Shown here: positions 1-64,000 of the stretch, piece by piece
Position numbering within the stretch: the first letter of the stretch is position 1
Layout: each line of letters starts with the position of its first letter
Assembly: GCA_963667035.1 (NCBI GenBank)
Contig: OY762964.1
Coordinates: 2,784,001 to 2,848,000 of the forward strand
Source of the DNA: Candidatus Cloacimonadales bacterium
GTDB lineage: Bacteria > Cloacimonadota > Cloacimonadia > Cloacimonadales > JAFGVF01
Length of the DNA stretch: 64,000 nucleotides
Reading direction: 5' to 3'
The notes under the pieces: model-generated
What the model was told of the DNA's origin: nothing
Seen by the model: only the letters and a program-made list of their open reading frames with translations
Database searches by the model: none
Position numbers and translations under genes: made by a program

Positions 1-2
1 TT

Positions 3-209
3 TGTAAACTTGTTGAAGTTGAATCGGGTAGAGAGATTAAGTTAACCAATCTTGGTAAAGATAGTCATAAAGCAGTGTTCATGCCTACTCAAAAACTAAG
101 ACCCTATTATTCATATAAATTTATAGTCAGTAAATCAACAGCTGATGCTAAATTCAACTTCTTGAAAGAGGATTACATAATCAATTTCTTACCGGTTGCT
201 GAAGAATAG
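3..209 (+). CDS. 3' end of a gene entering from outside the window; Ig-like (Big_5-type) C-terminal domain likely
   Basis: Open frame from the window edge: CKLVEVESGREIKL...AVFMPTQKLRPYYSYKFIVSKSTADAKFNFLKEDYIINF..., ending in TAG at 207-209 and followed by a terminator hairpin. Confidence 0.6.
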   Translation, partial: CKLVEVESGREIKLTNLGKDSHKAVFMPTQKLRPYYSYKFIVSKSTADAKFNFLKEDYIINFLPVAEE

Positions 210-222
210 ATACTTCAATTAC

Positions 223-270
223 AAAGAAAAAAGGTCATCGGAATTCACCGAAGACCTTAAAGATTTTTCT
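223..270. terminator. Probable bidirectional intrinsic terminator between convergent genes
   Basis: Stem-loop AAGGTC-ATCGG-aattca-CCGAA-GACCTT with A-rich and T-rich flanks. Confidence 0.6.
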
Positions 271-281
271 GGATTAACTTA

Positions 282-1520
282 TCAATTCAATTGCATCATC
301 ATTTCTTCGTATCTTCTACTGTGATACAGTAGGTTCGCTGGAGGAGATATCTTGGATATAGATCTGTCAATTGCACCTAATCTTCTTTGTGAAATGTTAC
401 CTTTACTAAAATGTTTATTAGATGCATCGTTAATCTGAGCCTGTATTTTTAATAGCATTGATTTGTATCCGTCAGGGCTATAACCTGCTCTTACAGTAAA
501 TATTGCGCCAAGATAATCAGCTTCTATCTCAAATTCATCCAGCATACCATCAACAAGTAGATTGAAGTATTTTTGAGTATCAGCAGTAAGTTCTTTTTCA
601 ATCCTATCAGAATCGTCATTAACTCCAAAGTTACTTTCCATTTCCATATCTAATCTGCTAAAGGCATCTTGAGCAGAATTATTTGATTCTTCCATTTCAT
701 AATGTGACATACCGTGCTTTCTTGATATGTGGGCGACTTCATGAGCAAGTACACATGCTAACTCTGCTTCATTACTTAGAAGAGATAGTAGTCCCTCAGT
801 AATGAACACATATCCTCCCGGACATGACCAAGCTCCGAGTTTACTGCTACTCAAGATAAAGAATCTAACTCTTTGATTAGGAATATCGGAAGCATCAACA
901 ATACTATTACCAACAAAGTTTATATATTCATTTACAGCATAGTTTTTGTTTAATCCCATTCCGGCTAAGTGTCCTGCAACTGCTAATCCGAATCCCTCTT
1001 CTGTTTTACTGAATGTTACTGAGCAATTACGTGGAGGAATAGTTACGCTTTTTCTAATACGCTTGAGATTGATTCCTTTATAGGTTTTCTTGCAGAATTT
1101 CTTATACTCTTTCGGGTCTATGTTAAAACCCGCTAGGTAGTCTATTTCATGAATATCGGTATTGTACATCTTACTGAAACTATTGGCTAAACCTTTGATT
1201 CCAACAGATTCAGATGCCGGAGATGTTATCATGTCCGTTTTAGCTTCTGCTAATTGACTTATCGAGCTGCTCATTTCAGTCATGGGAACTAACGCATTAT
1301 CAGCAATAAAGCCTTCAAGTCCTAAGCTTGTAATTTTTAACCAATTATCTTCAGTAGCTATCACATCAATCGAAGAACCATCCTGTAATTCCTTGATTGC
1401 CTGATAATAAGAACCGGGACCATCTCTTAGGATAACCCCTGCTCTTTCAATAGTTGCTTTATAAGCAAATAATGATAGAGTTAAAATTAATAATAGTAAT
1501 GATATATTTAACTTCTTCAT
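282..1520 (-). CDS. Secreted M48-family zinc metallopeptidase with N-terminal SH3 domain
   Basis: Signal peptide; SH3b-like ILRDGPGSYY...WLKI...EGFI; M48 motifs AWSCPGGYVFITEGLL, ELACVLAHEVAH (HExxH) and EIEAD. Confidence 0.85.
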   Translation of the reverse strand: MKKLNISLLLLILTLSLFAYKATIERAGVILRDGPGSYYQAIKELQDGSSIDVIATEDNWLKITSLGLEGFIADNALVPMTEMSSSISQLAEAKTDMITSPASESVGIKGLANSFSKMYNTDIHEIDYLAGFNIDPKEYKKFCKKTYKGINLKRIRKSVTIPPRNCSVTFSKTEEGFGLAVAGHLAGMGLNKNYAVNEYINFVGNSIVDASDIPNQRVRFFILSSSKLGAWSCPGGYVFITEGLLSLLSNEAELACVLAHEVAHISRKHGMSHYEMEESNNSAQDAFSRLDMEMESNFGVNDDSDRIEKELTADTQKYFNLLVDGMLDEFEIEADYLGAIFTVRAGYSPDGYKSMLLKIQAQINDASNKHFSKGNISQRRLGAIDRSISKISPPANLLYHSRRYEEMMMQLN

Positions 1521-3631
1521 TTAACCTCCATGGTATAAATACCGTCCCACTCCCCGGGAGGGCTGTTAATTAAGCTCTCACATCTATTCAACATAATTCT
1601 TGAAGGTTTATCATTGATAGAATTGCTAAGCCTTTTAAAAATATATGAAGCTTTATGAAACTCACTGTTGAAATACAGTTTAAGAGCTTCTTCGTAATCT
1701 TTTATCCATTTATATTCATCTTGAAAATCAATACTTTTATTGTCAATAAGTTCATAGATTGTGACAGCTTTTGACTTACCCTTTAACCTGATTCTATCTA
1801 GCTTACGACAAATAAAATCATTTGTAGCTAGTCTATGTACATTTTCACAGATTATGATATTGGTCTTATAGTATTTATTAATACTTTCGAGTCGAGAGGC
1901 AACATTAACAGGATCACCAATTACGGTATAATCCATTCTAGTTGGAGAACCTATGTTACCTGCTATCACACTTCCTGTAGCGATACCGATTCTAGTGTTG
2001 AGATGTAGTTCCTCAACCGGGTTTATATCTTTCTTTTCAATAATCCTTTTATTGTATTTGTTATGTTCCAATGCCATCTTGCAAGCATTAAGGACATATT
2101 CGGAAGAATTACTAGGCTGAACCGGAATTCCAAAAACTGCCAGAATCCCATCACCAAGATATGCTTCCAGCAAACCCTTATTACCTGTAATAAACTCACT
2201 CATAACAGTGAAATATGCGTTTAAATTCTCCACCAATTTCTTAGGATTGGTTTTCTCTGCAATACTAGTGAAATCATATATATCACTAAACATTACCGCA
2301 GCTTCTACTTCTTCTCCCCCTAAATCAATAAGGTTAGGATTCTTCTCAAGCTCTTTCAGAATCTCTTTACTTATATATCGACTGAACATGTTCCTGATTC
2401 TAAGTCTTTCGTTGTACTCTTTAGCAAAAGAGAGAAATATGTAGCTGAGAGTATAGCAAAGGTAGGTGAAAATAACTAGCATAATAGGCATAACAAGACA
2501 AAGCTTAATCCATATTAGATAAAAAATAGCTATAGTCAAAAGAGTAATACTTATGCTTATGAATAAAGTCTTAACAAAACCTTCACGATTAGTTATAAAG
2601 ACAAGAGCAAAGAGGAATAAAGACGTTAAAATTACTGTCAGAAATGGAGACAGAAATCTCACGTGGTCATTAGTGATTAGGTTAGTATATAACGTTGCCC
2701 AAGCCTCAATTCCAGGTCTCTGAGAACCTACAGGTGTATGTTTGATATTATTTAAACCGTCTGCTGTTGCACCAATCATTACAATAGCATCTTTAAAATA
2801 ACCGGAGGGGATTGTTGCCTCTCCTCCATATTTCATAGCAATTGAACTTTGTAAAACAGCTTTTATAGGACAGTAAATAAACTCTTCATTGTACCAATTA
2901 AGATGATACAATCCGTCCGTTAGGGGAATTGCCATGATTTGGTCTACTCCAATCTGATTCTCTACTAACTTTATCGGATAAGATGGTATCATGTAACTTT
3001 GCCCACCACTTTTTAAAACGTTATACACAGGTATTTTACGCAAGATTCCGTCCTCATCACTTTGAACATTGATTGCTACCGTACCTGTAACTGCATTATA
3101 AAGAGTATCTGTCGGCATGTTCACACTATAGAATTCAGGATAGTTGTTTAGATTACTTTCAATCTTGCTGTATTGATCTAGAGGTGCTTCTGTTTCTTTC
3201 TCCTCTTTTGATAACTGAGTTGCAATATATACATTACCATGTTTGCGTATGGAATTTGCGAGAATACTGTCATATTCACCTCCGACAGCTTCCGAAGATT
3301 CTCTGCTTCTATCATGGAATAGAATATCAAATAGAATAGCTTTGCTTCCTTCAGTAGTAAGATAATCAACTATGTGAGCATAGAAATCTCTAGGCCATGG
3401 ATACGAATATCCGGTGTTTTTTCTTACATAATCCAGACTGCTGTTGTCGATTGTAGCAATAATCACTTTTGATGAGTCCGGTATGTTATGATGTCTCATT
3501 CTCTGAAGTAAATCAGCTTCAGAGTTTTTTATGGAATTGTTTAATCCAAATCCGAAAAGGAGTAATAAAACTCCAATAGTTATCTGTAACGCTCTAACGT
3601 TTATGTGCTTTATCTTAGTTTTTTCCACCAT
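1517..3631 (-). CDS. CHASE2-domain class III adenylate/guanylate cyclase
   Basis: CHASE2 motifs (YPWPR, FDILF, DEDGILR, PGIE), three TM helices, cyclase motifs MFSDIYDFT, LGDG, RIGIATG, YTVIGDPVNVASRLE, and a C-terminal TPR-like WDGIY tail. Confidence 0.9.
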   Translation of the reverse strand: MVEKTKIKHINVRALQITIGVLLLLFGFGLNNSIKNSEADLLQRMRHHNIPDSSKVIIATIDNSSLDYVRKNTGYSYPWPRDFYAHIVDYLTTEGSKAILFDILFHDRSRESSEAVGGEYDSILANSIRKHGNVYIATQLSKEEKETEAPLDQYSKIESNLNNYPEFYSVNMPTDTLYNAVTGTVAINVQSDEDGILRKIPVYNVLKSGGQSYMIPSYPIKLVENQIGVDQIMAIPLTDGLYHLNWYNEEFIYCPIKAVLQSSIAMKYGGEATIPSGYFKDAIVMIGATADGLNNIKHTPVGSQRPGIEAWATLYTNLITNDHVRFLSPFLTVILTSLFLFALVFITNREGFVKTLFISISITLLTIAIFYLIWIKLCLVMPIMLVIFTYLCYTLSYIFLSFAKEYNERLRIRNMFSRYISKEILKELEKNPNLIDLGGEEVEAAVMFSDIYDFTSIAEKTNPKKLVENLNAYFTVMSEFITGNKGLLEAYLGDGILAVFGIPVQPSNSSEYVLNACKMALEHNKYNKRIIEKKDINPVEELHLNTRIGIATGSVIAGNIGSPTRMDYTVIGDPVNVASRLESINKYYKTNIIICENVHRLATNDFICRKLDRIRLKGKSKAVTIYELIDNKSIDFQDEYKWIKDYEEALKLYFNSEFHKASYIFKRLSNSINDKPSRIMLNRCESLINSPPGEWDGIYTMEVK

Positions 3632-3791
3632 AACTACTCAATAAATGACTCACATTTAAATGGCAATCTTTTTTAGTTAAGTTGATGATATTATATTATG
3701 TAATCCCAGTAGTATTTTTTAGGTAAAGTTTTGACTGTCCTAGGGTGGATACTTTTAAGGGTGACTTGCAAAAGAATTCTTCCGTTTTTGT

Positions 3792-3953
3792 CTCGTGATT
3801 CTCTCATGACTAACAAACAAATAATTAATATTAATAGGTCACTTTCATCTTACTAAATTTTCACTTCTCAAGTGGGTGTTGAGTAAGTGTTGAGTAAGTG
3901 TTAAGTGGGGATTATGTAAATATTATGCGTTCGTTGGTCATGAGAGTGACGAG
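3792..3953. repeat. Intergenic element: 25-bp imperfect inverted repeats enclosing four 11-bp-period direct repeats
   Basis: 3801-3825 matches the reverse complement of 3922-3946 at 21/25; TCAAGTGGGTG/TTGAGTAAGTG/TTGAGTAAGTG/TTAAGTGGGGA at 3868-3911. Confidence 0.65.
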
Positions 3954-4048
3954 GGAGTGGAGAGATAAATATTGAAATCCGTTATTCTAGATTTCGGGTT
4001 AGTCTGAATCCATGATGTAGAAGTTAATGATGTTTACTCACTATAAAG

Positions 4049-4080
4049 TAAAACCGCTCCTAAATTAGGAACGGTTTTTT
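4049..4080. terminator. Intrinsic terminator downstream of the CPBP gene
   Basis: AAAACCGCTCCTAA-a-TTAGGAACGGTTTTTT hairpin with A and T tails. Confidence 0.75.
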
Positions 4081-4109
4081 ATTTAAGGTTAACAATATGT
4101 AATCAACTA

Positions 4110-7100
4110 TTACTTGCTTTTATCTATTAATTTGCTCAATCCAAAAGTTGCCAAGATTACAGCGATAGCACCTAGTAAGAAATACATTTTTGCACCAACA
4201 AAACTATCACTCATAGACATTTTCAGTACTTTAAATGTAACATAAAGTCCAGCTATCCAGATTAAAGATAATCTATTTGTAGCGACTAGTTTCTTAACAA
4301 ATATATGAACAATAACTGTCATAACAACTGTTACAACAAGCCAAGTTATGATTTGTGTGGAATCTAGGTACAAGAAAGTCGATTTCATTGATAGTGATGC
4401 TGTCAAAAGAAGCAACATTATAAACATTAGAATATTTCTTTTCTTAAAGCCATCCGTAATTTTGTCGATAACAATAAAAACCGGCATAATGAGTGTTAAT
4501 GAACGCACAAACATCTTTAATGAATCTATTATCGCTCCAATAATTGGTACACTATTTACCATTACCGATGAATCAGGAATAGAGGCAGTAATCTTAGGTA
4601 ATAGTTCCATTACAAGCAGATAGAATCCTATTGCAATGAAACCTATACTGATACTGTTTAATAATGTACCGGAAACATTTTTATCCTTAGCATAGTAAGC
4701 CATAACGATACTAACAAAGAAACCGACGACAACAGTTATTAGGATTGTTACGAGAATGCTCATTACATTTTGGTTACCAAGGGGTTGTGAAGTTGAATAA
4801 CCCATTTTCATATTACTGTATTCCAATCCAAAACCAATGAAAAATATAATTAATATGAGAATGAGCAGTATAAAAAATACTTTCATATTCAACAGCTTCT
4901 TGGTCCAGGCAATGATGATAACAATTAATGCTCCTAAGTACGGTAGCATTGTGACAATGTCAAGGATGCTGAAGATTGCTTCTCTAGTTCTATAGCTATT
5001 CCAAAACCTTAAAGACTCTTTTTCGGGAAGCTTAATTCCCTTGTAAATAGTGCTTAGCTCATCTCCTGCAAACCCGATTCCATAGTTTATATAGTTATCC
5101 CCTAAGCTATAATTCACAGTATCTTTGTACGTAAAATACCAGTCTGTTCTATTATCTCTAAGAGAAGGAATAGCTTTTACAAGAGTTAAGTCATTGAAGT
5201 CAATCTGATGAATCTTCTCCAATTGTTCTTTTGCTAGTACAGTAGCTTCAGGTTCCGTTAAGTTTACTCCTTCACTCTCTTCATGAAAATCATGCCTATA
5301 GTTTTGTAGCATTCCATCTTTAGTGTAGGTAACCGAGAATTCTTCTGCTCTTTCTTGTAGGTCTCCTTGGAATTTTGCAAAACGAACAGCAATAGCATTA
5401 CATTTTACAAAATTGTCAGAGAGATTGTTAAAGTTTTCTTCACCAAGAAAATGCCAAATCTGACTAACAACAATTTTATGCCCATTTTGAGCTTCCGTCA
5501 TTACCTCGTACTGATCAAGATCTTCTACACCTAATGATTCAATGAATTCAGTTGCTTTAGCAATTGCCTCTTCATTCGTAATTTCAAGTTTGGACGCATT
5601 GTAGTTAACCCTGAAGAATAACAATGCCAGAATCAATCCTACTATACCAAGAATTGGGATTATCTTTCCAAGTTGTTTTGAATTATCATTCCGGACTACA
5701 GATTTACTTATGGTAGATACTTTTTTTATCTCCGGTTGCCAGTCTTCATTGTAAGATCCTGATAAATCGTCTTGGCACTTTCTCTCCCTTACTCTTCTGT
5801 AGACAAGAATTAGAATCGGGAAAAGCATTACAAGTACAAATAGTACTTTATTACCAATCATCTCATTTGATTCAACCATCCAGATAGGAAGCCCCATTAA
5901 AACAGCATCAAATACAAAATGAATCATCACACCTGTTATAAGACCGAATCTAACATAAGCTACTGCAAAAACAAGTGACGGGAGAATTAGCTCAATTACT
6001 CTTGCATAAGATGGTTGAGCAGCGTAATTAGCGTGTCCCATACCGAAAATTATGACTTGTACTATCATTCCTATCCAAAAGAAAAGCTTCTCTTTGCCAA
6101 GTTTTCTACCTATTAAGACAGCACCGGCAATCGGAATTGCTCTAAATAGACATTCTTCCCAAAATCCGGCATGTAATGCCCTTGCAATAGATCCCAACCA
6201 AGGAAATGATGTTGCTAATGTGTTTGGATCTACACTAAGAGATGAAGAATTCCACCAACCAAAGTACTTGGTAGTAATCATATAAAAAACAAGTATATAT
6301 GTTAAAGAAATGGGTACCCATAGATAACCACCTATTGTATTGCCTAGCAACTTCTTTGAGTTAGCTACCCCGGGGCTCCAGCTCTTCCATAACTGAGTAT
6401 GTTTACCAAAAGCTTTCCTTGTGAAACCTTCAGCAACCATAAAAGACGCAGAAAGTATAATCGTATTTGAGAAAAAATTGACAAGTGAAGATGAAACATA
6501 ACCGAAAATATGCTCATTGACAGATGATGATGTTTGATACCATAACCAGGAAAGGGATAAGTCATTAAAAGATGCAATAAACTCTAGCAGAGCAACAAGT
6601 ATACCCCAAAATAAAGCTCTCTTCCAGAGTAACCATTTGATTTTAATAAGAAAAAAAGCCCCTACAACTATTCCCAGTGCTCCGTATAAAATTATCATAA
6701 GCACAGAACCAACTCCGGCAATTGTGTTATTAGCAGAGCGCATCTCGGAATATCTTCTTTGGAAAGCTTCAGGCGTCTTAAGCGAATGGTATAATCCGGT
6801 AAACTTATTGCCTCTAACAGATAGATTTATTCGGAACTTAGCTTTTGCTATTTTCTTGTCTGTTCTTTCGAAAATGAAAGTGTAATCTTTTCTACCTTTA
6901 GGAGTAGTAACTAATTTAGTATCATTTAGTTTATATGGTGTGAAATCAATCCCCCAGTCAGTTTCAGCTCTTGTTTTTGCTAGCTCTAAAGCTTCCTCAG
7001 AGGTTAGATTCGGTAGTTCAAGATCTTCAGGAAGCTTTATGTCAAAACCATAAGGTTCTCCTGTTGGTTTGAAATAAGTATCGGATTCGAGTATCTCTCC

Positions 7101-7424
7101 CGGTTTATAACTTCTTACCTTCCATATATAATAAGAGTAGAAGTCACTTTTTAACAGCTCATTAAAGGCTTCCTTACCCCCTCCTTCTAACTCAATATAA
7201 GTTTGACCGCTAGAACCTCCGAACATAGCAACTTGCCTGAAATCATCTAATCCCCAGTCGTATTTTACAGATAACTCTTTCGTCTTTTCGAATGCCTCTT
7301 CTCTGTTCATCGTAATATCAATATTAATAAATGACATTACTTTAGGGAAATAGTTAACAATAAAAAAAAGAGATGAGATTGAAATAAGTGTAAACACTAT
7401 CCAAAACCACATTTTCTTGAACAT
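4110..7424 (-). CDS. Large CPBP (Abi/CAAX) family intramembrane glutamic endopeptidase with duplicated extracytoplasmic domains
   Basis: EECLFR, FGMGH and HFVFD motifs; many TM helices; GGAGG SD upstream. Confidence 0.85.
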   Translation of the reverse strand: MFKKMWFWIVFTLISISSLFFIVNYFPKVMSFINIDITMNREEAFEKTKELSVKYDWGLDDFRQVAMFGGSSGQTYIELEGGGKEAFNELLKSDFYSYYIWKVRSYKPGEILESDTYFKPTGEPYGFDIKLPEDLELPNLTSEEALELAKTRAETDWGIDFTPYKLNDTKLVTTPKGRKDYTFIFERTDKKIAKAKFRINLSVRGNKFTGLYHSLKTPEAFQRRYSEMRSANNTIAGVGSVLMIILYGALGIVVGAFFLIKIKWLLWKRALFWGILVALLEFIASFNDLSLSWLWYQTSSSVNEHIFGYVSSSLVNFFSNTIILSASFMVAEGFTRKAFGKHTQLWKSWSPGVANSKKLLGNTIGGYLWVPISLTYILVFYMITTKYFGWWNSSSLSVDPNTLATSFPWLGSIARALHAGFWEECLFRAIPIAGAVLIGRKLGKEKLFFWIGMIVQVIIFGMGHANYAAQPSYARVIELILPSLVFAVAYVRFGLITGVMIHFVFDAVLMGLPIWMVESNEMIGNKVLFVLVMLFPILILVYRRVRERKCQDDLSGSYNEDWQPEIKKVSTISKSVVRNDNSKQLGKIIPILGIVGLILALLFFRVNYNASKLEITNEEAIAKATEFIESLGVEDLDQYEVMTEAQNGHKIVVSQIWHFLGEENFNNLSDNFVKCNAIAVRFAKFQGDLQERAEEFSVTYTKDGMLQNYRHDFHEESEGVNLTEPEATVLAKEQLEKIHQIDFNDLTLVKAIPSLRDNRTDWYFTYKDTVNYSLGDNYINYGIGFAGDELSTIYKGIKLPEKESLRFWNSYRTREAIFSILDIVTMLPYLGALIVIIIAWTKKLLNMKVFFILLILILIIFFIGFGLEYSNMKMGYSTSQPLGNQNVMSILVTILITVVVGFFVSIVMAYYAKDKNVSGTLLNSISIGFIAIGFYLLVMELLPKITASIPDSSVMVNSVPIIGAIIDSLKMFVRSLTLIMPVFIVIDKITDGFKKRNILMFIMLLLLTASLSMKSTFLYLDSTQIITWLVVTVVMTVIVHIFVKKLVATNRLSLIWIAGLYVTFKVLKMSMSDSFVGAKMYFLLGAIAVILATFGLSKLIDKSK

Positions 7425-7640
7425 TATACCTCCGATTAGTTTTGCTAGTCACATAAAACCATAAATAAACCTTTTCATGTTCATCTTTTCTGATTAAGTT
7501 TTTAGTAATCAAGCTTTTTCTACAAATCGTTAGCATTTTAACGAGGTGATGCTTGATTTTGCTACTTAGCTGTTAAGAAAAGACTTTGACAAAAGAACTA
7601 GTAGTTTACAATAGAAATTGAAACTCGTTCCGGAGGAAAA

Positions 7641-8312
7641 ATGAAACGTTTGTTAATGATTATAACAGTATTGTATTTAATGTTATCAGGCTGTACTGAA
7701 GACATAGATAAGATTGACTATACTATGCTTGAAGATGAAATATTCTTTCAACTTGATGAGATTTACAAGAATCCAGAATTGGAGAAAAATATTCCTAATG
7801 ATAATTTCGAACATCTCTTAAGTCAGAAAAGAGTAAAACTGTTTTCAAAAAGATTTGAAGCACTCCAAAAAGCAAACAACAAAATTGGTGCATTTTACGA
7901 GGAATACTACTACAATAGATTTGGTGAACTATTCGGAAATAACTATCCTTTAGAAAGCTATGAGCTGAAATCCTTTGTGAGACTTAGGGAATCAGAACTT
8001 GGTTTGGCTGAATATGATAATGTTACTGAAGCAGTAGTTGCAGAAGAAACAAAGAAAGACTTCGAGACAGGACATGCAGAGTATAGGCTCGAGACTAATG
8101 ATGAATATGTTGTTTACATGACTACTGACGATAATACTGTTTTTAGAGATGATGAAAACTATTATTATACCGGACACATATATTTTGGTGGAATACCTAA
8201 TCCGGTAGGCATGAGAGTAAGAATTCACTATAACAACATATCTGTGTATGACGAAGACAATGAAAAAGTAATCAAAGCATTATTAATAGAGCAACTTGAC
8301 CCTAAAAAATAG
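7641..8312 (+). CDS. Hypothetical lipoprotein
   Basis: Lipobox LSGC after a hydrophobic signal; GGAGG SD; TTGACA...TACAAT upstream (7586-7612). Confidence 0.75.
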   Translation: MKRLLMIITVLYLMLSGCTEDIDKIDYTMLEDEIFFQLDEIYKNPELEKNIPNDNFEHLLSQKRVKLFSKRFEALQKANNKIGAFYEEYYYNRFGELFGNNYPLESYELKSFVRLRESELGLAEYDNVTEAVVAEETKKDFETGHAEYRLETNDEYVVYMTTDDNTVFRDDENYYYTGHIYFGGIPNPVGMRVRIHYNNISVYDEDNEKVIKALLIEQLDPKK

Positions 8313-8334
8313 CTACAAGTCAATTAGGTTATTT

Positions 8335-9798
8335 TTACTCTTTAAAAACTGCTTTCAATTCAGGATTGTTAGGATCAATAGCCTTTGCTATTTTCCAATT
8401 ATCGTAGGCTTTTTTACTATCTCCCATTCTGTAGTATATGGAACCTAACTTGATATAGGCTAGAGCCATATTGGGTGCTAAACGGATTGCTGCCTTGCAC
8501 TCTAGAACAGCTTCTTCAAGCTTGCTTTGATAGTAGTATTTAGTTGCTTTAGTTATATGAATCAAAGCTTCATTTAAGTCCTTGTAATCCTTTAGCTCAA
8601 GCCGAACTGCATCAAGCTCTTTTGATTTTCTTAAATACTCATCCGTTGAAATGCCTGTAAACACTTTAAGTGTGTCTACGACATAAATAGTATCTTTGAT
8701 AATCTTCTCAACTTCAATATAAAGAGTGTCCATTGAAACCGGTTGCATTGACTCAACAACCTTCATAGGTTCTCTGATAATTTCTCTTTGAACTCTTGGA
8801 GGTATATGAGATGCAAGTTTATATTCCTCTGTTGTTGAATTACCGAGTTTAACTTCAAGTCCAATGAAGTGATTGCCATATGGAATCTCTAAATCAGAAA
8901 AGAGGGGGTAACTAAAGCCGTAATCAAGAGAAAGGTCTATTGATTTGGTATTTATCATTTCTCTATTGTTTAACGGATTTCTATACTTCTGAATATACTC
9001 TTTCCGTAGAACTAATAGACCTAATCCAAAACTCATTTCATTGTTATTTACACCACTTCTAAAAGCTAGATTTTCAGTAAGTCTATATTCTGTGCCTAAT
9101 GAATACGTAAAATCATTGAAGTCTTTTTCCTTGTAGCTGTTGTACGTTACATCAGAGGCTATTAACCATTGAGGAATAATGTTATACGTTGCACCTAATC
9201 CAAACTCTCTTGGCAGGGCATCATCTGCCTCTATTGCTAACTTTGTTTGAAATATATTCCTACTAACAAATCCCATTTGAAAACCGGTTGAGACCAGATA
9301 TGCTACCCCGAAGTCCATATCAATAGCGGATTTACTTGTGTCATTGTTCACAAAGAAAGGATCATTAGCTGTATATTCATTTGTTCCGTAGTCGATGTTA
9401 TATAGATTAAGTCCAAAACCAGCTTTCAGTTTGTCACCAAATAGATACGAACCAGCATGAAGGCCTACATGGATTTCGTTATATAAATCCGATTGGAAAA
9501 TAGATGAACTGAATGCCGTACTGAATTGATTGCCAATAGGGATTGTTAGAATAACAGCATTGTAATCCAAATTGTCGTTTTCGATACCATAAAGATATGC
9601 TCTATTATCTGTTAATAGCGAGAAGTCACTCAAATGAGCCAGTAAAGCAGGATTATAGACAGAAGCAGAACCATCATAGGATTGAGAGATTCCTGTTTTT
9701 CCCATAGAAAAATTTCTTATTCCGGCTTTCTCAAAAGTATAAGCTATTAGGTTAGAAATGATAAACAAAGCAGAAATTATTATTACTATTCTTTTCAT
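8335..9798 (-). CDS. PorV/PorP(SprF)-like outer-membrane beta-barrel with C-terminal stalk, coiled coil and TPR
   Basis: Signal peptide from ATG 9798 (GGGAGG SD); PorV-type N-terminus GIRNFSMG...ASVYNPALLA; amphipathic strands (LGTEY, FRSG, FGLGL, LDYGF); TPR AIRLAPNMALAYIKLGSIYYRMGD. Confidence 0.75.
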   Translation of the reverse strand: MKRIVIIISALFIISNLIAYTFEKAGIRNFSMGKTGISQSYDGSASVYNPALLAHLSDFSLLTDNRAYLYGIENDNLDYNAVILTIPIGNQFSTAFSSSIFQSDLYNEIHVGLHAGSYLFGDKLKAGFGLNLYNIDYGTNEYTANDPFFVNNDTSKSAIDMDFGVAYLVSTGFQMGFVSRNIFQTKLAIEADDALPREFGLGATYNIIPQWLIASDVTYNSYKEKDFNDFTYSLGTEYRLTENLAFRSGVNNNEMSFGLGLLVLRKEYIQKYRNPLNNREMINTKSIDLSLDYGFSYPLFSDLEIPYGNHFIGLEVKLGNSTTEEYKLASHIPPRVQREIIREPMKVVESMQPVSMDTLYIEVEKIIKDTIYVVDTLKVFTGISTDEYLRKSKELDAVRLELKDYKDLNEALIHITKATKYYYQSKLEEAVLECKAAIRLAPNMALAYIKLGSIYYRMGDSKKAYDNWKIAKAIDPNNPELKAVFKE

Positions 9799-9808
9799 CA
9801 CTTCCTCC

Positions 9809-12800
9809 CTACTTTGCAACCGTTATTGTGTTTAGATGAACTTTGCCATTAACTTTTACCTGACACAGATAGATTCCCGGAGAAACTAATTTCCCACTTT
9901 GATTTACTCCTTCCCAAACTGCTGATTTGCAGTTATAAGTCTGATTAGTTTCAGGATTTATATAATTGTATGTGCTACAGGATAACTTCTTAACCTTCTT
10001 ACCACTACGATTAAAAACTATACAATCAACCTTATCATTCTGAGAATCAACCGGGATTATTATGCGAGCCTGATCGTTGTAACCATCCCAATTAGGAGTT
10101 ATTATATCCGGTATTACTGTTACTCTATCAATATCAGTATTTTTAAAAATGTTTATCGAGAACTGAGCCTCAGCTCCTAATGGTTCAGGCTTTGATTTAT
10201 CATGGGCCGCAATATCAATACTTAATTGTTGTCCCTCATAGTAATAGTTATCAATTATATAAGTTAACAGATAGCCTAAAGAATCAGGATTTGAATTATA
10301 AGTAGAATTATCAAGATTAAAACTGTTTATGTCTCGGTTGTTAATTTTAAGACTAATCGAGGTTGAGTCTATTCCAGTTCCTTTATCTAGGATAGCTATT
10401 TCTAAAGACTCATTAATCTTAATTTCGCTTTCAGGATATTTAAGTATAAAATATGGTTCAAACTCATCCTCTATTAAGTTAAAACTATACTTATCTTCAA
10501 GAAGATTACCTATATTATCAGCAATAGAATATGAGACTTCAACGGTTTCAGCCCCATTCAAATCATCTGTAATATAGCGTATTTTACACCCATTGTCTGA
10601 TAACTCTGTATAAAAATCAAAAATCGGTGTACTATTGATGTTGAAGGAAATGTTGTTTGGATTAACACCGGAAAGGTCATCGTAAAAGTGGAGATATATA
10701 AGAGAGAAAGGATATCCAAACTCTCCTTCGGCAGGATTAGACATTACAAGATAAGGAGGATCAATATCATTGATTGTAGTAAAGTGGTAATTAATGCTAG
10801 CTTCATTATGATTTGAAGAGTTGTCTATAGCATAAATCTGAATATTGACTGTCTGATTATAATTGAATTTTGATTCCGGTGTGTAGAGAATGGAGTAACC
10901 TGTTGCTTCATTTTCTATAACTTCCTCAATCAGATAATCCTCAATCTGTTGATTATTGATATTAAATAGGATGGAGTTTGGATTTACTCCTGTTTCTGTA
11001 TCCATGATTCTGAAAGATATAGAAGTATCAATAGGTATTCCAATGCTTTGTTGAGCAGGATTAAAGCTTTCAAAATACGGTGGAATCATATCATCATCTG
11101 CAACTACAAAACTAAAATTATAATTAGAGAGTGAATTAGGTATCGGAGCAAGGTCGGAAACAGAAACAACTATTGTGACAGTTTCACCATATTCATACGG
11201 CTCATGATTCCATGTAATCCTATAATTACTTTCATTTTCTATTTGCTCTGTTACAGGTATAATCTCAACGTTATTCTCATGAATAACTAAAGAATTAATA
11301 TCCACACCTAATCCTGAATCATGAATCTCAAATGACACATTCTCTGTTGCCGGAACTCCAATATCATTATTCTCCGGATGTAAGTTGCTAAGAAACGGTG
11401 GTTCAATATCAGGTATTACTCTAAAAGAGTATGAAGTATCCATAGAATTGGGAACAGAAGCCAAGTCTTCACAAATAACTCTTACTGTAACCCATTGGTT
11501 GAAATCAAAATTGACACTTGATGTGTATAGAACATCGACTTGCTCTATGGTTTCATTAACTATTATGTACTCGGTAATATCATTTTCATTTATATATAAT
11601 CTAACGGATTTAGGATTGACACCGGTTAACTCGTCTTTCAAAGATAAGGTAATATCTGTATTAGGCAATACGTTTAACTCTTGGTCTGCCGGTGATGTTG
11701 AAGAAATGTATGGTGTTCCCAAATCTTGAATACAGGTAAAAGTGTATTCTTCCATATTCATAACATTTGCAGGTATATTATAATCTGATGCATTAATTTG
11801 TACTGTGACAATATTGCTATAATAGTTCTCAGGAGTATGAGAGATTCTATATCCATTTGTGATTTCATCTACCTTTGTTGAGTTCAATCCAATAATCTCT
11901 ACTCCATTAATTCTAATAGAGACGGTTTCTAAATCAATTCCTGAAAGAGTATCAATAATATCTACACTAAATGATGTGTTTTCAGGATTGTCCATACTGA
12001 ACTTCTCCGGATGATGATTCATAGTATAAGGAGGTTCCAGATCAGCTTCTACAGTAAATACGGAAAGAGTATCGATTGAATTTTTTAATGCAGACCTGTC
12101 TTCAATATAAAAGTGTATTAAATGTTCTCCAATCTCAAATATATTATCTGGCATTGGATTCCATGATAATCTTATTCCTTTATCACTCTGAATAGGTATT
12201 ATCTCAGTTTCATTGATAATTGAATTGTTATCAAGCTCTAGGATTAGGGAATCTATATTCAAGCCTGATTCATAATCGACAATCTCTATGGTGACGGGAT
12301 GATTTCTTGCAATTACTTCCTCATAGGTTGGATCAATATACAAAATAACTGGAGATGAAATATCCTCTAAACATTGAAAAGAGTAAGCAAAAGTACTCAT
12401 AGCATTCGGACTTTCAGCAAAATCAGAAGCACTAATTAAAACATTTACCGTTTGTTCATAAGCGAAGTTTGCTGAGGGATTGATTTCGATAAAGTAATCG
12501 TTAGGAGTTCCATAATAAGAAAATTCAGAATCATCCTGAGTATAAATATTCCCATCAATATTGACTTTGATAGTAGATAAATCTACTCCTTCACCTAAAT
12601 CTAAAATATGGAATGATATATTTGTATCTACACTTACGTCAGTATCTCCCGGAGCCGGATTCCATGTACTAGTATAAGGAGGATCCGTATCCTGACGAGT
12701 AAAAAAACGATAAGCTGTTGTAGGAATTGTGAAGCCATCATTATCATTCGCTACAACAGAGACATCAATAACTTGATTGTAACCAAAGAATTCTTCAGGA

Positions 12801-14470
12801 TTTATAGCAATTCTATAACTATTTAGAGCTCCTGAGTAAGTGAGATTAGGAGAGTTTATGTCATAGATTGTTCCTGCAATGACTACTCTTATTGAGTTGA
12901 TATCTATCTCTTCATCATCTGTTAATGAAAATGATACTGGCTGAGCAATATCTACATCACTAGCTCCATTTGATGGAGTTGGATTGCTAAAGTAGGGAAT
13001 CCCTCCAAGTATTGTTGTGGCACTTCCAAAGTTATTATATCCTTGAGGTGCAGCAATAGTGATGTCCATCTTGTCATCATTATTAAAGTCATGAACTACA
13101 AAATCAGAACCAAGCCTATCATCTACAGAGTTTCCAATTATCCTCATATCAGGATTACTATCTTCTATGTTAATGTTTATAGGAGGATTGTCTTGACCAT
13201 AAAGAATATCAACTTTACCACTTCCAATACCATTTATTGTTGTTGCCCCAGAAGTTCCGATTATTAAATCTTGAATTTGGTCTCCTGATAAGTCTTTAAT
13301 TAACAAAGTACTTCCAAAATTATCATCAGTTTCTTCTGCCGTTATAACCATATTGGCATTATTCTGATTCAATTCAATACTTGAGGGTAGAGAGTTACTA
13401 CCAAACAACAGATAGATTCTACCCCGTTCCAGATCTGTAGAAAAATCCGTGATTACTAAATCATCGTTGTTATCATGGTTATAATCTCCACAAGCCATTG
13501 AATTCCCAAAACGGGAATTCTGCTCTCGTGCCTTTATCGTTAGATTAACATAATTGGAATTACCAAGTGATATCTCTTGGTATGGCATACTGGTTCTACC
13601 ATAAACAACATATATAGCACCACTATTATTGTATATACCATTATCATAACCCGGAGCAGATACTAAAAGATCATTAAATAAATCATTGTTTATATTACCG
13701 CTAGAAAAAGAAAATGAGGAATTGTCATTAGAGTTTAAACCTAGAAATACAGTTATGTTATCCAACTCATTAATAGTACTTTGTTGAGGATAAGTGGAAT
13801 TGCTCCACAGAATATAAGTCTTTCCGCAATTATTTGCTACATTACTATCAGCAGTCGGAGCACCAATAATTATTTCGGATTGTGAGTCATTATTTATATC
13901 TGTTAGTATTAGACTTGAGCCAATTAAGTCATTTTGAGAAGAGCCGATAAAAGTTTGAGTTTCGTATTCAGCCAAATCAATAAGTGAAGGAAGTTGATTA
14001 CTTCCCTTTATAACATAGACTTTTCCAGTTTGGTCCAGTATATCAGTGCCTGCATAAGGTGCTCCAATAACCAGGTCTGAATATATATCCGAATCAATGA
14101 GGCCGGAATCTATTGATTTTCCCAATTGATCGTTGTTTTCTGCTCCGACTATAGTTACATCTGCATTTGAGATTGATAGATTAATGTATTCGTAATTAGG
14201 AATTGATTCATTACCAAAAAAAATGTAAACAGCACCGGCTGAATTCCTTCCTTGAAAATCAGAAAAAGGAGCAGAGCATATCAAGTCGCTTATTCCATCA
14301 CCATTAATATCACCACTACAAATATCGTAAGAAAAGAAATCAAAGGCTGTGTCTCCAGATACGCAATGGTTACCATTCCATTGTGATAAGTCATAATTTA
14401 CAAATGAATCCAAATCAAGTAAAGCTATGAATACGATAAATATAAGTGCGTAAACTTTTTTTGTGCTCAT
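9809..14470 (-). CDS. Large surface protein: FG-GAP (integrin-alpha-like) beta-propeller, about 8 tandem Ig-like repeats, type-B (CHU_C/gliding-motility-type) C-terminal sorting domain
   Basis: Seven FG...GDxNxDxxxDLxxxAP...GxVYxxxG repeats; ~110-aa repeats D.xPPY...P...ISFxIxD..xGV; C-terminus IITPNWDGYND...VFNRSGKKV...WEGVNQSGKLVSPGIY. Confidence 0.85.
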   Translation of the reverse strand: MSTKKVYALIFIVFIALLDLDSFVNYDLSQWNGNHCVSGDTAFDFFSYDICSGDINGDGISDLICSAPFSDFQGRNSAGAVYIFFGNESIPNYEYINLSISNADVTIVGAENNDQLGKSIDSGLIDSDIYSDLVIGAPYAGTDILDQTGKVYVIKGSNQLPSLIDLAEYETQTFIGSSQNDLIGSSLILTDINNDSQSEIIIGAPTADSNVANNCGKTYILWSNSTYPQQSTINELDNITVFLGLNSNDNSSFSFSSGNINNDLFNDLLVSAPGYDNGIYNNSGAIYVVYGRTSMPYQEISLGNSNYVNLTIKAREQNSRFGNSMACGDYNHDNNDDLVITDFSTDLERGRIYLLFGSNSLPSSIELNQNNANMVITAEETDDNFGSTLLIKDLSGDQIQDLIIGTSGATTINGIGSGKVDILYGQDNPPININIEDSNPDMRIIGNSVDDRLGSDFVVHDFNNDDKMDITIAAPQGYNNFGSATTILGGIPYFSNPTPSNGASDVDIAQPVSFSLTDDEEIDINSIRVVIAGTIYDINSPNLTYSGALNSYRIAINPEEFFGYNQVIDVSVVANDNDGFTIPTTAYRFFTRQDTDPPYTSTWNPAPGDTDVSVDTNISFHILDLGEGVDLSTIKVNIDGNIYTQDDSEFSYYGTPNDYFIEINPSANFAYEQTVNVLISASDFAESPNAMSTFAYSFQCLEDISSPVILYIDPTYEEVIARNHPVTIEIVDYESGLNIDSLILELDNNSIINETEIIPIQSDKGIRLSWNPMPDNIFEIGEHLIHFYIEDRSALKNSIDTLSVFTVEADLEPPYTMNHHPEKFSMDNPENTSFSVDIIDTLSGIDLETVSIRINGVEIIGLNSTKVDEITNGYRISHTPENYYSNIVTVQINASDYNIPANVMNMEEYTFTCIQDLGTPYISSTSPADQELNVLPNTDITLSLKDELTGVNPKSVRLYINENDITEYIIVNETIEQVDVLYTSSVNFDFNQWVTVRVICEDLASVPNSMDTSYSFRVIPDIEPPFLSNLHPENNDIGVPATENVSFEIHDSGLGVDINSLVIHENNVEIIPVTEQIENESNYRITWNHEPYEYGETVTIVVSVSDLAPIPNSLSNYNFSFVVADDDMIPPYFESFNPAQQSIGIPIDTSISFRIMDTETGVNPNSILFNINNQQIEDYLIEEVIENEATGYSILYTPESKFNYNQTVNIQIYAIDNSSNHNEASINYHFTTINDIDPPYLVMSNPAEGEFGYPFSLIYLHFYDDLSGVNPNNISFNINSTPIFDFYTELSDNGCKIRYITDDLNGAETVEVSYSIADNIGNLLEDKYSFNLIEDEFEPYFILKYPESEIKINESLEIAILDKGTGIDSTSISLKINNRDINSFNLDNSTYNSNPDSLGYLLTYIIDNYYYEGQQLSIDIAAHDKSKPEPLGAEAQFSINIFKNTDIDRVTVIPDIITPNWDGYNDQARIIIPVDSQNDKVDCIVFNRSGKKVKKLSCSTYNYINPETNQTYNCKSAVWEGVNQSGKLVSPGIYLCQVKVNGKVHLNTITVAK

Positions 14471-14595
14471 GATAACTCCTTAAAAACGACTTTAATAAGT
14501 CCTGGAATGCATAAAGTCAAACAAAAAAAATATTAATTTTTTACTTGCCACATAAAAGAGAATTGAATTTAATCCAATTATCTTGGGAGGATTGG
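14471..14595. promoter_or_regulatory. Back-to-back sigma70-type promoters shared by the adhesin arm and the motor arm
   Basis: Plus strand TTGCCA(14545)-17 bp-TTTAAT(14568); minus strand TTGACT(14520)-17 bp-TATTAA; symmetric A/T tract between the -35 elements. Confidence 0.5.
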
Positions 14596-15975
14596 ATGAT
14601 AAGGAAAACTGTTATTTACTTGTTGATTATCTCTGTGCTCTGTTGTGTCGTTGAGTTATATTCAGAAACAACAAGCTCTTTAGCAGAGTTAAAAGCTGAA
14701 ACTGAACTTGCAAAACGCATTGAAGACCTAGTGAAACCATTTACTGAAAAAGTTATTGTTGGAGTTGATCTTGATTTAAGATATAATCTATTTGAGACTA
14801 ACACTTCAGATTTCAAGTTCGATCCCAATATGAGCCTACCCGGTTTACCGGTAGGTAAAACAGATAATAGAATAGTTGAGAATGATCTTGAAGATGTAGT
14901 ACCAACTGAAATATTAAGAAAGAAAATTAGTATTAAAGTTCCATTAGATACTTCCAAAGAAGTAATCGAATTTCTCAATCAAGAAATACATAATATTATT
15001 ACAATAGATGAGAATAAAGGGGATATATTGCAGATAACCCCTGAATCTAATCTAACCAAGTATATCCGTTCAAAGAATAACAGGTTACAGACTTACTTTT
15101 TTCTCACCTTAATTGCAGTTATGATTTTAATGCTGAATAATATACGTAGCGGTATGAGAATAATTGCCAAGTCAATGAGAAAAATCAAAATCACTAACCT
15201 TGAAGTTCTAAATAAATCAAAAACACCGGAGATAATTAATAATAGTACTTCTGAACAAACTCATCCCAGAATTCCTCTTGAACCTATAAAAGTAAAAGTT
15301 CTTCAAGATGAAGAAGAAGATTTGATGCCAACGAGATTCGATTTCTTAGAAGATCTTTCGGATGCTAACTTGTTAGAAGTTTTAAGAGAAGAGAATCCCG
15401 AGGATATAGCATTTATTGTTTCTCAAATCTCTCCAGAAAAAGCAGGAGCTGTTTTCCAGAATCTAAAAGAGAATAAAGAACAAGTAATAAATGCAATGTT
15501 AGAAAATCAATCAAAGCTGAAGCTAGACCTTAAAATCCTAGTTGTTAATTTATATAATAAGTATCTGGAAATTATGGAGAAAGAAGCAATTCAGTTAGAG
15601 GGTGTAGGTCTACTCGCAAAAATAATAAACAGTTCGGATTATGAGAGTTCTAACATTCTATATGAATCCATAAATAATCTTGATAAAGATAAGGCTAAAG
15701 AGATTGCGAAAAAGATATTCTTATTGGATGATGTCTTATTGCTGTCTAATATTCAAATTGAACAGATTTCTCTTGAATTTACTCATCTAGAGTTAGTTAA
15801 ATTCTTAGCCTGTGTGAATACAAGAATAAAGAACAAATTCTTCTCTCAACTTTCGGAAAGAGCAACAATGATTTTTAAAGAGGACATAGAATCTCTAGGT
15901 AAGCTTTCGGAAGGAGAAAAGAGAGTTATATTGAATCACTCATTGAGAAAAATTCGTAATATTCTAAATTTCTAA
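14596..15975 (+). CDS. FliF(RBM3-like ring domain)-TM-FliG(middle + C-terminal) fusion protein
   Basis: ATG 14596 with GGAGG SD; FliF-like ELAKRIEDLVKPF..VIVGVDLDL, LPGLP and IDENKGDILQI; TM; FliG-like RFDFLEDL...EENPEDIAFIVSQI, KKIFLLDD and SQLSERATMIFKEDIESLG. Confidence 0.75.
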   Translation: MIRKTVIYLLIISVLCCVVELYSETTSSLAELKAETELAKRIEDLVKPFTEKVIVGVDLDLRYNLFETNTSDFKFDPNMSLPGLPVGKTDNRIVENDLEDVVPTEILRKKISIKVPLDTSKEVIEFLNQEIHNIITIDENKGDILQITPESNLTKYIRSKNNRLQTYFFLTLIAVMILMLNNIRSGMRIIAKSMRKIKITNLEVLNKSKTPEIINNSTSEQTHPRIPLEPIKVKVLQDEEEDLMPTRFDFLEDLSDANLLEVLREENPEDIAFIVSQISPEKAGAVFQNLKENKEQVINAMLENQSKLKLDLKILVVNLYNKYLEIMEKEAIQLEGVGLLAKIINSSDYESSNILYESINNLDKDKAKEIAKKIFLLDDVLLLSNIQIEQISLEFTHLELVKFLACVNTRIKNKFFSQLSERATMIFKEDIESLGKLSEGEKRVILNHSLRKIRNILNF

Positions 15976-15985
15976 AAGGTTTTTT

Positions 15986-16723
15986 ATGAAAATAAGTACA
16001 CTATTAGGTATAGTTTTAAGTATAGTGATTATTGTTTTTGCCATTAATGCAAAAGGTAGTTTAGTAGAATACTTTGATCCAATAGCTTTGATGGTAACAT
16101 TAGGGGGAACTGTTTCAGCTCTTTTGGCAACTTACTCGTTTTCTAGCCTTAAAGATGCAATAGAATCGTTGAAAGTAGTTTATTTTACACCGCCCATACC
16201 GCATGACGATATGGTCGAGATAATGATTGGAGTGAGTAAGGATTCTCGTTCATTAAGTTTTATGGAAATTCAAAGCTATGAAGAAGTGCAAAATATCCCA
16301 TTTCTTAAAACAACTATTACAATGTTAGCTGATAATCTTCCCAAAGACAAAATTACTGATTTTCTTGAGTCTGAAAGTAGATCAATACTTAGAAGAAGAA
16401 TTCGTTCAGCTAAGATATTCGGAGTTGCTGGAAATCTGTCACCAATGTTTGGTATGATTGGTACAGTAATTGGACTAATAGCTATGCTTGGCAATATGAG
16501 TGATCCTTCTGTTGTCCCTAGAGCTATGAGTCTTGCTCTCGTTACAACTCTATATGGATTAATTCTATCTGTGATAATTTTTAGACCAATAGCAGGTAAG
16601 ATATCTTCAGGAGCAGAATATGACTATATCAACAGAGAAATCATTATTCAAGGTATCTCAGGAATTATTGAAAAACGCAACTCGGAGATAATTAAGACTG
16701 AGTTGACTAAAATTTATGCATAA
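15986..16723 (+). CDS. motA: Stator A subunit (MotA/PomA family)
   Basis: Four TMs; FDPIALMVTLGGT, PFLK, SPMFGMIGTVIGLIAML, AMSLALVTTLYG and PIAGKI. Confidence 0.9.
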   Translation: MKISTLLGIVLSIVIIVFAINAKGSLVEYFDPIALMVTLGGTVSALLATYSFSSLKDAIESLKVVYFTPPIPHDDMVEIMIGVSKDSRSLSFMEIQSYEEVQNIPFLKTTITMLADNLPKDKITDFLESESRSILRRRIRSAKIFGVAGNLSPMFGMIGTVIGLIAMLGNMSDPSVVPRAMSLALVTTLYGLILSVIIFRPIAGKISSGAEYDYINREIIIQGISGIIEKRNSEIIKTELTKIYA

Positions 16724-17372
16724 TAAAGACAACAATAAAGTTAATCAAGTTTTGTCTGATATCGAGGATAGCCTCATAAATACTCCAGACAATGATTTCT
16801 CAGGATTTTATTCAGCTTTAGTTCCTTATGCTGATATGATGACTTTACTACTCATTTTCTTCGTTTTCTATTTTGTCATAGGAGATACAGAAACAGGGTG
16901 GAAGGCTATTGCCGAGATACAAAAGAAGAAACTTAATAACAATATCCAATCAGAATCCATAGCAGAAACTGAGATGTATGAAGGTGATATTAGCGAAAAG
17001 GTAATATCAATACCGGGGAATATCCTCTTTGAATCTGGTGAGGCAAACCTTAGATGGTTGTCTCAAGATACACTTATTAAAATTGCTATGGATATAAAGA
17101 AGATCGTTAAAGACGATGATAGCTGGCAAATTCGTATAGAAGGACACACAGACAATGTTCCTATTGCCAATAATAAATATGCTTCAAACTGGGAGCTTTC
17201 TACAGCAAGAGCTTTGAGCATTGTGAAGTTTTTTATTAGAAATGGCTACTTTACTGCAGATCAACTACAGATTATGGGGTATGGAGAATTCAAACCTCTA
17301 GTACCAAATGATACAGAAGAGAATCGAAATAGAAACAGACGCGTTGAGATTAAAATCAGTCAGAAAAGATAG
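16716..17372 (+). CDS. motB: Stator B subunit (MotB/PomB family) with OmpA-like peptidoglycan-binding domain
   Basis: TM PYADMMTLLLIFFV with the ion-binding Asp; IEGHTDNVPI, SNWELSTARA, GYGEFKP and NRRVEI. Confidence 0.9.
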   Translation: MHNKDNNKVNQVLSDIEDSLINTPDNDFSGFYSALVPYADMMTLLLIFFVFYFVIGDTETGWKAIAEIQKKKLNNNIQSESIAETEMYEGDISEKVISIPGNILFESGEANLRWLSQDTLIKIAMDIKKIVKDDDSWQIRIEGHTDNVPIANNKYASNWELSTARALSIVKFFIRNGYFTADQLQIMGYGEFKPLVPNDTEENRNRNRRVEIKISQKR

Positions 17373-17380
17373 GAGGGATA

Positions 17381-18217
17381 TTGATAGATTATTATAGTTT
17401 TTGGGATATCAAAGAACCACCTTTTGAAGATAACAATGATCCTAAGTTTTTCTATAAAAGTATAGATCATTATGAAGCACTTGAAAGACTGAAGTATGTA
17501 ATTAACTCAAGAAGCATGAACATTGGACTGCTTAGTGGAGAAATAGGAACCGGAAAAACCATTACAAAAATGGTTTTGATTTCTGAACTTAAGAAACAAA
17601 ACCCACATAATGTTATTGTAAACATTAACTCATCCTTGTTCACTTTTAATGAGATTATTACAGAAATACTCTCTCAAATCATGGATATAGATCCAATAAA
17701 TTTACCAACTAAGAGATACTATTTGTTTAAGAAACTTGAAAGATATATTGAAGACGAGTTATTATACACTAAAGGATTAATTTACATATTTTTAGATGAA
17801 GCTCAGAAGATTACTCCTAAAGACTTGGATTTACTAAAAGATTTAACTAACATTAACTATAATTATTTCTGTCCTGTAAAGCTAATGCTTATTGGACAAC
17901 CGGCTATATTGAGAAATGTGAAAAAACTTCCACAAGTTGATCAAAGAATTGGTATAAGATTTCATCTAAACAATATGAATGAGGAAGATACTAATGCATA
18001 TATTGATTACAGGCTTAAAGTATCCGGATCTCAAAAAAAGATTTTTAGTGATAGTGCCCTATCTTTAGTTTATAAAAAAACTTCAGGAATTCCAAGAGAA
18101 ATTAACAGAGCATGCAAAATTGCAATGGATGTAGCCTCTGCTGAAAAAGAAAGCCTCATATCAGGAGAAGTTATGGAAATGGTTTTTAATGATTTATCTT
18201 ACCATGGAAGAGAATGA
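17381..18217 (+). CDS. ExeA/GspA-family AAA ATPase without a peptidoglycan-binding domain
   Basis: TTG start with AGGAGG SD; PF...DPKFFY...H.EAL; Walker A GEIGTGKT; Walker B FLDEAQ; LIGQP, QRI and GIPREIN. Confidence 0.88.
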   Translation: MIDYYSFWDIKEPPFEDNNDPKFFYKSIDHYEALERLKYVINSRSMNIGLLSGEIGTGKTITKMVLISELKKQNPHNVIVNINSSLFTFNEIITEILSQIMDIDPINLPTKRYYLFKKLERYIEDELLYTKGLIYIFLDEAQKITPKDLDLLKDLTNINYNYFCPVKLMLIGQPAILRNVKKLPQVDQRIGIRFHLNNMNEEDTNAYIDYRLKVSGSQKKIFSDSALSLVYKKTSGIPREINRACKIAMDVASAEKESLISGEVMEMVFNDLSYHGRE

Positions 18218-20775
18218 TAATGCCTAAGAAAAGACTCTCTATTTCAAATATTAGAAGTAAGAAAAGCGAGAATGAATCAACTGAAGTTATACTTCCTGAG
18301 TTAGAAGATAATCAGGCTGATTCCGACACTAAACTTGTTAAAGAAATTCCTAAATCAGCAAACCAAGGTGATGGGAATATCGATAATCCAAGAGTGAAAA
18401 CAGAAACTCAAGATGATCTAAAATCATTAAAGCATAATCCAACAGGATTTATCTCTAATCACAATGAGGAAAGCGAACCTTCGCTACTAGAATATCTTGA
18501 AGTTGGATACCGAAACAAATGGTTAATTCTAATCATTACTCTTTTGTGTATTATTGGGGCATATGTTTTACACATTAGAAAAGTTCCTTTATTTAGAACT
18601 AGAACTAAAATATTCATCCATGATGATTCAATGGAGCTGGAAGTAATTAATAATAAGCCATTCATAAAAGGGAAAATGGATGTTGCTACTTGGATGGAAA
18701 TACTAAAGACTAGAGATGTCTGTAAAAGAGTCTCTGCATACATGAATAATACTATATCTCCCCAAGAAGCTAAGTTGATGATTAACTGTACTAGCTCAAA
18801 AAATGAAGAAAACATCATTTCAATCACCTCAACTAATCCTAATCCAGTTATAGCTACGGACGTTGCTAATAATTTCTATCGTGCACTTAGAGATTATGAT
18901 ACGGAAGCCAACAAGCGTAACATTAACAAAACCATAGATTATCTTGAGCATCAACTAAGAGACAAAAATCACGAGCTTGATTCCTTAAACACAGCAGTAA
19001 AAGCTCTTTATGCTAATATAGATTTTAAAAACTACGGTGATAATTTGCATGAAAACTTAAAGCGTTTAAATGCTTTCAAACATAATTTAACAACTGTAGA
19101 AGTAGAGTTAGAAGCTGAGAATGCAAACATAAAAGTTTTGAACTCCAAGCTTAAAGAGGAAGATTCAACCTATATTACTGAAACAACTTATAGTGAACCA
19201 CTTAAAATTAAACTGATGAATCTTGAAGTTGATTTAGCTAGAGCTTTAACTACCTATGGGGAGAATCATCCAAAAGTTATAAGTCTACGTACTAACATAG
19301 CAAACATTAAGAAACTTATTTCAGATGGTGTTGAAGAAAGCATTCAAATGAGGAGTATTGGTCAAAATCCGTTAAAACAACAGATTCTAAAGGATCTCGT
19401 TGAATCTCAGACCAGGTCAATATCTTTAACCCAAAAACGTAATGCTTTGAGAAAAGTAATAAAAGAAATGGAGTTGTCTCCTAAAGATAACTCTATGCTG
19501 GTAAATAAGCAAAGAGAGAAAGATGCTTTAATACTTACCATCACTAACCTTCAAAACCAGATTAATAAAGTCAGATTGAATGCTAACATAGATTTTAACA
19601 GAATAGTTCAATTGGAAGAGGCAACTATTCCGCAGAAACCAATTGGTAAAAATCTACTCTTAATGCTTCTTAATGGATTAGGATTGGGTGTTGCTTTAAG
19701 TAGCATCTTAGTTTTTTTACTTACTAGGTTTGATAACAAGATTAATACTATTAATAAACTTCTTCATGTTTATCCGAACATTCCTATCATAGGTACAATA
19801 CCTAGGTTCAAGTTTAGTCCTATTAAGATTGATGCTCAAACTTCTAATCTAACAGAAGAGGAATTACAGAACAAGGATTTGGTAAACAGTGTTTTCAATG
19901 AAATTGCTTTAAATTTCCGATACCTGATTCTTAACAAAAGGAATAATGCTATTGCAGTGGTGAGTTCTTTAAAAGGCGAAGGCAAATCAACTATAACGAA
20001 CTATTTAGCAGTTGCTTTAGCTAATAATAATACTAAGACTCTTCTTGTTGATGCAGATTTCTATAATCCTCAGATATCTCGATATTACAGTAAAACTAAA
20101 GCATTCGGATTCTCCGAAGTTCTATCTGAACAAATACCATTGCATGAAGTGATAATAAATACTAAAATTGATAATCTTATGATACTGCCATCAGGCAAGT
20201 GTCCTCCAAGTGTTGGACATCTTTATCACAGTGACAGATTTAAAGAGATTATACAAGAAGTAAAGTCTGTTTGCGATATCATAATTATTGATACTCCTGC
20301 TTCAATGTATTTCCCGGAGACATCAGTACTTGTTAATGAGATGGATTGTGTTCTCCTAACTGCAAAGATGGGATTTACTACAACAATCAGTTGTAAAAAA
20401 TTACTAAAGAAGATACAAATCCTAGATACCAAAATTGGGGGAGTAATTGCAAATTCAATGTTAAAAGAGGTTTTCGATAAAACCTATAGTGATTACTACA
20501 ATTATAGTTATGAATATTACTCCCGATACCATAACTACACAAACAATCAAAAGCAGAATTCTTTAACAAAACATATACCTACAGATTTGTTTAAAGTAGT
20601 AAAAAAGAAGGATAAGTTGGAAAGAACATTCTTGCAGGAAGGTGAAATTCTAGACTATGAAGCTCAATCTGAAACAAATTTCGGAAGAATAAATAAAGAT
20701 AAAACCTTTGGGCTATTTCTAAAAAAATTAAAACGTTTCCTTGGTCTTGATGATGACTTTGATTTAGGAGAATAG
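18214..20775 (+). CDS. wzc: Wzc-like polysaccharide co-polymerase / BY-kinase
   Basis: Two TMs flanking a coiled-coil periplasmic domain (YGENHPKV); Walker A SSLKGEGKST; DAD; DTP; Tyr cluster YSDYYNYSYEYYSRY. Confidence 0.88.
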   Translation: MIMPKKRLSISNIRSKKSENESTEVILPELEDNQADSDTKLVKEIPKSANQGDGNIDNPRVKTETQDDLKSLKHNPTGFISNHNEESEPSLLEYLEVGYRNKWLILIITLLCIIGAYVLHIRKVPLFRTRTKIFIHDDSMELEVINNKPFIKGKMDVATWMEILKTRDVCKRVSAYMNNTISPQEAKLMINCTSSKNEENIISITSTNPNPVIATDVANNFYRALRDYDTEANKRNINKTIDYLEHQLRDKNHELDSLNTAVKALYANIDFKNYGDNLHENLKRLNAFKHNLTTVEVELEAENANIKVLNSKLKEEDSTYITETTYSEPLKIKLMNLEVDLARALTTYGENHPKVISLRTNIANIKKLISDGVEESIQMRSIGQNPLKQQILKDLVESQTRSISLTQKRNALRKVIKEMELSPKDNSMLVNKQREKDALILTITNLQNQINKVRLNANIDFNRIVQLEEATIPQKPIGKNLLLMLLNGLGLGVALSSILVFLLTRFDNKINTINKLLHVYPNIPIIGTIPRFKFSPIKIDAQTSNLTEEELQNKDLVNSVFNEIALNFRYLILNKRNNAIAVVSSLKGEGKSTITNYLAVALANNNTKTLLVDADFYNPQISRYYSKTKAFGFSEVLSEQIPLHEVIINTKIDNLMILPSGKCPPSVGHLYHSDRFKEIIQEVKSVCDIIIIDTPASMYFPETSVLVNEMDCVLLTAKMGFTTTISCKKLLKKIQILDTKIGGVIANSMLKEVFDKTYSDYYNYSYEYYSRYHNYTNNQKQNSLTKHIPTDLFKVVKKKDKLERTFLQEGEILDYEAQSETNFGRINKDKTFGLFLKKLKRFLGLDDDFDLGE

Positions 20776-21857
20776 TGAAGATAAAAAAAGATAGAATTAA
20801 GCGTAAGCATATATATGCTATAACATATCTTTTGATTATAATAGCTACAATCATTATACTTTTATTATTACCTAGGTCATGTAGCTATTCAGGTACTATT
20901 TATGCCGGAGTCGGAGGATGTGTTTATGATCCCGGTGTATATCCTATGTACAAAGGTATGACTTTATACGAGTTGATTCGTAAAGCAGATGGTATGAAAC
21001 CTAATGCTGACTTAGATCGCTTTAATCCGGATATGATTATTGAGCCATGGGAATCATATTGTATTCCCTGCAAAATAAAAAAAGACCCTCCTGTTAAACA
21101 AATTATTGCAGAAGTAGCTCCTTATGCCCCTAAACGAGAGCTTAATGATGTAGACCGCTTCACGATTATCTATGCAGGTTTACCAAGAACTTTTATACTT
21201 CTAGATGTTTATCCGAATTACGGACTCATATCAGCAACACATATTCCTTGGTTTACAGCAGTACATGATTTAGTCGGAAATGTAAAGACTCTCTATGAAA
21301 TGTATTTAATCGGAGGAACTGAAGCATTGGTAAGGTCAGTGTCTGATGTTACCCAGACAAATATTGACTACTACTTCGCTCAGGATAGACCTGCTTGGAT
21401 TAAATTTATTGATTATCTTGGTGGAGTAAAAGTAGACATTCCGGTTGAATTTGCAAAGCAATACAGAGTAAATAGTGGTATTCATATAATTGATGGATAC
21501 ACTTCTTGGTTCTATATTACCTTTATTTCCAAAGAAATGAGAAGAATAGATTATAAAACCGGCTCAATGAATAGAATCACTCGTCAAAAACTTTTTATGG
21601 AAGAGCTATATGCCAAATTTAAGAATCTGGATTTCTTTAGAAGTAGTCAGATTGGAAAATCCATATTAACAGATGCTGAAACGAATCTCTCTGCAGCTCA
21701 AGCCATAGAACTATCAAACAAAGTCAGGAAGATGTCTTCAAACAATCTAAAGCTTTTCACTTATCCGGGCGTTATCATTAATTATAATGGAGAGAACTAT
21801 TGGGAAGTTAATCCTATCAGATATAAAAATAAAATCTTTAATGAGATAAATAATTGA
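20775..21857 (+). CDS. Membrane-anchored SLBB + LCP (LytR-CpsA-Psr)-like protein, LCP motifs degenerate
   Basis: N-terminal TM; SLBB VGGCVYDPGVY...TLYELIRKADG; LCP-like IDYY, FIDYLGGVKVD, RITRQK and ETNLS. Confidence 0.75.
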   Translation: MKIKKDRIKRKHIYAITYLLIIIATIIILLLLPRSCSYSGTIYAGVGGCVYDPGVYPMYKGMTLYELIRKADGMKPNADLDRFNPDMIIEPWESYCIPCKIKKDPPVKQIIAEVAPYAPKRELNDVDRFTIIYAGLPRTFILLDVYPNYGLISATHIPWFTAVHDLVGNVKTLYEMYLIGGTEALVRSVSDVTQTNIDYYFAQDRPAWIKFIDYLGGVKVDIPVEFAKQYRVNSGIHIIDGYTSWFYITFISKEMRRIDYKTGSMNRITRQKLFMEELYAKFKNLDFFRSSQIGKSILTDAETNLSAAQAIELSNKVRKMSSNNLKLFTYPGVIINYNGENYWEVNPIRYKNKIFNEINN

Positions 21858-21864
21858 GGTATTC

Positions 21865-22587
21865 ATGCGTATTATTCTTGTTACTTTACTTTTTTTAACT
21901 ACATTTTCGGTATTTGCCCAACAAACTTATATTCCCCGTATGGCAAAAGATGACTTTTTTAACGGTGAAACTGATCTATCTAACATACCTGATTCGCTAT
22001 TGGTCAGTACAGAAGATGAATACATTCTTAGAAAAGGTGACAGAATATCAATTTATGTAATGGATCATTTAGAGTTCTCAAAGCCTCAAATAATGATATT
22101 ACCTGACGGAAGTATTGAGTATCCTTTGATAGGAACTCTGAGAGTTGCAGGACTTAACTCTGCTCAACTAAGGGCTATTATTGAAGAACGTTTACGTCCT
22201 TACGTGACTATACCCATTGTTACTATCTATATTGAAAAAATATTCGGAGAGAAACTCAATATAATTGGCTATGTTAATGGACCTGGAGAATATCAGCTTT
22301 ACGAACCTATAAGAATCACTGATGCTATTGCAATGGCAAAAGGTATTATAAACATTAGAGAAGTTAAAACTATAAGAGTTATTCGTAAAGATGGAGACGT
22401 GTTTAACGTAAGCCTTAAACATATATGGTTTAATGATGATGATGAGACAAACTACAGAGAAAATCTTCTTCTTAATCCGGGAGATACGCTTATTGTACCT
22501 CCTCCTCGAAGATTTAACTGGAGAATGTATACTGCAATAATTGCAACTCTATCACTTATTCTTCAGATATATATAGCTACTAACTAA
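21865..22587 (+). CDS. Wza/OPX-like polysaccharide export protein (Poly_export + SLBB)
   Basis: YILRKGDRISI, ILPDGSIEYPLIGTLRVAG, GYVNGPGEY, DAIAMAKG, LNPGDTLIVP and a C-terminal hydrophobic helix. Confidence 0.85.
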   Translation: MRIILVTLLFLTTFSVFAQQTYIPRMAKDDFFNGETDLSNIPDSLLVSTEDEYILRKGDRISIYVMDHLEFSKPQIMILPDGSIEYPLIGTLRVAGLNSAQLRAIIEERLRPYVTIPIVTIYIEKIFGEKLNIIGYVNGPGEYQLYEPIRITDAIAMAKGIINIREVKTIRVIRKDGDVFNVSLKHIWFNDDDETNYRENLLLNPGDTLIVPPPRRFNWRMYTAIIATLSLILQIYIATN

Positions 22588-23926
22588 AGTTTTTTATTCT
22601 TTTCATATAACTAATCGTCATAGCTAATGAAAGAATGAATGATCCTGCATCAGCAATTGGGAAACTCCACCAAACACCGTTTAACCCAAGAATTCTTGGA
22701 AGTATAAGTATGAGAGGTATCATGAACATTATCTGTCTGGCAATTGATAATACGAAAGAGGGAGCGGCTTTTCCTATGGCTTGGAAAAATGATCCTGACA
22801 TTACTTGAAATCCTACTAAGAAGAAAGCTGTAACTATAATCCTAAATGCTGTTGAACCTAAAGCAAGCACTTGTAAATCAGTAGTAAACATTCGAATCAA
22901 AAAAGATGGAATAGCTAAAACAACTAACATTCCTGTTATAGATATAATAGAGGCTCCTATTGTCGCATCTTTCATAACCTTTCTAACCAAATCATGTCTT
23001 TTCCTTCCATAGTTAAATCCTACAATAGGTTGCAGTCCCTGACCAACACCAAACATAGGCATCATCATGAATGACATAGCTCTGTTGATAACTCCATAGG
23101 CAGCTATTGCTAAATCTCCACTATATGTTTTTAAAGTTTGATTGATAATAGCTATCAGAACGGATCCTCCAATTTGTCTTACAAATGAAGGCATTCCAAT
23201 AATTATAACTTCTTTAAAAATCTGTGGATTCCATCTATATTGCTTAAACTTAAGTTTGAAAATACTTCTACCACTTATGTAATAGTAAAACAGATATATA
23301 ACTGTACATATCTGGGATATAACTGTTGCAATTGCAGCTCCTTTAATTCCCATATTAAAAACGAATATGAATATCGGATCAAGAATAATATTCATACCTG
23401 CAGCTAATAGCATACTTATCATTGCCCATTTAGCATTACCTTCAGCTCTAACGACGTTGTTGTTGACCTGCATAAAAGTTAAGAACAAGGTTCCCATAAA
23501 GATAACCCTCATATATTCTTTAGCATAAGGCATGATTGCCTCAGTTGCTCCAAAGACTTTTAATATAGGCTCAAGAAATAGTTGTCCGCAGATAACAACA
23601 ATTGTAGTAAAGAAAAGGACACTTATATGAATAGTATAAAGGGTTAATTCCGCTTTCTTAAAGTTATTCTCACCCAAAGAGCGGGATATAAGTGAAGCTC
23701 CTCCCATTCCAAATACGAAAGAAAATGCCATTATAGCCATCTGTATGGGGAAAGCTATTGTCAGTCCGGCTAAACCCATTGTTCCTACTCCGTGTCCAAT
23801 GAAAATGGCATCAACAACATTGAAGAGGGCCATTACTATCATTCCCGTCATTGCGGGAACAGAAAGTCTTATAAGCAATCTACCAACATGTTCATCTGCT
23901 AATATATGTGTATCGTTTTGTTTCAT
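22580..23926 (-). CDS. MATE family efflux transporter (MepA-like)
   Basis: LSVPAMTG, NVVDAIFIG, RAEGNAK, NIILDPIFIF..GIKGAAIAT, QPIVGFNYG; about 12 TMs. Confidence 0.92.
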   Translation of the reverse strand: MKQNDTHILADEHVGRLLIRLSVPAMTGMIVMALFNVVDAIFIGHGVGTMGLAGLTIAFPIQMAIMAFSFVFGMGGASLISRSLGENNFKKAELTLYTIHISVLFFTTIVVICGQLFLEPILKVFGATEAIMPYAKEYMRVIFMGTLFLTFMQVNNNVVRAEGNAKWAMISMLLAAGMNIILDPIFIFVFNMGIKGAAIATVISQICTVIYLFYYYISGRSIFKLKFKQYRWNPQIFKEVIIIGMPSFVRQIGGSVLIAIINQTLKTYSGDLAIAAYGVINRAMSFMMMPMFGVGQGLQPIVGFNYGRKRHDLVRKVMKDATIGASIISITGMLVVLAIPSFLIRMFTTDLQVLALGSTAFRIIVTAFFLVGFQVMSGSFFQAIGKAAPSFVLSIARQIMFMIPLILILPRILGLNGVWWSFPIADAGSFILSLAMTISYMKRIKNFS

Positions 23927-24157
23927 TACGTTCCTTAATCACTTTATTTAAGCTCAGACAGATTAAAGTCAATTATCCTGCAAGCAAAAAGAAAACTTTA
24001 GATTGTTTAGGGAGAAATATACAATAGGTATGATTCTATTGTCTACTCCAACGCTATCAATTGTTATTGATTTAATTAGCAATGTTTAATTAGGATACAA
24101 ATCCTATAATCTCTTGCCAAGAATAAATCTTCTATTTTACTTGAAATTAACAAAATC

Positions 24158-25891
24158 ATGGAGAGAGAAATGAAAAAGGTTTTAATTATTACCGGAATTG
24201 TAGTCGTAGCGATAGTTCTAATTGTAGTACTTGGAGGCTATTTCACCGCTAATCGCTTCTTTAATGCCAAAAGCGGTTTCTCATTAAGATCAACTTTAAC
24301 CGAATCAATGGGTAAGAGAGTTGATTATACAGATTTAAAAGTTAAATTGGGATTAGGAGTCAAAGTAGAAATTAATGGTTTCTCAATAGTTGATTCAGAT
24401 TATCCGGATAAACCTTTGATTCATGCCGGTAAAGTTTATGCTGATATGAAACTACTTCCTCTTCTTTCTAAAAAAATTGAAGTCGTTAGGATAACTATAG
24501 ACAATCCTGAAATATATTGGAATGATAAGATTAAGTTTGAACAAAAAGAAAAAAAGCCTAACTCAACGACAAAGAGTAGTAAACCCGAAAAATCCAAAAA
24601 AGAAAGTGCTATGTTTAGTTTATCAGTTCCTGAAATTGGAATCAATAAGGGTAAGTTTACCTTTGAAACTGAAACTGATACACTTTTAGTAGAAAACATT
24701 AATCTAAACCTTCAAGTAAGTGTTAATAACTTGGATAAGGATAAAGAAGATTATTCCGGAACGTTAGAAATAAAGAATATTGATGGCTCCTATGGGCCCT
24801 ATAACTGGCAGAGAGCATCAGGTTCAATATCATTGAATCAGGACAAATTATCGTGTGATGAATTGATATTTGCTACATCGCTTGGTAGATATTGGATGAA
24901 GGTTGATTTGTCTGATTGGAGTCACTTTGGTGTTAAAGATGTTACTCGTCCTAAACTTACATTCCATGTTATCTCTCCTCTTGCTGATTTTTCTAAGCTT
25001 CCAAAACAGGAAAAAGCAAATACGGAACCGGATAGTCTAATCGCAATGGAAGAGATTGAAGTTGAGCAAAAATCAGACATCAATAACGATAAGCTAGAAC
25101 TTCCTTTGGATGTCCAAGGCATAATAGATTTTAAGAAAGTAAAAACAGAATTCATTGAAATTAATAGTCTTAAAACCCTTATTGGGGCAAACAACGACAA
25201 AATATATCTCAATGTTGAGACATCAATTGCAGGTGGAAGAGTTAATCTGGAAACTACTCTGATCAACGGTAAAACAAAATCATTGAAAGATTTAGGATAT
25301 AAGGGAGAATTAACTATAAGTCATATGAGCTTACAGGAAGTCTCAAAATCTCTTATCAAAGATGATTTCTTAGAGGGTAATCTTTATGCCTCTTTTGATG
25401 TACAAGGGACAGGTGTGAGTTTACAAGATATGGTTAGCACTATGGAAGGTCAGGGTACAATATCTTTAAAAGAAGGTTACTTCTATTTACCTGATAATGT
25501 AAGAGAGTTTGGTAAATATGCTAAGACTCTTAAGAATGATAAGATTAAGGTAAATGTAGAAAATACTTCTACATACAAGAAAGGTATTCTAAAGCTCGAT
25601 AATCTTGTTGCTGAATCTGATGTGGCTGATGCTACAATATCCGGTTATATTAAACTTACTGGTTACATCAATACAAAGATAGTAGGAAAAGTCTCAAGAC
25701 AAGTTAGTAAAGAGCTAAAAATACCTGGAAAACAAATGTTCTTTGATGAAGAGAAGAGACTTGGATTTAAAGTTACTGTAAAAGGCTCGTTTGAAGAACC
25801 TGAGGTTAAGTTCTATTGGGCTAAACTCACAGGACAGATATGGAAGAATGTAAAAAGGGGAGTTGGTAGCTTAATAAAAGGATTATTCTAG
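24158..25891 (+). CDS. AsmA family protein
   Basis: N-terminal TM anchor; AsmA N-domain (LTESMGKRV, LLPLLSKKIEV..ITIDNPEI); C-terminal GxGTISLKEG...VKGSFEEPEV; start may be ATG 24170. Confidence 0.8.
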   Translation: MEREMKKVLIITGIVVVAIVLIVVLGGYFTANRFFNAKSGFSLRSTLTESMGKRVDYTDLKVKLGLGVKVEINGFSIVDSDYPDKPLIHAGKVYADMKLLPLLSKKIEVVRITIDNPEIYWNDKIKFEQKEKKPNSTTKSSKPEKSKKESAMFSLSVPEIGINKGKFTFETETDTLLVENINLNLQVSVNNLDKDKEDYSGTLEIKNIDGSYGPYNWQRASGSISLNQDKLSCDELIFATSLGRYWMKVDLSDWSHFGVKDVTRPKLTFHVISPLADFSKLPKQEKANTEPDSLIAMEEIEVEQKSDINNDKLELPLDVQGIIDFKKVKTEFIEINSLKTLIGANNDKIYLNVETSIAGGRVNLETTLINGKTKSLKDLGYKGELTISHMSLQEVSKSLIKDDFLEGNLYASFDVQGTGVSLQDMVSTMEGQGTISLKEGYFYLPDNVREFGKYAKTLKNDKIKVNVENTSTYKKGILKLDNLVAESDVADATISGYIKLTGYINTKIVGKVSRQVSKELKIPGKQMFFDEEKRLGFKVTVKGSFEEPEVKFYWAKLTGQIWKNVKRGVGSLIKGLF

Positions 25892-27232
25892 CTCTTGTAA
25901 AACCTTCTTATCAAGCATAAACACTCTATCTGATATAGATTTAACAAATGGCATGTCATGACTAACAATTATTATGGCATGCCCTTTCCTTTTCATTTCA
26001 ATAATGATATCCAAGAGTTTTAACTTGTTATTATAGTCTTGTCCAAAAGTTGGCTCATCCAATAGAATCAACGATCTATTCATAGATTGTACAATTGCTA
26101 GTGAAAGTCTTCGTTTTTCTCCAACAGATAAAGTAAAAGGATTTTGCTCTTTTTGTTCATCTAGATCTATCATTTTAAGTAATGAGATATCTCCATTAAC
26201 TTCATCGATTACTCTAGGATAAATGAAGTGGTTTTCAGGGTTCTGGAATAGAAGAGCAATTTCCATAAAGAGTTTCTTTCGTTTCATTCTAACTATATCG
26301 GTATCTTGAATACGAACATATCCGTTGTATCCCTTCTGTAATCCTGATATTATTCTTAATAATGTGCTTTTCCCTACACCATTACTGCCTATTATAGTAA
26401 TTATCTCACCTTTATGGAGATTAAGGTTGAGGTTTTCATACAAAGTTTTTTGCTTGAATCCAAAACTTAAATTCTCAATTGATAAAAATTTCATGCTTCC
26501 TGGTTTTTGCTCAAGTTGTGGGAATTCTTGTTCCCACTTTATATTATTTAATCCTGATTCAGTCAAAAAACCATTATCATCAATTGAGATTACTCTGTTT
26601 ATATAAGGTCTAAAATATTGTAGATTATGTTCTACAATGATAACAGTCTTATTCTCTACTTGCTTGCTAATAATGTTTAACAATTCTTCAGCTGATTGCG
26701 GGTCCAGAAAAGCTGTAGGCTCATCAAGAAGTAGTATAGACGGATTTGTTATGAGTATTGATAATAGAGCAACTTTTTGTTTTTCACCACCTGATAAGGA
26801 TAATACTTCACGCTCAAGCAAGCTTTCTATTCCATGTTGTTTTGCCAGTTCTATGATACAATCTTTGATTGTATCAGGTTCATATCTAAGGTTCTCCAAT
26901 CCAAATGCCAGTTCTTGCTTAACCGTCTGGTGAATCATTTGAGAAGAAGGATTCTGAAACAGTAATCCGGATTCTATTTTCTCTCTTTCCGAAAGTTCAG
27001 AAACGGATTTACCTCTATACTCAATTACTCCCGAAAGAGTGCCGTTTATTTGTTCGGGGATTAGTCCTTTAAGTGCATATAAAAGGGTTGTTTTACCTGA
27101 TCCTGAATTCCCTTTTAAGAGAATGAAGTCACCCTGATTAATCTTAAGTTCACCCTTCCAGCCAATACCGTTCTGTTGAAACGGGTAGTTAAAAGAAAAA
27201 TCTTTTATCCTGTATATTAATTCTCTTTGCAA
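25883..27232 (-). CDS. ECF-type ABC transporter duplicated ATPase
   Basis: Two NBDs: GNSGSGKT/FQNP/LSGGEKQ/LLDEP and GSNGVGKS/FQNP/LSVGEKRR/LLDEPTFGQD. Confidence 0.9.
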   Translation of the reverse strand: MQRELIYRIKDFSFNYPFQQNGIGWKGELKINQGDFILLKGNSGSGKTTLLYALKGLIPEQINGTLSGVIEYRGKSVSELSEREKIESGLLFQNPSSQMIHQTVKQELAFGLENLRYEPDTIKDCIIELAKQHGIESLLEREVLSLSGGEKQKVALLSILITNPSILLLDEPTAFLDPQSAEELLNIISKQVENKTVIIVEHNLQYFRPYINRVISIDDNGFLTESGLNNIKWEQEFPQLEQKPGSMKFLSIENLSFGFKQKTLYENLNLNLHKGEIITIIGSNGVGKSTLLRIISGLQKGYNGYVRIQDTDIVRMKRKKLFMEIALLFQNPENHFIYPRVIDEVNGDISLLKMIDLDEQKEQNPFTLSVGEKRRLSLAIVQSMNRSLILLDEPTFGQDYNNKLKLLDIIIEMKRKGHAIIIVSHDMPFVKSISDRVFMLDKKVLQELE

Positions 27233-27243
27233 TTACCAATCCT

Positions 27244-28143
27244 TTATAGATTCATTCCTTGATAAACATCATCTTTGTACAAACGTTCTAACAGCTTATT
27301 TAGCCACAACTTCTTATCTCCATTTATGTTTGTGGCAATTCCGTTTCTTTGTAGATTTGATGTAAAAAGTCTACTGACGGTTTTTTTTAGAGAAAGCTTC
27401 TTCAGAATTTCAATCAGCACGTCAATATACTCATCTATGTTTAACAATTTCACATTCAAATCTGCTAGTTTTGAGCCTTTAAAAGCTACAAGATTATGAA
27501 ACTTAACATCAGTTATAACTCTTTGACTATTGATATATTCGATTGTTAGAAGCATATCATCGTAAGTTTCGTTTGGAATCCCGATTATCAGATGTACTCC
27601 GGCCGTCAAATTTTTGTCTGCAATTCTTTTTAGTGCATCTTCTACTTGAATAAAGCTATGATTTCTATTGAGAAATATAAGACTTTTATCGTTTATAGTT
27701 TGTAGCCCAAGCTCTAAATGTACATTAAATTTCTTGCAAAGCTCCAAGAACTGATCTGAGCAATAGTCAGGTCGTGTGGAAACAATTATTCCTTTTACTT
27801 TTTTTTCGGAATAAACTGTCTCAAACGCTTGTTCTAGTATTTCTAAAGGAACAGCTCCAGTTGTTTCATCCTGAAAATATGCAAGATAACTCAATTCTTT
27901 TCCTACCCCTTTACTAACTTTCCTTATACCGATATCCAATTGCTCTTTTATCGGAATAAAGCTATGATTTTCCGTGAAAGTCGAAGGAAGGCAAAAGATA
28001 CATCCGTTTCTTGCTCTGTTTGGGCATTGCAGACCAAGAGATAAACCTACTTTAAAGGTTTTACCGTCGTATTTTCTCTTGGCGTACTCACTCCAAAGAT
28101 TTATTCTATATTCGAGTCTTTTCCCCTGTCCTTTAACAAGCAC
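27244..28143 (-). CDS. TIGR01212/YhcC-like radical SAM protein
   Basis: CPNRARNGCIFC, YLAYFQ, STRPD, ELGLQT, HLIIGIP and VKFHNL; start placed at GTG 28143, 8 nt after GGAGG. Confidence 0.82.
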   Translation of the reverse strand: MLVKGQGKRLEYRINLWSEYAKRKYDGKTFKVGLSLGLQCPNRARNGCIFCLPSTFTENHSFIPIKEQLDIGIRKVSKGVGKELSYLAYFQDETTGAVPLEILEQAFETVYSEKKVKGIIVSTRPDYCSDQFLELCKKFNVHLELGLQTINDKSLIFLNRNHSFIQVEDALKRIADKNLTAGVHLIIGIPNETYDDMLLTIEYINSQRVITDVKFHNLVAFKGSKLADLNVKLLNIDEYIDVLIEILKKLSLKKTVSRLFTSNLQRNGIATNINGDKKLWLNKLLERLYKDDVYQGMNL

Positions 28144-29788
28144 CTGCAGATCCTCCACCTGCAGATCCTCCACCTGCAGAACCTGAGCTTGAACCTGATG
28201 CACTACCTCTGGAACCAGATAGATGGGATATAAAAATTGCATAGAAAGCTGAGAACTCAGCAAAGTCCTTGAAGTTAAGTTCAGAAAGTATATTCGGAAG
28301 CTCTATTTTCTCTTTTTTACAATATCTTATGAGTTTGTCATTCAGTCCCAAGACTGAAAAATAAGGGAACACATCTTTTACATAATCTTCATCCACTACG
28401 AGACTCTTATCTCTTATGGAAGATGAGATAAAGTGTTTATAAGCTCTCCATGTTGCTTTCACGTTCTTGCCTTCCGGAGATAAAGTGTTGATGAGAGAGG
28501 CAAACATAAGAGAAAGAAAAGCAGTATCAAATATTAATATAGGTGGTATAAAGCTCCATCCGGTTCCTTTTTCCCACAATATCAACATTGGTATAAAGAG
28601 GATTATGGAAAAAATCAATGTTATGGAAGAAAGAATAAGCTTTCTATTTAATGTTTTTGTCAGCTCTTCATATCCAAGTCCTTCATTAAAAAACTCTTCG
28701 TGAAGCAGTTTTCCAAGAGTCGCCTTGCTATCCTGAGTCATTAGTTTCACAGTGGAAAGTAGAGGTTTCTGTTTCTCTTCTTTCAGTTTCCTGAGCTTAT
28801 CAACAAACTCCATATCAATAGTGTTATCAAGTTTGATTGATTCAACAATATGCCAATCGTAGTCTTTCTTAAATGCTGATTTTATCTGACCATCCACAAC
28901 AACAACCTTCTTCCAAATCAAGTTTAGGAGTTCTCCTCCATAATTATATTCTCTGGATGTCGGGTAATAGATAGTTTTCCATATTAAAAGGGGGTGAATA
29001 CTCTCAGGTAAGTCTTGTGATTCATAAGGTAGTTTCTTGTCTCTGTATACAACTAATGCAAGAACAGTAAAGACTGATCCGAGAATTAATATCACTGAAC
29101 CGAAACCCAAGATTGCATAAAGAGTAGTAAACTCAGACTGGATTAGTTTTATTTTGCCATGCTCCGATTGAGGTAAATGAATAACTTCTTGTGGTAAATC
29201 CAGATTGACTGTGAAGTTCTTTTCTTTTAAATTATTAAATGAGTATATGTAGTTTTTACCATCTTCCGATAGTACAGGATTAAACCTTTTGTTACCCTTG
29301 GTACTAATTCTAGTGTGATCAGATTGGTTGATAATCTTTACTGTCCCTTTTTTAATAATGAAATCATATTCGTCCGGTAACGGTGTCCAACTGAGAATAA
29401 CGGTATCATCTTTAATTATATAAGGTTTGTTAATTAGATAACGCCATACAACAGTTGTTTTTCTATCGTAATAATCGGATAGAAAAACAGCCATCTCTAA
29501 GTCTTTTTTATCTTTAACTTCACATAATTGCGGATTATTAGGATTTAAAAACTCTCCATCATGAATAATCTCAATAAACCTTATCCCATCACTATGCTTA
29601 TCTGGAACCTCTCTGTATAGTTTTCGAAAAGGACCACCCTCTAAATTATATGTCCATTCCTCTTCAATAAGTAAATCGCCGCTTGGCTTTAACTCCGCTT
29701 GTATTTTTAAGTTCTCAATATCGTAAGATTTAGCGTAAACTGAAGCTAATGTCATCAACGTAAGTAGTAATGGTAGTATTTTTTTCAT
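28133..29788 (-). CDS. DUF2207-like membrane protein
   Basis: Signal peptide from ATG 29788 (AAGGAGG SD); KSYDIENL...GDLLIEEEWTY; TMs; LSPEGK...WRAYK; Gly/Ser-rich tail. Confidence 0.8.
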   Translation of the reverse strand: MKKILPLLLTLMTLASVYAKSYDIENLKIQAELKPSGDLLIEEEWTYNLEGGPFRKLYREVPDKHSDGIRFIEIIHDGEFLNPNNPQLCEVKDKKDLEMAVFLSDYYDRKTTVVWRYLINKPYIIKDDTVILSWTPLPDEYDFIIKKGTVKIINQSDHTRISTKGNKRFNPVLSEDGKNYIYSFNNLKEKNFTVNLDLPQEVIHLPQSEHGKIKLIQSEFTTLYAILGFGSVILILGSVFTVLALVVYRDKKLPYESQDLPESIHPLLIWKTIYYPTSREYNYGGELLNLIWKKVVVVDGQIKSAFKKDYDWHIVESIKLDNTIDMEFVDKLRKLKEEKQKPLLSTVKLMTQDSKATLGKLLHEEFFNEGLGYEELTKTLNRKLILSSITLIFSIILFIPMLILWEKGTGWSFIPPILIFDTAFLSLMFASLINTLSPEGKNVKATWRAYKHFISSSIRDKSLVVDEDYVKDVFPYFSVLGLNDKLIRYCKKEKIELPNILSELNFKDFAEFSAFYAIFISHLSGSRGSASGSSSGSAGGGSAGGGSAGAC

Positions 29789-30031
29789 AAACACCTCCTT
29801 TATTTTCATTACTTCATTACTTCATCACAATAGTAATGTCAAGTTCAAACAGAATTTTAATGTGTTAAGATTATGGTATATCATATAAGTACATTGAAAC
29901 CTAATATAATTAGCTAATCTATAGCAGATTTTGTTATGTAAAATTGCTTATTATTTGTCTCTATGCTCTGTCACAATTGATAAATGTAACATAAGAATTG
30001 ATTCAGAATTACATGTCCATTTCTTGATAAT

Positions 30032-30072
30032 TTGCTCAAGTGTTACTCAAGTGTTACTCAAGGAATTCTCAG
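30032..30072. repeat. Four 11-bp-period direct repeats related to those at 3868-3911
   Basis: TTGCTCAA(30032), TTACTCAA(30043), TTACTCAA(30054), ATTCTCAG(30065). Confidence 0.6.
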
Positions 30073-30358
30073 GTTATGAACAGGAATTGTAATAGAGTAA
30101 ACAAAGTGTAATGTTTCTGCCATAATTTAGATAGTATTAAGACAGCAACCGGATTGTTAAAAGGGTATCTAAGGTTAATGTAACAGTTGATCTATAAATC
30201 AATGTTAGCATTTTACCTGCATAAAATCTAAAATAAGGAAAGAATTGGTAAGCTGTTTATTCAATAACTGAGAATTGAATAAGATTGCATTTTAATCAAG
30301 TAAAATGCTTTGAGTTATCTGAATAAGTCAATAGGCTAGAGGTAAAGATTATTTTTAT

Positions 30359-30388
30359 TTGACATAAGATTTTAGAATTCTTTAAATT
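30359..30388 (+). promoter_or_regulatory. sigma70-type promoter of the 2376-aa surface protein gene
   Basis: TTGACA at 30359-30364, then TTAAAT/TAAATT after a 17-18 bp spacer. Confidence 0.55.
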
Positions 30389-30549
30389 GCATCAGTGCTA
30401 ACCTGCTAAAAGAGGTAGGATGCTTTATTGCAGGTTATCATGGGAAGCAGTATGATATTGATAATTTTAAAAAGTAAAGGGGACTAAAGCTTTTTAAGCT
30501 TTAATTATCATTGAATAACATTTACTAATTCCATACAAGGAGTTTCCGA

Positions 30550-33500
30550 ATGAAACAATTAACAATTATTGTGTTAATGTTTCTGGCTCTGAGCAGTTTG
30601 ATAGCTGTAACAGAAACAGAACCAAACAACACATGGAACGCTACAGGCGTTCTCACAATTATTGATGGCGATCATGACGGTAGCATTAGCAGCAATGATC
30701 ACGATTATTGGAAGTTCTGGTCAGTTGCAGGGGATAACTTAGATATCAACTGCCTAAACACTTCTACTTCTTTCGACACTTATTTATATCTTTACGATTC
30801 TACCGGAACTAATCAGTTAGCATCAAACGATGATGCCGGTGGAACAGCTCAATCTCAAATCATTTTCACAACTGTAACAACCGGATGGCATTACATCGAT
30901 ATGAGAGGTTATTCTGCAACATCAATAGGTTCATACTTGATGACATTAAGCGGATCAACCCCTAATGACCCTAACATGCCAGGCTTACCTCATACTCCAA
31001 CACCGGCACATAATGAGCTGAATGTTGTGATTACCAATAATGTTCTATCTTGGCAATGGGGTGCTAACACAGAAACCTATGATTTGTATTTCGGAGCTAA
31101 CGCTCTGCCGGCAACTCCGACTGTGGCTGATGCTGTTGCGGATACTGTTAACGGAAATACGTTCAACGCAGGTCAGCTGGAATATGCCACAACTTATTAC
31201 TGGCAGATTGTTGCTAAAAATGCAAACAGTATTTATACAAACACAGCAACATGGTCCTTCCAAACCGAGCTTGGAGCAAGCACTATTCAAATCGGTGACG
31301 GAACAGTAGTAGATCAGCATACTCCTATCGAACCTTATAGTGAATATACTTACTCCCAGGTAATATATCTTCAGTCTGAAATCAATATGCCAACTCAAAG
31401 AATTGAAAAAGTGTATTATCATTATACTGGCAATGGAACACTTACAAGTAGTTTAGATTGGACTATTTATATGGGACACACAAATCAGACTTCTTTTATG
31501 GGAACTGATAGTTGGATTCCATCAAGTTCGTTAACTACAGTATTCGATGGTACCCTCACAACTCCAATGGGTGAAGGGTGGATTGAGATTAACCTCCAAA
31601 CTCCATTTGTATATAACAACTCAGACAATCTCGTTATAGCCATAATGGAAGACACTCCAGGCAGAGCTACAACAAATGAAGACTTCTATTGCGAAACCAC
31701 TTTAGCTACAAGAAGTTTAACTTATTATGATAATACAAATGCTCCTGACCCAATGAATTTACCAACAGGTGAATTAATGAGTAGTATCCCGGAAACCAGA
31801 CTTTTCTTTGGTAATTTACCTACTACTCCTGAATTATCTTATTTCCCTGCTTCATGGGATTTCGGTACAATATTCTGTGACCAAGCTTCTAATCCTACAT
31901 TATGTACTGCACAAAATACAGGAACCGGTATTTTAAATGTTCAATCTATAAGCATTAACGATGCAACAAACTTTACTTTAGTAGATAATAATACGTATCC
32001 TATGTCATTAGACTCTGCAGAAAGCATGAATTTTGAAGTAATATTCAATCCGGAAGATGAAGGACAGTTGTCTGCAACCGTATCTATTACTGATGATTTA
32101 CGTCAGGTTCATACAATGACATTTACAGGTGAAGGATACTATGCAACTATAGATGCCTTCCCATTCTCTGAAACATTTGAAAGTGCAACTGTGCCTACCG
32201 ACTGGACTATTGACCCTGTAGTTGCAAGTGATAGCTGGGAAGTAGCAAGTAGTAACATAGGTGACCATGGAGCCAGTACTGATGCTTCAGGTACAGGTGG
32301 CTATTGGATGGTTGTAGATGACTCTACACCTGAAACAGTACCATCACACTTATACACTCCTCCTTTTGATTTTACTAACTTATCAAACCCACTGTTAACA
32401 TTCAATTATTGGATTGGTGATGATACCAATACATCAACACTTAATATTGATATTATATCTGGTGGAGTAGTCACCTCTGATGTTGCTATAGTACAAGAAC
32501 CTAACGGCTCAACAGCATGGACTTATACAGAAGTTTCTCTAGCTACTTTTGCCGGTCAGAATATCATGATTGATTTCAGAGCTATGGAGTCAGAAAGTTT
32601 CTATGGAGATATTTGTATTGATGATGTTAGTATTTATGATAATTCACTTCCTCCTGCAGCAACTACTTTAATAGCTCCTACAGATACAGAAACGGGTGTT
32701 CCAATGACAGGAACATTAGATTGGAACTTTGCTCAAGGAGCTTCGGGATACTATGTTAATCTTGGAACCGATAATCCTCCATCAAATGTTTATAACATGA
32801 GTGATGCCGGTAATAACACTGACGTCAACTATTCAGCATTAACTGCAGGTACAACTTATTATTGGCAGGTAATACCTTACAATATTAACGGTCAAACACC
32901 TAACTGTCCCGTATGGTCATTTACAACCTTTAATGATATTCCAAATGCAGCAACTACACTATCTCCGCTAGATGGAGCTACATATCAAAGCAGTTATCCT
33001 ACATTTGTATGGGAGAGTGGTGGTAATTTCCCTGACGGTTATAAACTTAATTTGGGAACAGACAACCCTCCAACAAATGTATATCTTAATCATGATTTAG
33101 GATTTGTTACGACTTATGTAAGTGAAACCGAACTAGCTCCCGAGACAACTTACTTTTGGCAAATAGTTCCCTATAACTTCGTAGGTGATGCTCTAAACTG
33201 CCCTATATGGAGCTTTATGACTGCTCCTGAAGGATTAGTTGTTGTTGGTAACGGGACAGAGATTAATCAACACCTTCCAATTGAACCATATTATGGGTAT
33301 TCATACTCTCAGACAATCTATCAACAGAATGAGCTCAATGTACCAAATCAAAGAATAGAAAGTATACTTTATTACTACAATGGTGCAAACACTCTGGCTA
33401 ACTGCTATGATTGGATTATTTACATGACCCATACAACAGAAACTGAGTTCAGTAATAGTACATCTTGGATTCCTATTAATCAGTTTACTGAAGTTTTTAA

Positions 33501-36500
33501 TGCTACTATCCAACCTCCAAATGGAGAAGGATGGATTGAGTTCATTTTAGAAACACCATTTATTTATAACAATACTGACAATCTTGTTATAGCAGTGGAA
33601 GAAAACATGCCTAATTTCGGTACAACTAATGAGGAATTCTACTGTTCAGCTACTTCTAATTCTAGAAGTATCTATTATTATAGTGACAGTACCAATCCTG
33701 ACCCAACAGCTCCTCCGGCAGGCAATCTTCTATCTATGATTCCTAATACTATGTTCTATTTTGACGATTTACCAGTAGGACCGGAACTATTTTACCGTCC
33801 AATGCATCATAACTATGGAACTGTTTATACGAACACTCAATCAGATCCTGTTACATTTACATTACAGAATACAGGTATAGGAACTTTAGTTATCAATTCA
33901 TTAGGTCTTGCAAACACTACTGATTTTGATTTAACTGATAACAATACTTATCCTGTTAGCTTAAACACATCTGAAACAATCACTATCGATGTAGTTTTTA
34001 ATCCTACAGTTCAAGGGTTGATATCAAGTTCAATTGATGTAACAATGCCTGATAGTGTAGCTCATATTCCAATTTCAGGAACTGGTTTCGATCAAACAGT
34101 TTCTGTATTCCCTTACACAGAGAATTTTGATGTTTTGGAATTACCTATAGGATGGACACAAGGAACAGAAGATCAATTTGATTGGTCATTTGGAATAACA
34201 ACACCTTCCTCTGATACAGGTCCACAAAACGGCGACCACACTTCAGGAACAGGAGGATTTGCTTATACAGAGGCTTCAAGTCAAGTCAATTCAAGATTTG
34301 ACCTTATTTCTCCACCACTAGACATAACTTTACTATCTAATCCTTTCTGCACAATCTGGTACAATATGTATGGTCAAACAATGGGCTCATTACACTTTGA
34401 TATCTGGAATGGAACAGAATGGGTAGAAGATGCTTTCCCTGAAGTAGTTGGTGACCAAGGTCAAGACTGGCATTTTGCTGATATAAGTCTTGGTGGTTAT
34501 GGTTCCATTGTTCAGGTTAGATTCAGAGGATTAACCGGAACAGACTATTATAGCGATATAAGTATTGATGACTTTAGTGTTTGGAATAATAATCAACCAC
34601 CTGTAGCAACAACGTTGGTATCTCCTGCAGACGCTTCAACCGATATTCCTATGACAGGAGCTCTTAGTTGGAATCCGTCTTTGGCATCTAGCGGTTACTA
34701 TATTTCTATAGGAACAGATAACCCACCAACTGATGTCTTTGACATGTTTGATGTTGGTAATTCATTCACTTATAATTATTCAGGATTACAACCAGGTGTA
34801 ACATATTACTGGATGGTAACACCTTATAACTCTATCGGTCAAGCAACAAACTGTCCTGTTTGGTCATTTACAACCTTTAACGATATACCTAATCCTGCTA
34901 ATGTAGTTTATCCTGCAGATGGTGCATTGAATTCATACGTAACAATGACACTTGAATGGCAAGACGGAGGTAACTATCCTGACGGTTATAGACTATACTT
35001 AGGAACAGATGTTCCTCCTACAAACGTATTCGATGGATTAGACGTAGGATTTACTACTAGTTATGATATAACAGTTCCACTTGAATACAGTACTCAATAC
35101 TACTGGCAAGTTATTCCATATAACTTTGTTGGAGATGCTCTAAATTGTCCTATTTGGACATTTACAACTCATCCTGAAGGTATGGTTATCCTTGGTGATG
35201 GAGCAGAAGAGAATCAGCATCTTCCTATAGAACCTTATTATGGATATACATATTCTCAATCCATTCATACTTTCCAAGAAATCGGAACTCCCGGATTTAT
35301 TACTAGCATTAGCTATTATTATAATGGGTTTGCTTCATTAACCAATTGTAACGATTGGATTATTTATCTTGGTTTAACAGACCAAAATGAATTTACTGAT
35401 GGAACTTCTTGGATTCCTTTAACAGAGCTCACTGAAGTTTGGAATGGAACTATCACATCTCCAACTGGTGCCGGATGGATTGATTTCCCTCTTATTGAAG
35501 AAAACTGGTTCTTGTATGACGGGAGCCAAAATCTGGTAATAGCTGTAGAAGAAAATCAATCAAACTTTGGTTCTAGTGACGAAGAATTCTACTGTACTCA
35601 AACCACTGAAAACAGATCTATCTATTACTATAGTGACAGTACTAATCCGGATCCTTCTACTCCACCAACAGGTACAGTATCAAGTTATATACCAAATACT
35701 CGCTTGTTTACATTACCTACCGGCGAAAATCCATATCCGATTATAACACCATCTTCATTGAGTTTTGGATTTGTTGATGTTGGAAGTAGTTCTGATACTA
35801 GAACTATTACAATACGTAACGTTGGTCAGGACTCATTATATATTGATGTCAACATTGCTATTCAAGGCGATGATGCAGCTGACTTTGTTTTGGAAGATAA
35901 TAATACTTATCCTGTACAAGTAAACTATCTGGAAACTGTAGATATCGAAATCACTTTTGAACCGGGAACTGAAGGTTTCAAAACAGCAGAAATTGTGATT
36001 ATTGATAATGCTCCGGATGACGCAAGAATGGGTAGATTACCTAGACAAGTACATACTTTACCAATTTCAGGTAGAGGATATTTCCTTGATGGTAATGACG
36101 ATCCAAGTGATGCAACTCAGTTAGCATTAAATATTTCAAACTATGAAGAGATGATATATCCTGAAACAGAAACAGATTGGTATTCATTCTGGATAACAGC
36201 TCCTGCTACACTTACAACTTATACAGAGTTAATCAATGGTTCACAATTAGATACATACATGTGCCTCTACGGACCTTATGATAGCCCAAGTGAAAACGTT
36301 AACGAACAAATGTATATCATGGCAGACGATGATAGTAATAATAATAGTCAGCCAAGAATAGAGATTCCTCTTACAGATAGTGGTTTCTATTACATTCGCT
36401 TATCTCAATTCCAAAACGTTCCTGCAGGAATGAGACCATTCAAGAAACGTGATTTTGTTGAGAGTCAGAGAAATGTAACAGGTGAATATTCATTAACTGT

Positions 36501-37680
36501 TCATTCAACTAACCCTGTTCCACCTGAAGATTATTATCCACCGGTAAATCTATTAGCCGAGAGCTTATTTAATGGTATTGAGTTAACATGGGATGCTCCG
36601 ACAGTTCCGGCTAGATCTTTGGATGGATATAATGTATATCGTGATGATGTAATGATAAATACTGAGACAGTAAATTCTACTATATTCATTGATTACGATG
36701 TAACAGTTGGATCAACTTATGAATATAAGGTTAGTTCAGTATACAACAACCCTCCCGGTGAGTCTGATCCATGTGATTCTCTTATGTACACTCACGTGGA
36801 AGTTGATGCCCCTATTATTTCTGAGAGCTTCGAAAACTATGAAGATTTCGCAACAGAAATCTATCCTTGGTTTAATATGGATGTTGACGGGGAAGATACT
36901 TTTGGTTTCACTAACGGAATTAACTTCCCCGGTGAAAGCAATCCTATGTCATTTATAGTTTTCAATCCTGGTAGTACAGTACCACCTCTTCAATTTGCAA
37001 ATGCTTATAATGGTGATAAATATGCTGCTTGTTTTGCTGCTGAATCGAATACTAATAATGACTGGCTAATCACTCCTCATCTTGATTTAGGTGAGAATAT
37101 TACTGAGTTATCTTTCTGGGCTCGTTCTTATACTACTCAATATGGTCCCGAACAACTTAGAGTATGTATATCAACAACCGGAAATGATCCTAGTAACTTC
37201 ACACCTATAGTAACAGATGAAATACATGGTGTTCCTTTAGATTGGACATATTATCAGTATGATCTTTCTGAATATGCTGATCAGCTCGTTTACATTGGTT
37301 TTAACTGTATCTCTGAGCAAACTTTCTTCTTAATGATTGATGATATAATTGTTAGTAGTGATGGAGGTTCAGTAGGAAATGAACAACCGGAAGTAATTCC
37401 TGCTGCTACTGAATTGTGTGGAAACTATCCTAATCCATTTAATCCAACAACAACAATTAAATTCAATATCAACGAAGGTAAGAAAGTTAGTGTAAATATC
37501 TACAATATACGTGGTCAAAAAGTTAAATCATTAACAAACGATTACTATAATGCTGGTACTCATACATTAGTTTGGAATGGTACGGATAATAACAATAAGA
37601 ATGTAAGTAGCGGTATCTATTTCTTTAAAATGAAAGCCGGATCTTACACAAGAACCAAGAAAATGATACTTATGAAATAG
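30550..37680 (+). CDS. Very large modular secreted protein (PPC-like, FN3-like, ASH/choice-of-anchor D, MAM-like, choice-of-anchor J) with FlgD-Ig / T9SS type-A sorting domain
   Basis: Signal peptide; ETEPNN...DTYLYLY..NDD; internal ~650-aa repeats; NDWLITP; C-terminus GNYPNPFNPTTTI...IYNIRGQKV...WNGTD...SSGIYF..KKMILMK. Confidence 0.88.
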   Translation: MKQLTIIVLMFLALSSLIAVTETEPNNTWNATGVLTIIDGDHDGSISSNDHDYWKFWSVAGDNLDINCLNTSTSFDTYLYLYDSTGTNQLASNDDAGGTAQSQIIFTTVTTGWHYIDMRGYSATSIGSYLMTLSGSTPNDPNMPGLPHTPTPAHNELNVVITNNVLSWQWGANTETYDLYFGANALPATPTVADAVADTVNGNTFNAGQLEYATTYYWQIVAKNANSIYTNTATWSFQTELGASTIQIGDGTVVDQHTPIEPYSEYTYSQVIYLQSEINMPTQRIEKVYYHYTGNGTLTSSLDWTIYMGHTNQTSFMGTDSWIPSSSLTTVFDGTLTTPMGEGWIEINLQTPFVYNNSDNLVIAIMEDTPGRATTNEDFYCETTLATRSLTYYDNTNAPDPMNLPTGELMSSIPETRLFFGNLPTTPELSYFPASWDFGTIFCDQASNPTLCTAQNTGTGILNVQSISINDATNFTLVDNNTYPMSLDSAESMNFEVIFNPEDEGQLSATVSITDDLRQVHTMTFTGEGYYATIDAFPFSETFESATVPTDWTIDPVVASDSWEVASSNIGDHGASTDASGTGGYWMVVDDSTPETVPSHLYTPPFDFTNLSNPLLTFNYWIGDDTNTSTLNIDIISGGVVTSDVAIVQEPNGSTAWTYTEVSLATFAGQNIMIDFRAMESESFYGDICIDDVSIYDNSLPPAATTLIAPTDTETGVPMTGTLDWNFAQGASGYYVNLGTDNPPSNVYNMSDAGNNTDVNYSALTAGTTYYWQVIPYNINGQTPNCPVWSFTTFNDIPNAATTLSPLDGATYQSSYPTFVWESGGNFPDGYKLNLGTDNPPTNVYLNHDLGFVTTYVSETELAPETTYFWQIVPYNFVGDALNCPIWSFMTAPEGLVVVGNGTEINQHLPIEPYYGYSYSQTIYQQNELNVPNQRIESILYYYNGANTLANCYDWIIYMTHTTETEFSNSTSWIPINQFTEVFNATIQPPNGEGWIEFILETPFIYNNTDNLVIAVEENMPNFGTTNEEFYCSATSNSRSIYYYSDSTNPDPTAPPAGNLLSMIPNTMFYFDDLPVGPELFYRPMHHNYGTVYTNTQSDPVTFTLQNTGIGTLVINSLGLANTTDFDLTDNNTYPVSLNTSETITIDVVFNPTVQGLISSSIDVTMPDSVAHIPISGTGFDQTVSVFPYTENFDVLELPIGWTQGTEDQFDWSFGITTPSSDTGPQNGDHTSGTGGFAYTEASSQVNSRFDLISPPLDITLLSNPFCTIWYNMYGQTMGSLHFDIWNGTEWVEDAFPEVVGDQGQDWHFADISLGGYGSIVQVRFRGLTGTDYYSDISIDDFSVWNNNQPPVATTLVSPADASTDIPMTGALSWNPSLASSGYYISIGTDNPPTDVFDMFDVGNSFTYNYSGLQPGVTYYWMVTPYNSIGQATNCPVWSFTTFNDIPNPANVVYPADGALNSYVTMTLEWQDGGNYPDGYRLYLGTDVPPTNVFDGLDVGFTTSYDITVPLEYSTQYYWQVIPYNFVGDALNCPIWTFTTHPEGMVILGDGAEENQHLPIEPYYGYTYSQSIHTFQEIGTPGFITSISYYYNGFASLTNCNDWIIYLGLTDQNEFTDGTSWIPLTELTEVWNGTITSPTGAGWIDFPLIEENWFLYDGSQNLVIAVEENQSNFGSSDEEFYCTQTTENRSIYYYSDSTNPDPSTPPTGTVSSYIPNTRLFTLPTGENPYPIITPSSLSFGFVDVGSSSDTRTITIRNVGQDSLYIDVNIAIQGDDAADFVLEDNNTYPVQVNYLETVDIEITFEPGTEGFKTAEIVIIDNAPDDARMGRLPRQVHTLPISGRGYFLDGNDDPSDATQLALNISNYEEMIYPETETDWYSFWITAPATLTTYTELINGSQLDTYMCLYGPYDSPSENVNEQMYIMADDDSNNNSQPRIEIPLTDSGFYYIRLSQFQNVPAGMRPFKKRDFVESQRNVTGEYSLTVHSTNPVPPEDYYPPVNLLAESLFNGIELTWDAPTVPARSLDGYNVYRDDVMINTETVNSTIFIDYDVTVGSTYEYKVSSVYNNPPGESDPCDSLMYTHVEVDAPIISESFENYEDFATEIYPWFNMDVDGEDTFGFTNGINFPGESNPMSFIVFNPGSTVPPLQFANAYNGDKYAACFAAESNTNNDWLITPHLDLGENITELSFWARSYTTQYGPEQLRVCISTTGNDPSNFTPIVTDEIHGVPLDWTYYQYDLSEYADQLVYIGFNCISEQTFFLMIDDIIVSSDGGSVGNEQPEVIPAATELCGNYPNPFNPTTTIKFNINEGKKVSVNIYNIRGQKVKSLTNDYYNAGTHTLVWNGTDNNNKNVSSGIYFFKMKAGSYTRTKKMILMK

Positions 37681-37693
37681 TATCAAAGATAAT

Positions 37694-37730
37694 AAAAAAG
37701 AGCCGACATTTATGTTGGCTCTTTTCTTTT
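37694..37730 (+). terminator. Intrinsic terminator
   Basis: AAAAGAGCCGACAT-tt-ATGTTGGCTCTTTTCTTTT. Confidence 0.85.
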
Positions 37731-37859
37731 ATATTCTAGTTTAATTGGCATTTCCAATCAATTTTTACTCCAGATTCAAATATAACAATAAATAATCTAT
37801 TTCAACCATTATAAGTTATACCGGAAAGAGTTATAGTGCCTGTCTACAAAGTATTGACT

Positions 37860-38040
37860 AAAAATTATACACGTAATCTTAATAAATCTATAACTCTTTG
37901 CTTTATATGAAACTTATAACTTATTCACATAAGTGTGTATATTTAATACAACTTTATAACTACTTATTTTTAAATAAATTACTAGTAAAGTAAACTTAAT
38001 TAACAAGGGTTTTATGCGAGTTATCCACACTTGACAAAAC
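37860..38040. promoter_or_regulatory. DnaA-box cluster upstream of dnaA (oriC1 / dnaA autoregulation)
   Basis: TTATACACG 37865, TTATTCACA 37921, TGTGTATAT 37934, and perfect TTATCCACA 38021 abutting TTGACA 38031. Confidence 0.8.
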
Positions 38041-38124
38041 ATAATAAGAAGCAATTTTTGAGTCATCATGGCATTGATAATAATCCAATGAATTACAATA
38101 AATTTTTTACGGCGGTATCATTAA

Positions 38125-39459
38125 ATGAATAGTGAATTGTGGAACAACGTACTACAAAAGCTCGAAGAAAATGTTAAACCTCAAACTTACAGAACTTGGT
38201 TTAACGATTCTCAATTTGTTTCTCTTAAAGATAACTTACTAATAGTAAAAGTTCAGACTGATTTCGCAGCAAATTATCTTAACAAGAACTATGAAAAACT
38301 AATAAGGGAAATACTTACCAGTCTTTACAACGAAAAATATCAAATCAGATTTGTCAGTAAAATAGCTCAGCCTAAGAAAGAGATAGCATCAGAAAAGGCT
38401 AATGGGATTGAAATTAACAGTCCTAATCATAAGTTAAGAGATAGATACAATTTTGATGAGTTTGTTGTTGGAAAAAATAATAACTTTGCTTATTCAGCAG
38501 CATTAGGTGTTGCTGAAAACCCTGGTAGAAACTACAACCCATTGTTTATATACGGTGAATCAGGAATGGGAAAAACACATCTTATGCAAGCAATCGGTAA
38601 CTTTGCTTTGGAAAATGATCCTGAGTTAGTTATCTATTATACATCTACCGAAACCTTTACTAATGAAATGATTGAAGCTATTCAAACAAACAGCATGCAT
38701 AAATTCAGAGCTAAATATAGGAATGTTGATATACTTCTGGTAGATGATATTCACTTTCTTTCCAGAAAAGAGGGGACTCAAGAAGAATTTTTTCATACCT
38801 TCAACGCTTTATTAGATAATAAGAAACAAATAGTTTTAACAAGTGATAGACCTCCAAAAGACATTGAAGATTTGGAGAAAAGACTTGTAACTAGATTTGA
38901 GAGTGGATTGTTAGCCGACTTGAAAAGTCCTGATTTTGAAACTAGGGTTGCTATATTAAAAAAGAAAATCGAAACAGAATCATTCTTTTTACCACAAGAT
39001 GTAATATCATATATTGCTGAGAGCATTTATACAAGTGTAAGAGCTCTTGAAGGCTCCTTAGTCAGAATTATTGCTCATACTTCCTTTAATAAAATTCCTC
39101 CGGAAGAAATTACAATTGATATGGTAGGATCAGTATTATCTGATTTAATATCTCATAAAAAACAAGAGATAACTTTAGACAAAATACTAGAGACTGTTTC
39201 ACTCAAATATGGAATACCTCAACAACAACTACTCGATAAGACCAGAAAGAAAAATATTGCCTTCCCTAGACATGTAGCAATGTATCTTTCGAATATTCTT
39301 ATACCATCTTTATCTCTCAAAGAAATAGCGACTTTTTTTAAAAGAAAGGATCACACCACAGTTATTCATGCTAAGGTAAATATTGAGAGTAAATTTAAAT
39401 CAGACCCTGATTTTAGAAGCGAAATAGAGACTATAATAGCCGATATTAGAGATATTTAA
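38125..39459 (+). CDS. dnaA: Chromosomal replication initiator DnaA
   Basis: FDEFVVG, YNPLFIYGESGMGKTHL, LLVDDIHFL, QEEFFHTFN, SDRPP and KDHTTVIHA. Confidence 0.99.
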   Translation: MNSELWNNVLQKLEENVKPQTYRTWFNDSQFVSLKDNLLIVKVQTDFAANYLNKNYEKLIREILTSLYNEKYQIRFVSKIAQPKKEIASEKANGIEINSPNHKLRDRYNFDEFVVGKNNNFAYSAALGVAENPGRNYNPLFIYGESGMGKTHLMQAIGNFALENDPELVIYYTSTETFTNEMIEAIQTNSMHKFRAKYRNVDILLVDDIHFLSRKEGTQEEFFHTFNALLDNKKQIVLTSDRPPKDIEDLEKRLVTRFESGLLADLKSPDFETRVAILKKKIETESFFLPQDVISYIAESIYTSVRALEGSLVRIIAHTSFNKIPPEEITIDMVGSVLSDLISHKKQEITLDKILETVSLKYGIPQQQLLDKTRKKNIAFPRHVAMYLSNILIPSLSLKEIATFFKRKDHTTVIHAKVNIESKFKSDPDFRSEIETIIADIRDI

Positions 39460-39494
39460 AGTCTTGCATAGCATGACTTTATTTTTTTGTCTAT

Positions 39495-39730
39495 TAAGTT
39501 ATCCACAAGCTAAGAATAATTAGTGTCAATAACTGTTTATAAGTGATGAATAGAAGTTGTTATCAAAATCTATGTGGATAGATTGTGTATAAAAGTTAAG
39601 TTATCCACTGACTACTCACATTTAAGATATTAATGCAACTAATGAAAAATAAAGCTTTACAAAATTCAAATGTGACTTTTCAACAAATTCACATACCCTA
39701 CTACTACTACTGTTTTTTTTATATTAATAG
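39495..39730. other. oriC unwinding region: DnaA boxes, DnaA-trios and AT-rich tract
   Basis: TTATCCACA 39499, TGTGGATAG 39573, TGTGTATAA 39584, TTATCCACT 39601; TTTTCAACA/AATTCACA-TACC-CTACTACTACTACT-GTTTTTTTTATATTAAT at 39677-39728. Confidence 0.9.
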
Positions 39731-39741
39731 GAGAATTAATA

Positions 39742-40986
39742 ATGTATAGAATTAGGATTATTTTTAGCCTGTTAGTAATGATACTGTTCATTACTGCATG
39801 CCAAGATGATAGAAATACTCTAGGAACAGGTTTAGATACACAACTTCCCATTGTAGCAAAAACAAACATTGATTCATTATTGTACTTTAGTTATGATAGT
39901 GATTTGAATATTGTAAGCGGAGAAACCAATATTATTTGTGCAAACAATAATTCTTTAGAATCAATTATTCTTATGAATTTTTATAACATGCCCACCGAAA
40001 CTGATTCTCTCAGTGATGCAATTCTAAAAATAAGTATAATCGAAGAAAAATCAAGCTTCAATGCTGAAGATCTAAAATTGGGATTAATAAAGCGTAATTG
40101 GAGAGAAACTGCTACCTGGGAATCACCTTATCCTGATTCCACTAATTCTGTCTGGGATGTAACTTCAGATTTAGTTATTAATGGAACATATTGTACAAAT
40201 TCATTTCATGTAGATGGCGATAGTTTGGGTATTACTATACCAAAAGATTTGATAGATAATTGGGTAATTGAAGATATTAATGGCTACAATCTGGCATTAA
40301 TAATACAAGACGGTTATGTTGCAATTAAATCATCAGAGACATCTTACGGACCAAAATTAAGCTTTGATTATAAGAAAAATGATGAAACTAATAAATATAA
40401 CAGTGAATGCCTCTATGATACATATATAATAGAGAACAATAACGATAAACAAGTTTATGATAAACAGGTTTTTCTTCAGAACATCAAGCCTGTTCGAAGT
40501 TTTGTGAAATTTGATATTGAAGAAACTATACTTAGTATGAATGGCATTAACCAATCTAACTTAAATAAGCTTTTATTGAACAAAGCTGAACTAGTTTTTC
40601 ATATCGATAAAGATAATACGGAATACTATTCGGAAGAAAATGAAGATTATAATGAACTAGAAATAGATCTTCTTTGGCCAGAAAATGAGATAAATGAACC
40701 TATGGTAATCGAAAATGACGATTTAGACACAAATATCGATGATACCCCTTATCCATATTACCTTTTAAGATCATCTACCGTAGAAATAGCCGATTCTTTA
40801 GCTACAATTGATATTTCGCCTATAGTAGAAAACTATTTAAAAGGAAGAATGGCTAATCATGGTTTTGTTATGTATAACACAGAAGAAAGTGTCTTCTTTG
40901 GTAAGATTACCCTTGATGATTTCGATGTAGAAGATTCATTAAAACCATATTTAAAGATAATTTATACTATACCGGAAGAGGAATAG
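39742..40986 (+). CDS. Acidic lipoprotein, DUF4270/DNRLRE-like
   Basis: Lipobox ITAC; two similar halves ending ...DNWV..NGYNL...PKLSFDY and ...ENYL..NHGF...PYLKIIYT; AGGAG SD. Confidence 0.6.
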   Translation: MYRIRIIFSLLVMILFITACQDDRNTLGTGLDTQLPIVAKTNIDSLLYFSYDSDLNIVSGETNIICANNNSLESIILMNFYNMPTETDSLSDAILKISIIEEKSSFNAEDLKLGLIKRNWRETATWESPYPDSTNSVWDVTSDLVINGTYCTNSFHVDGDSLGITIPKDLIDNWVIEDINGYNLALIIQDGYVAIKSSETSYGPKLSFDYKKNDETNKYNSECLYDTYIIENNNDKQVYDKQVFLQNIKPVRSFVKFDIEETILSMNGINQSNLNKLLLNKAELVFHIDKDNTEYYSEENEDYNELEIDLLWPENEINEPMVIENDDLDTNIDDTPYPYYLLRSSTVEIADSLATIDISPIVENYLKGRMANHGFVMYNTEESVFFGKITLDDFDVEDSLKPYLKIIYTIPEEE

Positions 40987-40988
40987 AG

Positions 40989-41783
40989 ATGAAGAAATTC
41001 ATCGGTTTCTTTCTTCTTGTAATTCTTTTGATTGGGTGTGACAAAACAGATTCGGAAGTTATAGCCAGAGTTGGTGATAAAAAGCTAACATTAGAAGAAC
41101 TTAAATCTTTCTACAAAGATAATGAATGGGATTTTACGAGCAACGAAGAAAAAAGAAAAGTAGTTAGAGATTGGATGGATTTACAAGCTTTAGCTAACTA
41201 TGCTGACGAGATAGAACTAACTGAAGAAAAAACTGTTAGGCTTAAAATTGATTTAGCTGTAAATAAAGCAAAAGTTAATGCATTACTCTCAAGCGAAATG
41301 AACAAGATATCAATTACTGAAGATGAGCTTTTTAATTATTATAAGATACATCAAGGAGAGTACAAATCTCAAATTGATGCTTTCAAAATACAAAGGATTT
41401 TTGTTACGACAGATTCATTGTTAAATCATGTGCATACATTGCTAAAAAATAAAGAGAACTTTACTGATATAGTAAAAGAATATTCTGAAGAAAGAATAGC
41501 AGATAATGGTGGATACTATGGCTGGGTACATGAAAATGATGATGATTTGACAATGTATGAATGTGTAAAAAACTTGAAACCATATCAGTATAAGACCGTT
41601 AAAGTAAGAAATGGTTATTATATAGTAAGGTATTACAATACAAAGAAGATTGATATTGATGTTAGATATGAATCAATTAAATCTGAGTTAAAAGAAAAAC
41701 TATTAAAGGAAAAAAAAGAGAGGGTATACAATGAACTCTTAAAGTCATTGAAGAATACTTATGATATGTCTCTCTCATTTTAA
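40989..41783 (+). CDS. Parvulin-type peptidyl-prolyl isomerase lipoprotein
   Basis: Lipobox LIGC; VIARVGDKKLT; FTDIVKEYSE...NGGYYGW; GYYIVR. Confidence 0.8.
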   Translation: MKKFIGFFLLVILLIGCDKTDSEVIARVGDKKLTLEELKSFYKDNEWDFTSNEEKRKVVRDWMDLQALANYADEIELTEEKTVRLKIDLAVNKAKVNALLSSEMNKISITEDELFNYYKIHQGEYKSQIDAFKIQRIFVTTDSLLNHVHTLLKNKENFTDIVKEYSEERIADNGGYYGWVHENDDDLTMYECVKNLKPYQYKTVKVRNGYYIVRYYNTKKIDIDVRYESIKSELKEKLLKEKKERVYNELLKSLKNTYDMSLSF

Positions 41784-41796
41784 AACAGGATACAGA

Positions 41797-43053
41797 ATGA
41801 ATAAGAAAATTATTGTTATCGGATTTCTTTTAATAAGTCTATTACTTTCAGCGGAAGTAGTAGACAGAATAGTTGCTAAAGTAGGTGATGAGATCATACT
41901 TTATAGTGAAATGATAATGCAACGAGACCAAATGAAAGAAGCAAACATTTTACCTGAGAATTATACTTTAAATGACGTGCTAAATGATATGGTAGAAGCT
42001 AAGTTAATAATACAAAAAGCCAAAATGTTAGACTATAGTATCGATGAAGAACGAGTAAACTCTATGGTAGAACAAAGAATGAAAGAAATACAACGTCAAT
42101 TCGAAGCAGAGAGTAAGTTTAATCAATGGTTGCGAGAGAATAATTGGACAAAATCTGACATGAAGAAGTATTTCTATGATATGTTTAATGAACAGTTTTT
42201 AAAAGAGCAAATTATTAATAGTGAAATTAAAAATAAAACTGAGATTTCTGAACCTGAACTTGAAGAATACTTCGACAATAATAAAGACCAACTTCCTGAA
42301 AGACCTGAAATGATTGAGTTGGGAATGATAATGAGAACTATTAAGCCTAGCGAGGATACAAAAAAGAAGAAACTTCAGGAAATTAATAGAGTTATGGATT
42401 TACTCAATAATGGAGCTGATTTTGCAAGTCTTGCTAAAATAGAGAGTGAAGGTCCCAGTGCTCCAAATGGGGGAGATTTAGGATTTTTCGGTAGAGGTAT
42501 GATGGTTAAGCCATTTGAAGATGCAGCATTTGATTTACAACCAGGTCAGATTAGTAATGTAGTTGAAACAAGATTTGGATATCATATCATAAAAATGGAA
42601 GAGAATAAAGAAGATGAGATTTCTTGTAGACACATATTAAAAATTGTTGAACCTTCGCATCTTGATTCGGTTGCTACTACTCAATTGATGTTTGAAATAG
42701 TCGATAAATTGGATTCGGGAGAGAGTTTTGCAGAAATGGCAAGAACATATAGTGAGGATGATTCTTCAGCAGTTAAAGGTGGGTCAATAGGCGAATATCC
42801 TCCCGATCAGTTTCCTGAATTGTTTAAGGATGAATTGAGTAAAATTAATATAGGTGATCATACAAATGTTGTTCAAAATGGAGATATTTTATATATATTT
42901 TCAAAATTAAAATCTGTTCCTCCTAGAAAGTATAACTACTCAGAGATAAAAGAAATTCTTAAAAAGCAAGCAATGAATGAAAAGATGCAAGATATGTTAA
43001 ATGATTTTATTAAGAAGCTGAAAGAAGAGATTTATGTGGAAACGAGTTTATGA
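41797..43053 (+). CDS. surA: SurA-like periplasmic chaperone with two parvulin domains
   Basis: VDRIVAKVGDEIIL; FASLAK..SEGPSAPNGGDLGFF; ETRFGYHIIK; FAEMARTYSED..KGG; start taken at ATG 41797. Confidence 0.85.
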   Translation: MNKKIIVIGFLLISLLLSAEVVDRIVAKVGDEIILYSEMIMQRDQMKEANILPENYTLNDVLNDMVEAKLIIQKAKMLDYSIDEERVNSMVEQRMKEIQRQFEAESKFNQWLRENNWTKSDMKKYFYDMFNEQFLKEQIINSEIKNKTEISEPELEEYFDNNKDQLPERPEMIELGMIMRTIKPSEDTKKKKLQEINRVMDLLNNGADFASLAKIESEGPSAPNGGDLGFFGRGMMVKPFEDAAFDLQPGQISNVVETRFGYHIIKMEENKEDEISCRHILKIVEPSHLDSVATTQLMFEIVDKLDSGESFAEMARTYSEDDSSAVKGGSIGEYPPDQFPELFKDELSKINIGDHTNVVQNGDILYIFSKLKSVPPRKYNYSEIKEILKKQAMNEKMQDMLNDFIKKLKEEIYVETSL

Positions 43054-43559
43054 AGAGTAAAATAGCAATCCTTACTTCTACACTATTGGGATTAGGATTC
43101 ATTCCTTTTGCTCCGGGAACATTCGGAACACTTGCAACAGCTATTTGTTACTTCTTTGTAATGAAGAAGTACTCATATCAAATTCCAGATGTTTGGATTA
43201 ATTTATCCATTCTTTCTGTTGCAATTTTACTTTTCTTTTTAGGAGTTATTATTTCTTCAATAGCTGAAAAAAGATTAGGACACGATAGTGGAAAAATAGT
43301 TATTGATGAAGCTGTTGGATATTTAATTTCTATAGTTTTTTTACCTTCTGTTGTGGTAGGAAGATTATGGTTAGTTGTTATTTATACTTTTGTATTGTTC
43401 AGAGTTTTTGATATTGCAAAACCTTGGCCAATCAATAAATCACAGAACATTAAATCAGGATGGGGAATAATGATAGATGATGTTATTGCAGGTGTATATG
43501 CAAACATTTTAGCTCAAATCATTATCAGAATTTACCCGAATTTCTTTGGAATTTATTAA
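43050..43559 (+). CDS. pgpA: Phosphatidylglycerophosphatase A
   Basis: PFAPGTFGT, HDSGKIVIDE, FRVFDIAKPWPI and GIMIDDVIAG. Confidence 0.95.
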   Translation: MKSKIAILTSTLLGLGFIPFAPGTFGTLATAICYFFVMKKYSYQIPDVWINLSILSVAILLFFLGVIISSIAEKRLGHDSGKIVIDEAVGYLISIVFLPSVVVGRLWLVVIYTFVLFRVFDIAKPWPINKSQNIKSGWGIMIDDVIAGVYANILAQIIIRIYPNFFGIY

Positions 43560-43572
43560 TTAAGGAGATATA

Positions 43573-43893
43573 ATGGAATTTATATTATTACAAGCAGCAC
43601 CAGCTAATGGTCAGAATCCAATTTCTTTTCTATTGTTTATGGGAATGAGTATAGCTGTTTTTTATTTTTTATTGATTAGACCACAGCAGAAGAAGCAAAA
43701 AGAGCATCAAAAAATGATAGATGATGTTAAAGTACATGACAAGGTTGTAATATCAGGTGGAATCTATGGTAAAGTAATGACAATTAAAAACGATAAAGGA
43801 ACAATTGTTGTCGAAATAGATGAAACAAACAAAACTAAAATAGAAGTTCAGAAGACTTCAATAATAACAGTATTGTCTTCTAAAGAATCATAG
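43573..43893 (+). CDS. yajC: Preprotein translocase subunit YajC
   Basis: FYFLLIRPQQKKQKEHQ...DKVVISGGIYG. Confidence 0.95.
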   Translation: MEFILLQAAPANGQNPISFLLFMGMSIAVFYFLLIRPQQKKQKEHQKMIDDVKVHDKVVISGGIYGKVMTIKNDKGTIVVEIDETNKTKIEVQKTSIITVLSSKES

Positions 43894-43900
43894 GTGAAAA

Positions 43901-44449
43901 ATGATTAAAGCTAATCTGCTACCAATAAGAATTGTTGGTGATAAAGTATTAAAGCAAATAGCTGAACCGGTTAAGATTTTCGATGATGAGTTAAAAGAAT
44001 TTATTAGAGATCTTGTTTATACTATGTATGAGAGAGATGGTGTGGGTTTAGCTGCTCCTCAAGTTGGAAAATCAATTAGAGTATTTGCAATTGATCCATA
44101 TTGGGGTGATGGTAAATCAAAAAAGAATCCTATAGTCTTGATTAATCCTGAGATAGTATCGAAGGAAGGTGAACAAGTTTGTGAAGAAGGTTGTATCAGT
44201 GTTCCAGATATATTTGATAAAATAAATAGATTCGATGAAGTTGTTGTTCATTATCAAAATGAAGATGGGGAACAAATGGTAATTGAAGCAGAAGGTTTTA
44301 TTGCTGATGTATTGCAACATGAGAATGATCATTTGGATGGTATCTTATTCATAGATAAACTCAGCAAAATAAAACTTTTACCACATGTACCAAAACTGAG
44401 AAAGCTAAAAGCTTCTGTGGATAAGAATGGAGAAAACATTAAATATTAA
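43901..44449 (+). CDS. def: Peptide deformylase
   Basis: GVGLAAPQVG, EGCISVP and QHENDHLDG. Confidence 0.97.
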   Translation: MIKANLLPIRIVGDKVLKQIAEPVKIFDDELKEFIRDLVYTMYERDGVGLAAPQVGKSIRVFAIDPYWGDGKSKKNPIVLINPEIVSKEGEQVCEEGCISVPDIFDKINRFDEVVVHYQNEDGEQMVIEAEGFIADVLQHENDHLDGILFIDKLSKIKLLPHVPKLRKLKASVDKNGENIKY

Positions 44450-45392
44450 TCGAATAGAGAACATCATTTTTATGGGTACGTCTGACTTTGCCGTACCCGT
44501 TTTTTTAAAGCTTGTTAATTCAAAGAATAAGCCAAAACTTCTAATTACTCAACCAGATAGAAGAAGTGGAAGGAAAAAGAATAAAACTCCTGAATTGATT
44601 AAAATTGCTAATGAAAGAAATATTCCTGTTTATCAGCCTGAAGATGTAAATGTAAATGAATCAATAGATTATATTAGTTTATTTAAACCTGATTTAATTG
44701 TAACAGCTAGTTATGGGGCAATTCTTAAAAAGAGGGTCAGACACATAGCTAAGTTTGGATGTTACAACATACATCCCTCATTACTACCTAAATATAGAGG
44801 GGCTACTCCTGTAAATGCTCCATTACTTAATGGAGATACTAAAACAGGAGTTACCATTTTTTTAATGAAAGCAAAGATGGATACAGGACCAATTCTGATT
44901 CAGGAAGAGTTTGATATTGATGAAAATGATTGTTATACTATTCTTCAGTTAAAGCTGGCAGAGATTAGTGGAGATTTGTTACAAAGAGCAATTGATATGC
45001 TTAAAAAAGGGACTTTTCATTTAGTACAACAAAATCATTCAATAGCAACTTATACAAAAAAAATAACAAAAGAAGATGTAATCATTAACTGGGATAATAC
45101 TGCAGAAGAGTTAATTAGGAAGATTAGAGCTTATGCTGTAAATCCTGGTCTTAAAGCAAAAGTTAAGGATAAGGAAGTTAAAATATTATCGGCATACAAA
45201 GGTGATAAATTTTCTGATGCTAAATCAGGGACAATAGTAAATGTAGTTAAAAATATAGGATTTGAAGTTGTCTCCGGATTTAATGAAACTATCATCATTA
45301 CTGAAGTGCAACCTGCAGGTAAGAAAGTTATGAATTGCTACGAATTTAATCTTGGAGCACGGTTGAAGATAGGGGATAGGTTTGACAGTTAG
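44427..45392 (+). CDS. fmt: Methionyl-tRNA formyltransferase
   Basis: FMGTSDFA, TQPDR, NIHPSLLPKYRGATP, MDTGPI and VQPAGKK; follows def. Confidence 0.96.
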   Translation: MEKTLNINRIENIIFMGTSDFAVPVFLKLVNSKNKPKLLITQPDRRSGRKKNKTPELIKIANERNIPVYQPEDVNVNESIDYISLFKPDLIVTASYGAILKKRVRHIAKFGCYNIHPSLLPKYRGATPVNAPLLNGDTKTGVTIFLMKAKMDTGPILIQEEFDIDENDCYTILQLKLAEISGDLLQRAIDMLKKGTFHLVQQNHSIATYTKKITKEDVIINWDNTAEELIRKIRAYAVNPGLKAKVKDKEVKILSAYKGDKFSDAKSGTIVNVVKNIGFEVVSGFNETIIITEVQPAGKKVMNCYEFNLGARLKIGDRFDS

Positions 45393-46059
45393 TTTTATCT
45401 ACTATACTGTTATAGTGGATACGATAATTACTCTACTAATCTTTATTTTCTCAATGATAAATTCGAATTTCTACATTGCTTTAATTATATTTGTGGTTTT
45501 ACTAGTGCTTAAATATTTAATTTCATTTAATATAAAGAGATTTATAAACACTAATCGATTGATATTGATTCAATACTTAAATTTACTTTCAATACCTACT
45601 CAATTTGGGATTGTGAATAAAAGGAAATTAAGATTTGCTTTTATTAAAGCAAACAATGCTATCATTGAGAAAGTTGATGCAATTGATAGAAATGAGTTAG
45701 TAGTTTTATTACCTCATTGTCTGCAAAGGACGAGTTGTTCTATAAGAATAACCAATAGTATTGATAATTGCAAAGAATGTGGAAATTGTATAATCGGAGA
45801 TATTAAGAAAGTTGCGAGTAAATACAATGTAAAATCATTTGTAGTAACTGGTGGAACACTTGCAAGAAGTATAGTATCAGAATTAAAACCAAAATTGTTA
45901 ATTGCTGTTGCATGTGAGAAAGATTTGGTAGAAGGTATAAAAGAAGTGTATCCTTTTAGAGTTTATGGCATTATTAATTTGAGACCGGAAGGTCCATGTA
46001 GGAATACTTTAATAGATATTGATGAGTTTCAGAAATCATTGAATAGACTAATAAAATAG
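45382..46059 (+). CDS. DUF116 domain membrane protein
   Basis: LLPHCLQ..C...CKECGNC, VTGGTLAR, AVACEKDL and GPCRNT. Confidence 0.85.
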   Translation: MTVSFIYYTVIVDTIITLLIFIFSMINSNFYIALIIFVVLLVLKYLISFNIKRFINTNRLILIQYLNLLSIPTQFGIVNKRKLRFAFIKANNAIIEKVDAIDRNELVVLLPHCLQRTSCSIRITNSIDNCKECGNCIIGDIKKVASKYNVKSFVVTGGTLARSIVSELKPKLLIAVACEKDLVEGIKEVYPFRVYGIINLRPEGPCRNTLIDIDEFQKSLNRLIK

Positions 46060-46150
46060 GGTTATTTTGCCTTATTAGCATGAACTGAGTATATTTCTTG
46101 GGTAATACTATTATAAGTAAAATATACACCTTTCTTGATTTGGAGGAAAA

Positions 46151-47260
46151 ATGAAGATTAGAATTATTGTACTAATAATTGTAACAGTATTTACAGTAAA
46201 CATATTTTCATCAGAAATGTTTCTTTATAGAGATAGTAATGCATCTGATAGCAATAATATAGATGTTCAAAGAAATAATGCTGTAACTCATGCGGTTCAG
46301 AAAATAGAACCAGCAGTTGTAAGTGTTAATGTTATTAAAACAGAAATAGTTAGGAAAAGAAATCCTTTTGCGAATCCTTTTTTTGATGCATATCCATTTA
46401 TAAAAACTGCTCGACAAGTTAAAAGCTTAGGTTCGGGAGTTATTATAAATCCTGATGGATACATAATTACTAATGCTCATGTAGTAGAGGGTGCAACCCA
46501 AATTAAAGTTACCACACAGAGTAATGATATTTATGAAAGTGAGATAATAGGAATTGATTCTGAACATGATATTGCTGTTTTGAAAATAGATGGAAAAGAT
46601 ATTAATTTTGCATATTGTGGAGATTCATCCGATTTAATCATTGGTGAGTGGGTAATAGCAGTAGGAAATCCATATGGATTTCTGATGCCTGATTCTAAGC
46701 CAAGTGTATCAGTAGGTGTTATTTCAGCTGCAAATCGAAATTTCGGAGGTAGGGATGATCAGAAAGTATATAAGGGAATGATTCAAACTGATGCAGCAAT
46801 TAATCCTGGAAATAGTGGAGGACCTCTTGTAAATGTATATGGAGAGATTATAGGAATTAATAGTTTTATTTTCTCTGAATCAGGTGGGAGTGTAGGAATT
46901 GGTTTTGCTATACCGATAAATCGTGTGAAAAAAATAGTTTCGGAGCTAGTTGAGCATGGTAGAATAAGACAAGTAGAATATGGTTTTAGAGTTCAAGACA
47001 TGAGTAAATCAATTGCACAGTATTTGAATATAGATGATATGCAAGGTGTACTTGTTTACGAGATAGATAAGACTGGACCTGCTGCGAAAATGGGATTACA
47101 ATTAAAAGATATAATCGTAAGAATTAATAATACTCCAATTTATAGTACAGACGACATAGATTTAGCTATAACAGATATCTTTGTGGACGATTTAGTGGAA
47201 TTTGAGATTGTTAGAAATGGGAAGAAGAAAACAATACTAATGAAAGCAAAAACTAAGTAA
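46151..47260 (+). CDS. htrA: HtrA/DegP-family serine protease with one PDZ domain
   Basis: GSGVII, TNAHVV, DIAVLK, IQTDAAINPGNSGGPL and a C-terminal PDZ. Confidence 0.93.
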   Translation: MKIRIIVLIIVTVFTVNIFSSEMFLYRDSNASDSNNIDVQRNNAVTHAVQKIEPAVVSVNVIKTEIVRKRNPFANPFFDAYPFIKTARQVKSLGSGVIINPDGYIITNAHVVEGATQIKVTTQSNDIYESEIIGIDSEHDIAVLKIDGKDINFAYCGDSSDLIIGEWVIAVGNPYGFLMPDSKPSVSVGVISAANRNFGGRDDQKVYKGMIQTDAAINPGNSGGPLVNVYGEIIGINSFIFSESGGSVGIGFAIPINRVKKIVSELVEHGRIRQVEYGFRVQDMSKSIAQYLNIDDMQGVLVYEIDKTGPAAKMGLQLKDIIVRINNTPIYSTDDIDLAITDIFVDDLVEFEIVRNGKKKTILMKAKTK

Positions 47261-47261
47261 T

Positions 47262-47939
47262 TTACAATAGATTTTCTCCTGCAAAACTAGTATAATTGTC
47301 GTTAGTAATAATGAAGTGATCCAACACTCTGATATTGAAATATGATGCAGCTTTCTTTATTTTGATAGTTATATCAATATCTGATTGAGAAGGTTTTGTA
47401 GAACCTCCAGGGTGATTGTGTACTAAAATTATCCCAGATGAACCGTAATCAAGACATTGCTTGATAATATTTCTAACGTATACTTTAGCTTCATTAACAG
47501 TACCTTTTGAAATAGAGTTTATTCTTTGTATAATATTAGAGTTGTTTAAGAATATTACTAAAAACTCTTCGTTACTTTTGCCTTTAAGATATGTGTTTAA
47601 ATAGTCAATAACTTGTTTAATTGATGTAAGACCATCTTGATTTAGAATAGTTTCTTTTTTAAGGTAAGTACTAACATCTTTGAATAGTTTAATTTGAATA
47701 GCACACTTTTCACCAATACCTTTGACTCTGCATAGATCTTCAACATTAGCATTCATTATAGCATTTAAGGAACTGTATTTGTCTAATAAATCTTTGGCAA
47801 TTGAGTAAGTGTTTGTTCTTTGAATTGATGTGTTTAAAATTAACTCTAATACTTCATAATCAAGGAATCCGCTAATCCCAGATAATAAATAGCGGTCACG
47901 TAACCTTTTACGATGACCGCTATAATCTTTTATATCCAT
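47262..47939 (-). CDS. radC: RadC (UPF0758, JAB domain) protein
   Basis: GHRKRLR, HhH KGIGE, EEF, HNHPGG..PSQSD and LDHFII. Confidence 0.93.
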   Translation of the reverse strand: MDIKDYSGHRKRLRDRYLLSGISGFLDYEVLELILNTSIQRTNTYSIAKDLLDKYSSLNAIMNANVEDLCRVKGIGEKCAIQIKLFKDVSTYLKKETILNQDGLTSIKQVIDYLNTYLKGKSNEEFLVIFLNNSNIIQRINSISKGTVNEAKVYVRNIIKQCLDYGSSGIILVHNHPGGSTKPSQSDIDITIKIKKAASYFNIRVLDHFIITNDNYTSFAGENLL

Positions 47940-47942
47940 AAT

Positions 47943-47958
47943 TGTTCCACGTGGAACT
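47943..47958. promoter_or_regulatory. parS site
   Basis: TGTTCCACGTGGAACT, a near-perfect parS palindrome about 8 kb from oriC. Confidence 0.8.
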
Positions 47959-48407
47959 TAACTTGATTGTTGAATTCTGAATTCCAGCAATCGTTTTGCA
48001 ACTGATTCGTCAAACAGACCAATTATCTCTGCAGCTAAGATAACTGCATTTTTAGTCCCATTAATAGCAACTGTTGCAACTGGAATACCTGTTGGCATTT
48101 GAACTATACTGTATAAGGCATCTTCTCCGGATAAAGTTGCACCCATTAAAGGAACACCAATAACCGGAAGGTGAGTATAAGCAGCAATGACTCCTGGTAG
48201 ATGAGCAGCCATACCGGCTGCAGCGATGATTACTTTTATCCCTTCTGATAGTGCACTTTCTACTAACTGTTTAGTTTTAGCAGGATTACGATGAGCAGAT
48301 GAAATGTGAAAATCATGTTCAATACCAAATTTATCAAAGTATTCTACCATTGGTTCATAGTATTTCAAATCTGATTTGCTACCGAAGATTACTCTAACTT
48401 TATTCAT
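47958..48407 (-). CDS. purE: N5-carboxyaminoimidazole ribonucleotide mutase
   Basis: GSKSD, SAHRNP, AGMAAHLPG, PVIGVP and SIVQMPTGIPVATV. Confidence 0.97.
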   Translation of the reverse strand: MNKVRVIFGSKSDLKYYEPMVEYFDKFGIEHDFHISSAHRNPAKTKQLVESALSEGIKVIIAAAGMAAHLPGVIAAYTHLPVIGVPLMGATLSGEDALYSIVQMPTGIPVATVAINGTKNAVILAAEIIGLFDESVAKRLLEFRIQQSS

Positions 48408-48418
48408 AATGGTCCATC

Positions 48419-49084
48419 CTACTTATATTCTACACTTGTTAGTACATCATAAATTTCTTTAGGAGTTGATGCATTATTAATAGCTTCAAGATTACTATCA
48501 TTCATCATCATTTTCGAAAGGTATGAAAGAGAAAAAAGATGTTGCTTATCATTATGTAACAGTAACATGAAGAAAAGATTAACAGGTTTACCGTCCTGAG
48601 CATCAAACTCAACACCTTCTACTGATCTTCCAAGAAGAATTGAAGGTGCTTTAATTTTGCTTGGATGGAGGTGGCGAGGGTGTAGAAGAGCTACTCCATT
48701 TCCTACAGCAGTTGATACTAACTCTTCTCGTGCTACGACCACTTCATACAACCATCTGGCATCTTTTACAATTTTATTAGACTTAGCTTTTTCAGACATC
48801 ATTCTAATTGCTTCATATTTGTTATCAGGGTCTAAATCTAAGAAAATCAATTCTTCATTAAAGTATTCTTCAAATCGGCAAATAGTCTTCTTGAGAGCTA
48901 ACTGCTCCTCCTCTGATTCAGAAAGATTTGAAAGCCATTCTTCTATTGATGGTCTACTAATTCTAACATCCTTACCTTTATTCTCGACCTCAAAAAGATT
49001 GTCTTCAATCATTTCGTTAACGATTTTCTCACTTAACTTCAGATACTTAGCAGTTTCTTTAATCGTTAATAGTTTTTTTACCAT
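48419..49084 (-). CDS. Excisionase-type HTH fused to a PTS EIIA (Ntr/fructose type) domain
   Basis: LLTIKETAKYLKLS HTH; REELVSTAVGNGVALLHPR; GVEFDAQDGKPV. Confidence 0.85.
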   Translation of the reverse strand: MVKKLLTIKETAKYLKLSEKIVNEMIEDNLFEVENKGKDVRISRPSIEEWLSNLSESEEEQLALKKTICRFEEYFNEELIFLDLDPDNKYEAIRMMSEKAKSNKIVKDARWLYEVVVAREELVSTAVGNGVALLHPRHLHPSKIKAPSILLGRSVEGVEFDAQDGKPVNLFFMLLLHNDKQHLFSLSYLSKMMMNDSNLEAINNASTPKEIYDVLTSVEYK

Positions 49085-49196
49085 TTCTTCTCCATTTATG
49101 TAAATTTATTCAAAATCCATACTAATACAGAGTAGATTTTTAGTTATAACTAAATTCTTGACAAGAAAAATCGGCAAAAATATCTAATTTTATGTT

Positions 49197-49712
49197 ATGA
49201 AATATTCAAAATCTATCTTATTAATCCTGATTTCCTTTGTATTATTTGGTTGCACATATTCTGTGTTCTCTAACCAATTACCTCATTTAAAGAGTATTTA
49301 CGTGTCTCCAATATTGAATATGACAGAAGAATCTGAGTTAGAAACTGAGATGTTTAACTCAATTAGCAATCAATTTATTACAGATGGAAGATTGAGAATA
49401 GTATCTCAAAAACCCGATTGTTCTCTTGACATTGAAATTAAATCATATCAGGATAAAATTTATACCTATGATGAGTCTAATAATGTAAAAGAGTATCAAA
49501 TAAGTATGACATTTTCTGTTAAATTTGTTGATAATGTTAATGAAAAAGAGATTTATAGTCAAACAAGTTTACTAAAAACAGAAAGATATCCTGCAGATAT
49601 ATCTGATCCAGATTATTCGGAATCGACTATATTAACAAAAGAAGAGGCAAGAGAAGAAATCTATCTAGACCTATTCAAGACAATAATGTCTAACACACTT
49701 GAGGCATGGTAA
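49197..49712 (+). CDS. lptE: LptE-family LPS assembly lipoprotein
   Basis: Lipobox LFGC-TYS; LPHLKSIYV...NMT; acidic C-terminal helix ending in W. Confidence 0.7.
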   Translation: MKYSKSILLILISFVLFGCTYSVFSNQLPHLKSIYVSPILNMTEESELETEMFNSISNQFITDGRLRIVSQKPDCSLDIEIKSYQDKIYTYDESNNVKEYQISMTFSVKFVDNVNEKEIYSQTSLLKTERYPADISDPDYSESTILTKEEAREEIYLDLFKTIMSNTLEAW

Positions 49713-50462
49713 ATGAATGATGAATTGATTCGTATAAACAAATTTTTAGCAAAATGTGGGCTTGGATCAAGAAGAAAAGTAGAAGATTATATTCTTGAAG
49801 GTAAAGTCTCAGTTAATAGCATAGTAATAACTGATTTATCCTATAAAGTAAATCCAGAATCTGATCTAGTCAGGTATAATGGAAAACTAGTACGAATAAG
49901 CAAATCGACTATTTATATAATGCTAAATAAGCCAAGAGGGTATGTAGTTACTAAAAGTGATGAGTTTAATCGTAAAACTGTTTATGATTTAGTTCCGGAA
50001 GAATTAAAAGACTTAAATCCAATAGGAAGATTAGATAAGGAATCTGAAGGTTTATTGTTGCTAACTAATGATGGCGATTTTGCTAACAAGATTATTCATC
50101 CAAGGTATAAACTTCCTAAAACTTACTATGTGAAAGTTAAAGGAAAGATAAGTGATGATAAAATAGATAAGTTAAAAAATGGCGTAGAGATAGAAAAAAA
50201 GATGACAAAACCAGCATTAGTCTTTTTAATTGAGGCTAATGAAATAGAAGCTTATATGAAGATGATTATTTCCGAGGGAAGAAAGAGGCAGATTAGGCTC
50301 ATGTTAAAAGCTGTTAACTGCGAAGTTATTGAACTCAAACGAACTCAAATAGGAGATGTATCTTTAGGTAATTTACCACAAGGAATGTGGAGATATATGC
50401 TTCCAAAAGAAGTTTTAAGTTTATTAAACATGAGCAGAAGTAAGAGTAGGAGAGATAAATGA
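49713..50462 (+). CDS. rluB: RluB/RsuA-family pseudouridine synthase
   Basis: S4 domain RINKFLA..SRR; NKPRG; GRLDKESEGLLLLTNDG; EGRKRQIR. Confidence 0.88.
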   Translation: MNDELIRINKFLAKCGLGSRRKVEDYILEGKVSVNSIVITDLSYKVNPESDLVRYNGKLVRISKSTIYIMLNKPRGYVVTKSDEFNRKTVYDLVPEELKDLNPIGRLDKESEGLLLLTNDGDFANKIIHPRYKLPKTYYVKVKGKISDDKIDKLKNGVEIEKKMTKPALVFLIEANEIEAYMKMIISEGRKRQIRLMLKAVNCEVIELKRTQIGDVSLGNLPQGMWRYMLPKEVLSLLNMSRSKSRRDK

Positions 50463-51535
50463 AGATAGGGATTATTGGATTATCTAAATCAGGTAAATCT
50501 ACAATATTTAATTCTTTAACTGGTCAGTCGGTAGATACAAATAGCTTTACGGGTAGTTCTGATGTTAATCAAGGTGTTGTTGAGGTCTTTGATGAGAAAA
50601 TTAGGGAGTTTTCGGAAGAATACAAACCTAAAAAGACTATTTACGCAACAATAGAATTTGCTGATTATCCGGGTATGGAGCAAGGTAACGATGTATCTGA
50701 TTGGATTAAAGGAACAACGGGTAGCCTAATCAAGAGTTCAGACGCTTTTGCTGTTGTTTTACGTAATTTTGACGATGATATTGTTAATAGTATGCTTGGA
50801 GAGGTAAATCCAATTAGGGATCTTTATTCCATCGATTCTGAACTTGTATTAAACGATTTGATAATCATAGAAAAGAGATTAGAAAAAATATTATTGGGAT
50901 ATAAAAGAGGGATAAAAGACAATACTATACTTCTTGAGGAAAAAATACTTAACATGCTCTTGAATAAACTTAATGAAGAGATACCTTTAAGGGATGTTCG
51001 GTTGTCTGAGGAAGAAAAGAAGATAATTAGAGGTTTTCAATTTTTAAGTCTAAAACCATTGATGATAGTTATCAATTCAGATGAGAGAAGTTTTGGACAT
51101 AATGATACTTTGATTGAGAAACTTTCAGTTAAATATCAAACTATAGAGTTTGCCGGTAAATTTGAAAGTGAGCTAAATGGTTTAGATGATGAAGACAAAC
51201 TAGTATTTATGGAAGATATGGGTATAGAATCGTCAGCAAAAGATACATTGACTAAGTTATCATACGAATTATTAGGATACATTAGTTTTTTCACAGTTGG
51301 ATCTGATGAAGTCAGAGCCTGGACAATTGAGAATGGAACTATTGCTGTTGACGCTGCAGGTAAGATCCATAGTGATTTAGCAAGAGGATTTATTAGAGCC
51401 GAGTGCTTTAATTATAAAGATTGGAAAGAGTTAGGCTCAGAAAAAGCGATTAAGGAAAAGGGATTGTTTAGATTGGAAGGTAAAAACTATATAGTTAAAG
51501 ATGGAGATGTTTTAAACATAAGGTTTAATGTATAA
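50459..51535 (+). CDS. ychF: YchF/Ola1 ATPase (divergent G motifs)
   Basis: GIIGLSKSGKST; FFTVGSDEVRAW, AGKIHSDLARGFIRAE and EGKNYIVKDGD..FNV. Confidence 0.92.
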   Translation: MKIGIIGLSKSGKSTIFNSLTGQSVDTNSFTGSSDVNQGVVEVFDEKIREFSEEYKPKKTIYATIEFADYPGMEQGNDVSDWIKGTTGSLIKSSDAFAVVLRNFDDDIVNSMLGEVNPIRDLYSIDSELVLNDLIIIEKRLEKILLGYKRGIKDNTILLEEKILNMLLNKLNEEIPLRDVRLSEEEKKIIRGFQFLSLKPLMIVINSDERSFGHNDTLIEKLSVKYQTIEFAGKFESELNGLDDEDKLVFMEDMGIESSAKDTLTKLSYELLGYISFFTVGSDEVRAWTIENGTIAVDAAGKIHSDLARGFIRAECFNYKDWKELGSEKAIKEKGLFRLEGKNYIVKDGDVLNIRFNV

Positions 51536-53754
51536 TGCCTAGTAAAAAGAAGAAAGTAAATAATAAAACACCTAACAAATTTGCTACCAGAGTTGAGTTT
51601 ACAATACTAACATTGTTTGCTATTCTTGTGATAGTATTAGTTTTTATATCATTATTGCAATCTCATAACTCAGTTCTGATGGATTTCTCAAATATTGATA
51701 ATGAATCATACAACCTTATAAATCCGATCGGAAAAATGGGTGTGTATGCTTCGTATGGAATATCTTTGTTTTGGGGACATTCTTATAGTTTAGTTCTGAT
51801 TTTGAGCTTGTTGATTATTATGCCAATATGCTTATTCACTAAGACTATTAAATCTCCTTTAATCAAACTTATAGCTAAATTAAACATTTTTGCTTTATCA
51901 TTACAGACTCTTGTTGCTATAGGTAATCATAAGCATTCAATTGTTAATGGATTAATTAGCTATAGCATTAACACTTTTTTGAAGAATACTTTTAATGTAA
52001 TCGGTGCTATAATTATTTTAGCTTTTGTAAACATTGTAGCACTAGGATTTCTAGTAGGATTTGATAGGTTTGTAAATATCTTGAATTTCACAAAAAAAAA
52101 TGAACCAAAAACTAAGAAAGAGAAAAAAAAGGTTAAAAAAGAGAAAGTAAAGGTAGTTGATGAGTCCGATATAGATTTGCAATTAGATAAAGTTGAAATA
52201 CCTGAGATTGTTATTAACAATCATAAGGATTATAAAGAAGAGACGAAGTTAACAGAATCAAAGATTGTGAAAGATAGCAAAAATGACAACTTTGAAATAG
52301 TTGATTATGTATTACCGGATGTAAATGAGATTTTAACTTCACCCCCAAAAACCAATAAGAAAACTAAAAATGCTACTGAAGCAGAAATAAAGCGAATTAG
52401 TTCGGTTTTAAAAGAAAAATTATCTGAGTTTGATATTGATTGCGATGTTATAAATGTGAATGTAGGCCCGATAATTACTCAATATGAGTTAAGGCCAGCC
52501 CCTGGTGTTAAAGTCAATAAGTTTACTCAGTTAGTAGATGACTTAGCTTTAGCATTAAAAGCGAAATCGATAAGAATACAAGCACCTATTCCTGGAAGAG
52601 GTTTGATAGGAATTGAGTTACCTAATGAAGATAGAGATGTGATTTATTTGAAAGATGTGATAATGTCGGAATCAGTTAAATCATCTAGTTTTAAACTTGG
52701 AATTGCTTTAGGTAAGGATATTTCCGGTATGCCTGTTATGGGCGATTTAGCAAAGATGCCTCATTTGTTAGTTGCAGGAGCTACTGGATCGGGTAAAAGC
52801 GTTTGTGTTAATACAATTATTACAAGTTTAATTTTTAAAAAGCGACCTGATGAACTAAGAATGATACTTATAGACCCTAAGCGTGTTGAACTTGCTCCTT
52901 ATGCCACAATTCCTCATTTGATAGGAGATGTTGTAACTGATCCTGATAATGCTTTGGAGAATATGCAGTGGGCAGAAAATGAGATGGAGAGAAGATATTC
53001 ATTACTCCAAGAGTTGAGAGTAAGAGATATAATCTCATATAATAATAAAGTAACTAAGATAAATCAAAGTTTAAAGGAAGATGAAAAAAAAGAGCACTAC
53101 AATTTACCCTATATTGTTATTATTGTTGATGAATTCGCTGATTTAATAATGACTGCAGGGCGCGATATAGAACTTCCAATAACAAGATTAGCACAAAAAG
53201 CTAGAGCTGTAGGGATACACTTAATACTAGCAACTCAACGACCTTCAAGAAAGGTAATAACAGGATTAATAAAAGCAAATTTCCCTTCAAGGATATCTTT
53301 CCAAGTATCTTCAAGAGTTGAATCTAGTATCATTTTGGACACTACAGGGGCAGAAAAACTTCTTGGAAGAGGTGATATGCTTTATTTACCTGCTGGAACA
53401 GGTTTCCCAGAAAGAGTGCATGGGTGTTTTGTTTCTGATGAAGAAGTTGTTGAACTATGTGATTATCTAGAAACTCAACCTAAACCAGTTGAGATTGTTG
53501 TAAAAAAAGATATTGGTGATAATGAGATAACTTTGGATTATGATGACGACATATTCCCTGAAGCAGCTAGATTAGTTGTTGAAAATAATATGGCTTCGGT
53601 TTCAATGTTACAGAGACATTTTAAAATTGGATATGCACGAGCTGGTAGACTAGTTGATATGTTAGAATCTGCTGGAATTGTCGGACCTCATTTAGGAAGT
53701 AAATCACGTGAAGTAATAGCAAAGCAAGAGGATTTAGATAGATATGGATTATAG
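51535..53754 (+). CDS. ftsK: DNA translocase FtsK
   Basis: N-terminal TMs; PHLLVAGATGSGKS, DEFADL, LATQRPS; gamma domain SMLQRHFKIGYARAGR. Confidence 0.97.
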   Translation: MPSKKKKVNNKTPNKFATRVEFTILTLFAILVIVLVFISLLQSHNSVLMDFSNIDNESYNLINPIGKMGVYASYGISLFWGHSYSLVLILSLLIIMPICLFTKTIKSPLIKLIAKLNIFALSLQTLVAIGNHKHSIVNGLISYSINTFLKNTFNVIGAIIILAFVNIVALGFLVGFDRFVNILNFTKKNEPKTKKEKKKVKKEKVKVVDESDIDLQLDKVEIPEIVINNHKDYKEETKLTESKIVKDSKNDNFEIVDYVLPDVNEILTSPPKTNKKTKNATEAEIKRISSVLKEKLSEFDIDCDVINVNVGPIITQYELRPAPGVKVNKFTQLVDDLALALKAKSIRIQAPIPGRGLIGIELPNEDRDVIYLKDVIMSESVKSSSFKLGIALGKDISGMPVMGDLAKMPHLLVAGATGSGKSVCVNTIITSLIFKKRPDELRMILIDPKRVELAPYATIPHLIGDVVTDPDNALENMQWAENEMERRYSLLQELRVRDIISYNNKVTKINQSLKEDEKKEHYNLPYIVIIVDEFADLIMTAGRDIELPITRLAQKARAVGIHLILATQRPSRKVITGLIKANFPSRISFQVSSRVESSIILDTTGAEKLLGRGDMLYLPAGTGFPERVHGCFVSDEEVVELCDYLETQPKPVEIVVKKDIGDNEITLDYDDDIFPEAARLVVENNMASVSMLQRHFKIGYARAGRLVDMLESAGIVGPHLGSKSREVIAKQEDLDRYGL

Positions 53755-54361
53755 AAAAATTGTCGTTTTCACACTATTATTAGTAAATAGTGTTTTGTTT
53801 AGTATCTCTGATAATGATGCTTATTTAAACATAAGAAATGCTTATAATGATTTGAGTCACTTTACTGCGGACATATCTCAGATAAACACATTTCGTAGCG
53901 AAGATATAAAAATTGAATCACAAGGTGTTTTCTATTACAATAAAGATAGAATTGCAATTAAATACACTAAGCCTCAGATTCAAGAAATATACATGAATGG
54001 TAACAAGGTTCTTTTCTATGATAAAGATTCTAATTCTTGTATTGAACTACAAAATAATGAAAGCCAAACGATGCTAAATCCATTGTACATGATTGATAAG
54101 TATTGGAAGTATTCCGATAAGAAGATTGAAAAAAGAAAGGAAGATTACAAAATTGTTTTAAGACCATTACAAGAGAAGGATTTTACTCAAATTGATGTTT
54201 ATATTGATAAGAAAACTTTTCTTGTTATTAAATTGGTTTATACTGATATAGGTGAGAATATTGTGGAGATAAGCTTTAAGAATATTAACACAATAGATGA
54301 AGTCAGTGAAGACATCTGGAAGCTCAATCTTCCCGATGATGTGAAATATATTAAACGATAA
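53744..54361 (+). CDS. lolA: Outer-membrane lipoprotein carrier LolA
   Basis: Follows ftsK; FTADISQ...SQGVFY...YTKPQIQ; D..ENIVEISF..I...PDDVK. Confidence 0.8.
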   Translation: MDYRKIVVFTLLLVNSVLFSISDNDAYLNIRNAYNDLSHFTADISQINTFRSEDIKIESQGVFYYNKDRIAIKYTKPQIQEIYMNGNKVLFYDKDSNSCIELQNNESQTMLNPLYMIDKYWKYSDKKIEKRKEDYKIVLRPLQEKDFTQIDVYIDKKTFLVIKLVYTDIGENIVEISFKNINTIDEVSEDIWKLNLPDDVKYIKR

Positions 54362-54372
54362 GGAGAATTAGT

Positions 54373-55428
54373 ATGATTGGGCTTATTATTGCTGGTGGAA
54401 CAGGTACCAGATTTTGGCCGGCAAGTCGCAAAAGTTTACCTAAGCAATATCTAAATATTTTAGGTGACGACAGCATGATTAAAATGACAGTTAACAGACT
54501 GTTAAAGAAAATTCCAATTGAAAAGATATATATCAGTACAACTTCTGCCCAAGTAGAATTAGTCAAAAGGGAGCTACCTGATTTACCTAGACGCAACATA
54601 ATAGTTGAGCCAATGGGGATGAATACAGCTCCATGTATAGGTTTAAGTGCTAAATATATTAAGAGATTTGAAGACAAGAACGAAACAATGATTGTACTAC
54701 CGTCTGATCATCTTATAAAAGATGAAGAAGGGTTTATTAAATCTATTGAAATGGCAACTAAACCGGCTACTGAAGGATATCATGTAACTTTCGGTATAAT
54801 TCCGGCATATCCGGCTACAGGGTATGGCTACATTGAATCTTCCGATTTATACGATAATGGGATGTTCCACGTGAAACAGTTTAAAGAAAAGCCTGATCAT
54901 GTGACTGCAAAATACTTCATAGAACAGGGGAACTTCTACTGGAATAGTGGTCAGTTTTGCTGGACTCTAAATACTATTGATAATAGCTTCAAAACGAAGC
55001 TTCCCAAAGTTGAATCTATATTGAACATGATAGAAAACAAATGGCAGGAAGAGGGTGTAGAGGCAGATATCAGTGAGTTGTATAGTCAAATGCCTAAGAT
55101 ACCTGTTGATATCGGTATTATGGAACAAGTAGAAAAGCGCATTGTAATTCCAGTAGAATATGGATGGAGCGATGTTGGATCTTGGAGGGCTCTTGCTGAT
55201 ATTACTGATGCAGATATAAATGGAAATACATTCTTCGGAGATCACATATCTTTAGATAGCAGAAATAACTATATAAGAACTAAAAAATTTGTGGCTTTAA
55301 TTGATATGGATGATGTTATTGTTGTAGAAACAGAGGATGCAATACTTATTACAAATAGGAAGAAAGCTGAGTTAGTAAAGAATGTAGTAACTAAACTCAA
55401 GGATGATAATAAGGAACATCTGCTTTAA
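54373..55428 (+). CDS. manC: Mannose-1-phosphate guanylyltransferase
   Basis: AGGTGTRFWPASR..PKQ, EPMGMNTAP, PSDH, TGYGYI, FKEKP, WNSG and WSDVGSW. Confidence 0.95.
   Translation: MIGLIIAGGTGTRFWPASRKSLPKQYLNILGDDSMIKMTVNRLLKKIPIEKIYISTTSAQVELVKRELPDLPRRNIIVEPMGMNTAPCIGLSAKYIKRFEDKNETMIVLPSDHLIKDEEGFIKSIEMATKPATEGYHVTFGIIPAYPATGYGYIESSDLYDNGMFHVKQFKEKPDHVTAKYFIEQGNFYWNSGQFCWTLNTIDNSFKTKLPKVESILNMIENKWQEEGVEADISELYSQMPKIPVDIGIMEQVEKRIVIPVEYGWSDVGSWRALADITDADINGNTFFGDHISLDSRNNYIRTKKFVALIDMDDVIVVETEDAILITNRKKAELVKNVVTKLKDDNKEHLL
54863..54878. promoter_or_regulatory. parS site inside manC
   Basis: TGTTCCACGTGAAACA, an exact match to the TGTTNCACGTGAAACA consensus. Confidence 0.85.
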
Positions 55429-56247
55429 TGATATGGCTAATACTTAGCATAATCTGTTCTGCAAGTATAGCTAACCTTCTAAAGTTTTATAAAAAAGCAA
55501 GAAAAACTACCGATTTTGGTAGTTTTTCTTGCTAATTACATTCTTGCAACAATTCTAAGTGGCTATTTAGCTTTTCCCTTTCCAACAGTTGTTTCAGCAC
55601 CTGTCATTATACTGGGTACCTCTATTGGCATCCTATTTGTTATTAGCTTTCTATTCTATCGGTATAGCATTATGATAAATGGTTTTCATTAAGTGTTTCT
55701 GTCATGAGAATGTCTCTTGTTATACCTGTATTTTTTTTTCTCTAATAGTATTTGATGAAAGGCTCAAGCTAATTAATTATTTATGAGTTATATTATCTAT
55801 AAGTGTATTTCTCTTCATGGGAAAGAAAAATAGATTAGATAATTATATGTGGCTTGTAGCTTTATTTGTTACTATTGACTTAAGTGATTTAGGCATGAAA
55901 TTTTTAAAGAGATTAGTAATGAATCTGACACTTTTTTTCTTAGTAATTGTATTTGGTGCAGCTCTATTAACAGCTTTAATTATAAACATTGCAAAAAGGA
56001 CAAAGGTTGAATTTAGATTTCTATTATGGGGATTGCTACTTGGAATTCCAAACCTGTTAACATCATTATTCTTCTTAAAAGTTTAAATGGATTACCTGCT
56101 ACAATTGTTTATCCGATCTTTGCTTCCTGAGTCATAATTATTGGGATAGCGGCAGATATTTTTATTTGGAAAAGTAGAATTGACAATAGGAAAGCTTTTT
56201 TTAAATTGTAAATTATCATTGGTGTTATATAAATTAATATTAAATAG
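55428..56247 (+). pseudogene. Decayed EamA/DMT-family membrane transporter
   Basis: ATG overlaps the manC stop; hydrophobic fragments across frames (MIWLILSIICSASIANLLK / VFLANYILA / SVSVMRMSLVIPV / LIVFDERL / GLLLGIPNLLTSLFFLK / GLPATIVYPIFAS); several frameshifts; TGA at 55784 and 56128. Confidence 0.8.
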
Positions 56248-56255
56248 AGGTGATT

Positions 56256-56627
56256 ATGTATAGAATTAATGTACGATCTCATTTTTCTTCAGCTCATAAG
56301 TTGAATGGCTATGAAGGTGCTTGTAAAAATATGCATGGACATAATTGGAAAGTAAGATTAGAGATAAGTTGTGCAACTGTTGATGAAATTGGTATGGCTA
56401 TGGATTTTAATGATGTTAAAAAGTATCTTGATGAGTTAATGGAAATGCTAGATCATAAAGTGTTAAATGAGTTACCGCCATTTATTGACCAAAACCCAAC
56501 TTCGGAGAATATAGCAAAGTGGTTATTTGAAGAGTTTGAAAAGAGAATCAATTCAGATACAAGAAGTATTCATGAAGTAGAGATATGGGAATCGGAAAAA
56601 TCATCTGTTATATACAGTAAAAATTAA
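56256..56627 (+). CDS. queD: 6-carboxytetrahydropterin synthase QueD
   Basis: FSSAH..YEGACKNMHGHNW, LDH..LN, NPTSENIA and EIWES. Confidence 0.93.
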   Translation: MYRINVRSHFSSAHKLNGYEGACKNMHGHNWKVRLEISCATVDEIGMAMDFNDVKKYLDELMEMLDHKVLNELPPFIDQNPTSENIAKWLFEEFEKRINSDTRSIHEVEIWESEKSSVIYSKN

Positions 56628-56629
56628 TT

Positions 56630-57241
56630 ATGCTTAGGATAGTTGATTCCAGTTTTATTAAGAGTTGTACAAAACCTGAGCATTATCCGACAAATCCTTT
56701 TGTGGACATTGCCTTTGCAGGTAAATCTAATGTCGGAAAATCTTCTATGGTTAATACTCTTGTGAAAAGAAAGCTTTTAGCTAAGAAGAGTAATACTCCA
56801 GGAAAGACAAAGCTGATAAACTATTTTCAAATCTCACTCAAAAAAGATGATATTGAAGAAACTTTTTACCTGAACTTTGTTGATTTACCTGGTTATGGAT
56901 TTGCAAAAGTCGGTAAATCCGAAAAAGAATCATGGCGGAGAATGATAGAACAGTACTTCAGAGAAAGAACTCAGTTGAGAGCTGTCTTCTTACTGGTAGA
57001 TATTAGACATAAAGCAGATTCTAAAGATATTTTAATGATAGAAATGCTTGAGAGTATGGAGATACCATATTGTCTTGTTGCTACTAAATCTGATAAAATC
57101 CCAAAGAATAAAATTCCTGCTACGTTAAAAAGTCTTAAGAAACAATTGAATAGTAATACGGATAAATTATTTGCTTTTTCAAGTTTAAACAAAACCGGTA
57201 CACTTCCTATTTTGGAATGGATTGAATCTGAGGTTCTATAA
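56630..57241 (+). CDS. engB: Ribosome biogenesis GTPase YihA/YsxC
   Basis: GKSNVGKSS, SNTPGKT, DLPGYG and TKSDK. Confidence 0.95.
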   Translation: MLRIVDSSFIKSCTKPEHYPTNPFVDIAFAGKSNVGKSSMVNTLVKRKLLAKKSNTPGKTKLINYFQISLKKDDIEETFYLNFVDLPGYGFAKVGKSEKESWRRMIEQYFRERTQLRAVFLLVDIRHKADSKDILMIEMLESMEIPYCLVATKSDKIPKNKIPATLKSLKKQLNSNTDKLFAFSSLNKTGTLPILEWIESEVL

Positions 57242-57412
57242 TTACTGCTTAATACCGGACTTAATTCGAAGCTCAAAATGAGAATAAATTTCAGCGTTAT
57301 GTGTCTTGTTGATGTTGTGGGTAGGGTTTGTTGCTAAAATGTAAGAATGAGCGTTTATGGAGCTTTGGGGTGTTGGTTGTGTATGTTAGCTATCTATCCA
57401 ATGTATAAAATG

Positions 57413-57440
57413 AAAAGCCTGTCAACTAGACAGGCTTTTA
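57413..57440. terminator. Bidirectional intrinsic terminator
   Basis: AAAAGCCTGTC-aacta-GACAGGCTTTT between convergent genes. Confidence 0.85.
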
Positions 57441-57458
57441 TTATAACTATTACTTTGC

Positions 57459-59159
57459 TTAGAAATCAAAAATGAAATTGATATTTCTTTTTTGTTTCTT
57501 AGCTTTTATTTTCTCTATCTTTAACTGTTCTTTTTCTTTTTCGTGATCAAGAACCATTTGCATAGTTTCTTTCTGATAATCAAGTTTAGCTTTTTCAAGT
57601 TCAAGTTGACGCTTCTTTTCTCTTTCGGCAAAAGCAGCTTCTCTTCGAGCTGTTGCTGCAGCTGCGAGTTCCTTTCTTATTTTAGAAATCATCTGGGCAG
57701 CTTCTTTAATTTCGGAATCTCCATGAGTAACTGTTGTTAAAACAGCAAGAGCATCTCTAGGATTACCTGTATTGTAAAGCTTCTTTGCTTCGGTTAATCT
57801 TTCTCTGCTATTAGTAGCAAGAATTTCATCTATATTAGCATCTGCTATCATTTCATCAAACTCACGTTTCTTAACGTTGACTTTATTGTATGATTTGATG
57901 ATGGCGTCTTTTTCATTCTTCTTGCTTAAACCTTTAGCTTCCAGAGTATAATTACCAACAACTTTATTGTTGTATTTTGTACTAAGACTAAGAGAAACTT
58001 CAGTAGTTACCATGGTTTGCATGGCTCCTGCACCTTCTATTTCCTTAGTATCAATAACATCAACAATACCTTCCAGTTTTAAAGGTGATTTATCATTTAA
58101 GACATAACCAAGTTTAGTTAGTCCTTTAGATACTTTATCAAATACTTTTGGAACCGGTTTTCCTTTGGTGTCTATAACTGAGAGAGTGAAGTTAACAGGT
58201 GCTTGTTGAACAACTTTATAGGAGGCTTTATCTTCAAGTCCTTTTGCTTCTTTTGCATAAGCTCTTGGAATTTGATATAGGTTGATTTTTCCTCTATATT
58301 CACCGCGTTCTTCATTTCCTAAAGCTTTAAGATATGCCTCATACTTACCATTATCATCAGTATATCCTCTTTCGATTACTTCTTTATTCTGATAAATGGC
58401 GATAGGAATATTAGCTAAAGGAACTCTATCACTGTTTTGTTTTGTAGTTACTTCAAAAACAATAGGATTTAAAAGCATTGAACCTGACTTTGCTACCTGA
58501 TTGTCACCATCAACAACCTTAATATCAAGACTGGCTACTAAGTTTCTAATTTCACTATCAACGATAGGGAAAGTTATTGTTTTGTCCAAATTATATGTTG
58601 AAGAAGATAGATTATCATAAAGAGATTTCTTAGAATAGAAAACTGTTAGCATCTGTTCACAGCTGACATAATCCTCGATAGCAACAACAAGATTTCCCTC
58701 TTGAACGGCATTCTGAGCATTGTTATAAAGAGATGTTATTGATTCCCATAATGGATCAAGTTCTTCTTTCATTGCGTTGAGCAATTTATTCTTTTCAAGA
58801 ACAACTAAAATATAGTGTAAATTACCTTCTTGATCTCTTCTAACTATTTCAGCACCTCTGAGGTTACCTTCAACAGTTACTTCACTAGCACGTGACATTA
58901 CTTCAGAAAAGAATTCGTCGTTATCAACTTGTAAACTGGTGGTCAATACTGAAATTTGGTCTTTTACAGTTGTTTCCATTTGACCGGCAATGTTAGAAAA
59001 AGCATCCATTCTTGCTTCTTCGTGGGTAGAGCCAACACCACCACCAACGTAATAAGCATTTTGAGGATAGCCAGCAGCTTGGGGATTATCATACCAAGTT
59101 GGTGCTGCAAACAGCATTGCTATCCCGCAAAGCAATAAGAAAAGGGTAAGTTTCTTCAT
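57459..59159 (-). CDS. Secreted protein with LPP20-like N-domain, Ig-like domain and C-terminal charged coiled coil
   Basis: Signal peptide; PTWY...YYVGGGVG...EARMDAFSNIAGQ; GDNQ...PIVF...TDDNG; E/K-rich tail. Confidence 0.65.
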   Translation of the reverse strand: MKKLTLFLLLCGIAMLFAAPTWYDNPQAAGYPQNAYYVGGGVGSTHEEARMDAFSNIAGQMETTVKDQISVLTTSLQVDNDEFFSEVMSRASEVTVEGNLRGAEIVRRDQEGNLHYILVVLEKNKLLNAMKEELDPLWESITSLYNNAQNAVQEGNLVVAIEDYVSCEQMLTVFYSKKSLYDNLSSSTYNLDKTITFPIVDSEIRNLVASLDIKVVDGDNQVAKSGSMLLNPIVFEVTTKQNSDRVPLANIPIAIYQNKEVIERGYTDDNGKYEAYLKALGNEERGEYRGKINLYQIPRAYAKEAKGLEDKASYKVVQQAPVNFTLSVIDTKGKPVPKVFDKVSKGLTKLGYVLNDKSPLKLEGIVDVIDTKEIEGAGAMQTMVTTEVSLSLSTKYNNKVVGNYTLEAKGLSKKNEKDAIIKSYNKVNVKKREFDEMIADANIDEILATNSRERLTEAKKLYNTGNPRDALAVLTTVTHGDSEIKEAAQMISKIRKELAAAATARREAAFAEREKKRQLELEKAKLDYQKETMQMVLDHEKEKEQLKIEKIKAKKQKRNINFIFDF

Positions 59160-59174
59160 TAAAAACCCCTTTGT

Positions 59175-60452
59175 TTATTCATAAACAACTTTGAGAAGTA
59201 TAAGCTTACGATTTATGTTTACTCTTTTCAAACCTCCGTCAAGACCTGCTTTTTTGAAAGCTTTCTTAATTGCACGGTATACTTGGCTTGATTTATCATA
59301 TTCACTTGCATCAGCCCAAATAAGGTAGTCAATAGTCTGATTTGTAACGATATTCTCTTTTGATTTCTTAGCCATTTCATCAACTGCATCCATGAAAGCA
59401 AACTGAATTTCTTCTATTTCATCTTCATCAAAACCGGTGTCTATTGCCACAACTATTTTATACTGAACACCCTTGTTGAGATCTTCTTTCCAGTAATTAT
59501 TAATTCTGTTAAGAACATTGGCTATAGGCTGACTTAAAGCTTCTTCAATAGAAACCATGATGTCACCCTTGCGTTCTCTTGAATAACCTGTTTCAGTACC
59601 AAGTAAACGACCTGTAGTTGTTTCATAGGCTCTAACTTGTACAGCAAACTTCTGAGCACCGTAACCGGCATCTTCAACTGATCCACTATAAGTAATATAT
59701 ACATCTGAACCAATAGATAAAGCTAACTGGTATGCATAATCTTCTTCTTGTCCGCCTAAATCCATCTGAGCTTCATTAAGCTGATTGATTTGGTCCATCT
59801 GTTCAGGAACAGACACTTCATATTGACGAGCAGTAAGATAACTTTCAATAACTGAAGCAGAATGTTTTACAGTAGGGTCATTTCTAAGCATTTCTACAGG
59901 ATTTTGACCTTTTGTTGTTGCAGGAAGAACCATGATTATCGGGTTACCGACGGAGTCTGCAAGTTCGCTTCTACTTGCAACTACGCCTTTAGCAGCTAAG
60001 TTTTGTTTTAACAAACCAACGTTTACTTTGTAAGCTTTAGTAATCTTACGGCCCTTTCCATTATCCATTGAAACGCTTTTAAGCATTTTGGGAGATTCCC
60101 AAGCTATGTATTTTGTAACATTTGCATTTGATAAGAAATCTTCTACGACTGCATCGAATTTTGCTCTTTCATCTGCATTGGAAAGAAGAGGATCCGTTCC
60201 GCCAGTTAATACAAAATAAACAGCAGATTTTCTTCCATCTTCAAGAGCCTTTGTTACACCGTTTTTCTCAACATCTTTTTTAGCTTTTCTGTCACTGGAT
60301 TCACTTGATTTGTAAATACCACTTGCTTGAACCATAACTTCTGAAGAAGATATTTGCTCAACCATTGTAGCTTCCTTACAAACCGGAATTCCGGCCCATA
60401 AACTAAGGGACATTAAGGCTGCTAATAACACAGCTAAAATTACTTTTTTCAT
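59175..60452 (-). CDS. Secreted DUF6175 / FlgT-CsgG-like domain protein
   Basis: Signal peptide; PIIMVLP...IESYL...SDVYI...VRAYETTTGRLLG; family assigned by motif resemblance only. Confidence 0.5.
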   Translation of the reverse strand: MKKVILAVLLAALMSLSLWAGIPVCKEATMVEQISSSEVMVQASGIYKSSESSDRKAKKDVEKNGVTKALEDGRKSAVYFVLTGGTDPLLSNADERAKFDAVVEDFLSNANVTKYIAWESPKMLKSVSMDNGKGRKITKAYKVNVGLLKQNLAAKGVVASRSELADSVGNPIIMVLPATTKGQNPVEMLRNDPTVKHSASVIESYLTARQYEVSVPEQMDQINQLNEAQMDLGGQEEDYAYQLALSIGSDVYITYSGSVEDAGYGAQKFAVQVRAYETTTGRLLGTETGYSRERKGDIMVSIEEALSQPIANVLNRINNYWKEDLNKGVQYKIVVAIDTGFDEDEIEEIQFAFMDAVDEMAKKSKENIVTNQTIDYLIWADASEYDKSSQVYRAIKKAFKKAGLDGGLKRVNINRKLILLKVVYE

Positions 60453-60811
60453 TTATAACCTCCATTGATATATACAGACAGTGTTAATTTACTCTTATAA
60501 GTATTAATAATAGTTTTTGTCAAGCTTTCTATAACGCATTGGATATGCTCTATATTTATGATATTGCAAATGAAAAAGTAAAGTATCCCTTCTTGTATAT
60601 AAAATTTGAGGTATTCCGGATATATTATTTGCGGTATCGCAAAAGCTATTCGGTTTTTAATCACACATTTTGAGTTAATTACCTCAATTGAATATTTTGA
60701 CCGTAAGTATAATCATTCTCTAATTCTTACTTCTACATTAATGCTAAATTGTAATTGACGCTTTTCCACAATATGGGAGATTAATCCGATAAAAATTGTT
60801 TCGGAGGTTAT

Positions 60812-62050
60812 ATGCGAGAGATTAGAAAGCTGGCAAAAGAGCAAATTCGTGAAGTTTTAGAAATAGTTAGCAGGGCTTATCCGACGATTGATTTAAGCTC
60901 TGAACAGAAGATAGAAGATTTTGAAAGAAGAGTTCTGGAAGGTTTTGATATAATCTCTCGTGAATGGTTTGGTTTGTTTGAAGATGACGTATTGTTAGGT
61001 AACATGGTACTATATGATTTCACGATTAACTATTATGGTAAAGATATTAAGGGATGTGGGATTGGTTTTGTTGCTGTCGATTTTCTGCATAAAAAGCAGA
61101 AGATTTGTAGAGACATGCTTCAGTTCTATTTAAAGCTATCAAAAGAGAGAGGATATCCACTTGCTCTTCTTTATTCATTTCGTCCTGATTTCTATAAGAA
61201 AATGGGCTTCGGTTACGGCACTTCATGTTTCAACTATGTAACTTGTCCGGATAGATTACCTAAAACAGATAAGAATTACCCATTCAGATATTTAAGAATT
61301 AGTGATTTGGAGTTAATCAAAAGTTTCTATGGTAATCTCTATAAAGATAATCATGGTATGATAGTCAAGAATCCCAAAGAGATAGAGACTATGTTAAAAA
61401 CACCAGGTATCACGGTTGTCGGTTATGAAGAGAACGGGATTCTATTATCTTTATTATCTTTCAGTATGCATGAAATTCACGGAACCAACGAAACTTCCAA
61501 TATGGATTTAGAGATGCTATTCATAAACTCAAAAGGATTGAAAGCTTCTTTGAATTTTCTTCGCAATCAAGCCGATCAGGTAAGTAAGATTGCTTTCTCC
61601 ACGCCATTTAAGAGCTTCTATTTTAACATGGAAGATATTAGGCACATGGATAAAAGAATCCTTAGAGAACCAGGTTTCCATCATACATTTGATTCGGGTA
61701 TGGGAATAATGTATAGAGCTTTAGACCCTGTTAACTTAATCATCAACAGACCTGTTGAAATAGATAACATTAAGATACGTTTTCTACTTACGGATAGTTT
61801 CATGCCTGAGAATGAAACCGATTTTATAATCTGTTGGAATGATAACAACCCTTCATTATCAAAAGATTCCAATTATGAGCTTGAGTTAAAGATGGATATA
61901 TCGGATTTCTCATCATGGATTATGAATTCAATAGATATCTCGACAATGCATCAATACGGTCTGGTAGAAATATCAGACGAAACATATCTCGACACTTTAA
62001 TTAAAGCTTTCTTTTATAAACAACAACCGATCTGTTTACAGAGATTTTAA
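60812..62050 (+). CDS. Eis-like GNAT acetyltransferase with SCP2-like C-terminus
   Basis: GIGFVAVDFLHKKQ, LYSFRPDFYKKMGFG, MYRALD and terminal F; GGAGG SD. Confidence 0.87.
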   Translation: MREIRKLAKEQIREVLEIVSRAYPTIDLSSEQKIEDFERRVLEGFDIISREWFGLFEDDVLLGNMVLYDFTINYYGKDIKGCGIGFVAVDFLHKKQKICRDMLQFYLKLSKERGYPLALLYSFRPDFYKKMGFGYGTSCFNYVTCPDRLPKTDKNYPFRYLRISDLELIKSFYGNLYKDNHGMIVKNPKEIETMLKTPGITVVGYEENGILLSLLSFSMHEIHGTNETSNMDLEMLFINSKGLKASLNFLRNQADQVSKIAFSTPFKSFYFNMEDIRHMDKRILREPGFHHTFDSGMGIMYRALDPVNLIINRPVEIDNIKIRFLLTDSFMPENETDFIICWNDNNPSLSKDSNYELELKMDISDFSSWIMNSIDISTMHQYGLVEISDETYLDTLIKAFFYKQQPICLQRF

Positions 62051-62056
62051 AACTGC

Positions 62057-63160
62057 TTAATCACCTAAACAAATACCAATTTTACGAGCAGTATTAACAA
62101 GATATGAGTTAACATCTATTATGTTATACTGCTCAATTGCGTCCTTAATAGGAACATCAATCAAGTCGGGATGTCTGTAAGCAACCATGTGTCCGAATTT
62201 TCCTTCTTTTGCAAGTTCGAACGCTTTAACACCATATTGAGTAGCAAGAATTCTATCAAACGGATTAGGTGTTCCTCCTCTTTGTAAATGACCGAGGATT
62301 GTTTCTCTAATCTCATAATCATAGCCTGCAGTTTTTATTCTATGGCTAAGTTCGAGAGCTGCTCCAGCAAGTTTAACTTCATGTCTTCCGAATTCCACAT
62401 CTTTATCAATTGATAATGTGCCGTCTTTTGCAACAGCTCCTTCGGCAACAATGATATTCGCAAATCTTTTCTTACTATTCATTCTTTTGTGAATTTTAGC
62501 TATTACCTTGTTAACGTCATAGGGGATTTCCGGGATTAAACAGACTTCTGCTCCACCTGCTACTGCAGCACTAAGGGCTATCCATCCGGCATACCTTCCC
62601 ATAACTTCCATTATTTGAACTCGATGATGACTTGCGGCTGTAGTAACTAGTTTATCAAGTGCATCGGTTGCAGTTTCAACTGCCGTTTGATAGCCAAAAG
62701 TGTAATCTGTACTACATAAGTCGTTATCAATTGTTTTAGGAACTCCAATAACAGGGCAACCCTTCTCAAACAGTTTTTGAGAGATGCGTTGTGAGCCATC
62801 TCCACCTATGCTTATAACAGCATCGATGTTTTGCATTTGAATTTTACGAATAAGTTCATCGGATCTATCGACAGTATCCCATGAACCGTCTGCTTTCTTC
62901 ACAGGCCAGGCAAATGGACCGCCTTTATTGGTTGAACCGATTATCGTACCGCCTTGAACATGAATTCCGGCAACTTTCCGAGGAGTTAATTCTACTAATT
63001 CCATTGGCTCAAGTAACAATCCGTTAAATGCATCTATACTTCCGAGAACTTCCCATTCATTATCAGGGTCTAAATAAGCGCTTTTAACAATAGCTCTAAT
63101 TACAGCATTCAATCCGGGACAATCACCACCACCGGTTGCTATCAGTATTCTTTTTTTCAT
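62057..63160 (-). CDS. pfkA: ATP-dependent 6-phosphofructokinase
   Basis: TGGGDCPGLN, GGDGS, PKTIDND, EVMGR and LGHLQRGG; start at ATG 63160 with AGGAGG SD. Confidence 0.95.
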   Translation of the reverse strand: MKKRILIATGGGDCPGLNAVIRAIVKSAYLDPDNEWEVLGSIDAFNGLLLEPMELVELTPRKVAGIHVQGGTIIGSTNKGGPFAWPVKKADGSWDTVDRSDELIRKIQMQNIDAVISIGGDGSQRISQKLFEKGCPVIGVPKTIDNDLCSTDYTFGYQTAVETATDALDKLVTTAASHHRVQIMEVMGRYAGWIALSAAVAGGAEVCLIPEIPYDVNKVIAKIHKRMNSKKRFANIIVAEGAVAKDGTLSIDKDVEFGRHEVKLAGAALELSHRIKTAGYDYEIRETILGHLQRGGTPNPFDRILATQYGVKAFELAKEGKFGHMVAYRHPDLIDVPIKDAIEQYNIIDVNSYLVNTARKIGICLGD

Positions 63161-63341
63161 GCATCCTCCTATGCCGAAATTATTCTTGCTTACCATTAGT
63201 TATTATCCTTTAGAAACAAGCAAGCTTAATTATAACAGATTCCCATAGGGGGTAGATAATTCAAACTTTTAATCAGATACTACCTGAAGATAGTTTGGGT
63301 ATAAGCAATGATTATTGAATCTACATACCTCTCATATTCTA

Positions 63342-64000
63342 TCAGCGTACGAAATCATATATCTTAACAAAATCAAAATGCACCATCCAGTCAAAGAAAT
63401 CTTGATGATAATTGATATTATCCCAATATTCTCGAGACCAATTTGCTTCGAAAGCAACAATATCTTTGGCACTAATTTTCAGTCCGAATCCATTTGTTTC
63501 ATTTGAAACATGACCATCATGATTAGAATAGTGTCCATGCCTATAGAAAAAAGTGTTAAGTAAACCGATTTCTCCACCGTGTCCGAAGATTCTGGAGTTT
63601 TCATCTTCCCAATGTTCATTGCCATAAGAGTAACTAATTGAGACTAAAGTCGGAAACCATTCAGCAATTGGTTTGGTTAAGGAGATTGCTTTTGTCGGGT
63701 ATGATCCATATACACCGAAACCATATTTAAGATATTCGGGTAGCCTCTCTTCATCCCCTTGACCTGAAGAAATACTTCTTCTCCCAATATTTTTGTACGT
63801 GAGACCCAAACTTGTTTCTATTTTATAATCCTTCCAACCATAATAATCGCTTAAGCGATATTTAAGCATTGTTCCGATATCCCATCGTGAAGATTTATAA
63901 GAGCCAAGTGATATGTTTGAATGAACATCAATCCATGTAATTCCCAAACTATAATCGAGGCTGTTTAAGAAAGAATTATCATCTATAGACATATATTGTG
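63342..64000 (-). CDS. 3' part of a PorV/FadL-like outer-membrane beta-barrel (5' end outside the window)
   Basis: Frame open to the window edge; WDIGTM, SLGLTYKNIG, LPEYLKYG, GGEIG...YRHG and GFGLK strand pattern. Confidence 0.6.
   Translation of the reverse strand, partial: QYMSIDDNSFLNSLDYSLGITWIDVHSNISLGSYKSSRWDIGTMLKYRLSDYYGWKDYKIETSLGLTYKNIGRRSISSGQGDEERLPEYLKYGFGVYGSYPTKAISLTKPIAEWFPTLVSISYSYGNEHWEDENSRIFGHGGEIGLLNTFFYRHGHYSNHDGHVSNETNGFGLKISAKDIVAFEANWSREYWDNINYHQDFFDWMVHFDFVKIYDFVR

Follow-up and report, generated by a model that had tools for sequence, protein, structure and literature searches.

The described systems closest to the locus analysed here are the flagellar motor core, including FliF-FliG fusions engineered in Vibrio and Salmonella, the GldLM/SprB/SprF gliding system of Bacteroidota, the Agl-Glt and Agl-Nfs machines of Myxococcus, and Wzc/Wza (PCP-2a/OPX) export with the PEP-CTERM EPS loci. 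TPR proteins and outer-membrane barrels are among the parts of the Glt set. In Bacteroidota, type-B CTD cargo is described as binding PorP-like barrels, as in the SprB-SprF pair (PMC9143113), and SprB is reported to be moved by proton-driven motors (PMC8986121). We analysed a window (the whole stretch of DNA examined, 64,000 nucleotides) from the closed genome (3.1 Mb, 98% complete) of an uncultured member of the Cloacimonadota, in which nine densely packed genes lie at 8335-22587, two on the minus strand and seven on the plus strand. With domain calls from Pfam and NCBIfam, the features are:

8335..9819, minus strand: barrel-TPR gene (probable start ATG at 9798); outer-membrane beta-barrel (residues ~25-320) and C-terminal periplasmic TPR domain
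9809..14470, minus strand: surface adhesin gene, 1553 aa; N-terminal FG-GAP repeats, Big_5/Ig-like stalk and C-terminal CHU_C (T9SS type-B-like) sorting domain, the last encoded at 9812-10171
14471..14595: divergent spacer of 125 bp that separates the adhesin and motor operons, delimited by ORF coordinates and the homologues' common N-terminus
14596 (ATG; alternative TTG at 14545)..15975, plus strand: fusion gene, 459 aa; signal or TM helix at the N-terminus, ring-building domain in the periplasm at residues 29-149, a TM helix at 161-196, then a disordered linker and FliG M+C at 249-456
15986..16723, plus strand: MotA gene, 245 aa; gap of 10 after the fusion gene
16716..17372, plus strand: MotB gene, 218 aa; overlap of 8 with MotA
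17381..18217, plus strand: AAA ATPase gene, 278 aa; gap of 8 after MotB
18214..20775, plus strand: Wzc-like gene, 853 aa; overlap of 4 with the ATPase gene; TM segments 100-125 and 480-507 flanking a periplasmic domain of ~355 aa, and a cytoplasmic P-loop kinase-type domain
20775..21857, plus strand: SLBB-LCP gene, 360 aa; overlap of 1 with the Wzc-like gene
21865..22587, plus strand: OPX gene, 240 aa; gap of 7 after the SLBB-LCP gene; signal peptide, Poly_export, a single SLBB and, at the C-terminus, a hydrophobic segment (221-239)

A first-pass annotation had proposed seven tightly coupled plus-strand genes that diverge from an adhesin and its barrel across a 125-bp spacer. The ORFs and their spacing (gaps of at most 10 bp or overlaps of 1-8) were borne out, as was the spacer, whose length assumes the ATG start of the fusion gene that is common to homologues; a promoter-consensus scan of the spacer gave a score not above shuffles. 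The domain calls were also recovered, namely FliG_M/FliG_C, MotA_ExbB, MotB_plug+OmpA, AAA_22, Wzz+P-loop, SLBB+LytR_cpsA_psr, Poly_export+SLBB and FG-GAP+Big_5+CHU_C.

The fusion protein, its stator and the search for a flagellum

The annotation had noted that the window holds no flagellar genes, and this proved true of the whole closed genome. Six flagellar marker families were absent from it in searches that were positive in four flagellated control genomes; FHIPEP, Flagellin_N, YscJ_FliF, FliMN_C and Flg_bb_rod gave 0 matches each, leaving FlhA, flagellin, rod/hook, FliM/N and standard FliF all without a match. PF01514 had 0 matches genome-wide, the fusion gene included, and the single FliG_C match in the genome was the fusion gene itself. 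Nor did the host genome contain a full flagellar system able to use these genes. FHIPEP was found in 24 of the 232 genomes of the phylum, some families of which are flagellated, and FlhA was missing in 46 of the 49 genomes bearing the fusion. The three genomes with both are G118 and G119, where a separate canonical FliG occurs beside the fusion, and G121 (81% complete), where no second FliG match was found.

By sequence profile and by predicted fold, the product of 14596..15975 is a true fusion of FliF (RBM3+TM2) with FliG (middle and C-terminal domains). The annotation's call of a FliF-FliG fusion is invisible to Pfam in the single sequence, which gives FliG_C (1.9e-13) and FliG_M (4.2e-7), and was established by a profile of 49 fusion sequences together with an AF2 model (pLDDT 81.7). 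Searched against the PDB, the profile matched both FliG (6e-50) and FliF (1e-5 to 3.4e-4); the FliF matches included 8z5s (1e-5) and 6scn (1.8e-4), spanning FliF 404-513, and 9yh6 (3.4e-4), at profile positions 24-149. The engineered FliF-FliG fusion 8z4d was also matched, and the FliG M+C part aligned with 3hjl and 1lkv. In the model, the periplasmic domain has the order alpha-beta-(insert)-beta-alpha-beta, the inserted loop carrying an invariant SLPGLPVGK, and Foldseek returned FliG at ranks 1-13 and FliF RBM3/S-ring at ranks 14-31. Residues R422, E429 and D430 align with the charges of the FliG torque helix and are invariant across 11 fusion sequences; at least 90% of the 49 retain R422 and E429. 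The EHPQ motif of FliG reads ENPx in the fusion, and since the genome also lacks FliM/FliN, any switch must differ from the flagellar one. In a quick tree a branch with SH-aLRT 92 separated all 47 canonical FliG sequences from the fusion clade, and the canonical FliG of G119 did not group with the fusion of the same genome.

MotA and MotB are of the flagellar type, with the positions for ion flow and peptidoglycan anchoring kept. MotA is a MotA/PomA-type stator A subunit (MotA_ExbB 6.8e-24 in Pfam) whose best PDB match is PomA (8brd, 1.1e-32, residues 1-240), and the NCBIfam MotP/PomA/MotA models match it at 1e-38 to 1e-43, under their equivalog cut-offs. All 25 sequences compared retain both channel prolines, and 24 of the 25 have a basic residue in the column of PomA R88; the column of PomA E96 (E. 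coli E98) is acidic in 0/25, acidic residues standing 1-4 positions later. MotB is a stator B subunit with a plug (MotB_plug 4.4e-7), a TM aspartate (Asp40, kept in 23/24 orthologues) and an OmpA-like peptidoglycan-binding domain (OmpA 2.9e-18), and it matches 6ysl in the PDB at 1.3e-24.

Partners of the motor genes across the phylum

The fusion is present in 49/232 genomes of the phylum. Among 23 relative loci holding 24 fusion genes, 24 MotA and 23 MotB genes lay directly downstream, and the fusion, MotA and MotB genes were always found together. Gene order, which the annotation had proposed to check in relatives, held for all nine genes in 8/8 related family-level loci (identity 40-68%, with differing flanks); the distant genome G191 has the same nine genes in an order different from that of family f1. 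In G191 and in G132 the gene directly upstream of the fusion encodes a CheY-like receiver and has a histidine kinase gene as its neighbour, a Cache-domain kinase is encoded upstream of the fusion in G119, and an MscS-like channel gene follows MotB in three loci.

The barrel-TPR gene stands beside the motor genes in 17/23 relative loci, and in loci without it a separate TPR lipoprotein follows MotB (5 ORFs, 4 loci). Of 16 barrel-TPR genes, 15 have an adhesin ORF directly upstream, and CHU_C was matched by 15/16 orthologous adhesin tails. In the present adhesin (FG-GAP 1.2e-34, Big_5 3.8e-16) the final 120 aa, scanned separately, reached 31.5 bits for CHU_C (cut-off 27). The annotation's "PorV-like" barrel stands as a barrel with a TPR domain, but the sequence missed every curated barrel cut-off: TPR scored above its threshold and PorV_fam, TraF_2 and Toluene_X below theirs, giving a weak PorV/FadL/TraF-type match. 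Among 17 orthologues, TPR was matched in 17, TraF_2 in 10, OMP_b-brl in 8, Toluene_X in 7, and PorP_SprF (best 8.4e-6) and PorV in 4 each, so that membership in PorP/SprF, with 4/17 matching, is weak. The core that stays constant across the phylum is smaller than the block of nine genes and comprises the fusion with MotA and MotB, the CHU_C-tailed T9SS adhesin and the barrel-TPR protein.

The ATPase/Wzc/LCP/OPX set, in contrast, is an optional, nested accessory of the motor, its LCP gene occurring in 14/232 genomes vs 49/232 for the fusion. All 14 LCP-bearing genomes carry the fusion, and in 11 of them the LCP gene is near it. The set, with LCP as marker, is missing in 35 of the 49 fusion-bearing genomes, and among 13 distant fusion loci AAA22 or Wzc occurred in none and LCP+OPX only in L015. 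The ATPase that had been named ExeA resembles ExeA/MshM and the "PEP-CTERM-associated ATPase" (AAA_22 1.8e-13; TIGR03015 3.4e-41, 141 bits, under the cut-off of 324), with Walker A GEIGTGKT at residue 53; the name fits as far as a soluble AAA_22/TIGR03015-like ATPase goes, but not the membrane or peptidoglycan-binding parts of ExeA, and no hydrophobic segment was found in its hydropathy profile. The Wzc-like protein is of the polysaccharide co-polymerase type (Wzz 3.9e-8, AAA_31 1.1e-12; TIGR01007 112.9 bits against a cut-off of 108, also TIGR03018 and TIGR03007) and has no C-terminal tyrosine cluster, with 1 Tyr within the last 40 residues. The SLBB-LCP protein (LytR_cpsA_psr 2e-13, SLBB 4.8e-5) has an N-terminal TM anchor. 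The short Wza-family OPX protein (Poly_export 4.1e-19, SLBB_2 3.2e-7) is a second, extra paralogue: f1 genomes have two OPX genes with the module, and the three without it have one. No glycosyltransferase, flippase or polymerase was found in the window, the block contains no polymer-synthesis genes, and exosortase was found in 0/12 genomes of family f1.

Possible functions of the locus

The conserved block looks like an undescribed envelope motor made from flagellar parts; no published description of such a motor was found in the literature searched. The annotation had named two findings that would count against its motor, unconserved gene order and a full flagellar system elsewhere that uses these genes, and neither turned up. 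Of the motor that the annotation had proposed, the rotor-like fusion and the intact flagellar-type stator stand, but its capsule-export homologues are not constant partners, that place being taken across the phylum by the adhesin and the barrel-TPR protein. The Wzc/Wza shaft or bushing that it considered is conjectural. We tentatively favour, at somewhat less than an even chance, a self-contained, non-flagellar proton-driven rotor-stator machine whose target is the adhesin carrier in the outer membrane and which in this lineage has a polymer exporter of its own, its output being inferred. The fusion would assemble into a small inner-membrane ring resembling MS/FliG, which peptidoglycan-anchored MotA5B2 units may turn or push via the conserved torque helix. 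By way of the TPR domain, the periplasmic ring face would act on the adhesin-holding barrel in the outer membrane, such that proton flow might move, tension or deploy the adhesin in a gliding-like or adhesion-control device; the ATPase/Wzc/LCP/OPX set, joined to the operon here, probably exports or fixes a polymer for the same apparatus. One argument against this reading is mechanical: rotation of a ring in the inner membrane is not enough to pull a barrel of the outer membrane through the peptidoglycan, and the model gives no account of how the two are coupled. The sequences offer further arguments against it in the missing acidic residue at the MotA column of PomA E96, ENPx, the lack of FliM/N, the weak PorP/SprF membership, and the lack of synthesis genes and of a Wzc tyrosine tail.

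The rotor-stator could instead energise, gate or spool polysaccharide via the Wzc/OPX channel, with the adhesin secondary. In the host the motor genes run on into the export genes with overlaps or gaps of no more than 10 bp, the LCP gene is confined to fusion-bearing genomes, the OPX is a dedicated extra paralogue, and there is a precedent in the Myxococcus Agl-Nfs motor, described as moving spore-coat polymer (PMC3858216); yet the export set is missing from most fusion-bearing genomes and nearly all the distant loci, the block lacks synthesis genes, and adhesin and barrel-TPR are the more constant partners, which makes a polymer engine unlikely. Equally, a static FliF/FliG platform might serve as a sensor of force or proton-motive force, on which load-sensitive stators report adhesin engagement or membrane energisation, and control adhesion or polymer release without sustained rotation. 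The receiver and kinases near the fusion, the MscS-like channels and the absent FliM/N switch would suit such a role; however, the torque-helix charges and the ion path of the stator show the conservation expected of motors that generate torque, and the regulators occur in few loci and nowhere in the block within the window, so we regard it as improbable.

We consider it distinctly doubtful that the module replaces or supplements PorLM/GldLM as a private T9SS energiser, secreting its own type-B cargo through SprA. The adhesin has a CHU_C tail, SprA is present in the host genome, the GldL and GldM models had no match in the host genome or family (in searches run without a positive control), and the best GldK-like protein reached 76 bits against a cut-off of 350, with adjoining genes that are not GldLMN-like. 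However, SprA occurs in 205/232 genomes, and in family f3 it is found in 89/98 with the fusion in 0/98; being widespread without the fusion, it indicates that the T9SS of the phylum is independent of the module. That the genes are flagellar remnants, or were brought together by chance and share no function, is very improbable and contradicted by the conservation data, since although the FHIPEP-bearing, flagellated families make flagellar loss plausible, the nine genes stay together between unconserved flanks, functional residues of fusion and stator are kept, canonical FliG and the fusion form separate groups in the tree, and G118 and G119 have both. A Zorya-like anti-phage system on a MotAB-type channel can be practically dismissed, as the ZorB matches to MotB (1e-20) cover its generic MotB/OmpA region, MotA has no ZorA match and PomA/MotA as closest relatives, the fusion, LCP and OPX match no defence model, and the ATPase and Wzc-like protein have one weak other defence match each (mad8 0.0017 and PDC-M28B 0.00028).

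Comparison with described systems

The locus resembles Wzc/Wza export and the PEP-CTERM EPS loci in its PCP topology and P-loop kinase-type domain, in an OPX that combines Poly_export with SLBB, and in having an ATPase similar to TIGR03015; it differs in the missing tyrosine tail, an OPX of just 240 aa, an SLBB-LCP gene between PCP and OPX, the lack of synthesis genes in the block and, for the PEP-CTERM loci, of exosortase in family f1. The Myxococcus machines are alike by parts. They are described as envelope-spanning sets with a proton channel and an integrin-like adhesin, and one version as working with a Wzc/Wza-type exported polymer (PMC3858216, PMC9946355). The TPR proteins and barrels of the Glt set are a further likeness, but Agl is TolQR-like and without a rotor ring. 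Bacteroidota gliding offers the parallels of a proton-driven 5:2-type inner-membrane motor (PMC8986121), a large repetitive type-B-CTD adhesin encoded beside its own PorP-class barrel (PMC9143113) and the SprA translocon, also present in the host genome; here, however, the motor is MotAB with a putative FliF/FliG ring, GldL/GldM were not found, the GldKN ring was not identified in the host genome, and the barrel is fused to a TPR domain.

The flagellar motor core shares with the locus FliG M+C with torque-helix charges, a FliF RBM3-like domain with TM2 and, in the stator, the plug, the TM aspartate, the channel prolines and the peptidoglycan-binding domain. In contrast, export gate, rod, hook, filament and FliM/N are missing from the host genome, the locus lacks FliF RBM1/2 (PF01514) and FliG_N and joins FliF and FliG in one polypeptide, and the motor is partnered by a T9SS adhesin, export proteins and a barrel-TPR protein of the outer membrane. 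The engineered Vibrio and Salmonella FliF-FliG fusions are likewise covalent and are reported to assemble rings (PMC10941966, PMC11481574, PMC6079021); they are laboratory-made, full-length and placed inside a flagellum, whereas the fusion of this locus is natural, shortened to RBM3+TM2 and FliG M+C, and non-flagellar.

Gene organization of the motor block and absence of a flagellum

The window covers positions 2,784,001-2,848,000 of the source genome, which is a single contig of 3.10 Mb with a completeness of 98%, the G+C content of the window is ~33%, and the motor block within it consists of the nine genes below.

Features of the motor block (assignments from Pfam and NCBIfam)
8335-9819, minus strand: weak PorV/FadL/TraF-type barrel with TPR (barrel-TPR)
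9809-14470, minus strand: adhesin with FG-GAP, Big_5 and a CHU_C tail
14596-15975, plus strand: fusion gene with FliG_M and FliG_C
15986-16723, plus strand: MotA (MotA_ExbB)
16716-17372, plus strand: MotB (MotB_plug and OmpA)
17381-18217, plus strand: AAA_22 ATPase (Pfam; NCBIfam TIGR03015 141 bits, cut-off 324)
18214-20775, plus strand: Wzc-like protein, Wzz with a kinase-type P-loop domain (Pfam; NCBIfam TIGR01007 112.9 bits, cut-off 108)
20775-21857, plus strand: SLBB with LytR_cpsA_psr (SLBB-LCP)
21865-22587, plus strand: Poly_export with SLBB (OPX)

The seven plus-strand genes run from 14545 or 14596 to 22587, consecutive genes being 7-10 bp apart or overlapping by 1-8 bp, and the minus-strand pair (9809-14470 and 8335-9819) overlaps by 11 bp or, with an ATG at 9798, is separated by a 10-bp gap. 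The divergent spacer measures 125 bp when the fusion gene starts at the ATG at 14596, which is the start common to all homologues. This ORF map agrees with the gene map of the first-pass annotation, which had described a candidate flagellum-independent rotary motor locus together with an adhesin, its barrel and Wzc/LCP/Wza homologues, and that observation as a whole was confirmed. The flanks of the block are unrelated to it, with a MATE transporter and AsmA on one side and, on the other, a 223-aa ORF without a family followed by a 1104-aa DUF4901 protein; flanking genes are not kept in relatives, the sole exception being the MATE gene, which recurs in the closest relative only. Over positions 8000-24200, promoter-like sites numbered 80 (78.5 in shuffled sequence) and terminator-like sites 7 (6.8 in shuffled sequence), neither count being informative.

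Elsewhere in the window, dnaA lies at 38125-39459 (Bac_DnaA, 1.3e-69), and near 38-40 kb the cumulative GC skew stops falling and begins to rise; since dnaA coincides with this turn, the chromosomal replication origin is probably located in the window, ~16 kb from the motor block. The window also encodes a T9SS type-A cargo of 2376 aa (30550-37680, plus strand), in which MAM, PPC, Ig-like and Cleaved_Adhesin domains are combined with a Por_Secre_tail, a 704-aa CHASE2-adenylate/guanylate cyclase whose gene overlaps by 4 bp the next one, for a 412-aa SH3 and M48 peptidase protein (282-3631, minus strand), and a 566-aa LPP20-lipoprotein-domain protein adjoining a 425-aa DUF6175 protein (57459-60452, minus strand).

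The source genome encodes no flagellum. The models for FHIPEP/FlhA, Flagellin_N, YscJ_FliF (PF01514), FliMN_C and Flg_bb_rod each gave 0 matches in the closed genome and were each positive in 4 flagellated control genomes, so that the absence of flagellar genes, first noted for the window, extends for these markers to the whole chromosome. The single FliG_C match in the whole closed genome is the fusion gene itself, and MotA_ExbB has six matches, five of them outside the block. In the 232-genome phylum set, FHIPEP was present in 24 genomes, with 0/11 in the source genome's family (f1) and 0/62 in family f12, and 46 of the 49 genomes carrying the fusion were without FlhA. The exceptions are G118, G119 and G121, of which the FlhA-positive G118 and G119 have a separate canonical FliG alongside the fusion.

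The FliF-FliG fusion protein and its stator

The fusion protein is 459 aa long from its ATG. A hydrophobic helix at the N terminus precedes ~140 periplasmic residues, after which a second membrane helix and a linker lead into the FliG-like part. With a profile of 11 homologues, residues 248-457 aligned with the middle and C-terminal domains of FliG (3hjl 113-320, E 2.3e-21; also 1lkv); the alignment begins at the middle domain, and the fusion has no FliG N-terminal domain. A 49-sequence profile matched FliG with an E value of 6e-50 and, in addition, matched FliF in 8z5s (E 1e-5, profile 117-194 against FliF 418-498), 12dr (E 1.3e-4), Salmonella 6scn (E 1.8e-4, profile 117-220 against FliF 404-513) and 9yh6, a 144-residue FliF chain (E 3.4e-4 over profile 24-149). 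Pfam YscJ_FliF_C scored 20-22 bits in distant fusion members, just under the cut-off of 23.8. The confidence of the AF2 model was pLDDT 56 from 11 sequences and 81.7 from the 49-sequence alignment, and the modeled periplasmic domain comprises a helix (29-46), a strand (54-63), a loop (64-103), a strand (104-115), a helix (121-135) and a strand (144-149), a predicted alpha-beta-beta-alpha-beta ring-building motif plus an insertion. The inserted loop 64-103 is of low confidence in the model and contains the invariant SLPGLPVGK. When the model was compared with the PDB using Foldseek, ranks 1-13 were FliG (E 2.7e-9 to 1.8e-6) and ranks 14-31 were RBM3, S-ring or collar chains of FliF (for example 7bk0_B, 5.6e-4, and 8z5v_A, 8.5e-4, TM 0.47 on the target), with SpoIIIAG at rank 38 (E 0.26). 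Profile and fold matches thus agree on FliG and FliF, and the FliF-FliG fusion proposed in the first-pass annotation is therefore correctly identified. More exactly, the protein is FliF reduced to RBM3 and TM2 and joined to a FliG minus its N-domain, the covalent link replacing the contact between the FliF C-terminus and FliG_N in the flagellum. Another unusual natural switch-protein fusion is the metagenomic protein P0051 (996 aa), in which FliM is combined with five DUF4116 repeats and FliG M and C domains (two FliG_C stretches).

Critical residues are conserved in both rotor and stator. The fusion segment Q418-L-S-E-R422-A...K428-E429-D430, which aligns with the FliG torque helix, is invariant in the 11-sequence alignment, and R422 and E429 are retained in at least 90% of the 49 sequences; the EHPQ motif of FliG reads ENPx in the fusion. 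R422, E429 and D430 align with the torque-helix charges of FliG; in E. coli these are R281/D288/D289, which contact R90/E98 of MotA (PMC12505986). The closest PDB relatives of the MotA in the block are PomA (8brd, 1.1e-32 over residues 1-240) and MotA of clostridia and Bacillus, and its best relatives are of the PomA/MotA type rather than TolQ (E 0.0085). Over 25 MotA orthologues, the column of PomA R88 holds Arg in 17, Lys in 4, His in 3 and Leu in 1, both channel prolines are retained in 25/25, and hydrophobic residues or Gln occupy the column of PomA E96, with acidic residues clustering 1-4 positions later. MotB has the plug and an OmpA-type domain, and its transmembrane Asp is retained in 23 of 24 sequences.

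Conservation of the core and its variable partners

The fusion family is small: a word-indexed search across 5.8 billion proteins gave 11 homologues, and in a set of 1.84 billion there were 38 cluster representatives at E<=1e-30. When one genome per species was scanned, nine loci were obtained, of which eight are from Cloacimonadales/Cloacimonadota and the ninth is a deltaproteobacterial canonical FliG. All nine genes were present in the window's arrangement in 8/8 of the related loci, with differing flanks. Identities were 40-68% for the fusion, 52-77% for MotA, 58-78% for MotB, 53-77% for the ATPase, 42-65% for Wzc, 50-74% for LCP, 50-69% for OPX, 44-60% for the adhesin and 45-69% for the barrel. 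In 7 related loci (L003-L009), OPX is followed on the same strand (~18250-21140, plus) by an ORF of 921 aa that has a signal peptide and ends in a C-terminal Phe; it matched no Pfam family and has no homologue in the source genome.

In the phylum set, the fusion profile matched 72 of the 232 genomes, which were sorted by match range and ORF length. A membrane fusion was present in 49 (nine in f1, source genome included, 3 in f6, 34 in f12, 1 in f15 and 2 in f17), and a canonical FliG alone (~350 aa) in 20. The remaining 3 (G203, G205 and G208, family f14) have ORFs of 671-676 aa with a weak FliG-middle match (E 2.6e-6 to 1.8e-5); these are closed genomes of 1.5-1.6 Mb without FlhA and SprA matches. 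We then fetched 14 further regions; with the flagellar FliG region of G119 set aside, these comprised 13 distant fusion loci. The fusion was adjacent to MotA in 13/13, MotB was found by tblastn in 12/13 (L011 has a short plug-only ORF), and barrel-TPR lay directly upstream, preceded by a large adhesin, in 8/13; AAA_22 and Wzc were found in 0/13, and LCP with OPX in L015 only. Together, the 23 relative loci contain 24 fusion, 24 MotA and 23 MotB genes; barrel-TPR is complete in 16 cases and truncated by a contig end in one more. The linkage of rotor and stator genes is obligate. In four loci (L016, L018, L019 and L020), barrel-TPR is replaced by a YfiO/BamD-like TPR lipoprotein directly after MotB, present in L018 as two tandem copies. 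Two modules per genome were observed in G144, as tandem fusion-MotA-MotB-TPR lipoprotein sets (L018, 7586-16072), and in G188, as one module of the adhesin/barrel type and one of the TPR-lipoprotein type (L020, L021).

In G191 (L025, 8815-11543) and G132 (L029; 25-2814, 5726-6148 and 7666-8034), the gene immediately upstream of the fusion encodes a CheY-like single receiver, and a gene for a hybrid or PAS histidine kinase lies alongside; no CheY-like receiver or kinase genes occur inside the window's block. In the two lineages, the receiver and kinase may provide switch input to the motor. An MscS-like gene (MS_channel_2nd) is found directly 3' of MotB in three loci of one genus (L013, 5975-6880; L017, 11088-11990, where it overlaps MotB; L021, 6664-7569), and the receiver/kinase and MscS-like genes together suggest regulated operation in some lineages.

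The relationship of the fusion to canonical FliG was examined with a quick, unrooted maximum-likelihood tree of the last 215 residues in 120 rows, namely 73 fusion and 47 canonical FliG sequences, the flagellar FliG of G119 included. All 47 canonical sequences lay to the same side of one branch (SH-aLRT 92), and the fusions included a 63-row Cloacimonadota-type clade (99) and a second, 8-row clade (99), one member of which is labelled by its source as coming from Candidatus Electryonea clarkiae. As far as these sequences go, all that follows from the unrooted tree is that the fusion did not arise by recent copying of the flagellar FliG found in the phylum; because the 47 canonical sequences sampled all exclude its FliG domain, the lineage could be as old as the flagellar motor.

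The adhesin bodies vary across loci (cadherin-like, PKD, Big_9, Big_5 or FG-GAP), and their final ~100 residues are common. Of the 16 barrel genes, 15 are immediately preceded by an adhesin ORF, the sixteenth being at a contig end, and CHU_C was detected in 15/16 orthologous adhesin tails (best 4.6e-10). The window adhesin tail alone scored 31.5 bits against CHU_C (cut-off 27), and the full-length protein scored 19.5 bits with TIGR04131 (cut-off 35). Pfam matches in 17 barrel orthologues were TPR in 17, TraF_2 in 10, OMP_b-brl in 8, Toluene_X in 7, PorP_SprF in 4 (best 8.4e-6) and PorV in 4; the window barrel has neither PorP_SprF nor PorV in Pfam and scored 32 bits with NF033709 PorV_fam (cut-off 90), and sequence weakly assigns the barrel to a FadL/PorV/PorP-like class. 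SprA_N has one match in the source genome, a 2063-aa ORF, and occurs in 205/232 phylum genomes, including 89/98 of family f3, which is without the fusion; the reading of the module as a general T9SS motor was therefore rejected. The GldL/GldM models, whose families occur in none of the control genomes, gave no matches (TIGR03513 0, TIGR03517 0, PF12081 0/12); the top-scoring GldK-like gene is well under the cut-off, and its neighbors have no PorL/M/N-like match in Pfam, NCBIfam or the PDB.

The export set (ATPase, Wzc, LCP and OPX) is an accessory to the motor core, and a faithful one. SLBB-LCP is present in 14/232 genomes, all 14 among the 49 fusion carriers, and shares a block with the fusion in 11 of them; the other three are fragmented assemblies in which the AAA_22-Wzc-LCP-OPX string lies on its own short contig. 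G191 has the window's same nine genes in a different order on a single strand: AAA_22, Wzc, LCP, OPX, hybrid histidine kinase, CheY-like receiver (123 aa), fusion, MotA, MotB, adhesin and barrel-TPR. Its FG-GAP adhesin is 36% identical over the full length and its barrel-TPR 37% (E 7e-114); divergent from this nine-gene string lies a gene for a TMEM260-like protein O-mannosyltransferase with TPR (L025, 192-2777, minus strand). G209 carries LCP, OPX, fusion, MotA and MotB. In f1, genomes that possess the module have a second OPX gene, the short copy belonging to the operon and the other, of ~350 aa, lying elsewhere; in the three f1 genomes that lack the module, the long copy is the only one. 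The interpretation in the first-pass annotation, which had placed Wzc/LCP/Wza in the motor locus, is supported in part, the motor core being redefined and the export set becoming accessory. By hydropathy, the Wzc-like protein has PCP-2a topology, with one Tyr in its last 40 residues, the OPX begins with a signal peptide and has a hydrophobic segment at its C terminus, the LCP protein is anchored N-terminally and the ATPase is soluble. The OPX is only 240 aa long, with one SLBB. No glycosyltransferase, flippase or polymerase gene was found in the conserved block or its flanks.

Two other identities were considered and rejected. For a PEP-CTERM/XrtA exopolysaccharide system, the export-set proteins scored under the cut-offs of all four of TIGR03015, TIGR03018, TIGR03007 and TIGR03027, and the exosortase PF09721 was found in 0/12 f1 genomes, the control being positive in 1 genome. 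A Zorya/defence reading is dismissed, as PADLOC gave no ZorA match for MotA, only generic ZorB-type matches for MotB, and a single weak match for either of the ATPase and Wzc-like proteins.

Proposed mechanism and comparison with known systems

We infer the function of the block with moderate confidence. RBM3 domains form rings, the C-domains of FliG take torque from MotA, and MotB fixes stators to peptidoglycan. Type-B CTD cargo is bound by PorP-like barrels (PMC9143113). Because of this family knowledge on rings, torque, anchoring and CTD-barrel binding, we propose that the fusion protein would form an inner-membrane ring driven by MotA5B2, that the periplasmic face of the ring would act via the TPR partner on the outer-membrane barrel holding the adhesin and that, in f1, a dedicated PCP/OPX/LCP channel would be attached to the ring-barrel apparatus; the output of the machine may be movement, secretion or sensing. 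It is a tentative and rather doubtful further step to regard the whole as a stand-alone rotary engine from flagellar parts, in which a MotAB-turned FliF-RBM3/FliG ring would drive a T9SS-adhesin carrier and, in this lineage, a dedicated polymer channel, making up an undescribed surface-motility or adhesion machine.

To our knowledge, FliF and FliG are known solely as parts of the flagellum and flagellar-type MotAB solely as the flagellar stator. A search of open-access papers and bioRxiv yielded no description of a non-flagellar FliF/FliG-MotAB system; it returned FliF-FliG fusions made by engineering, review articles on 5:2 motors and a phylogeny of MotAB that splits flagellar from generic ion transporters (PMC12505986). 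A conserved operon without a flagellum, in which these proteins are paired with an adhesin, an outer-membrane barrel and export proteins, would add a class of ion-driven machine to those known from the envelope (the flagellum, Tol-Pal, TonB, GldLM and Agl-Glt), and would offer a three-protein minimal natural rotor-stator pair for structural and single-molecule work, a test case for torque or force transfer across the periplasm and a new data point for the modular origin of the flagellar motor. The rotary engine, if real, could inform how rotor and stator operated before or without an axial filament. Cloacimonadota are common in anaerobic digesters, and such an operon would also suggest that uncultured members possess an active surface-adhesion or gliding apparatus.

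No described system matches the block, and its likeness to known systems is partial in each case. In comparison to Wzc/Wza capsule export, an OPX with Poly_export and SLBB is common to both, whereas the Wzc-like protein has the kinase-type P-loop domain but lacks the C-terminal tyrosine-rich autophosphorylation tail. With T9SS type-B cargo and its PorP/SprF barrel, the block shares the CHU_C tail on the cargo and a barrel gene directly after the cargo gene. In contrast to the bacterial flagellum, the block is without a full FliF (RBM1-RBM2-RBM3, PF01514) and without a FliG_N bound to the FliF C-terminus, and the source genome is without the FlhA export gate, rod/hook, flagellin and FliM/FliN switch; what the two have in common are the FliG M and C domains with a charged torque helix, and a MotAB/PomAB-type stator with plug, transmembrane Asp and peptidoglycan-binding domain.

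Follow-up and report, generated by a model that had tools for sequence, protein, structure and literature searches.

The window, a 64,000-nucleotide stretch of a Candidatus Cloacimonadales genome, contains a gene that we name FliGx (14596..15975 of the forward strand, stop codon at 15973-15975 included). Its open reading frame and translation, together with Pfam matches to FliG_C and FliG_M, describe a single chain of 459 residues with the predicted order FliF ring-building motif 3 (RBM3), transmembrane helix, FliG middle domain and FliG C-terminal domain. The start codon is an ATG at 14596 preceded by GGGAGG, and the same methionine begins the FliGx orthologues. Two stator genes follow on the same strand, encoding a MotA/PomA-type A subunit (15986..16723, 245 aa) and a MotB-type B subunit (16716..17372, 218 aa), the latter overlapping motA by 8 bases. 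Next, also on the forward strand, is a set of polysaccharide-export genes (17381..22587) for a pepcterm_ATPase-like AAA_22 protein, a Wzz protein with a tyrosine kinase, an SLBB+LCP protein and a Wza-like exporter. Genes are tightly packed across 14596-22587, with 10-base gaps and overlaps of 1-8 bases, and form a seven-gene operon with FliGx and motAB; a promoter and terminator scan returned 34 sites against 39.8 expected. Divergent from FliGx, on the reverse strand, lies the gene of a giant surface protein (9809..14470, 1553 aa), and adjacent to it that of an outer-membrane barrel with C-terminal TPR repeats (8335..9819, 494 aa).

FliGx opens with a hydrophobic segment (residues 1-21; 14596..14658) in which Kyte-Doolittle windows exceed 1.6 at residues 1-7. 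To judge by its sequence, this is either a putative signal peptide or a first membrane anchor; in relatives the segment terminates in motifs of the ..AQ or ..SQ type. The predicted periplasmic ring-building domain of the FliF RBM3 type spans residues 25-158 (about 135 residues; 14668..15069) and is interrupted between strands beta1 and beta2, at the position of the FliF beta-collar, by an insertion of residues 63-104 (14782..14907). A transmembrane helix comes next (residues 164-183; 15085..15144; hydropathy windows at 165 and 168). Its C-side flank carries six K/R and one D/E, which places that side inside the cell. A variable cytoplasmic linker (residues 184-247; 15145..15336) stands in place of the FliF tail and FliG_N; it is gapped and little conserved in an alignment of 33 sequences, with pLDDT below 50 in the full-length model. 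The FliG middle domain (residues 248-335; 15337..15600), delimited by Pfam FliG_M and by alignment to Aquifex and Thermotoga FliG, has ENPE at the EHPQ position, and the FliG C-terminal domain (residues 357-459; 15664..15972) has IFLL at MFxF. Alignment to solved FliG places the torque helix at residues 414-436 (15835..15903), where R422, E429 and D430 occupy the positions of E. coli R281, D288 and D289 (numbering as given in passages of PMC12505986 and PMC7564593). All strings quoted from the translation in the preliminary description of this locus are present in it (ELAKRIEDLVKPF, VGVDLDL, LPG, ILRKKISIKV, IDENKGDILQI, ENPE, IFLL and SERATMIFKED).

Both FliG domains pass their Pfam cut-offs. 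FliG_C (PF01706) matches residues 357-438 (E 1.8e-13; 51.1 bits, cut-off 23.3) and FliG_M (PF14841) matches residues 258-296 (E 3.5e-7; 30.8 bits, cut-off 25). The C-terminal part is thus FliG_C rather than MgtE_N, which scored 17.9 bits on the M region, below its cut-off of 25.9. When a profile of four orthologues was compared with the PDB, all 12 sequence matches were FliG chains; the best was Aquifex 3hjl residues 114-320 (E 1.5e-20), whose alignment pairs ENPE with EHPQ, IFLL with MFxF and SERA...KED with the torque helix. FliG_N (PF14842), to which the C-terminal tail of FliF binds, gave no Pfam match at E<=1, and TIGR00207 aligned only over model positions 104-301 (75.7 bits, cut-off 226.7), which agrees with the suggestion that covalent fusion has replaced FliG-N.

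Modelling supports an RBM fold for the periplasmic domain, closest to FliF RBM3, as had been predicted from sequence motifs. The top PDB structural match of its AlphaFold model is the FliF S-ring (RBM3 plus collar), and this match far exceeds those to other RBM proteins. At the sequence level, PF08345 had no Pfam match to the domain at E<=1, and hhalign against FliF gave weak matches (E 4.8e-4 and 9.4e-4, probabilities 32% and 22%). Among look-alikes in the ESM Atlas, taken as leads, the top clusters carry YscJ_FliF_C (scores 0.89 and 0.85). The full-length AF2 model, built from four sequences, has a pLDDT of 51 and was used for secondary structure alone. RBM1 and RBM2, where FliF accommodates the export gate, are absent, as proposed: PF01514 has no Pfam match in FliGx and the periplasmic part comprises only about 135 residues. 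The collar insertion, modelled at low confidence (pLDDT 45-57), had been called very short; at about 40 residues, where the canonical FliF proteins of its phylum have about 60, it is simply shorter. It carries a motif, SLPGLPV(A/G)K(S/T), whose residues are present in 50-55 of 61 family members and which also occurs in a sister family.

The residues through which FliG receives torque are retained in part. The arginine equivalent to R281 is kept in 60 of 61 FliGx family members and the acidic pair equivalent to D288/D289 is nearly invariant (E/D in 60/61, D/E in 61/61), bearing out the expectation that these charges are conserved among orthologues. The EHPQ position, which in FliG belongs to the FliM-binding EHPQR motif, has degenerated (E 51/61, H 1/61, P 24/61, Q 3/61). 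Loss of the K264 and R297 equivalents had also been suggested. This is correct for R297, basic in only 2/61 members, and for K264 in the window protein, which has alanine, but lysine persists at the K264 position in 26/61 relatives.

The adjacent stator genes encode subunits with flagellar-type domain content. MotA (MotA_ExbB, E 6.8e-24) aligns over residues 1-240 with residues 1-238 of PomA (8brd; E 1.1e-32), the four transmembrane helices and the cytoplasmic torque-generating domain included. Against NCBIfam it stays below the equivalog cut-offs (148 bits, compared with 394). MotB has a plug (MotB_plug, 29.8 bits), a transmembrane helix with Asp40 in the motif PYADMMTLLL and an OmpA-like peptidoglycan-binding domain (66.4 bits); the aspartate is present in 28/31 homologues. 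The order FliGx-MotA-MotB occurs in 7/7 close loci, and in 30 further loci MotA directly follows FliGx in every case, with MotB observed in 27. By PomA numbering, counted on the alignment of the window MotA with 8brd, the equivalent of R88 (E. coli R90) is kept in the window and is R in 28, K in 3, H in 2 and L in 1 of 34 linked MotA proteins. The position of PomA E96 (E. coli E98), which pairs with FliG R281, is acidic in none of the 34; all have Q, M, L, I or V. With this change, and with the counterparts of K264 and R297 missing from most family members, the predicted interface between stator and rotor differs from the flagellar one.

The genome that encodes FliGx appears to be flagellum-free. 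It is a single contig of 3.10 Mb (98% complete) in which FliGx is the sole FliG_C match and in which searches for YscJ_FliF, FHIPEP (FlhA), FliM and FliN/FliMN_C found nothing, while control matches were obtained in 4/14 genomes. Earlier deductions that the organism has no export gate and no FliM are consistent with these searches and, for FliM, with the degenerate EHPQ. Within its phylum, FliGx occurs in 49 of 232 genomes, and FHIPEP is absent from 46 of these 49; close relatives carry the label Candidatus Cloacimonadota. In textbooks, FliG, FliF and MotAB are components of the flagellum. We know of no described case in which they work outside the flagellum, and full-text literature searches found no paper on this. 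Since a flagellum-free genome keeps a FliF-FliG fusion beside MotA and MotB, FliGx and its own stator probably build a small rotary motor with a load other than a flagellum. We estimate at about 0.65 the probability that a minimal, non-flagellar rotor is built with FliGx as its only subunit.

From these parts we infer a ring that rotates and performs work. The RBM3 domains would form a FliF-like ring in the inner membrane, with a crown of FliG_MC beneath it; because the FliF and FliG parts are covalently joined, there would be one FliG_MC per ring subunit. Peptidoglycan-anchored units of the MotA5B2 type, driven by ion flow via MotB Asp40, would push against the torque helix and so set the ring turning. 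Given that FliM and FliN are missing and EHPQ is degenerate, turning is proposed to be unidirectional, which would make FliGx a non-switching rotor.

The same genes might instead serve as a force transducer with no rotating ring. One or a few FliGx copies would then sit on MotAB via FliG_C as a TonB- or TolA-like arm, and the stator would pull on the periplasmic domain and hence on the barrel-TPR protein, so that the surface protein would be gated, released or anchored. In this scheme the RBM fold would be only a small module for oligomerisation or contact. Other non-flagellar 5:2 motors (ExbBD, TolQR and GldLM, the last in PMC8986121) use periplasmic arms rather than large rings and so provide a precedent. 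The shortened collar, the partial retention of MotA-FliG charge pairs and the lack of FliG_N, FliM and FliN as a C-ring scaffold point in the same direction. However, the best structural matches of the periplasmic domain are to a ring-forming protein, the FliF S-ring, and lie well beyond those to other RBM proteins. In addition, FliG_M and FliG_C are both present and conserved, and in the flagellar ring FliG subunits are linked to one another by the stacking of these two domains. On this balance, we regard a ringless transducer as unlikely and favor the rotary motor.

What the rotary motor would drive is read from its gene neighborhood. The giant protein encoded in the window combines FG-GAP and Big_5 domains with a weak C-terminal domain resembling type B of type IX secretion (T9SS), which scores below cut-off for both CHU_C (24.8 bits, cut-off 27) and TIGR04131 (E 8.4e-4; 19.5 bits, cut-off 35). 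The adjacent barrel resembles PorV, PorQ and PorP (NF033709, E 7.7e-8, under cut-off) and its repeats match Pfam TPR_2. Across the barrels, E-values range from 7.7e-8 to 2.1e-20 for PorV_fam and from 4e-6 to 8e-5 for PorP_fam, all under curated cut-offs. Outside the family of the window (f1), the barrel-TPR gene is directly upstream of FliGx and co-directional in 23/25 loci. Its protein was found in 41/232 genomes, of which 38 are FliGx-positive and the other three are incomplete and come from FliGx-positive genera; 11 of the 49 FliGx genomes lack a homologue at E<=1e-30.

Related loci contain similar sets of genes. In a second phylum, Ca. Electryonea, the genes after a sister-family gene encode MotA, MotB, an FG-GAP/CHU_C protein and a barrel-TPR homologue, and the FG-GAP protein there exceeds the CHU_C cut-off of 27 with 33.1 bits. 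An operon of family f14 in the same phylum as the window encodes a 673-aa FliF_C+FliG_MC protein, a 420-aa protein, a TPR protein, MotA and MotB. The 420-aa protein matched no Pfam family, and its BLASTP comparison with the barrel part of the window protein was not significant (E 0.024); the TPR parts of the window protein and the f14 operon do align (E 3e-6). This operon shares the core genes of the window locus (FliF-FliG, TPR, MotA, MotB). It differs in that the family of the window joins barrel and TPR in one protein, adds a giant type-B-like surface protein and has a shorter rotor protein without the PF08345 match, with EPS-export genes appended in the lineage of the window.

On this basis, we infer an output at the cell surface. 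In the most speculative part of the mechanism, the collar in the periplasm, where SLPGLPV.K(S/T) is nearly invariant, would hand work to the co-inherited PorV/PorP-like barrel, whose TPR repeats would face the periplasm. The barrel might relay it to the giant FG-GAP/Ig surface protein, so that an adhesin would be moved, loaded or deployed in a manner comparable to the action of GldLM on SprB/SprF. The full chain, a stand-alone FliF-RBM3/FliG_MC ring spun by MotAB whose collar drives the barrel-TPR protein and a giant type-B adhesin, is offered tentatively and is less likely than not to be correct. A broader T9SS role, with FliGx substituting for GldLM, was considered and rejected. In the phylum, 205/232 genomes have SprA (SprA_N), among them 89/98 of family f3, yet FliGx occurs in 0/98 genomes of that family; it is therefore not a general T9SS motor. 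Searches for GldM and GldL returned no match, and no positive control gave one either.

Polysaccharide export is another candidate output. In the lineage of the window, the motor genes would be co-transcribed with the Wzc/LCP/Wza export set, and MotAB and FliGx could power or gate that export. This idea derives from the tightly packed shared operon, whose same seven genes are conserved in 7/7 close f1 loci. However, homologues of AAA_22, Wzc, LCP and Wza are absent near FliGx in 7/7 extended loci of other families and in the Electryonea locus, all of which retain FliGx-MotA-MotB with the barrel-TPR gene, the big surface-protein gene or both. The export genes are thus restricted to f1 and any coupling is lineage-specific at most. 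Export as the ancestral task of the motor was rejected on this evidence, and we consider it improbable that the motor energises export even in f1.

It is also conceivable that FliGx is a leftover of a lost flagellum, either non-functional or a membrane anchor only, given that FHIPEP in 24/232 genomes of the phylum implies that flagella were lost within it. This explanation is disfavored and very improbable: reading frames are intact and functional residues conserved, dN/dS of 0.043-0.152 in 23 pairs indicates purifying selection, FliGx is fixed next to its partner genes throughout five families and a second phylum, genomes G118, G119 and G121 contain it alongside a complete canonical set of FliF, FliG and FlhA, and in a quick tree its 17 rows form one group (SH-aLRT 97) separate from canonical FliG, including that of the phylum itself.

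Compared with the flagellar motor core, the proposed motor shares the FliF RBM3 fold, FliG_M and FliG_C, the torque-helix arginine and acidic pair, a PomA-like MotA with the R88 equivalent and a MotB with plug, aspartate and OmpA-like domain. It differs in that FliGx is one polypeptide without RBM1/RBM2 and FliG_N, with a degenerate EHPQ, a shorter collar bearing a new conserved motif and a partner MotA that is non-acidic at the E96/E98 equivalent. Its genome is without FliM, FliN, FlhA and canonical FliF, and its neighbors encode outer-membrane and surface proteins rather than rod or hook components. The alpha-beta-beta-alpha-beta ring-building fold is also common to SpoIIIAG and to PrgK/EscJ of type III secretion systems, and SpoIIIAG likewise has an insertion between strands.

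Engineered systems offer a second comparison. FliF-FliG fusions made in Vibrio (PDB 8z4d/8z4g) assemble MS-rings, as described in PMC11481574. Like FliGx they join FliF and FliG covalently, and 8z4d ranks with the best structural matches to the periplasmic domain. Those fusions are laboratory joins of two full-length proteins within a complete flagellum, whereas FliGx is natural, lacks RBM1/2 and FliG_N and belongs to a flagellum-free genome. A further parallel may exist with GldLM/PorLM and SprB/SprF of T9SS and gliding in Bacteroidota, whose adhesin and barrel genes are adjacent according to a passage of PMC9143113, as are the two genes in the window. Both systems would pair an ion-driven 5:2 motor in the inner membrane with a barrel of the PorP/PorV family and a giant type-B adhesin. 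FliGx is not homologous to GldL or GldM, its MotAB-type stator would act on a cytoplasmic FliG domain, and the T9SS assignments of the window partners stay under curated cut-offs.

If this interpretation is correct, FliGx represents a natural minimal rotor system encoded by one gene for the rotor and two for the stator, in which covalent fusion fixes the FliF:FliG ratio at 1:1. It would show that torque can be generated without a type III export gate, rod, hook or C-ring, and would allow tests of the requirements of torque generation and ring assembly without FliG_N, FliM and FliN and with an altered charge interface. Such a rotor could have come from a flagellum by reduction, or be related to a rotor older than flagella, and would provide a handle on whether flagellar motor and export apparatus are separable and in which order they arose. 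It would also be a candidate for a new kind of machine spanning the envelope of uncultured anaerobes (Cloacimonadota, Ca. Electryonea), tied to surface adhesins and, in the lineage of the window, also to exopolysaccharide export. If the full chain to the adhesin also holds, the motor would, as a hybrid of flagellar motor and gliding/T9SS machinery, constitute a third kind of rotary-driven surface machine.

The FliGx family comprises about 35 full-length representative clusters, as recovered by an exhaustive HMMER search. One further candidate, L015 from a Deltaproteobacteria metagenome-assembled genome, was rejected as a FliGx locus, its ORF sizes and order being those of an ordinary fliF-fliG-fliH-fliI operon. 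Natural fusions of full-length FliF and FliG also exist among metagenome proteins (P0100, P0105); in the quick tree, these nest within canonical FliG.

FliGx, encoded at 14596-15975 (+), is a conserved and selected membrane-spanning protein in which a FliF ring-building motif 3 (RBM3) domain is fused to the M and C domains of FliG (FliG_MC), always with a flagellar-type stator and in genomes without flagella. Its frame of 459 codons opens with an ATG five bases after GGGAGG; the start Met is the same in orthologues, and all strings quoted in the preliminary description are present in the translation. Pfam places FliG_M at residues 258-296 (E 3.5e-7; 30.8 bits, cut-off 25) and FliG_C at residues 357-438 (E 1.8e-13; 51.1 bits, cut-off 23.3). 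MgtE_N, a possible alternative for the C-terminal region, reaches just 17.9 bits against a cut-off of 25.9, which upholds the assignment to FliG. The NCBIfam fliG equivalog aligns over model positions 104-301 of 338 (75.7 bits, far below the cut-off of 226.7), a stretch that comprises the M and C parts with the N domain missing. When the PDB was searched with a profile of four orthologues, all 12 matched sequences were FliG, the best being Aquifex 3hjl residues 114-320 (E 1.5e-20).

In alignments to FliG of the PDB, FliGx has ENPE at the EHPQ position and IFLL at the MFxF position, and its R422, E429 and D430 fall on the torque-helix Arg and acidic pair. PMC12505986 and PMC7564593 give R281, D288 and D289 as the E. 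coli residues. Retention of these charges, claimed from a single sequence, extends to the family: among 61 distinct members, the equivalents are R in 60, E/D in 60 and D/E in all 61. The accompanying remark that K264 and R297 look lost stands for R297, whose equivalent is basic in just 2/61, and for the Ala at the K264 position in the window, but not for K264 across the family, where 26/61 members have K. Of EHPQ, the E alone is common (51/61). When 1.84 billion representatives were searched exhaustively with HMMER, about 35 full-length clusters emerged; dN/dS is 0.043-0.152 over 23 pairs of 75-97% amino-acid identity.

The N-terminal domain was modelled with AlphaFold2 from residues 25-158 and the equivalent region of 32 related loci. 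The model (pLDDT 72.9; 83-89 in the core, a low 45-57 in a middle stretch) runs helix, strand, insertion of ~40 residues, strand, helix, strand. As had been proposed, this is an RBM3 fold: Foldseek ranks 1-18 against the PDB are all FliF S-ring/RBM3 (E 2.8e-5 to 3.9e-3, TM 0.47-0.56), followed lower down by OsmC-like proteins, PrgK (E 0.027) and SpoIIIAG (rank 33, E 0.13). The sequence evidence for this likeness is weaker than the structural evidence. Pfam YscJ_FliF_C has no match in FliGx at E<=1. A profile-profile alignment with canonical FliF RBM3 from the phylum's flagellated members spans the entire domain colinearly, but at only E 9.4e-4 and 22% probability. Two natural FliF-FliG fusions give E 4.8e-4 and 32%, with RGDQVNV aligned to KGDILQI. 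The insertion, at the place of the FliF beta-collar, is about 40 residues long, versus about 60 in the canonical FliFs of the phylum, and contains the motif SLPGLPV(A/G)K(S/T), which 50-55 of the 61 members retain. Residues 1-21 and 164-183 stand out as hydrophobic segments in the hydropathy profile, and the second is followed by a positive flank, so the RBM domain should be periplasmic and FliG_MC cytoplasmic.

The next gene, at 15986-16723, encodes a MotA/PomA-like protein that matches PomA from one end to the other (E 1.1e-32), with the R88 equivalent kept and Gln at the E96 position. In 34 distinct linked MotA sequences, the former is R in 28, K in three, H in two and L in one, and the latter is acidic in none. 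A MotB-like gene with MotB_plug and OmpA domains (16716-17372) overlaps it by 8 bases, and the Asp of its PYADMMTLLL motif is conserved in 28/31.

The order FliGx, MotA, MotB recurs in 7/7 close loci, which also share the divergent upstream pair (barrel-TPR, a PorV-like barrel protein with TPR repeats, 8335-9819; a 1553-aa FG-GAP/Big_5 surface protein, 9809-14470; both -) and, downstream (17381-22587, +), pepcterm_ATPase-like AAA_22, Wzz plus tyrosine kinase, SLBB+LCP and Wza-like genes. In 30 further loci, FliGx is always followed by MotA, and MotB is present in 27; for the remaining three, the locus ends or the 1.5-kb flank contains no MotB. Outside the window's family, f1, barrel-TPR lies directly upstream of FliGx on the same strand in 23/25 loci, and six of seven extended loci read big Ig-repeat protein, barrel-TPR, FliGx, MotA, MotB. 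The EPS genes are absent from all seven extended loci and are a lineage-specific addition. A barrel-TPR homologue occurs in 41/232 genomes of the phylum, of which 38 carry the fusion and the other three, all incomplete, belong to fusion-bearing genera; it is missing at E<=1e-30 from 11 fusion-bearing genomes. Matches of the barrel to the PorV/PorQ and PorP/SprF families fall under curated cut-offs, and the type-B T9SS tail of the 1553-aa protein is weak (CHU_C 24.8 bits, cut-off 27; TIGR04131 E 8.4e-4).

Several loci vary around this arrangement. Genome G144 (L052, 7586-16069) has two tandem cassettes, separated by about 3 kb, each of FliGx, MotA, MotB and a YfiO/BamD-like TPR protein, with a divergent sigma-70 family gene upstream and no barrel-TPR gene there. 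Three f12 loci (L047, L048, L051) have a ~300-aa ORF straight after MotB on the same strand; that of L048, the one scanned, has an MscS-type mechanosensitive channel domain. In the window, the ExeA/GspA-like AAA_22 ATPase (17381-18217, +) sits between motB and a Wzc-like gene with spacings of 4-8 bases, and matches the XrtA/PEP-CTERM-associated ATPase family under its cut-off (E 3.4e-41).

The window genome is a single 3.10-Mb contig, 98% complete, whose close relatives are labelled Candidatus Cloacimonadota. FliGx is its sole FliG_C match, and YscJ_FliF, FHIPEP, FliM and FliMN_C have none, each search being positive in 4/14 control genomes. Across the phylum, the family profile matches 75/232 genomes: 49 of fusion type (f1 9, f6 3, f12 34, f15 1, f17 2; some genes cut by contig ends), 20 with canonical-size FliG only and six, all f14, with a 670-aa variant. 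FHIPEP is present in 24/232 genomes, in exactly those families with canonical FliG, and in only three of the 49 fusion-bearing genomes (G118, G119, G121). A quick tree of 59 rows covering the FliG_MC region unites the 17 fusions (SH-aLRT 97) and, separately, eight members of a sister family (support 100); the phylum's own canonical FliG falls among canonical FliGs. G119 also has a canonical 346-aa FliG followed by a 168-aa ORF with a FliG_C piece and then a FliG_M piece (L064, 7904-9464); this pair adjoins a prolyl oligopeptidase rather than fliF, which is elsewhere.

Both SLPGLPV and the FliF-like RGDQIxV..PF are retained in the sister family, whose proteins are about 505-540 aa long. One member comes from Ca. 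Electryonea clarkiae; there, MotA, MotB, a 1560-aa FG-GAP protein (CHU_C 33.1 bits, above cut-off) and, 228 bases on, a barrel-TPR homologue (E 9.9e-33) come after the gene, and FHIPEP is on a different contig. The f14 variant, as in G203 (L063, 6675-11977, -), comprises a 673-aa protein (weak YscJ_FliF_C, FliG_M, FliG_C), a 420-aa protein without Pfam family, a 229-aa TPR protein, MotA and MotB. PF08345 matches in 6/6 f14 genomes through the C-terminal portion of its RBM3 model; these genomes measure about 1.5-1.6 Mb and have neither FHIPEP (0/6) nor SprA_N (0/6); the TPR protein aligns with the TPR part of the window barrel protein (E 3e-6). Metagenome proteins include natural FliM-FliG (996, 622, 589 aa) and FliN-FliG (665, 932 aa) fusions (P0047, P0079, P0081, P0095, P0148), full-length FliF-FliG fusions of 787 and 774 aa (P0100, P0105), and three proteins with two FliG_C stretches each (P0045, P0046, P0047).

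We infer that FliGx assembles into a ring turned by MotAB, and rotation would be unidirectional because FliM and FliN are absent. More speculatively, the collar may hand this work to barrel-TPR and the giant surface protein, by analogy with GldLM and SprB/SprF (PMC9143113). FliGx is not the general T9SS motor, as SprA is found in 205/232 genomes, including 89/98 of f3, a family without the fusion. Against the rotor reading, similarity to FliF is weak in sequence, the ring and its rotation are predictions, the charge interface is altered, and a FliG_MC ring would lack a known scaffold.

No description of a FliGx-type protein or operon was found in searches of full-text literature. In the portions consulted, PMC12505986 classifies MotAB homologues, mentions FliG solely for rotor-stator charge pairs and contains neither 'non-flagellated' nor 'Bacteroid', and PMC11285876 states only that Cloacimonadota may have T9SS.

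GldM and GldL have no match in the window genome, and GldM_1st exceeds its cut-off in 0/232 genomes, in searches that gave no positive-control match. Also in this genome are a SprA-like gene, with a frame of 2063 aa, and 129 matches to Por_Secre_tail. A 2376-aa protein (30550-37680, +) with PPC, MAM and Ig-like domains bears a Por_Secre_tail type-A T9SS sorting domain above cut-off. The region around dnaA (38125-39459) is probably the replication origin; GC skew there shifts from about 0 to +0.2 (36000-44000). A CHASE2 sensor is fused to an adenylate/guanylate cyclase domain at 1517-3631 (-), and its gene is followed by that of an M48 peptidase with an SH3_3 domain (282-1520).
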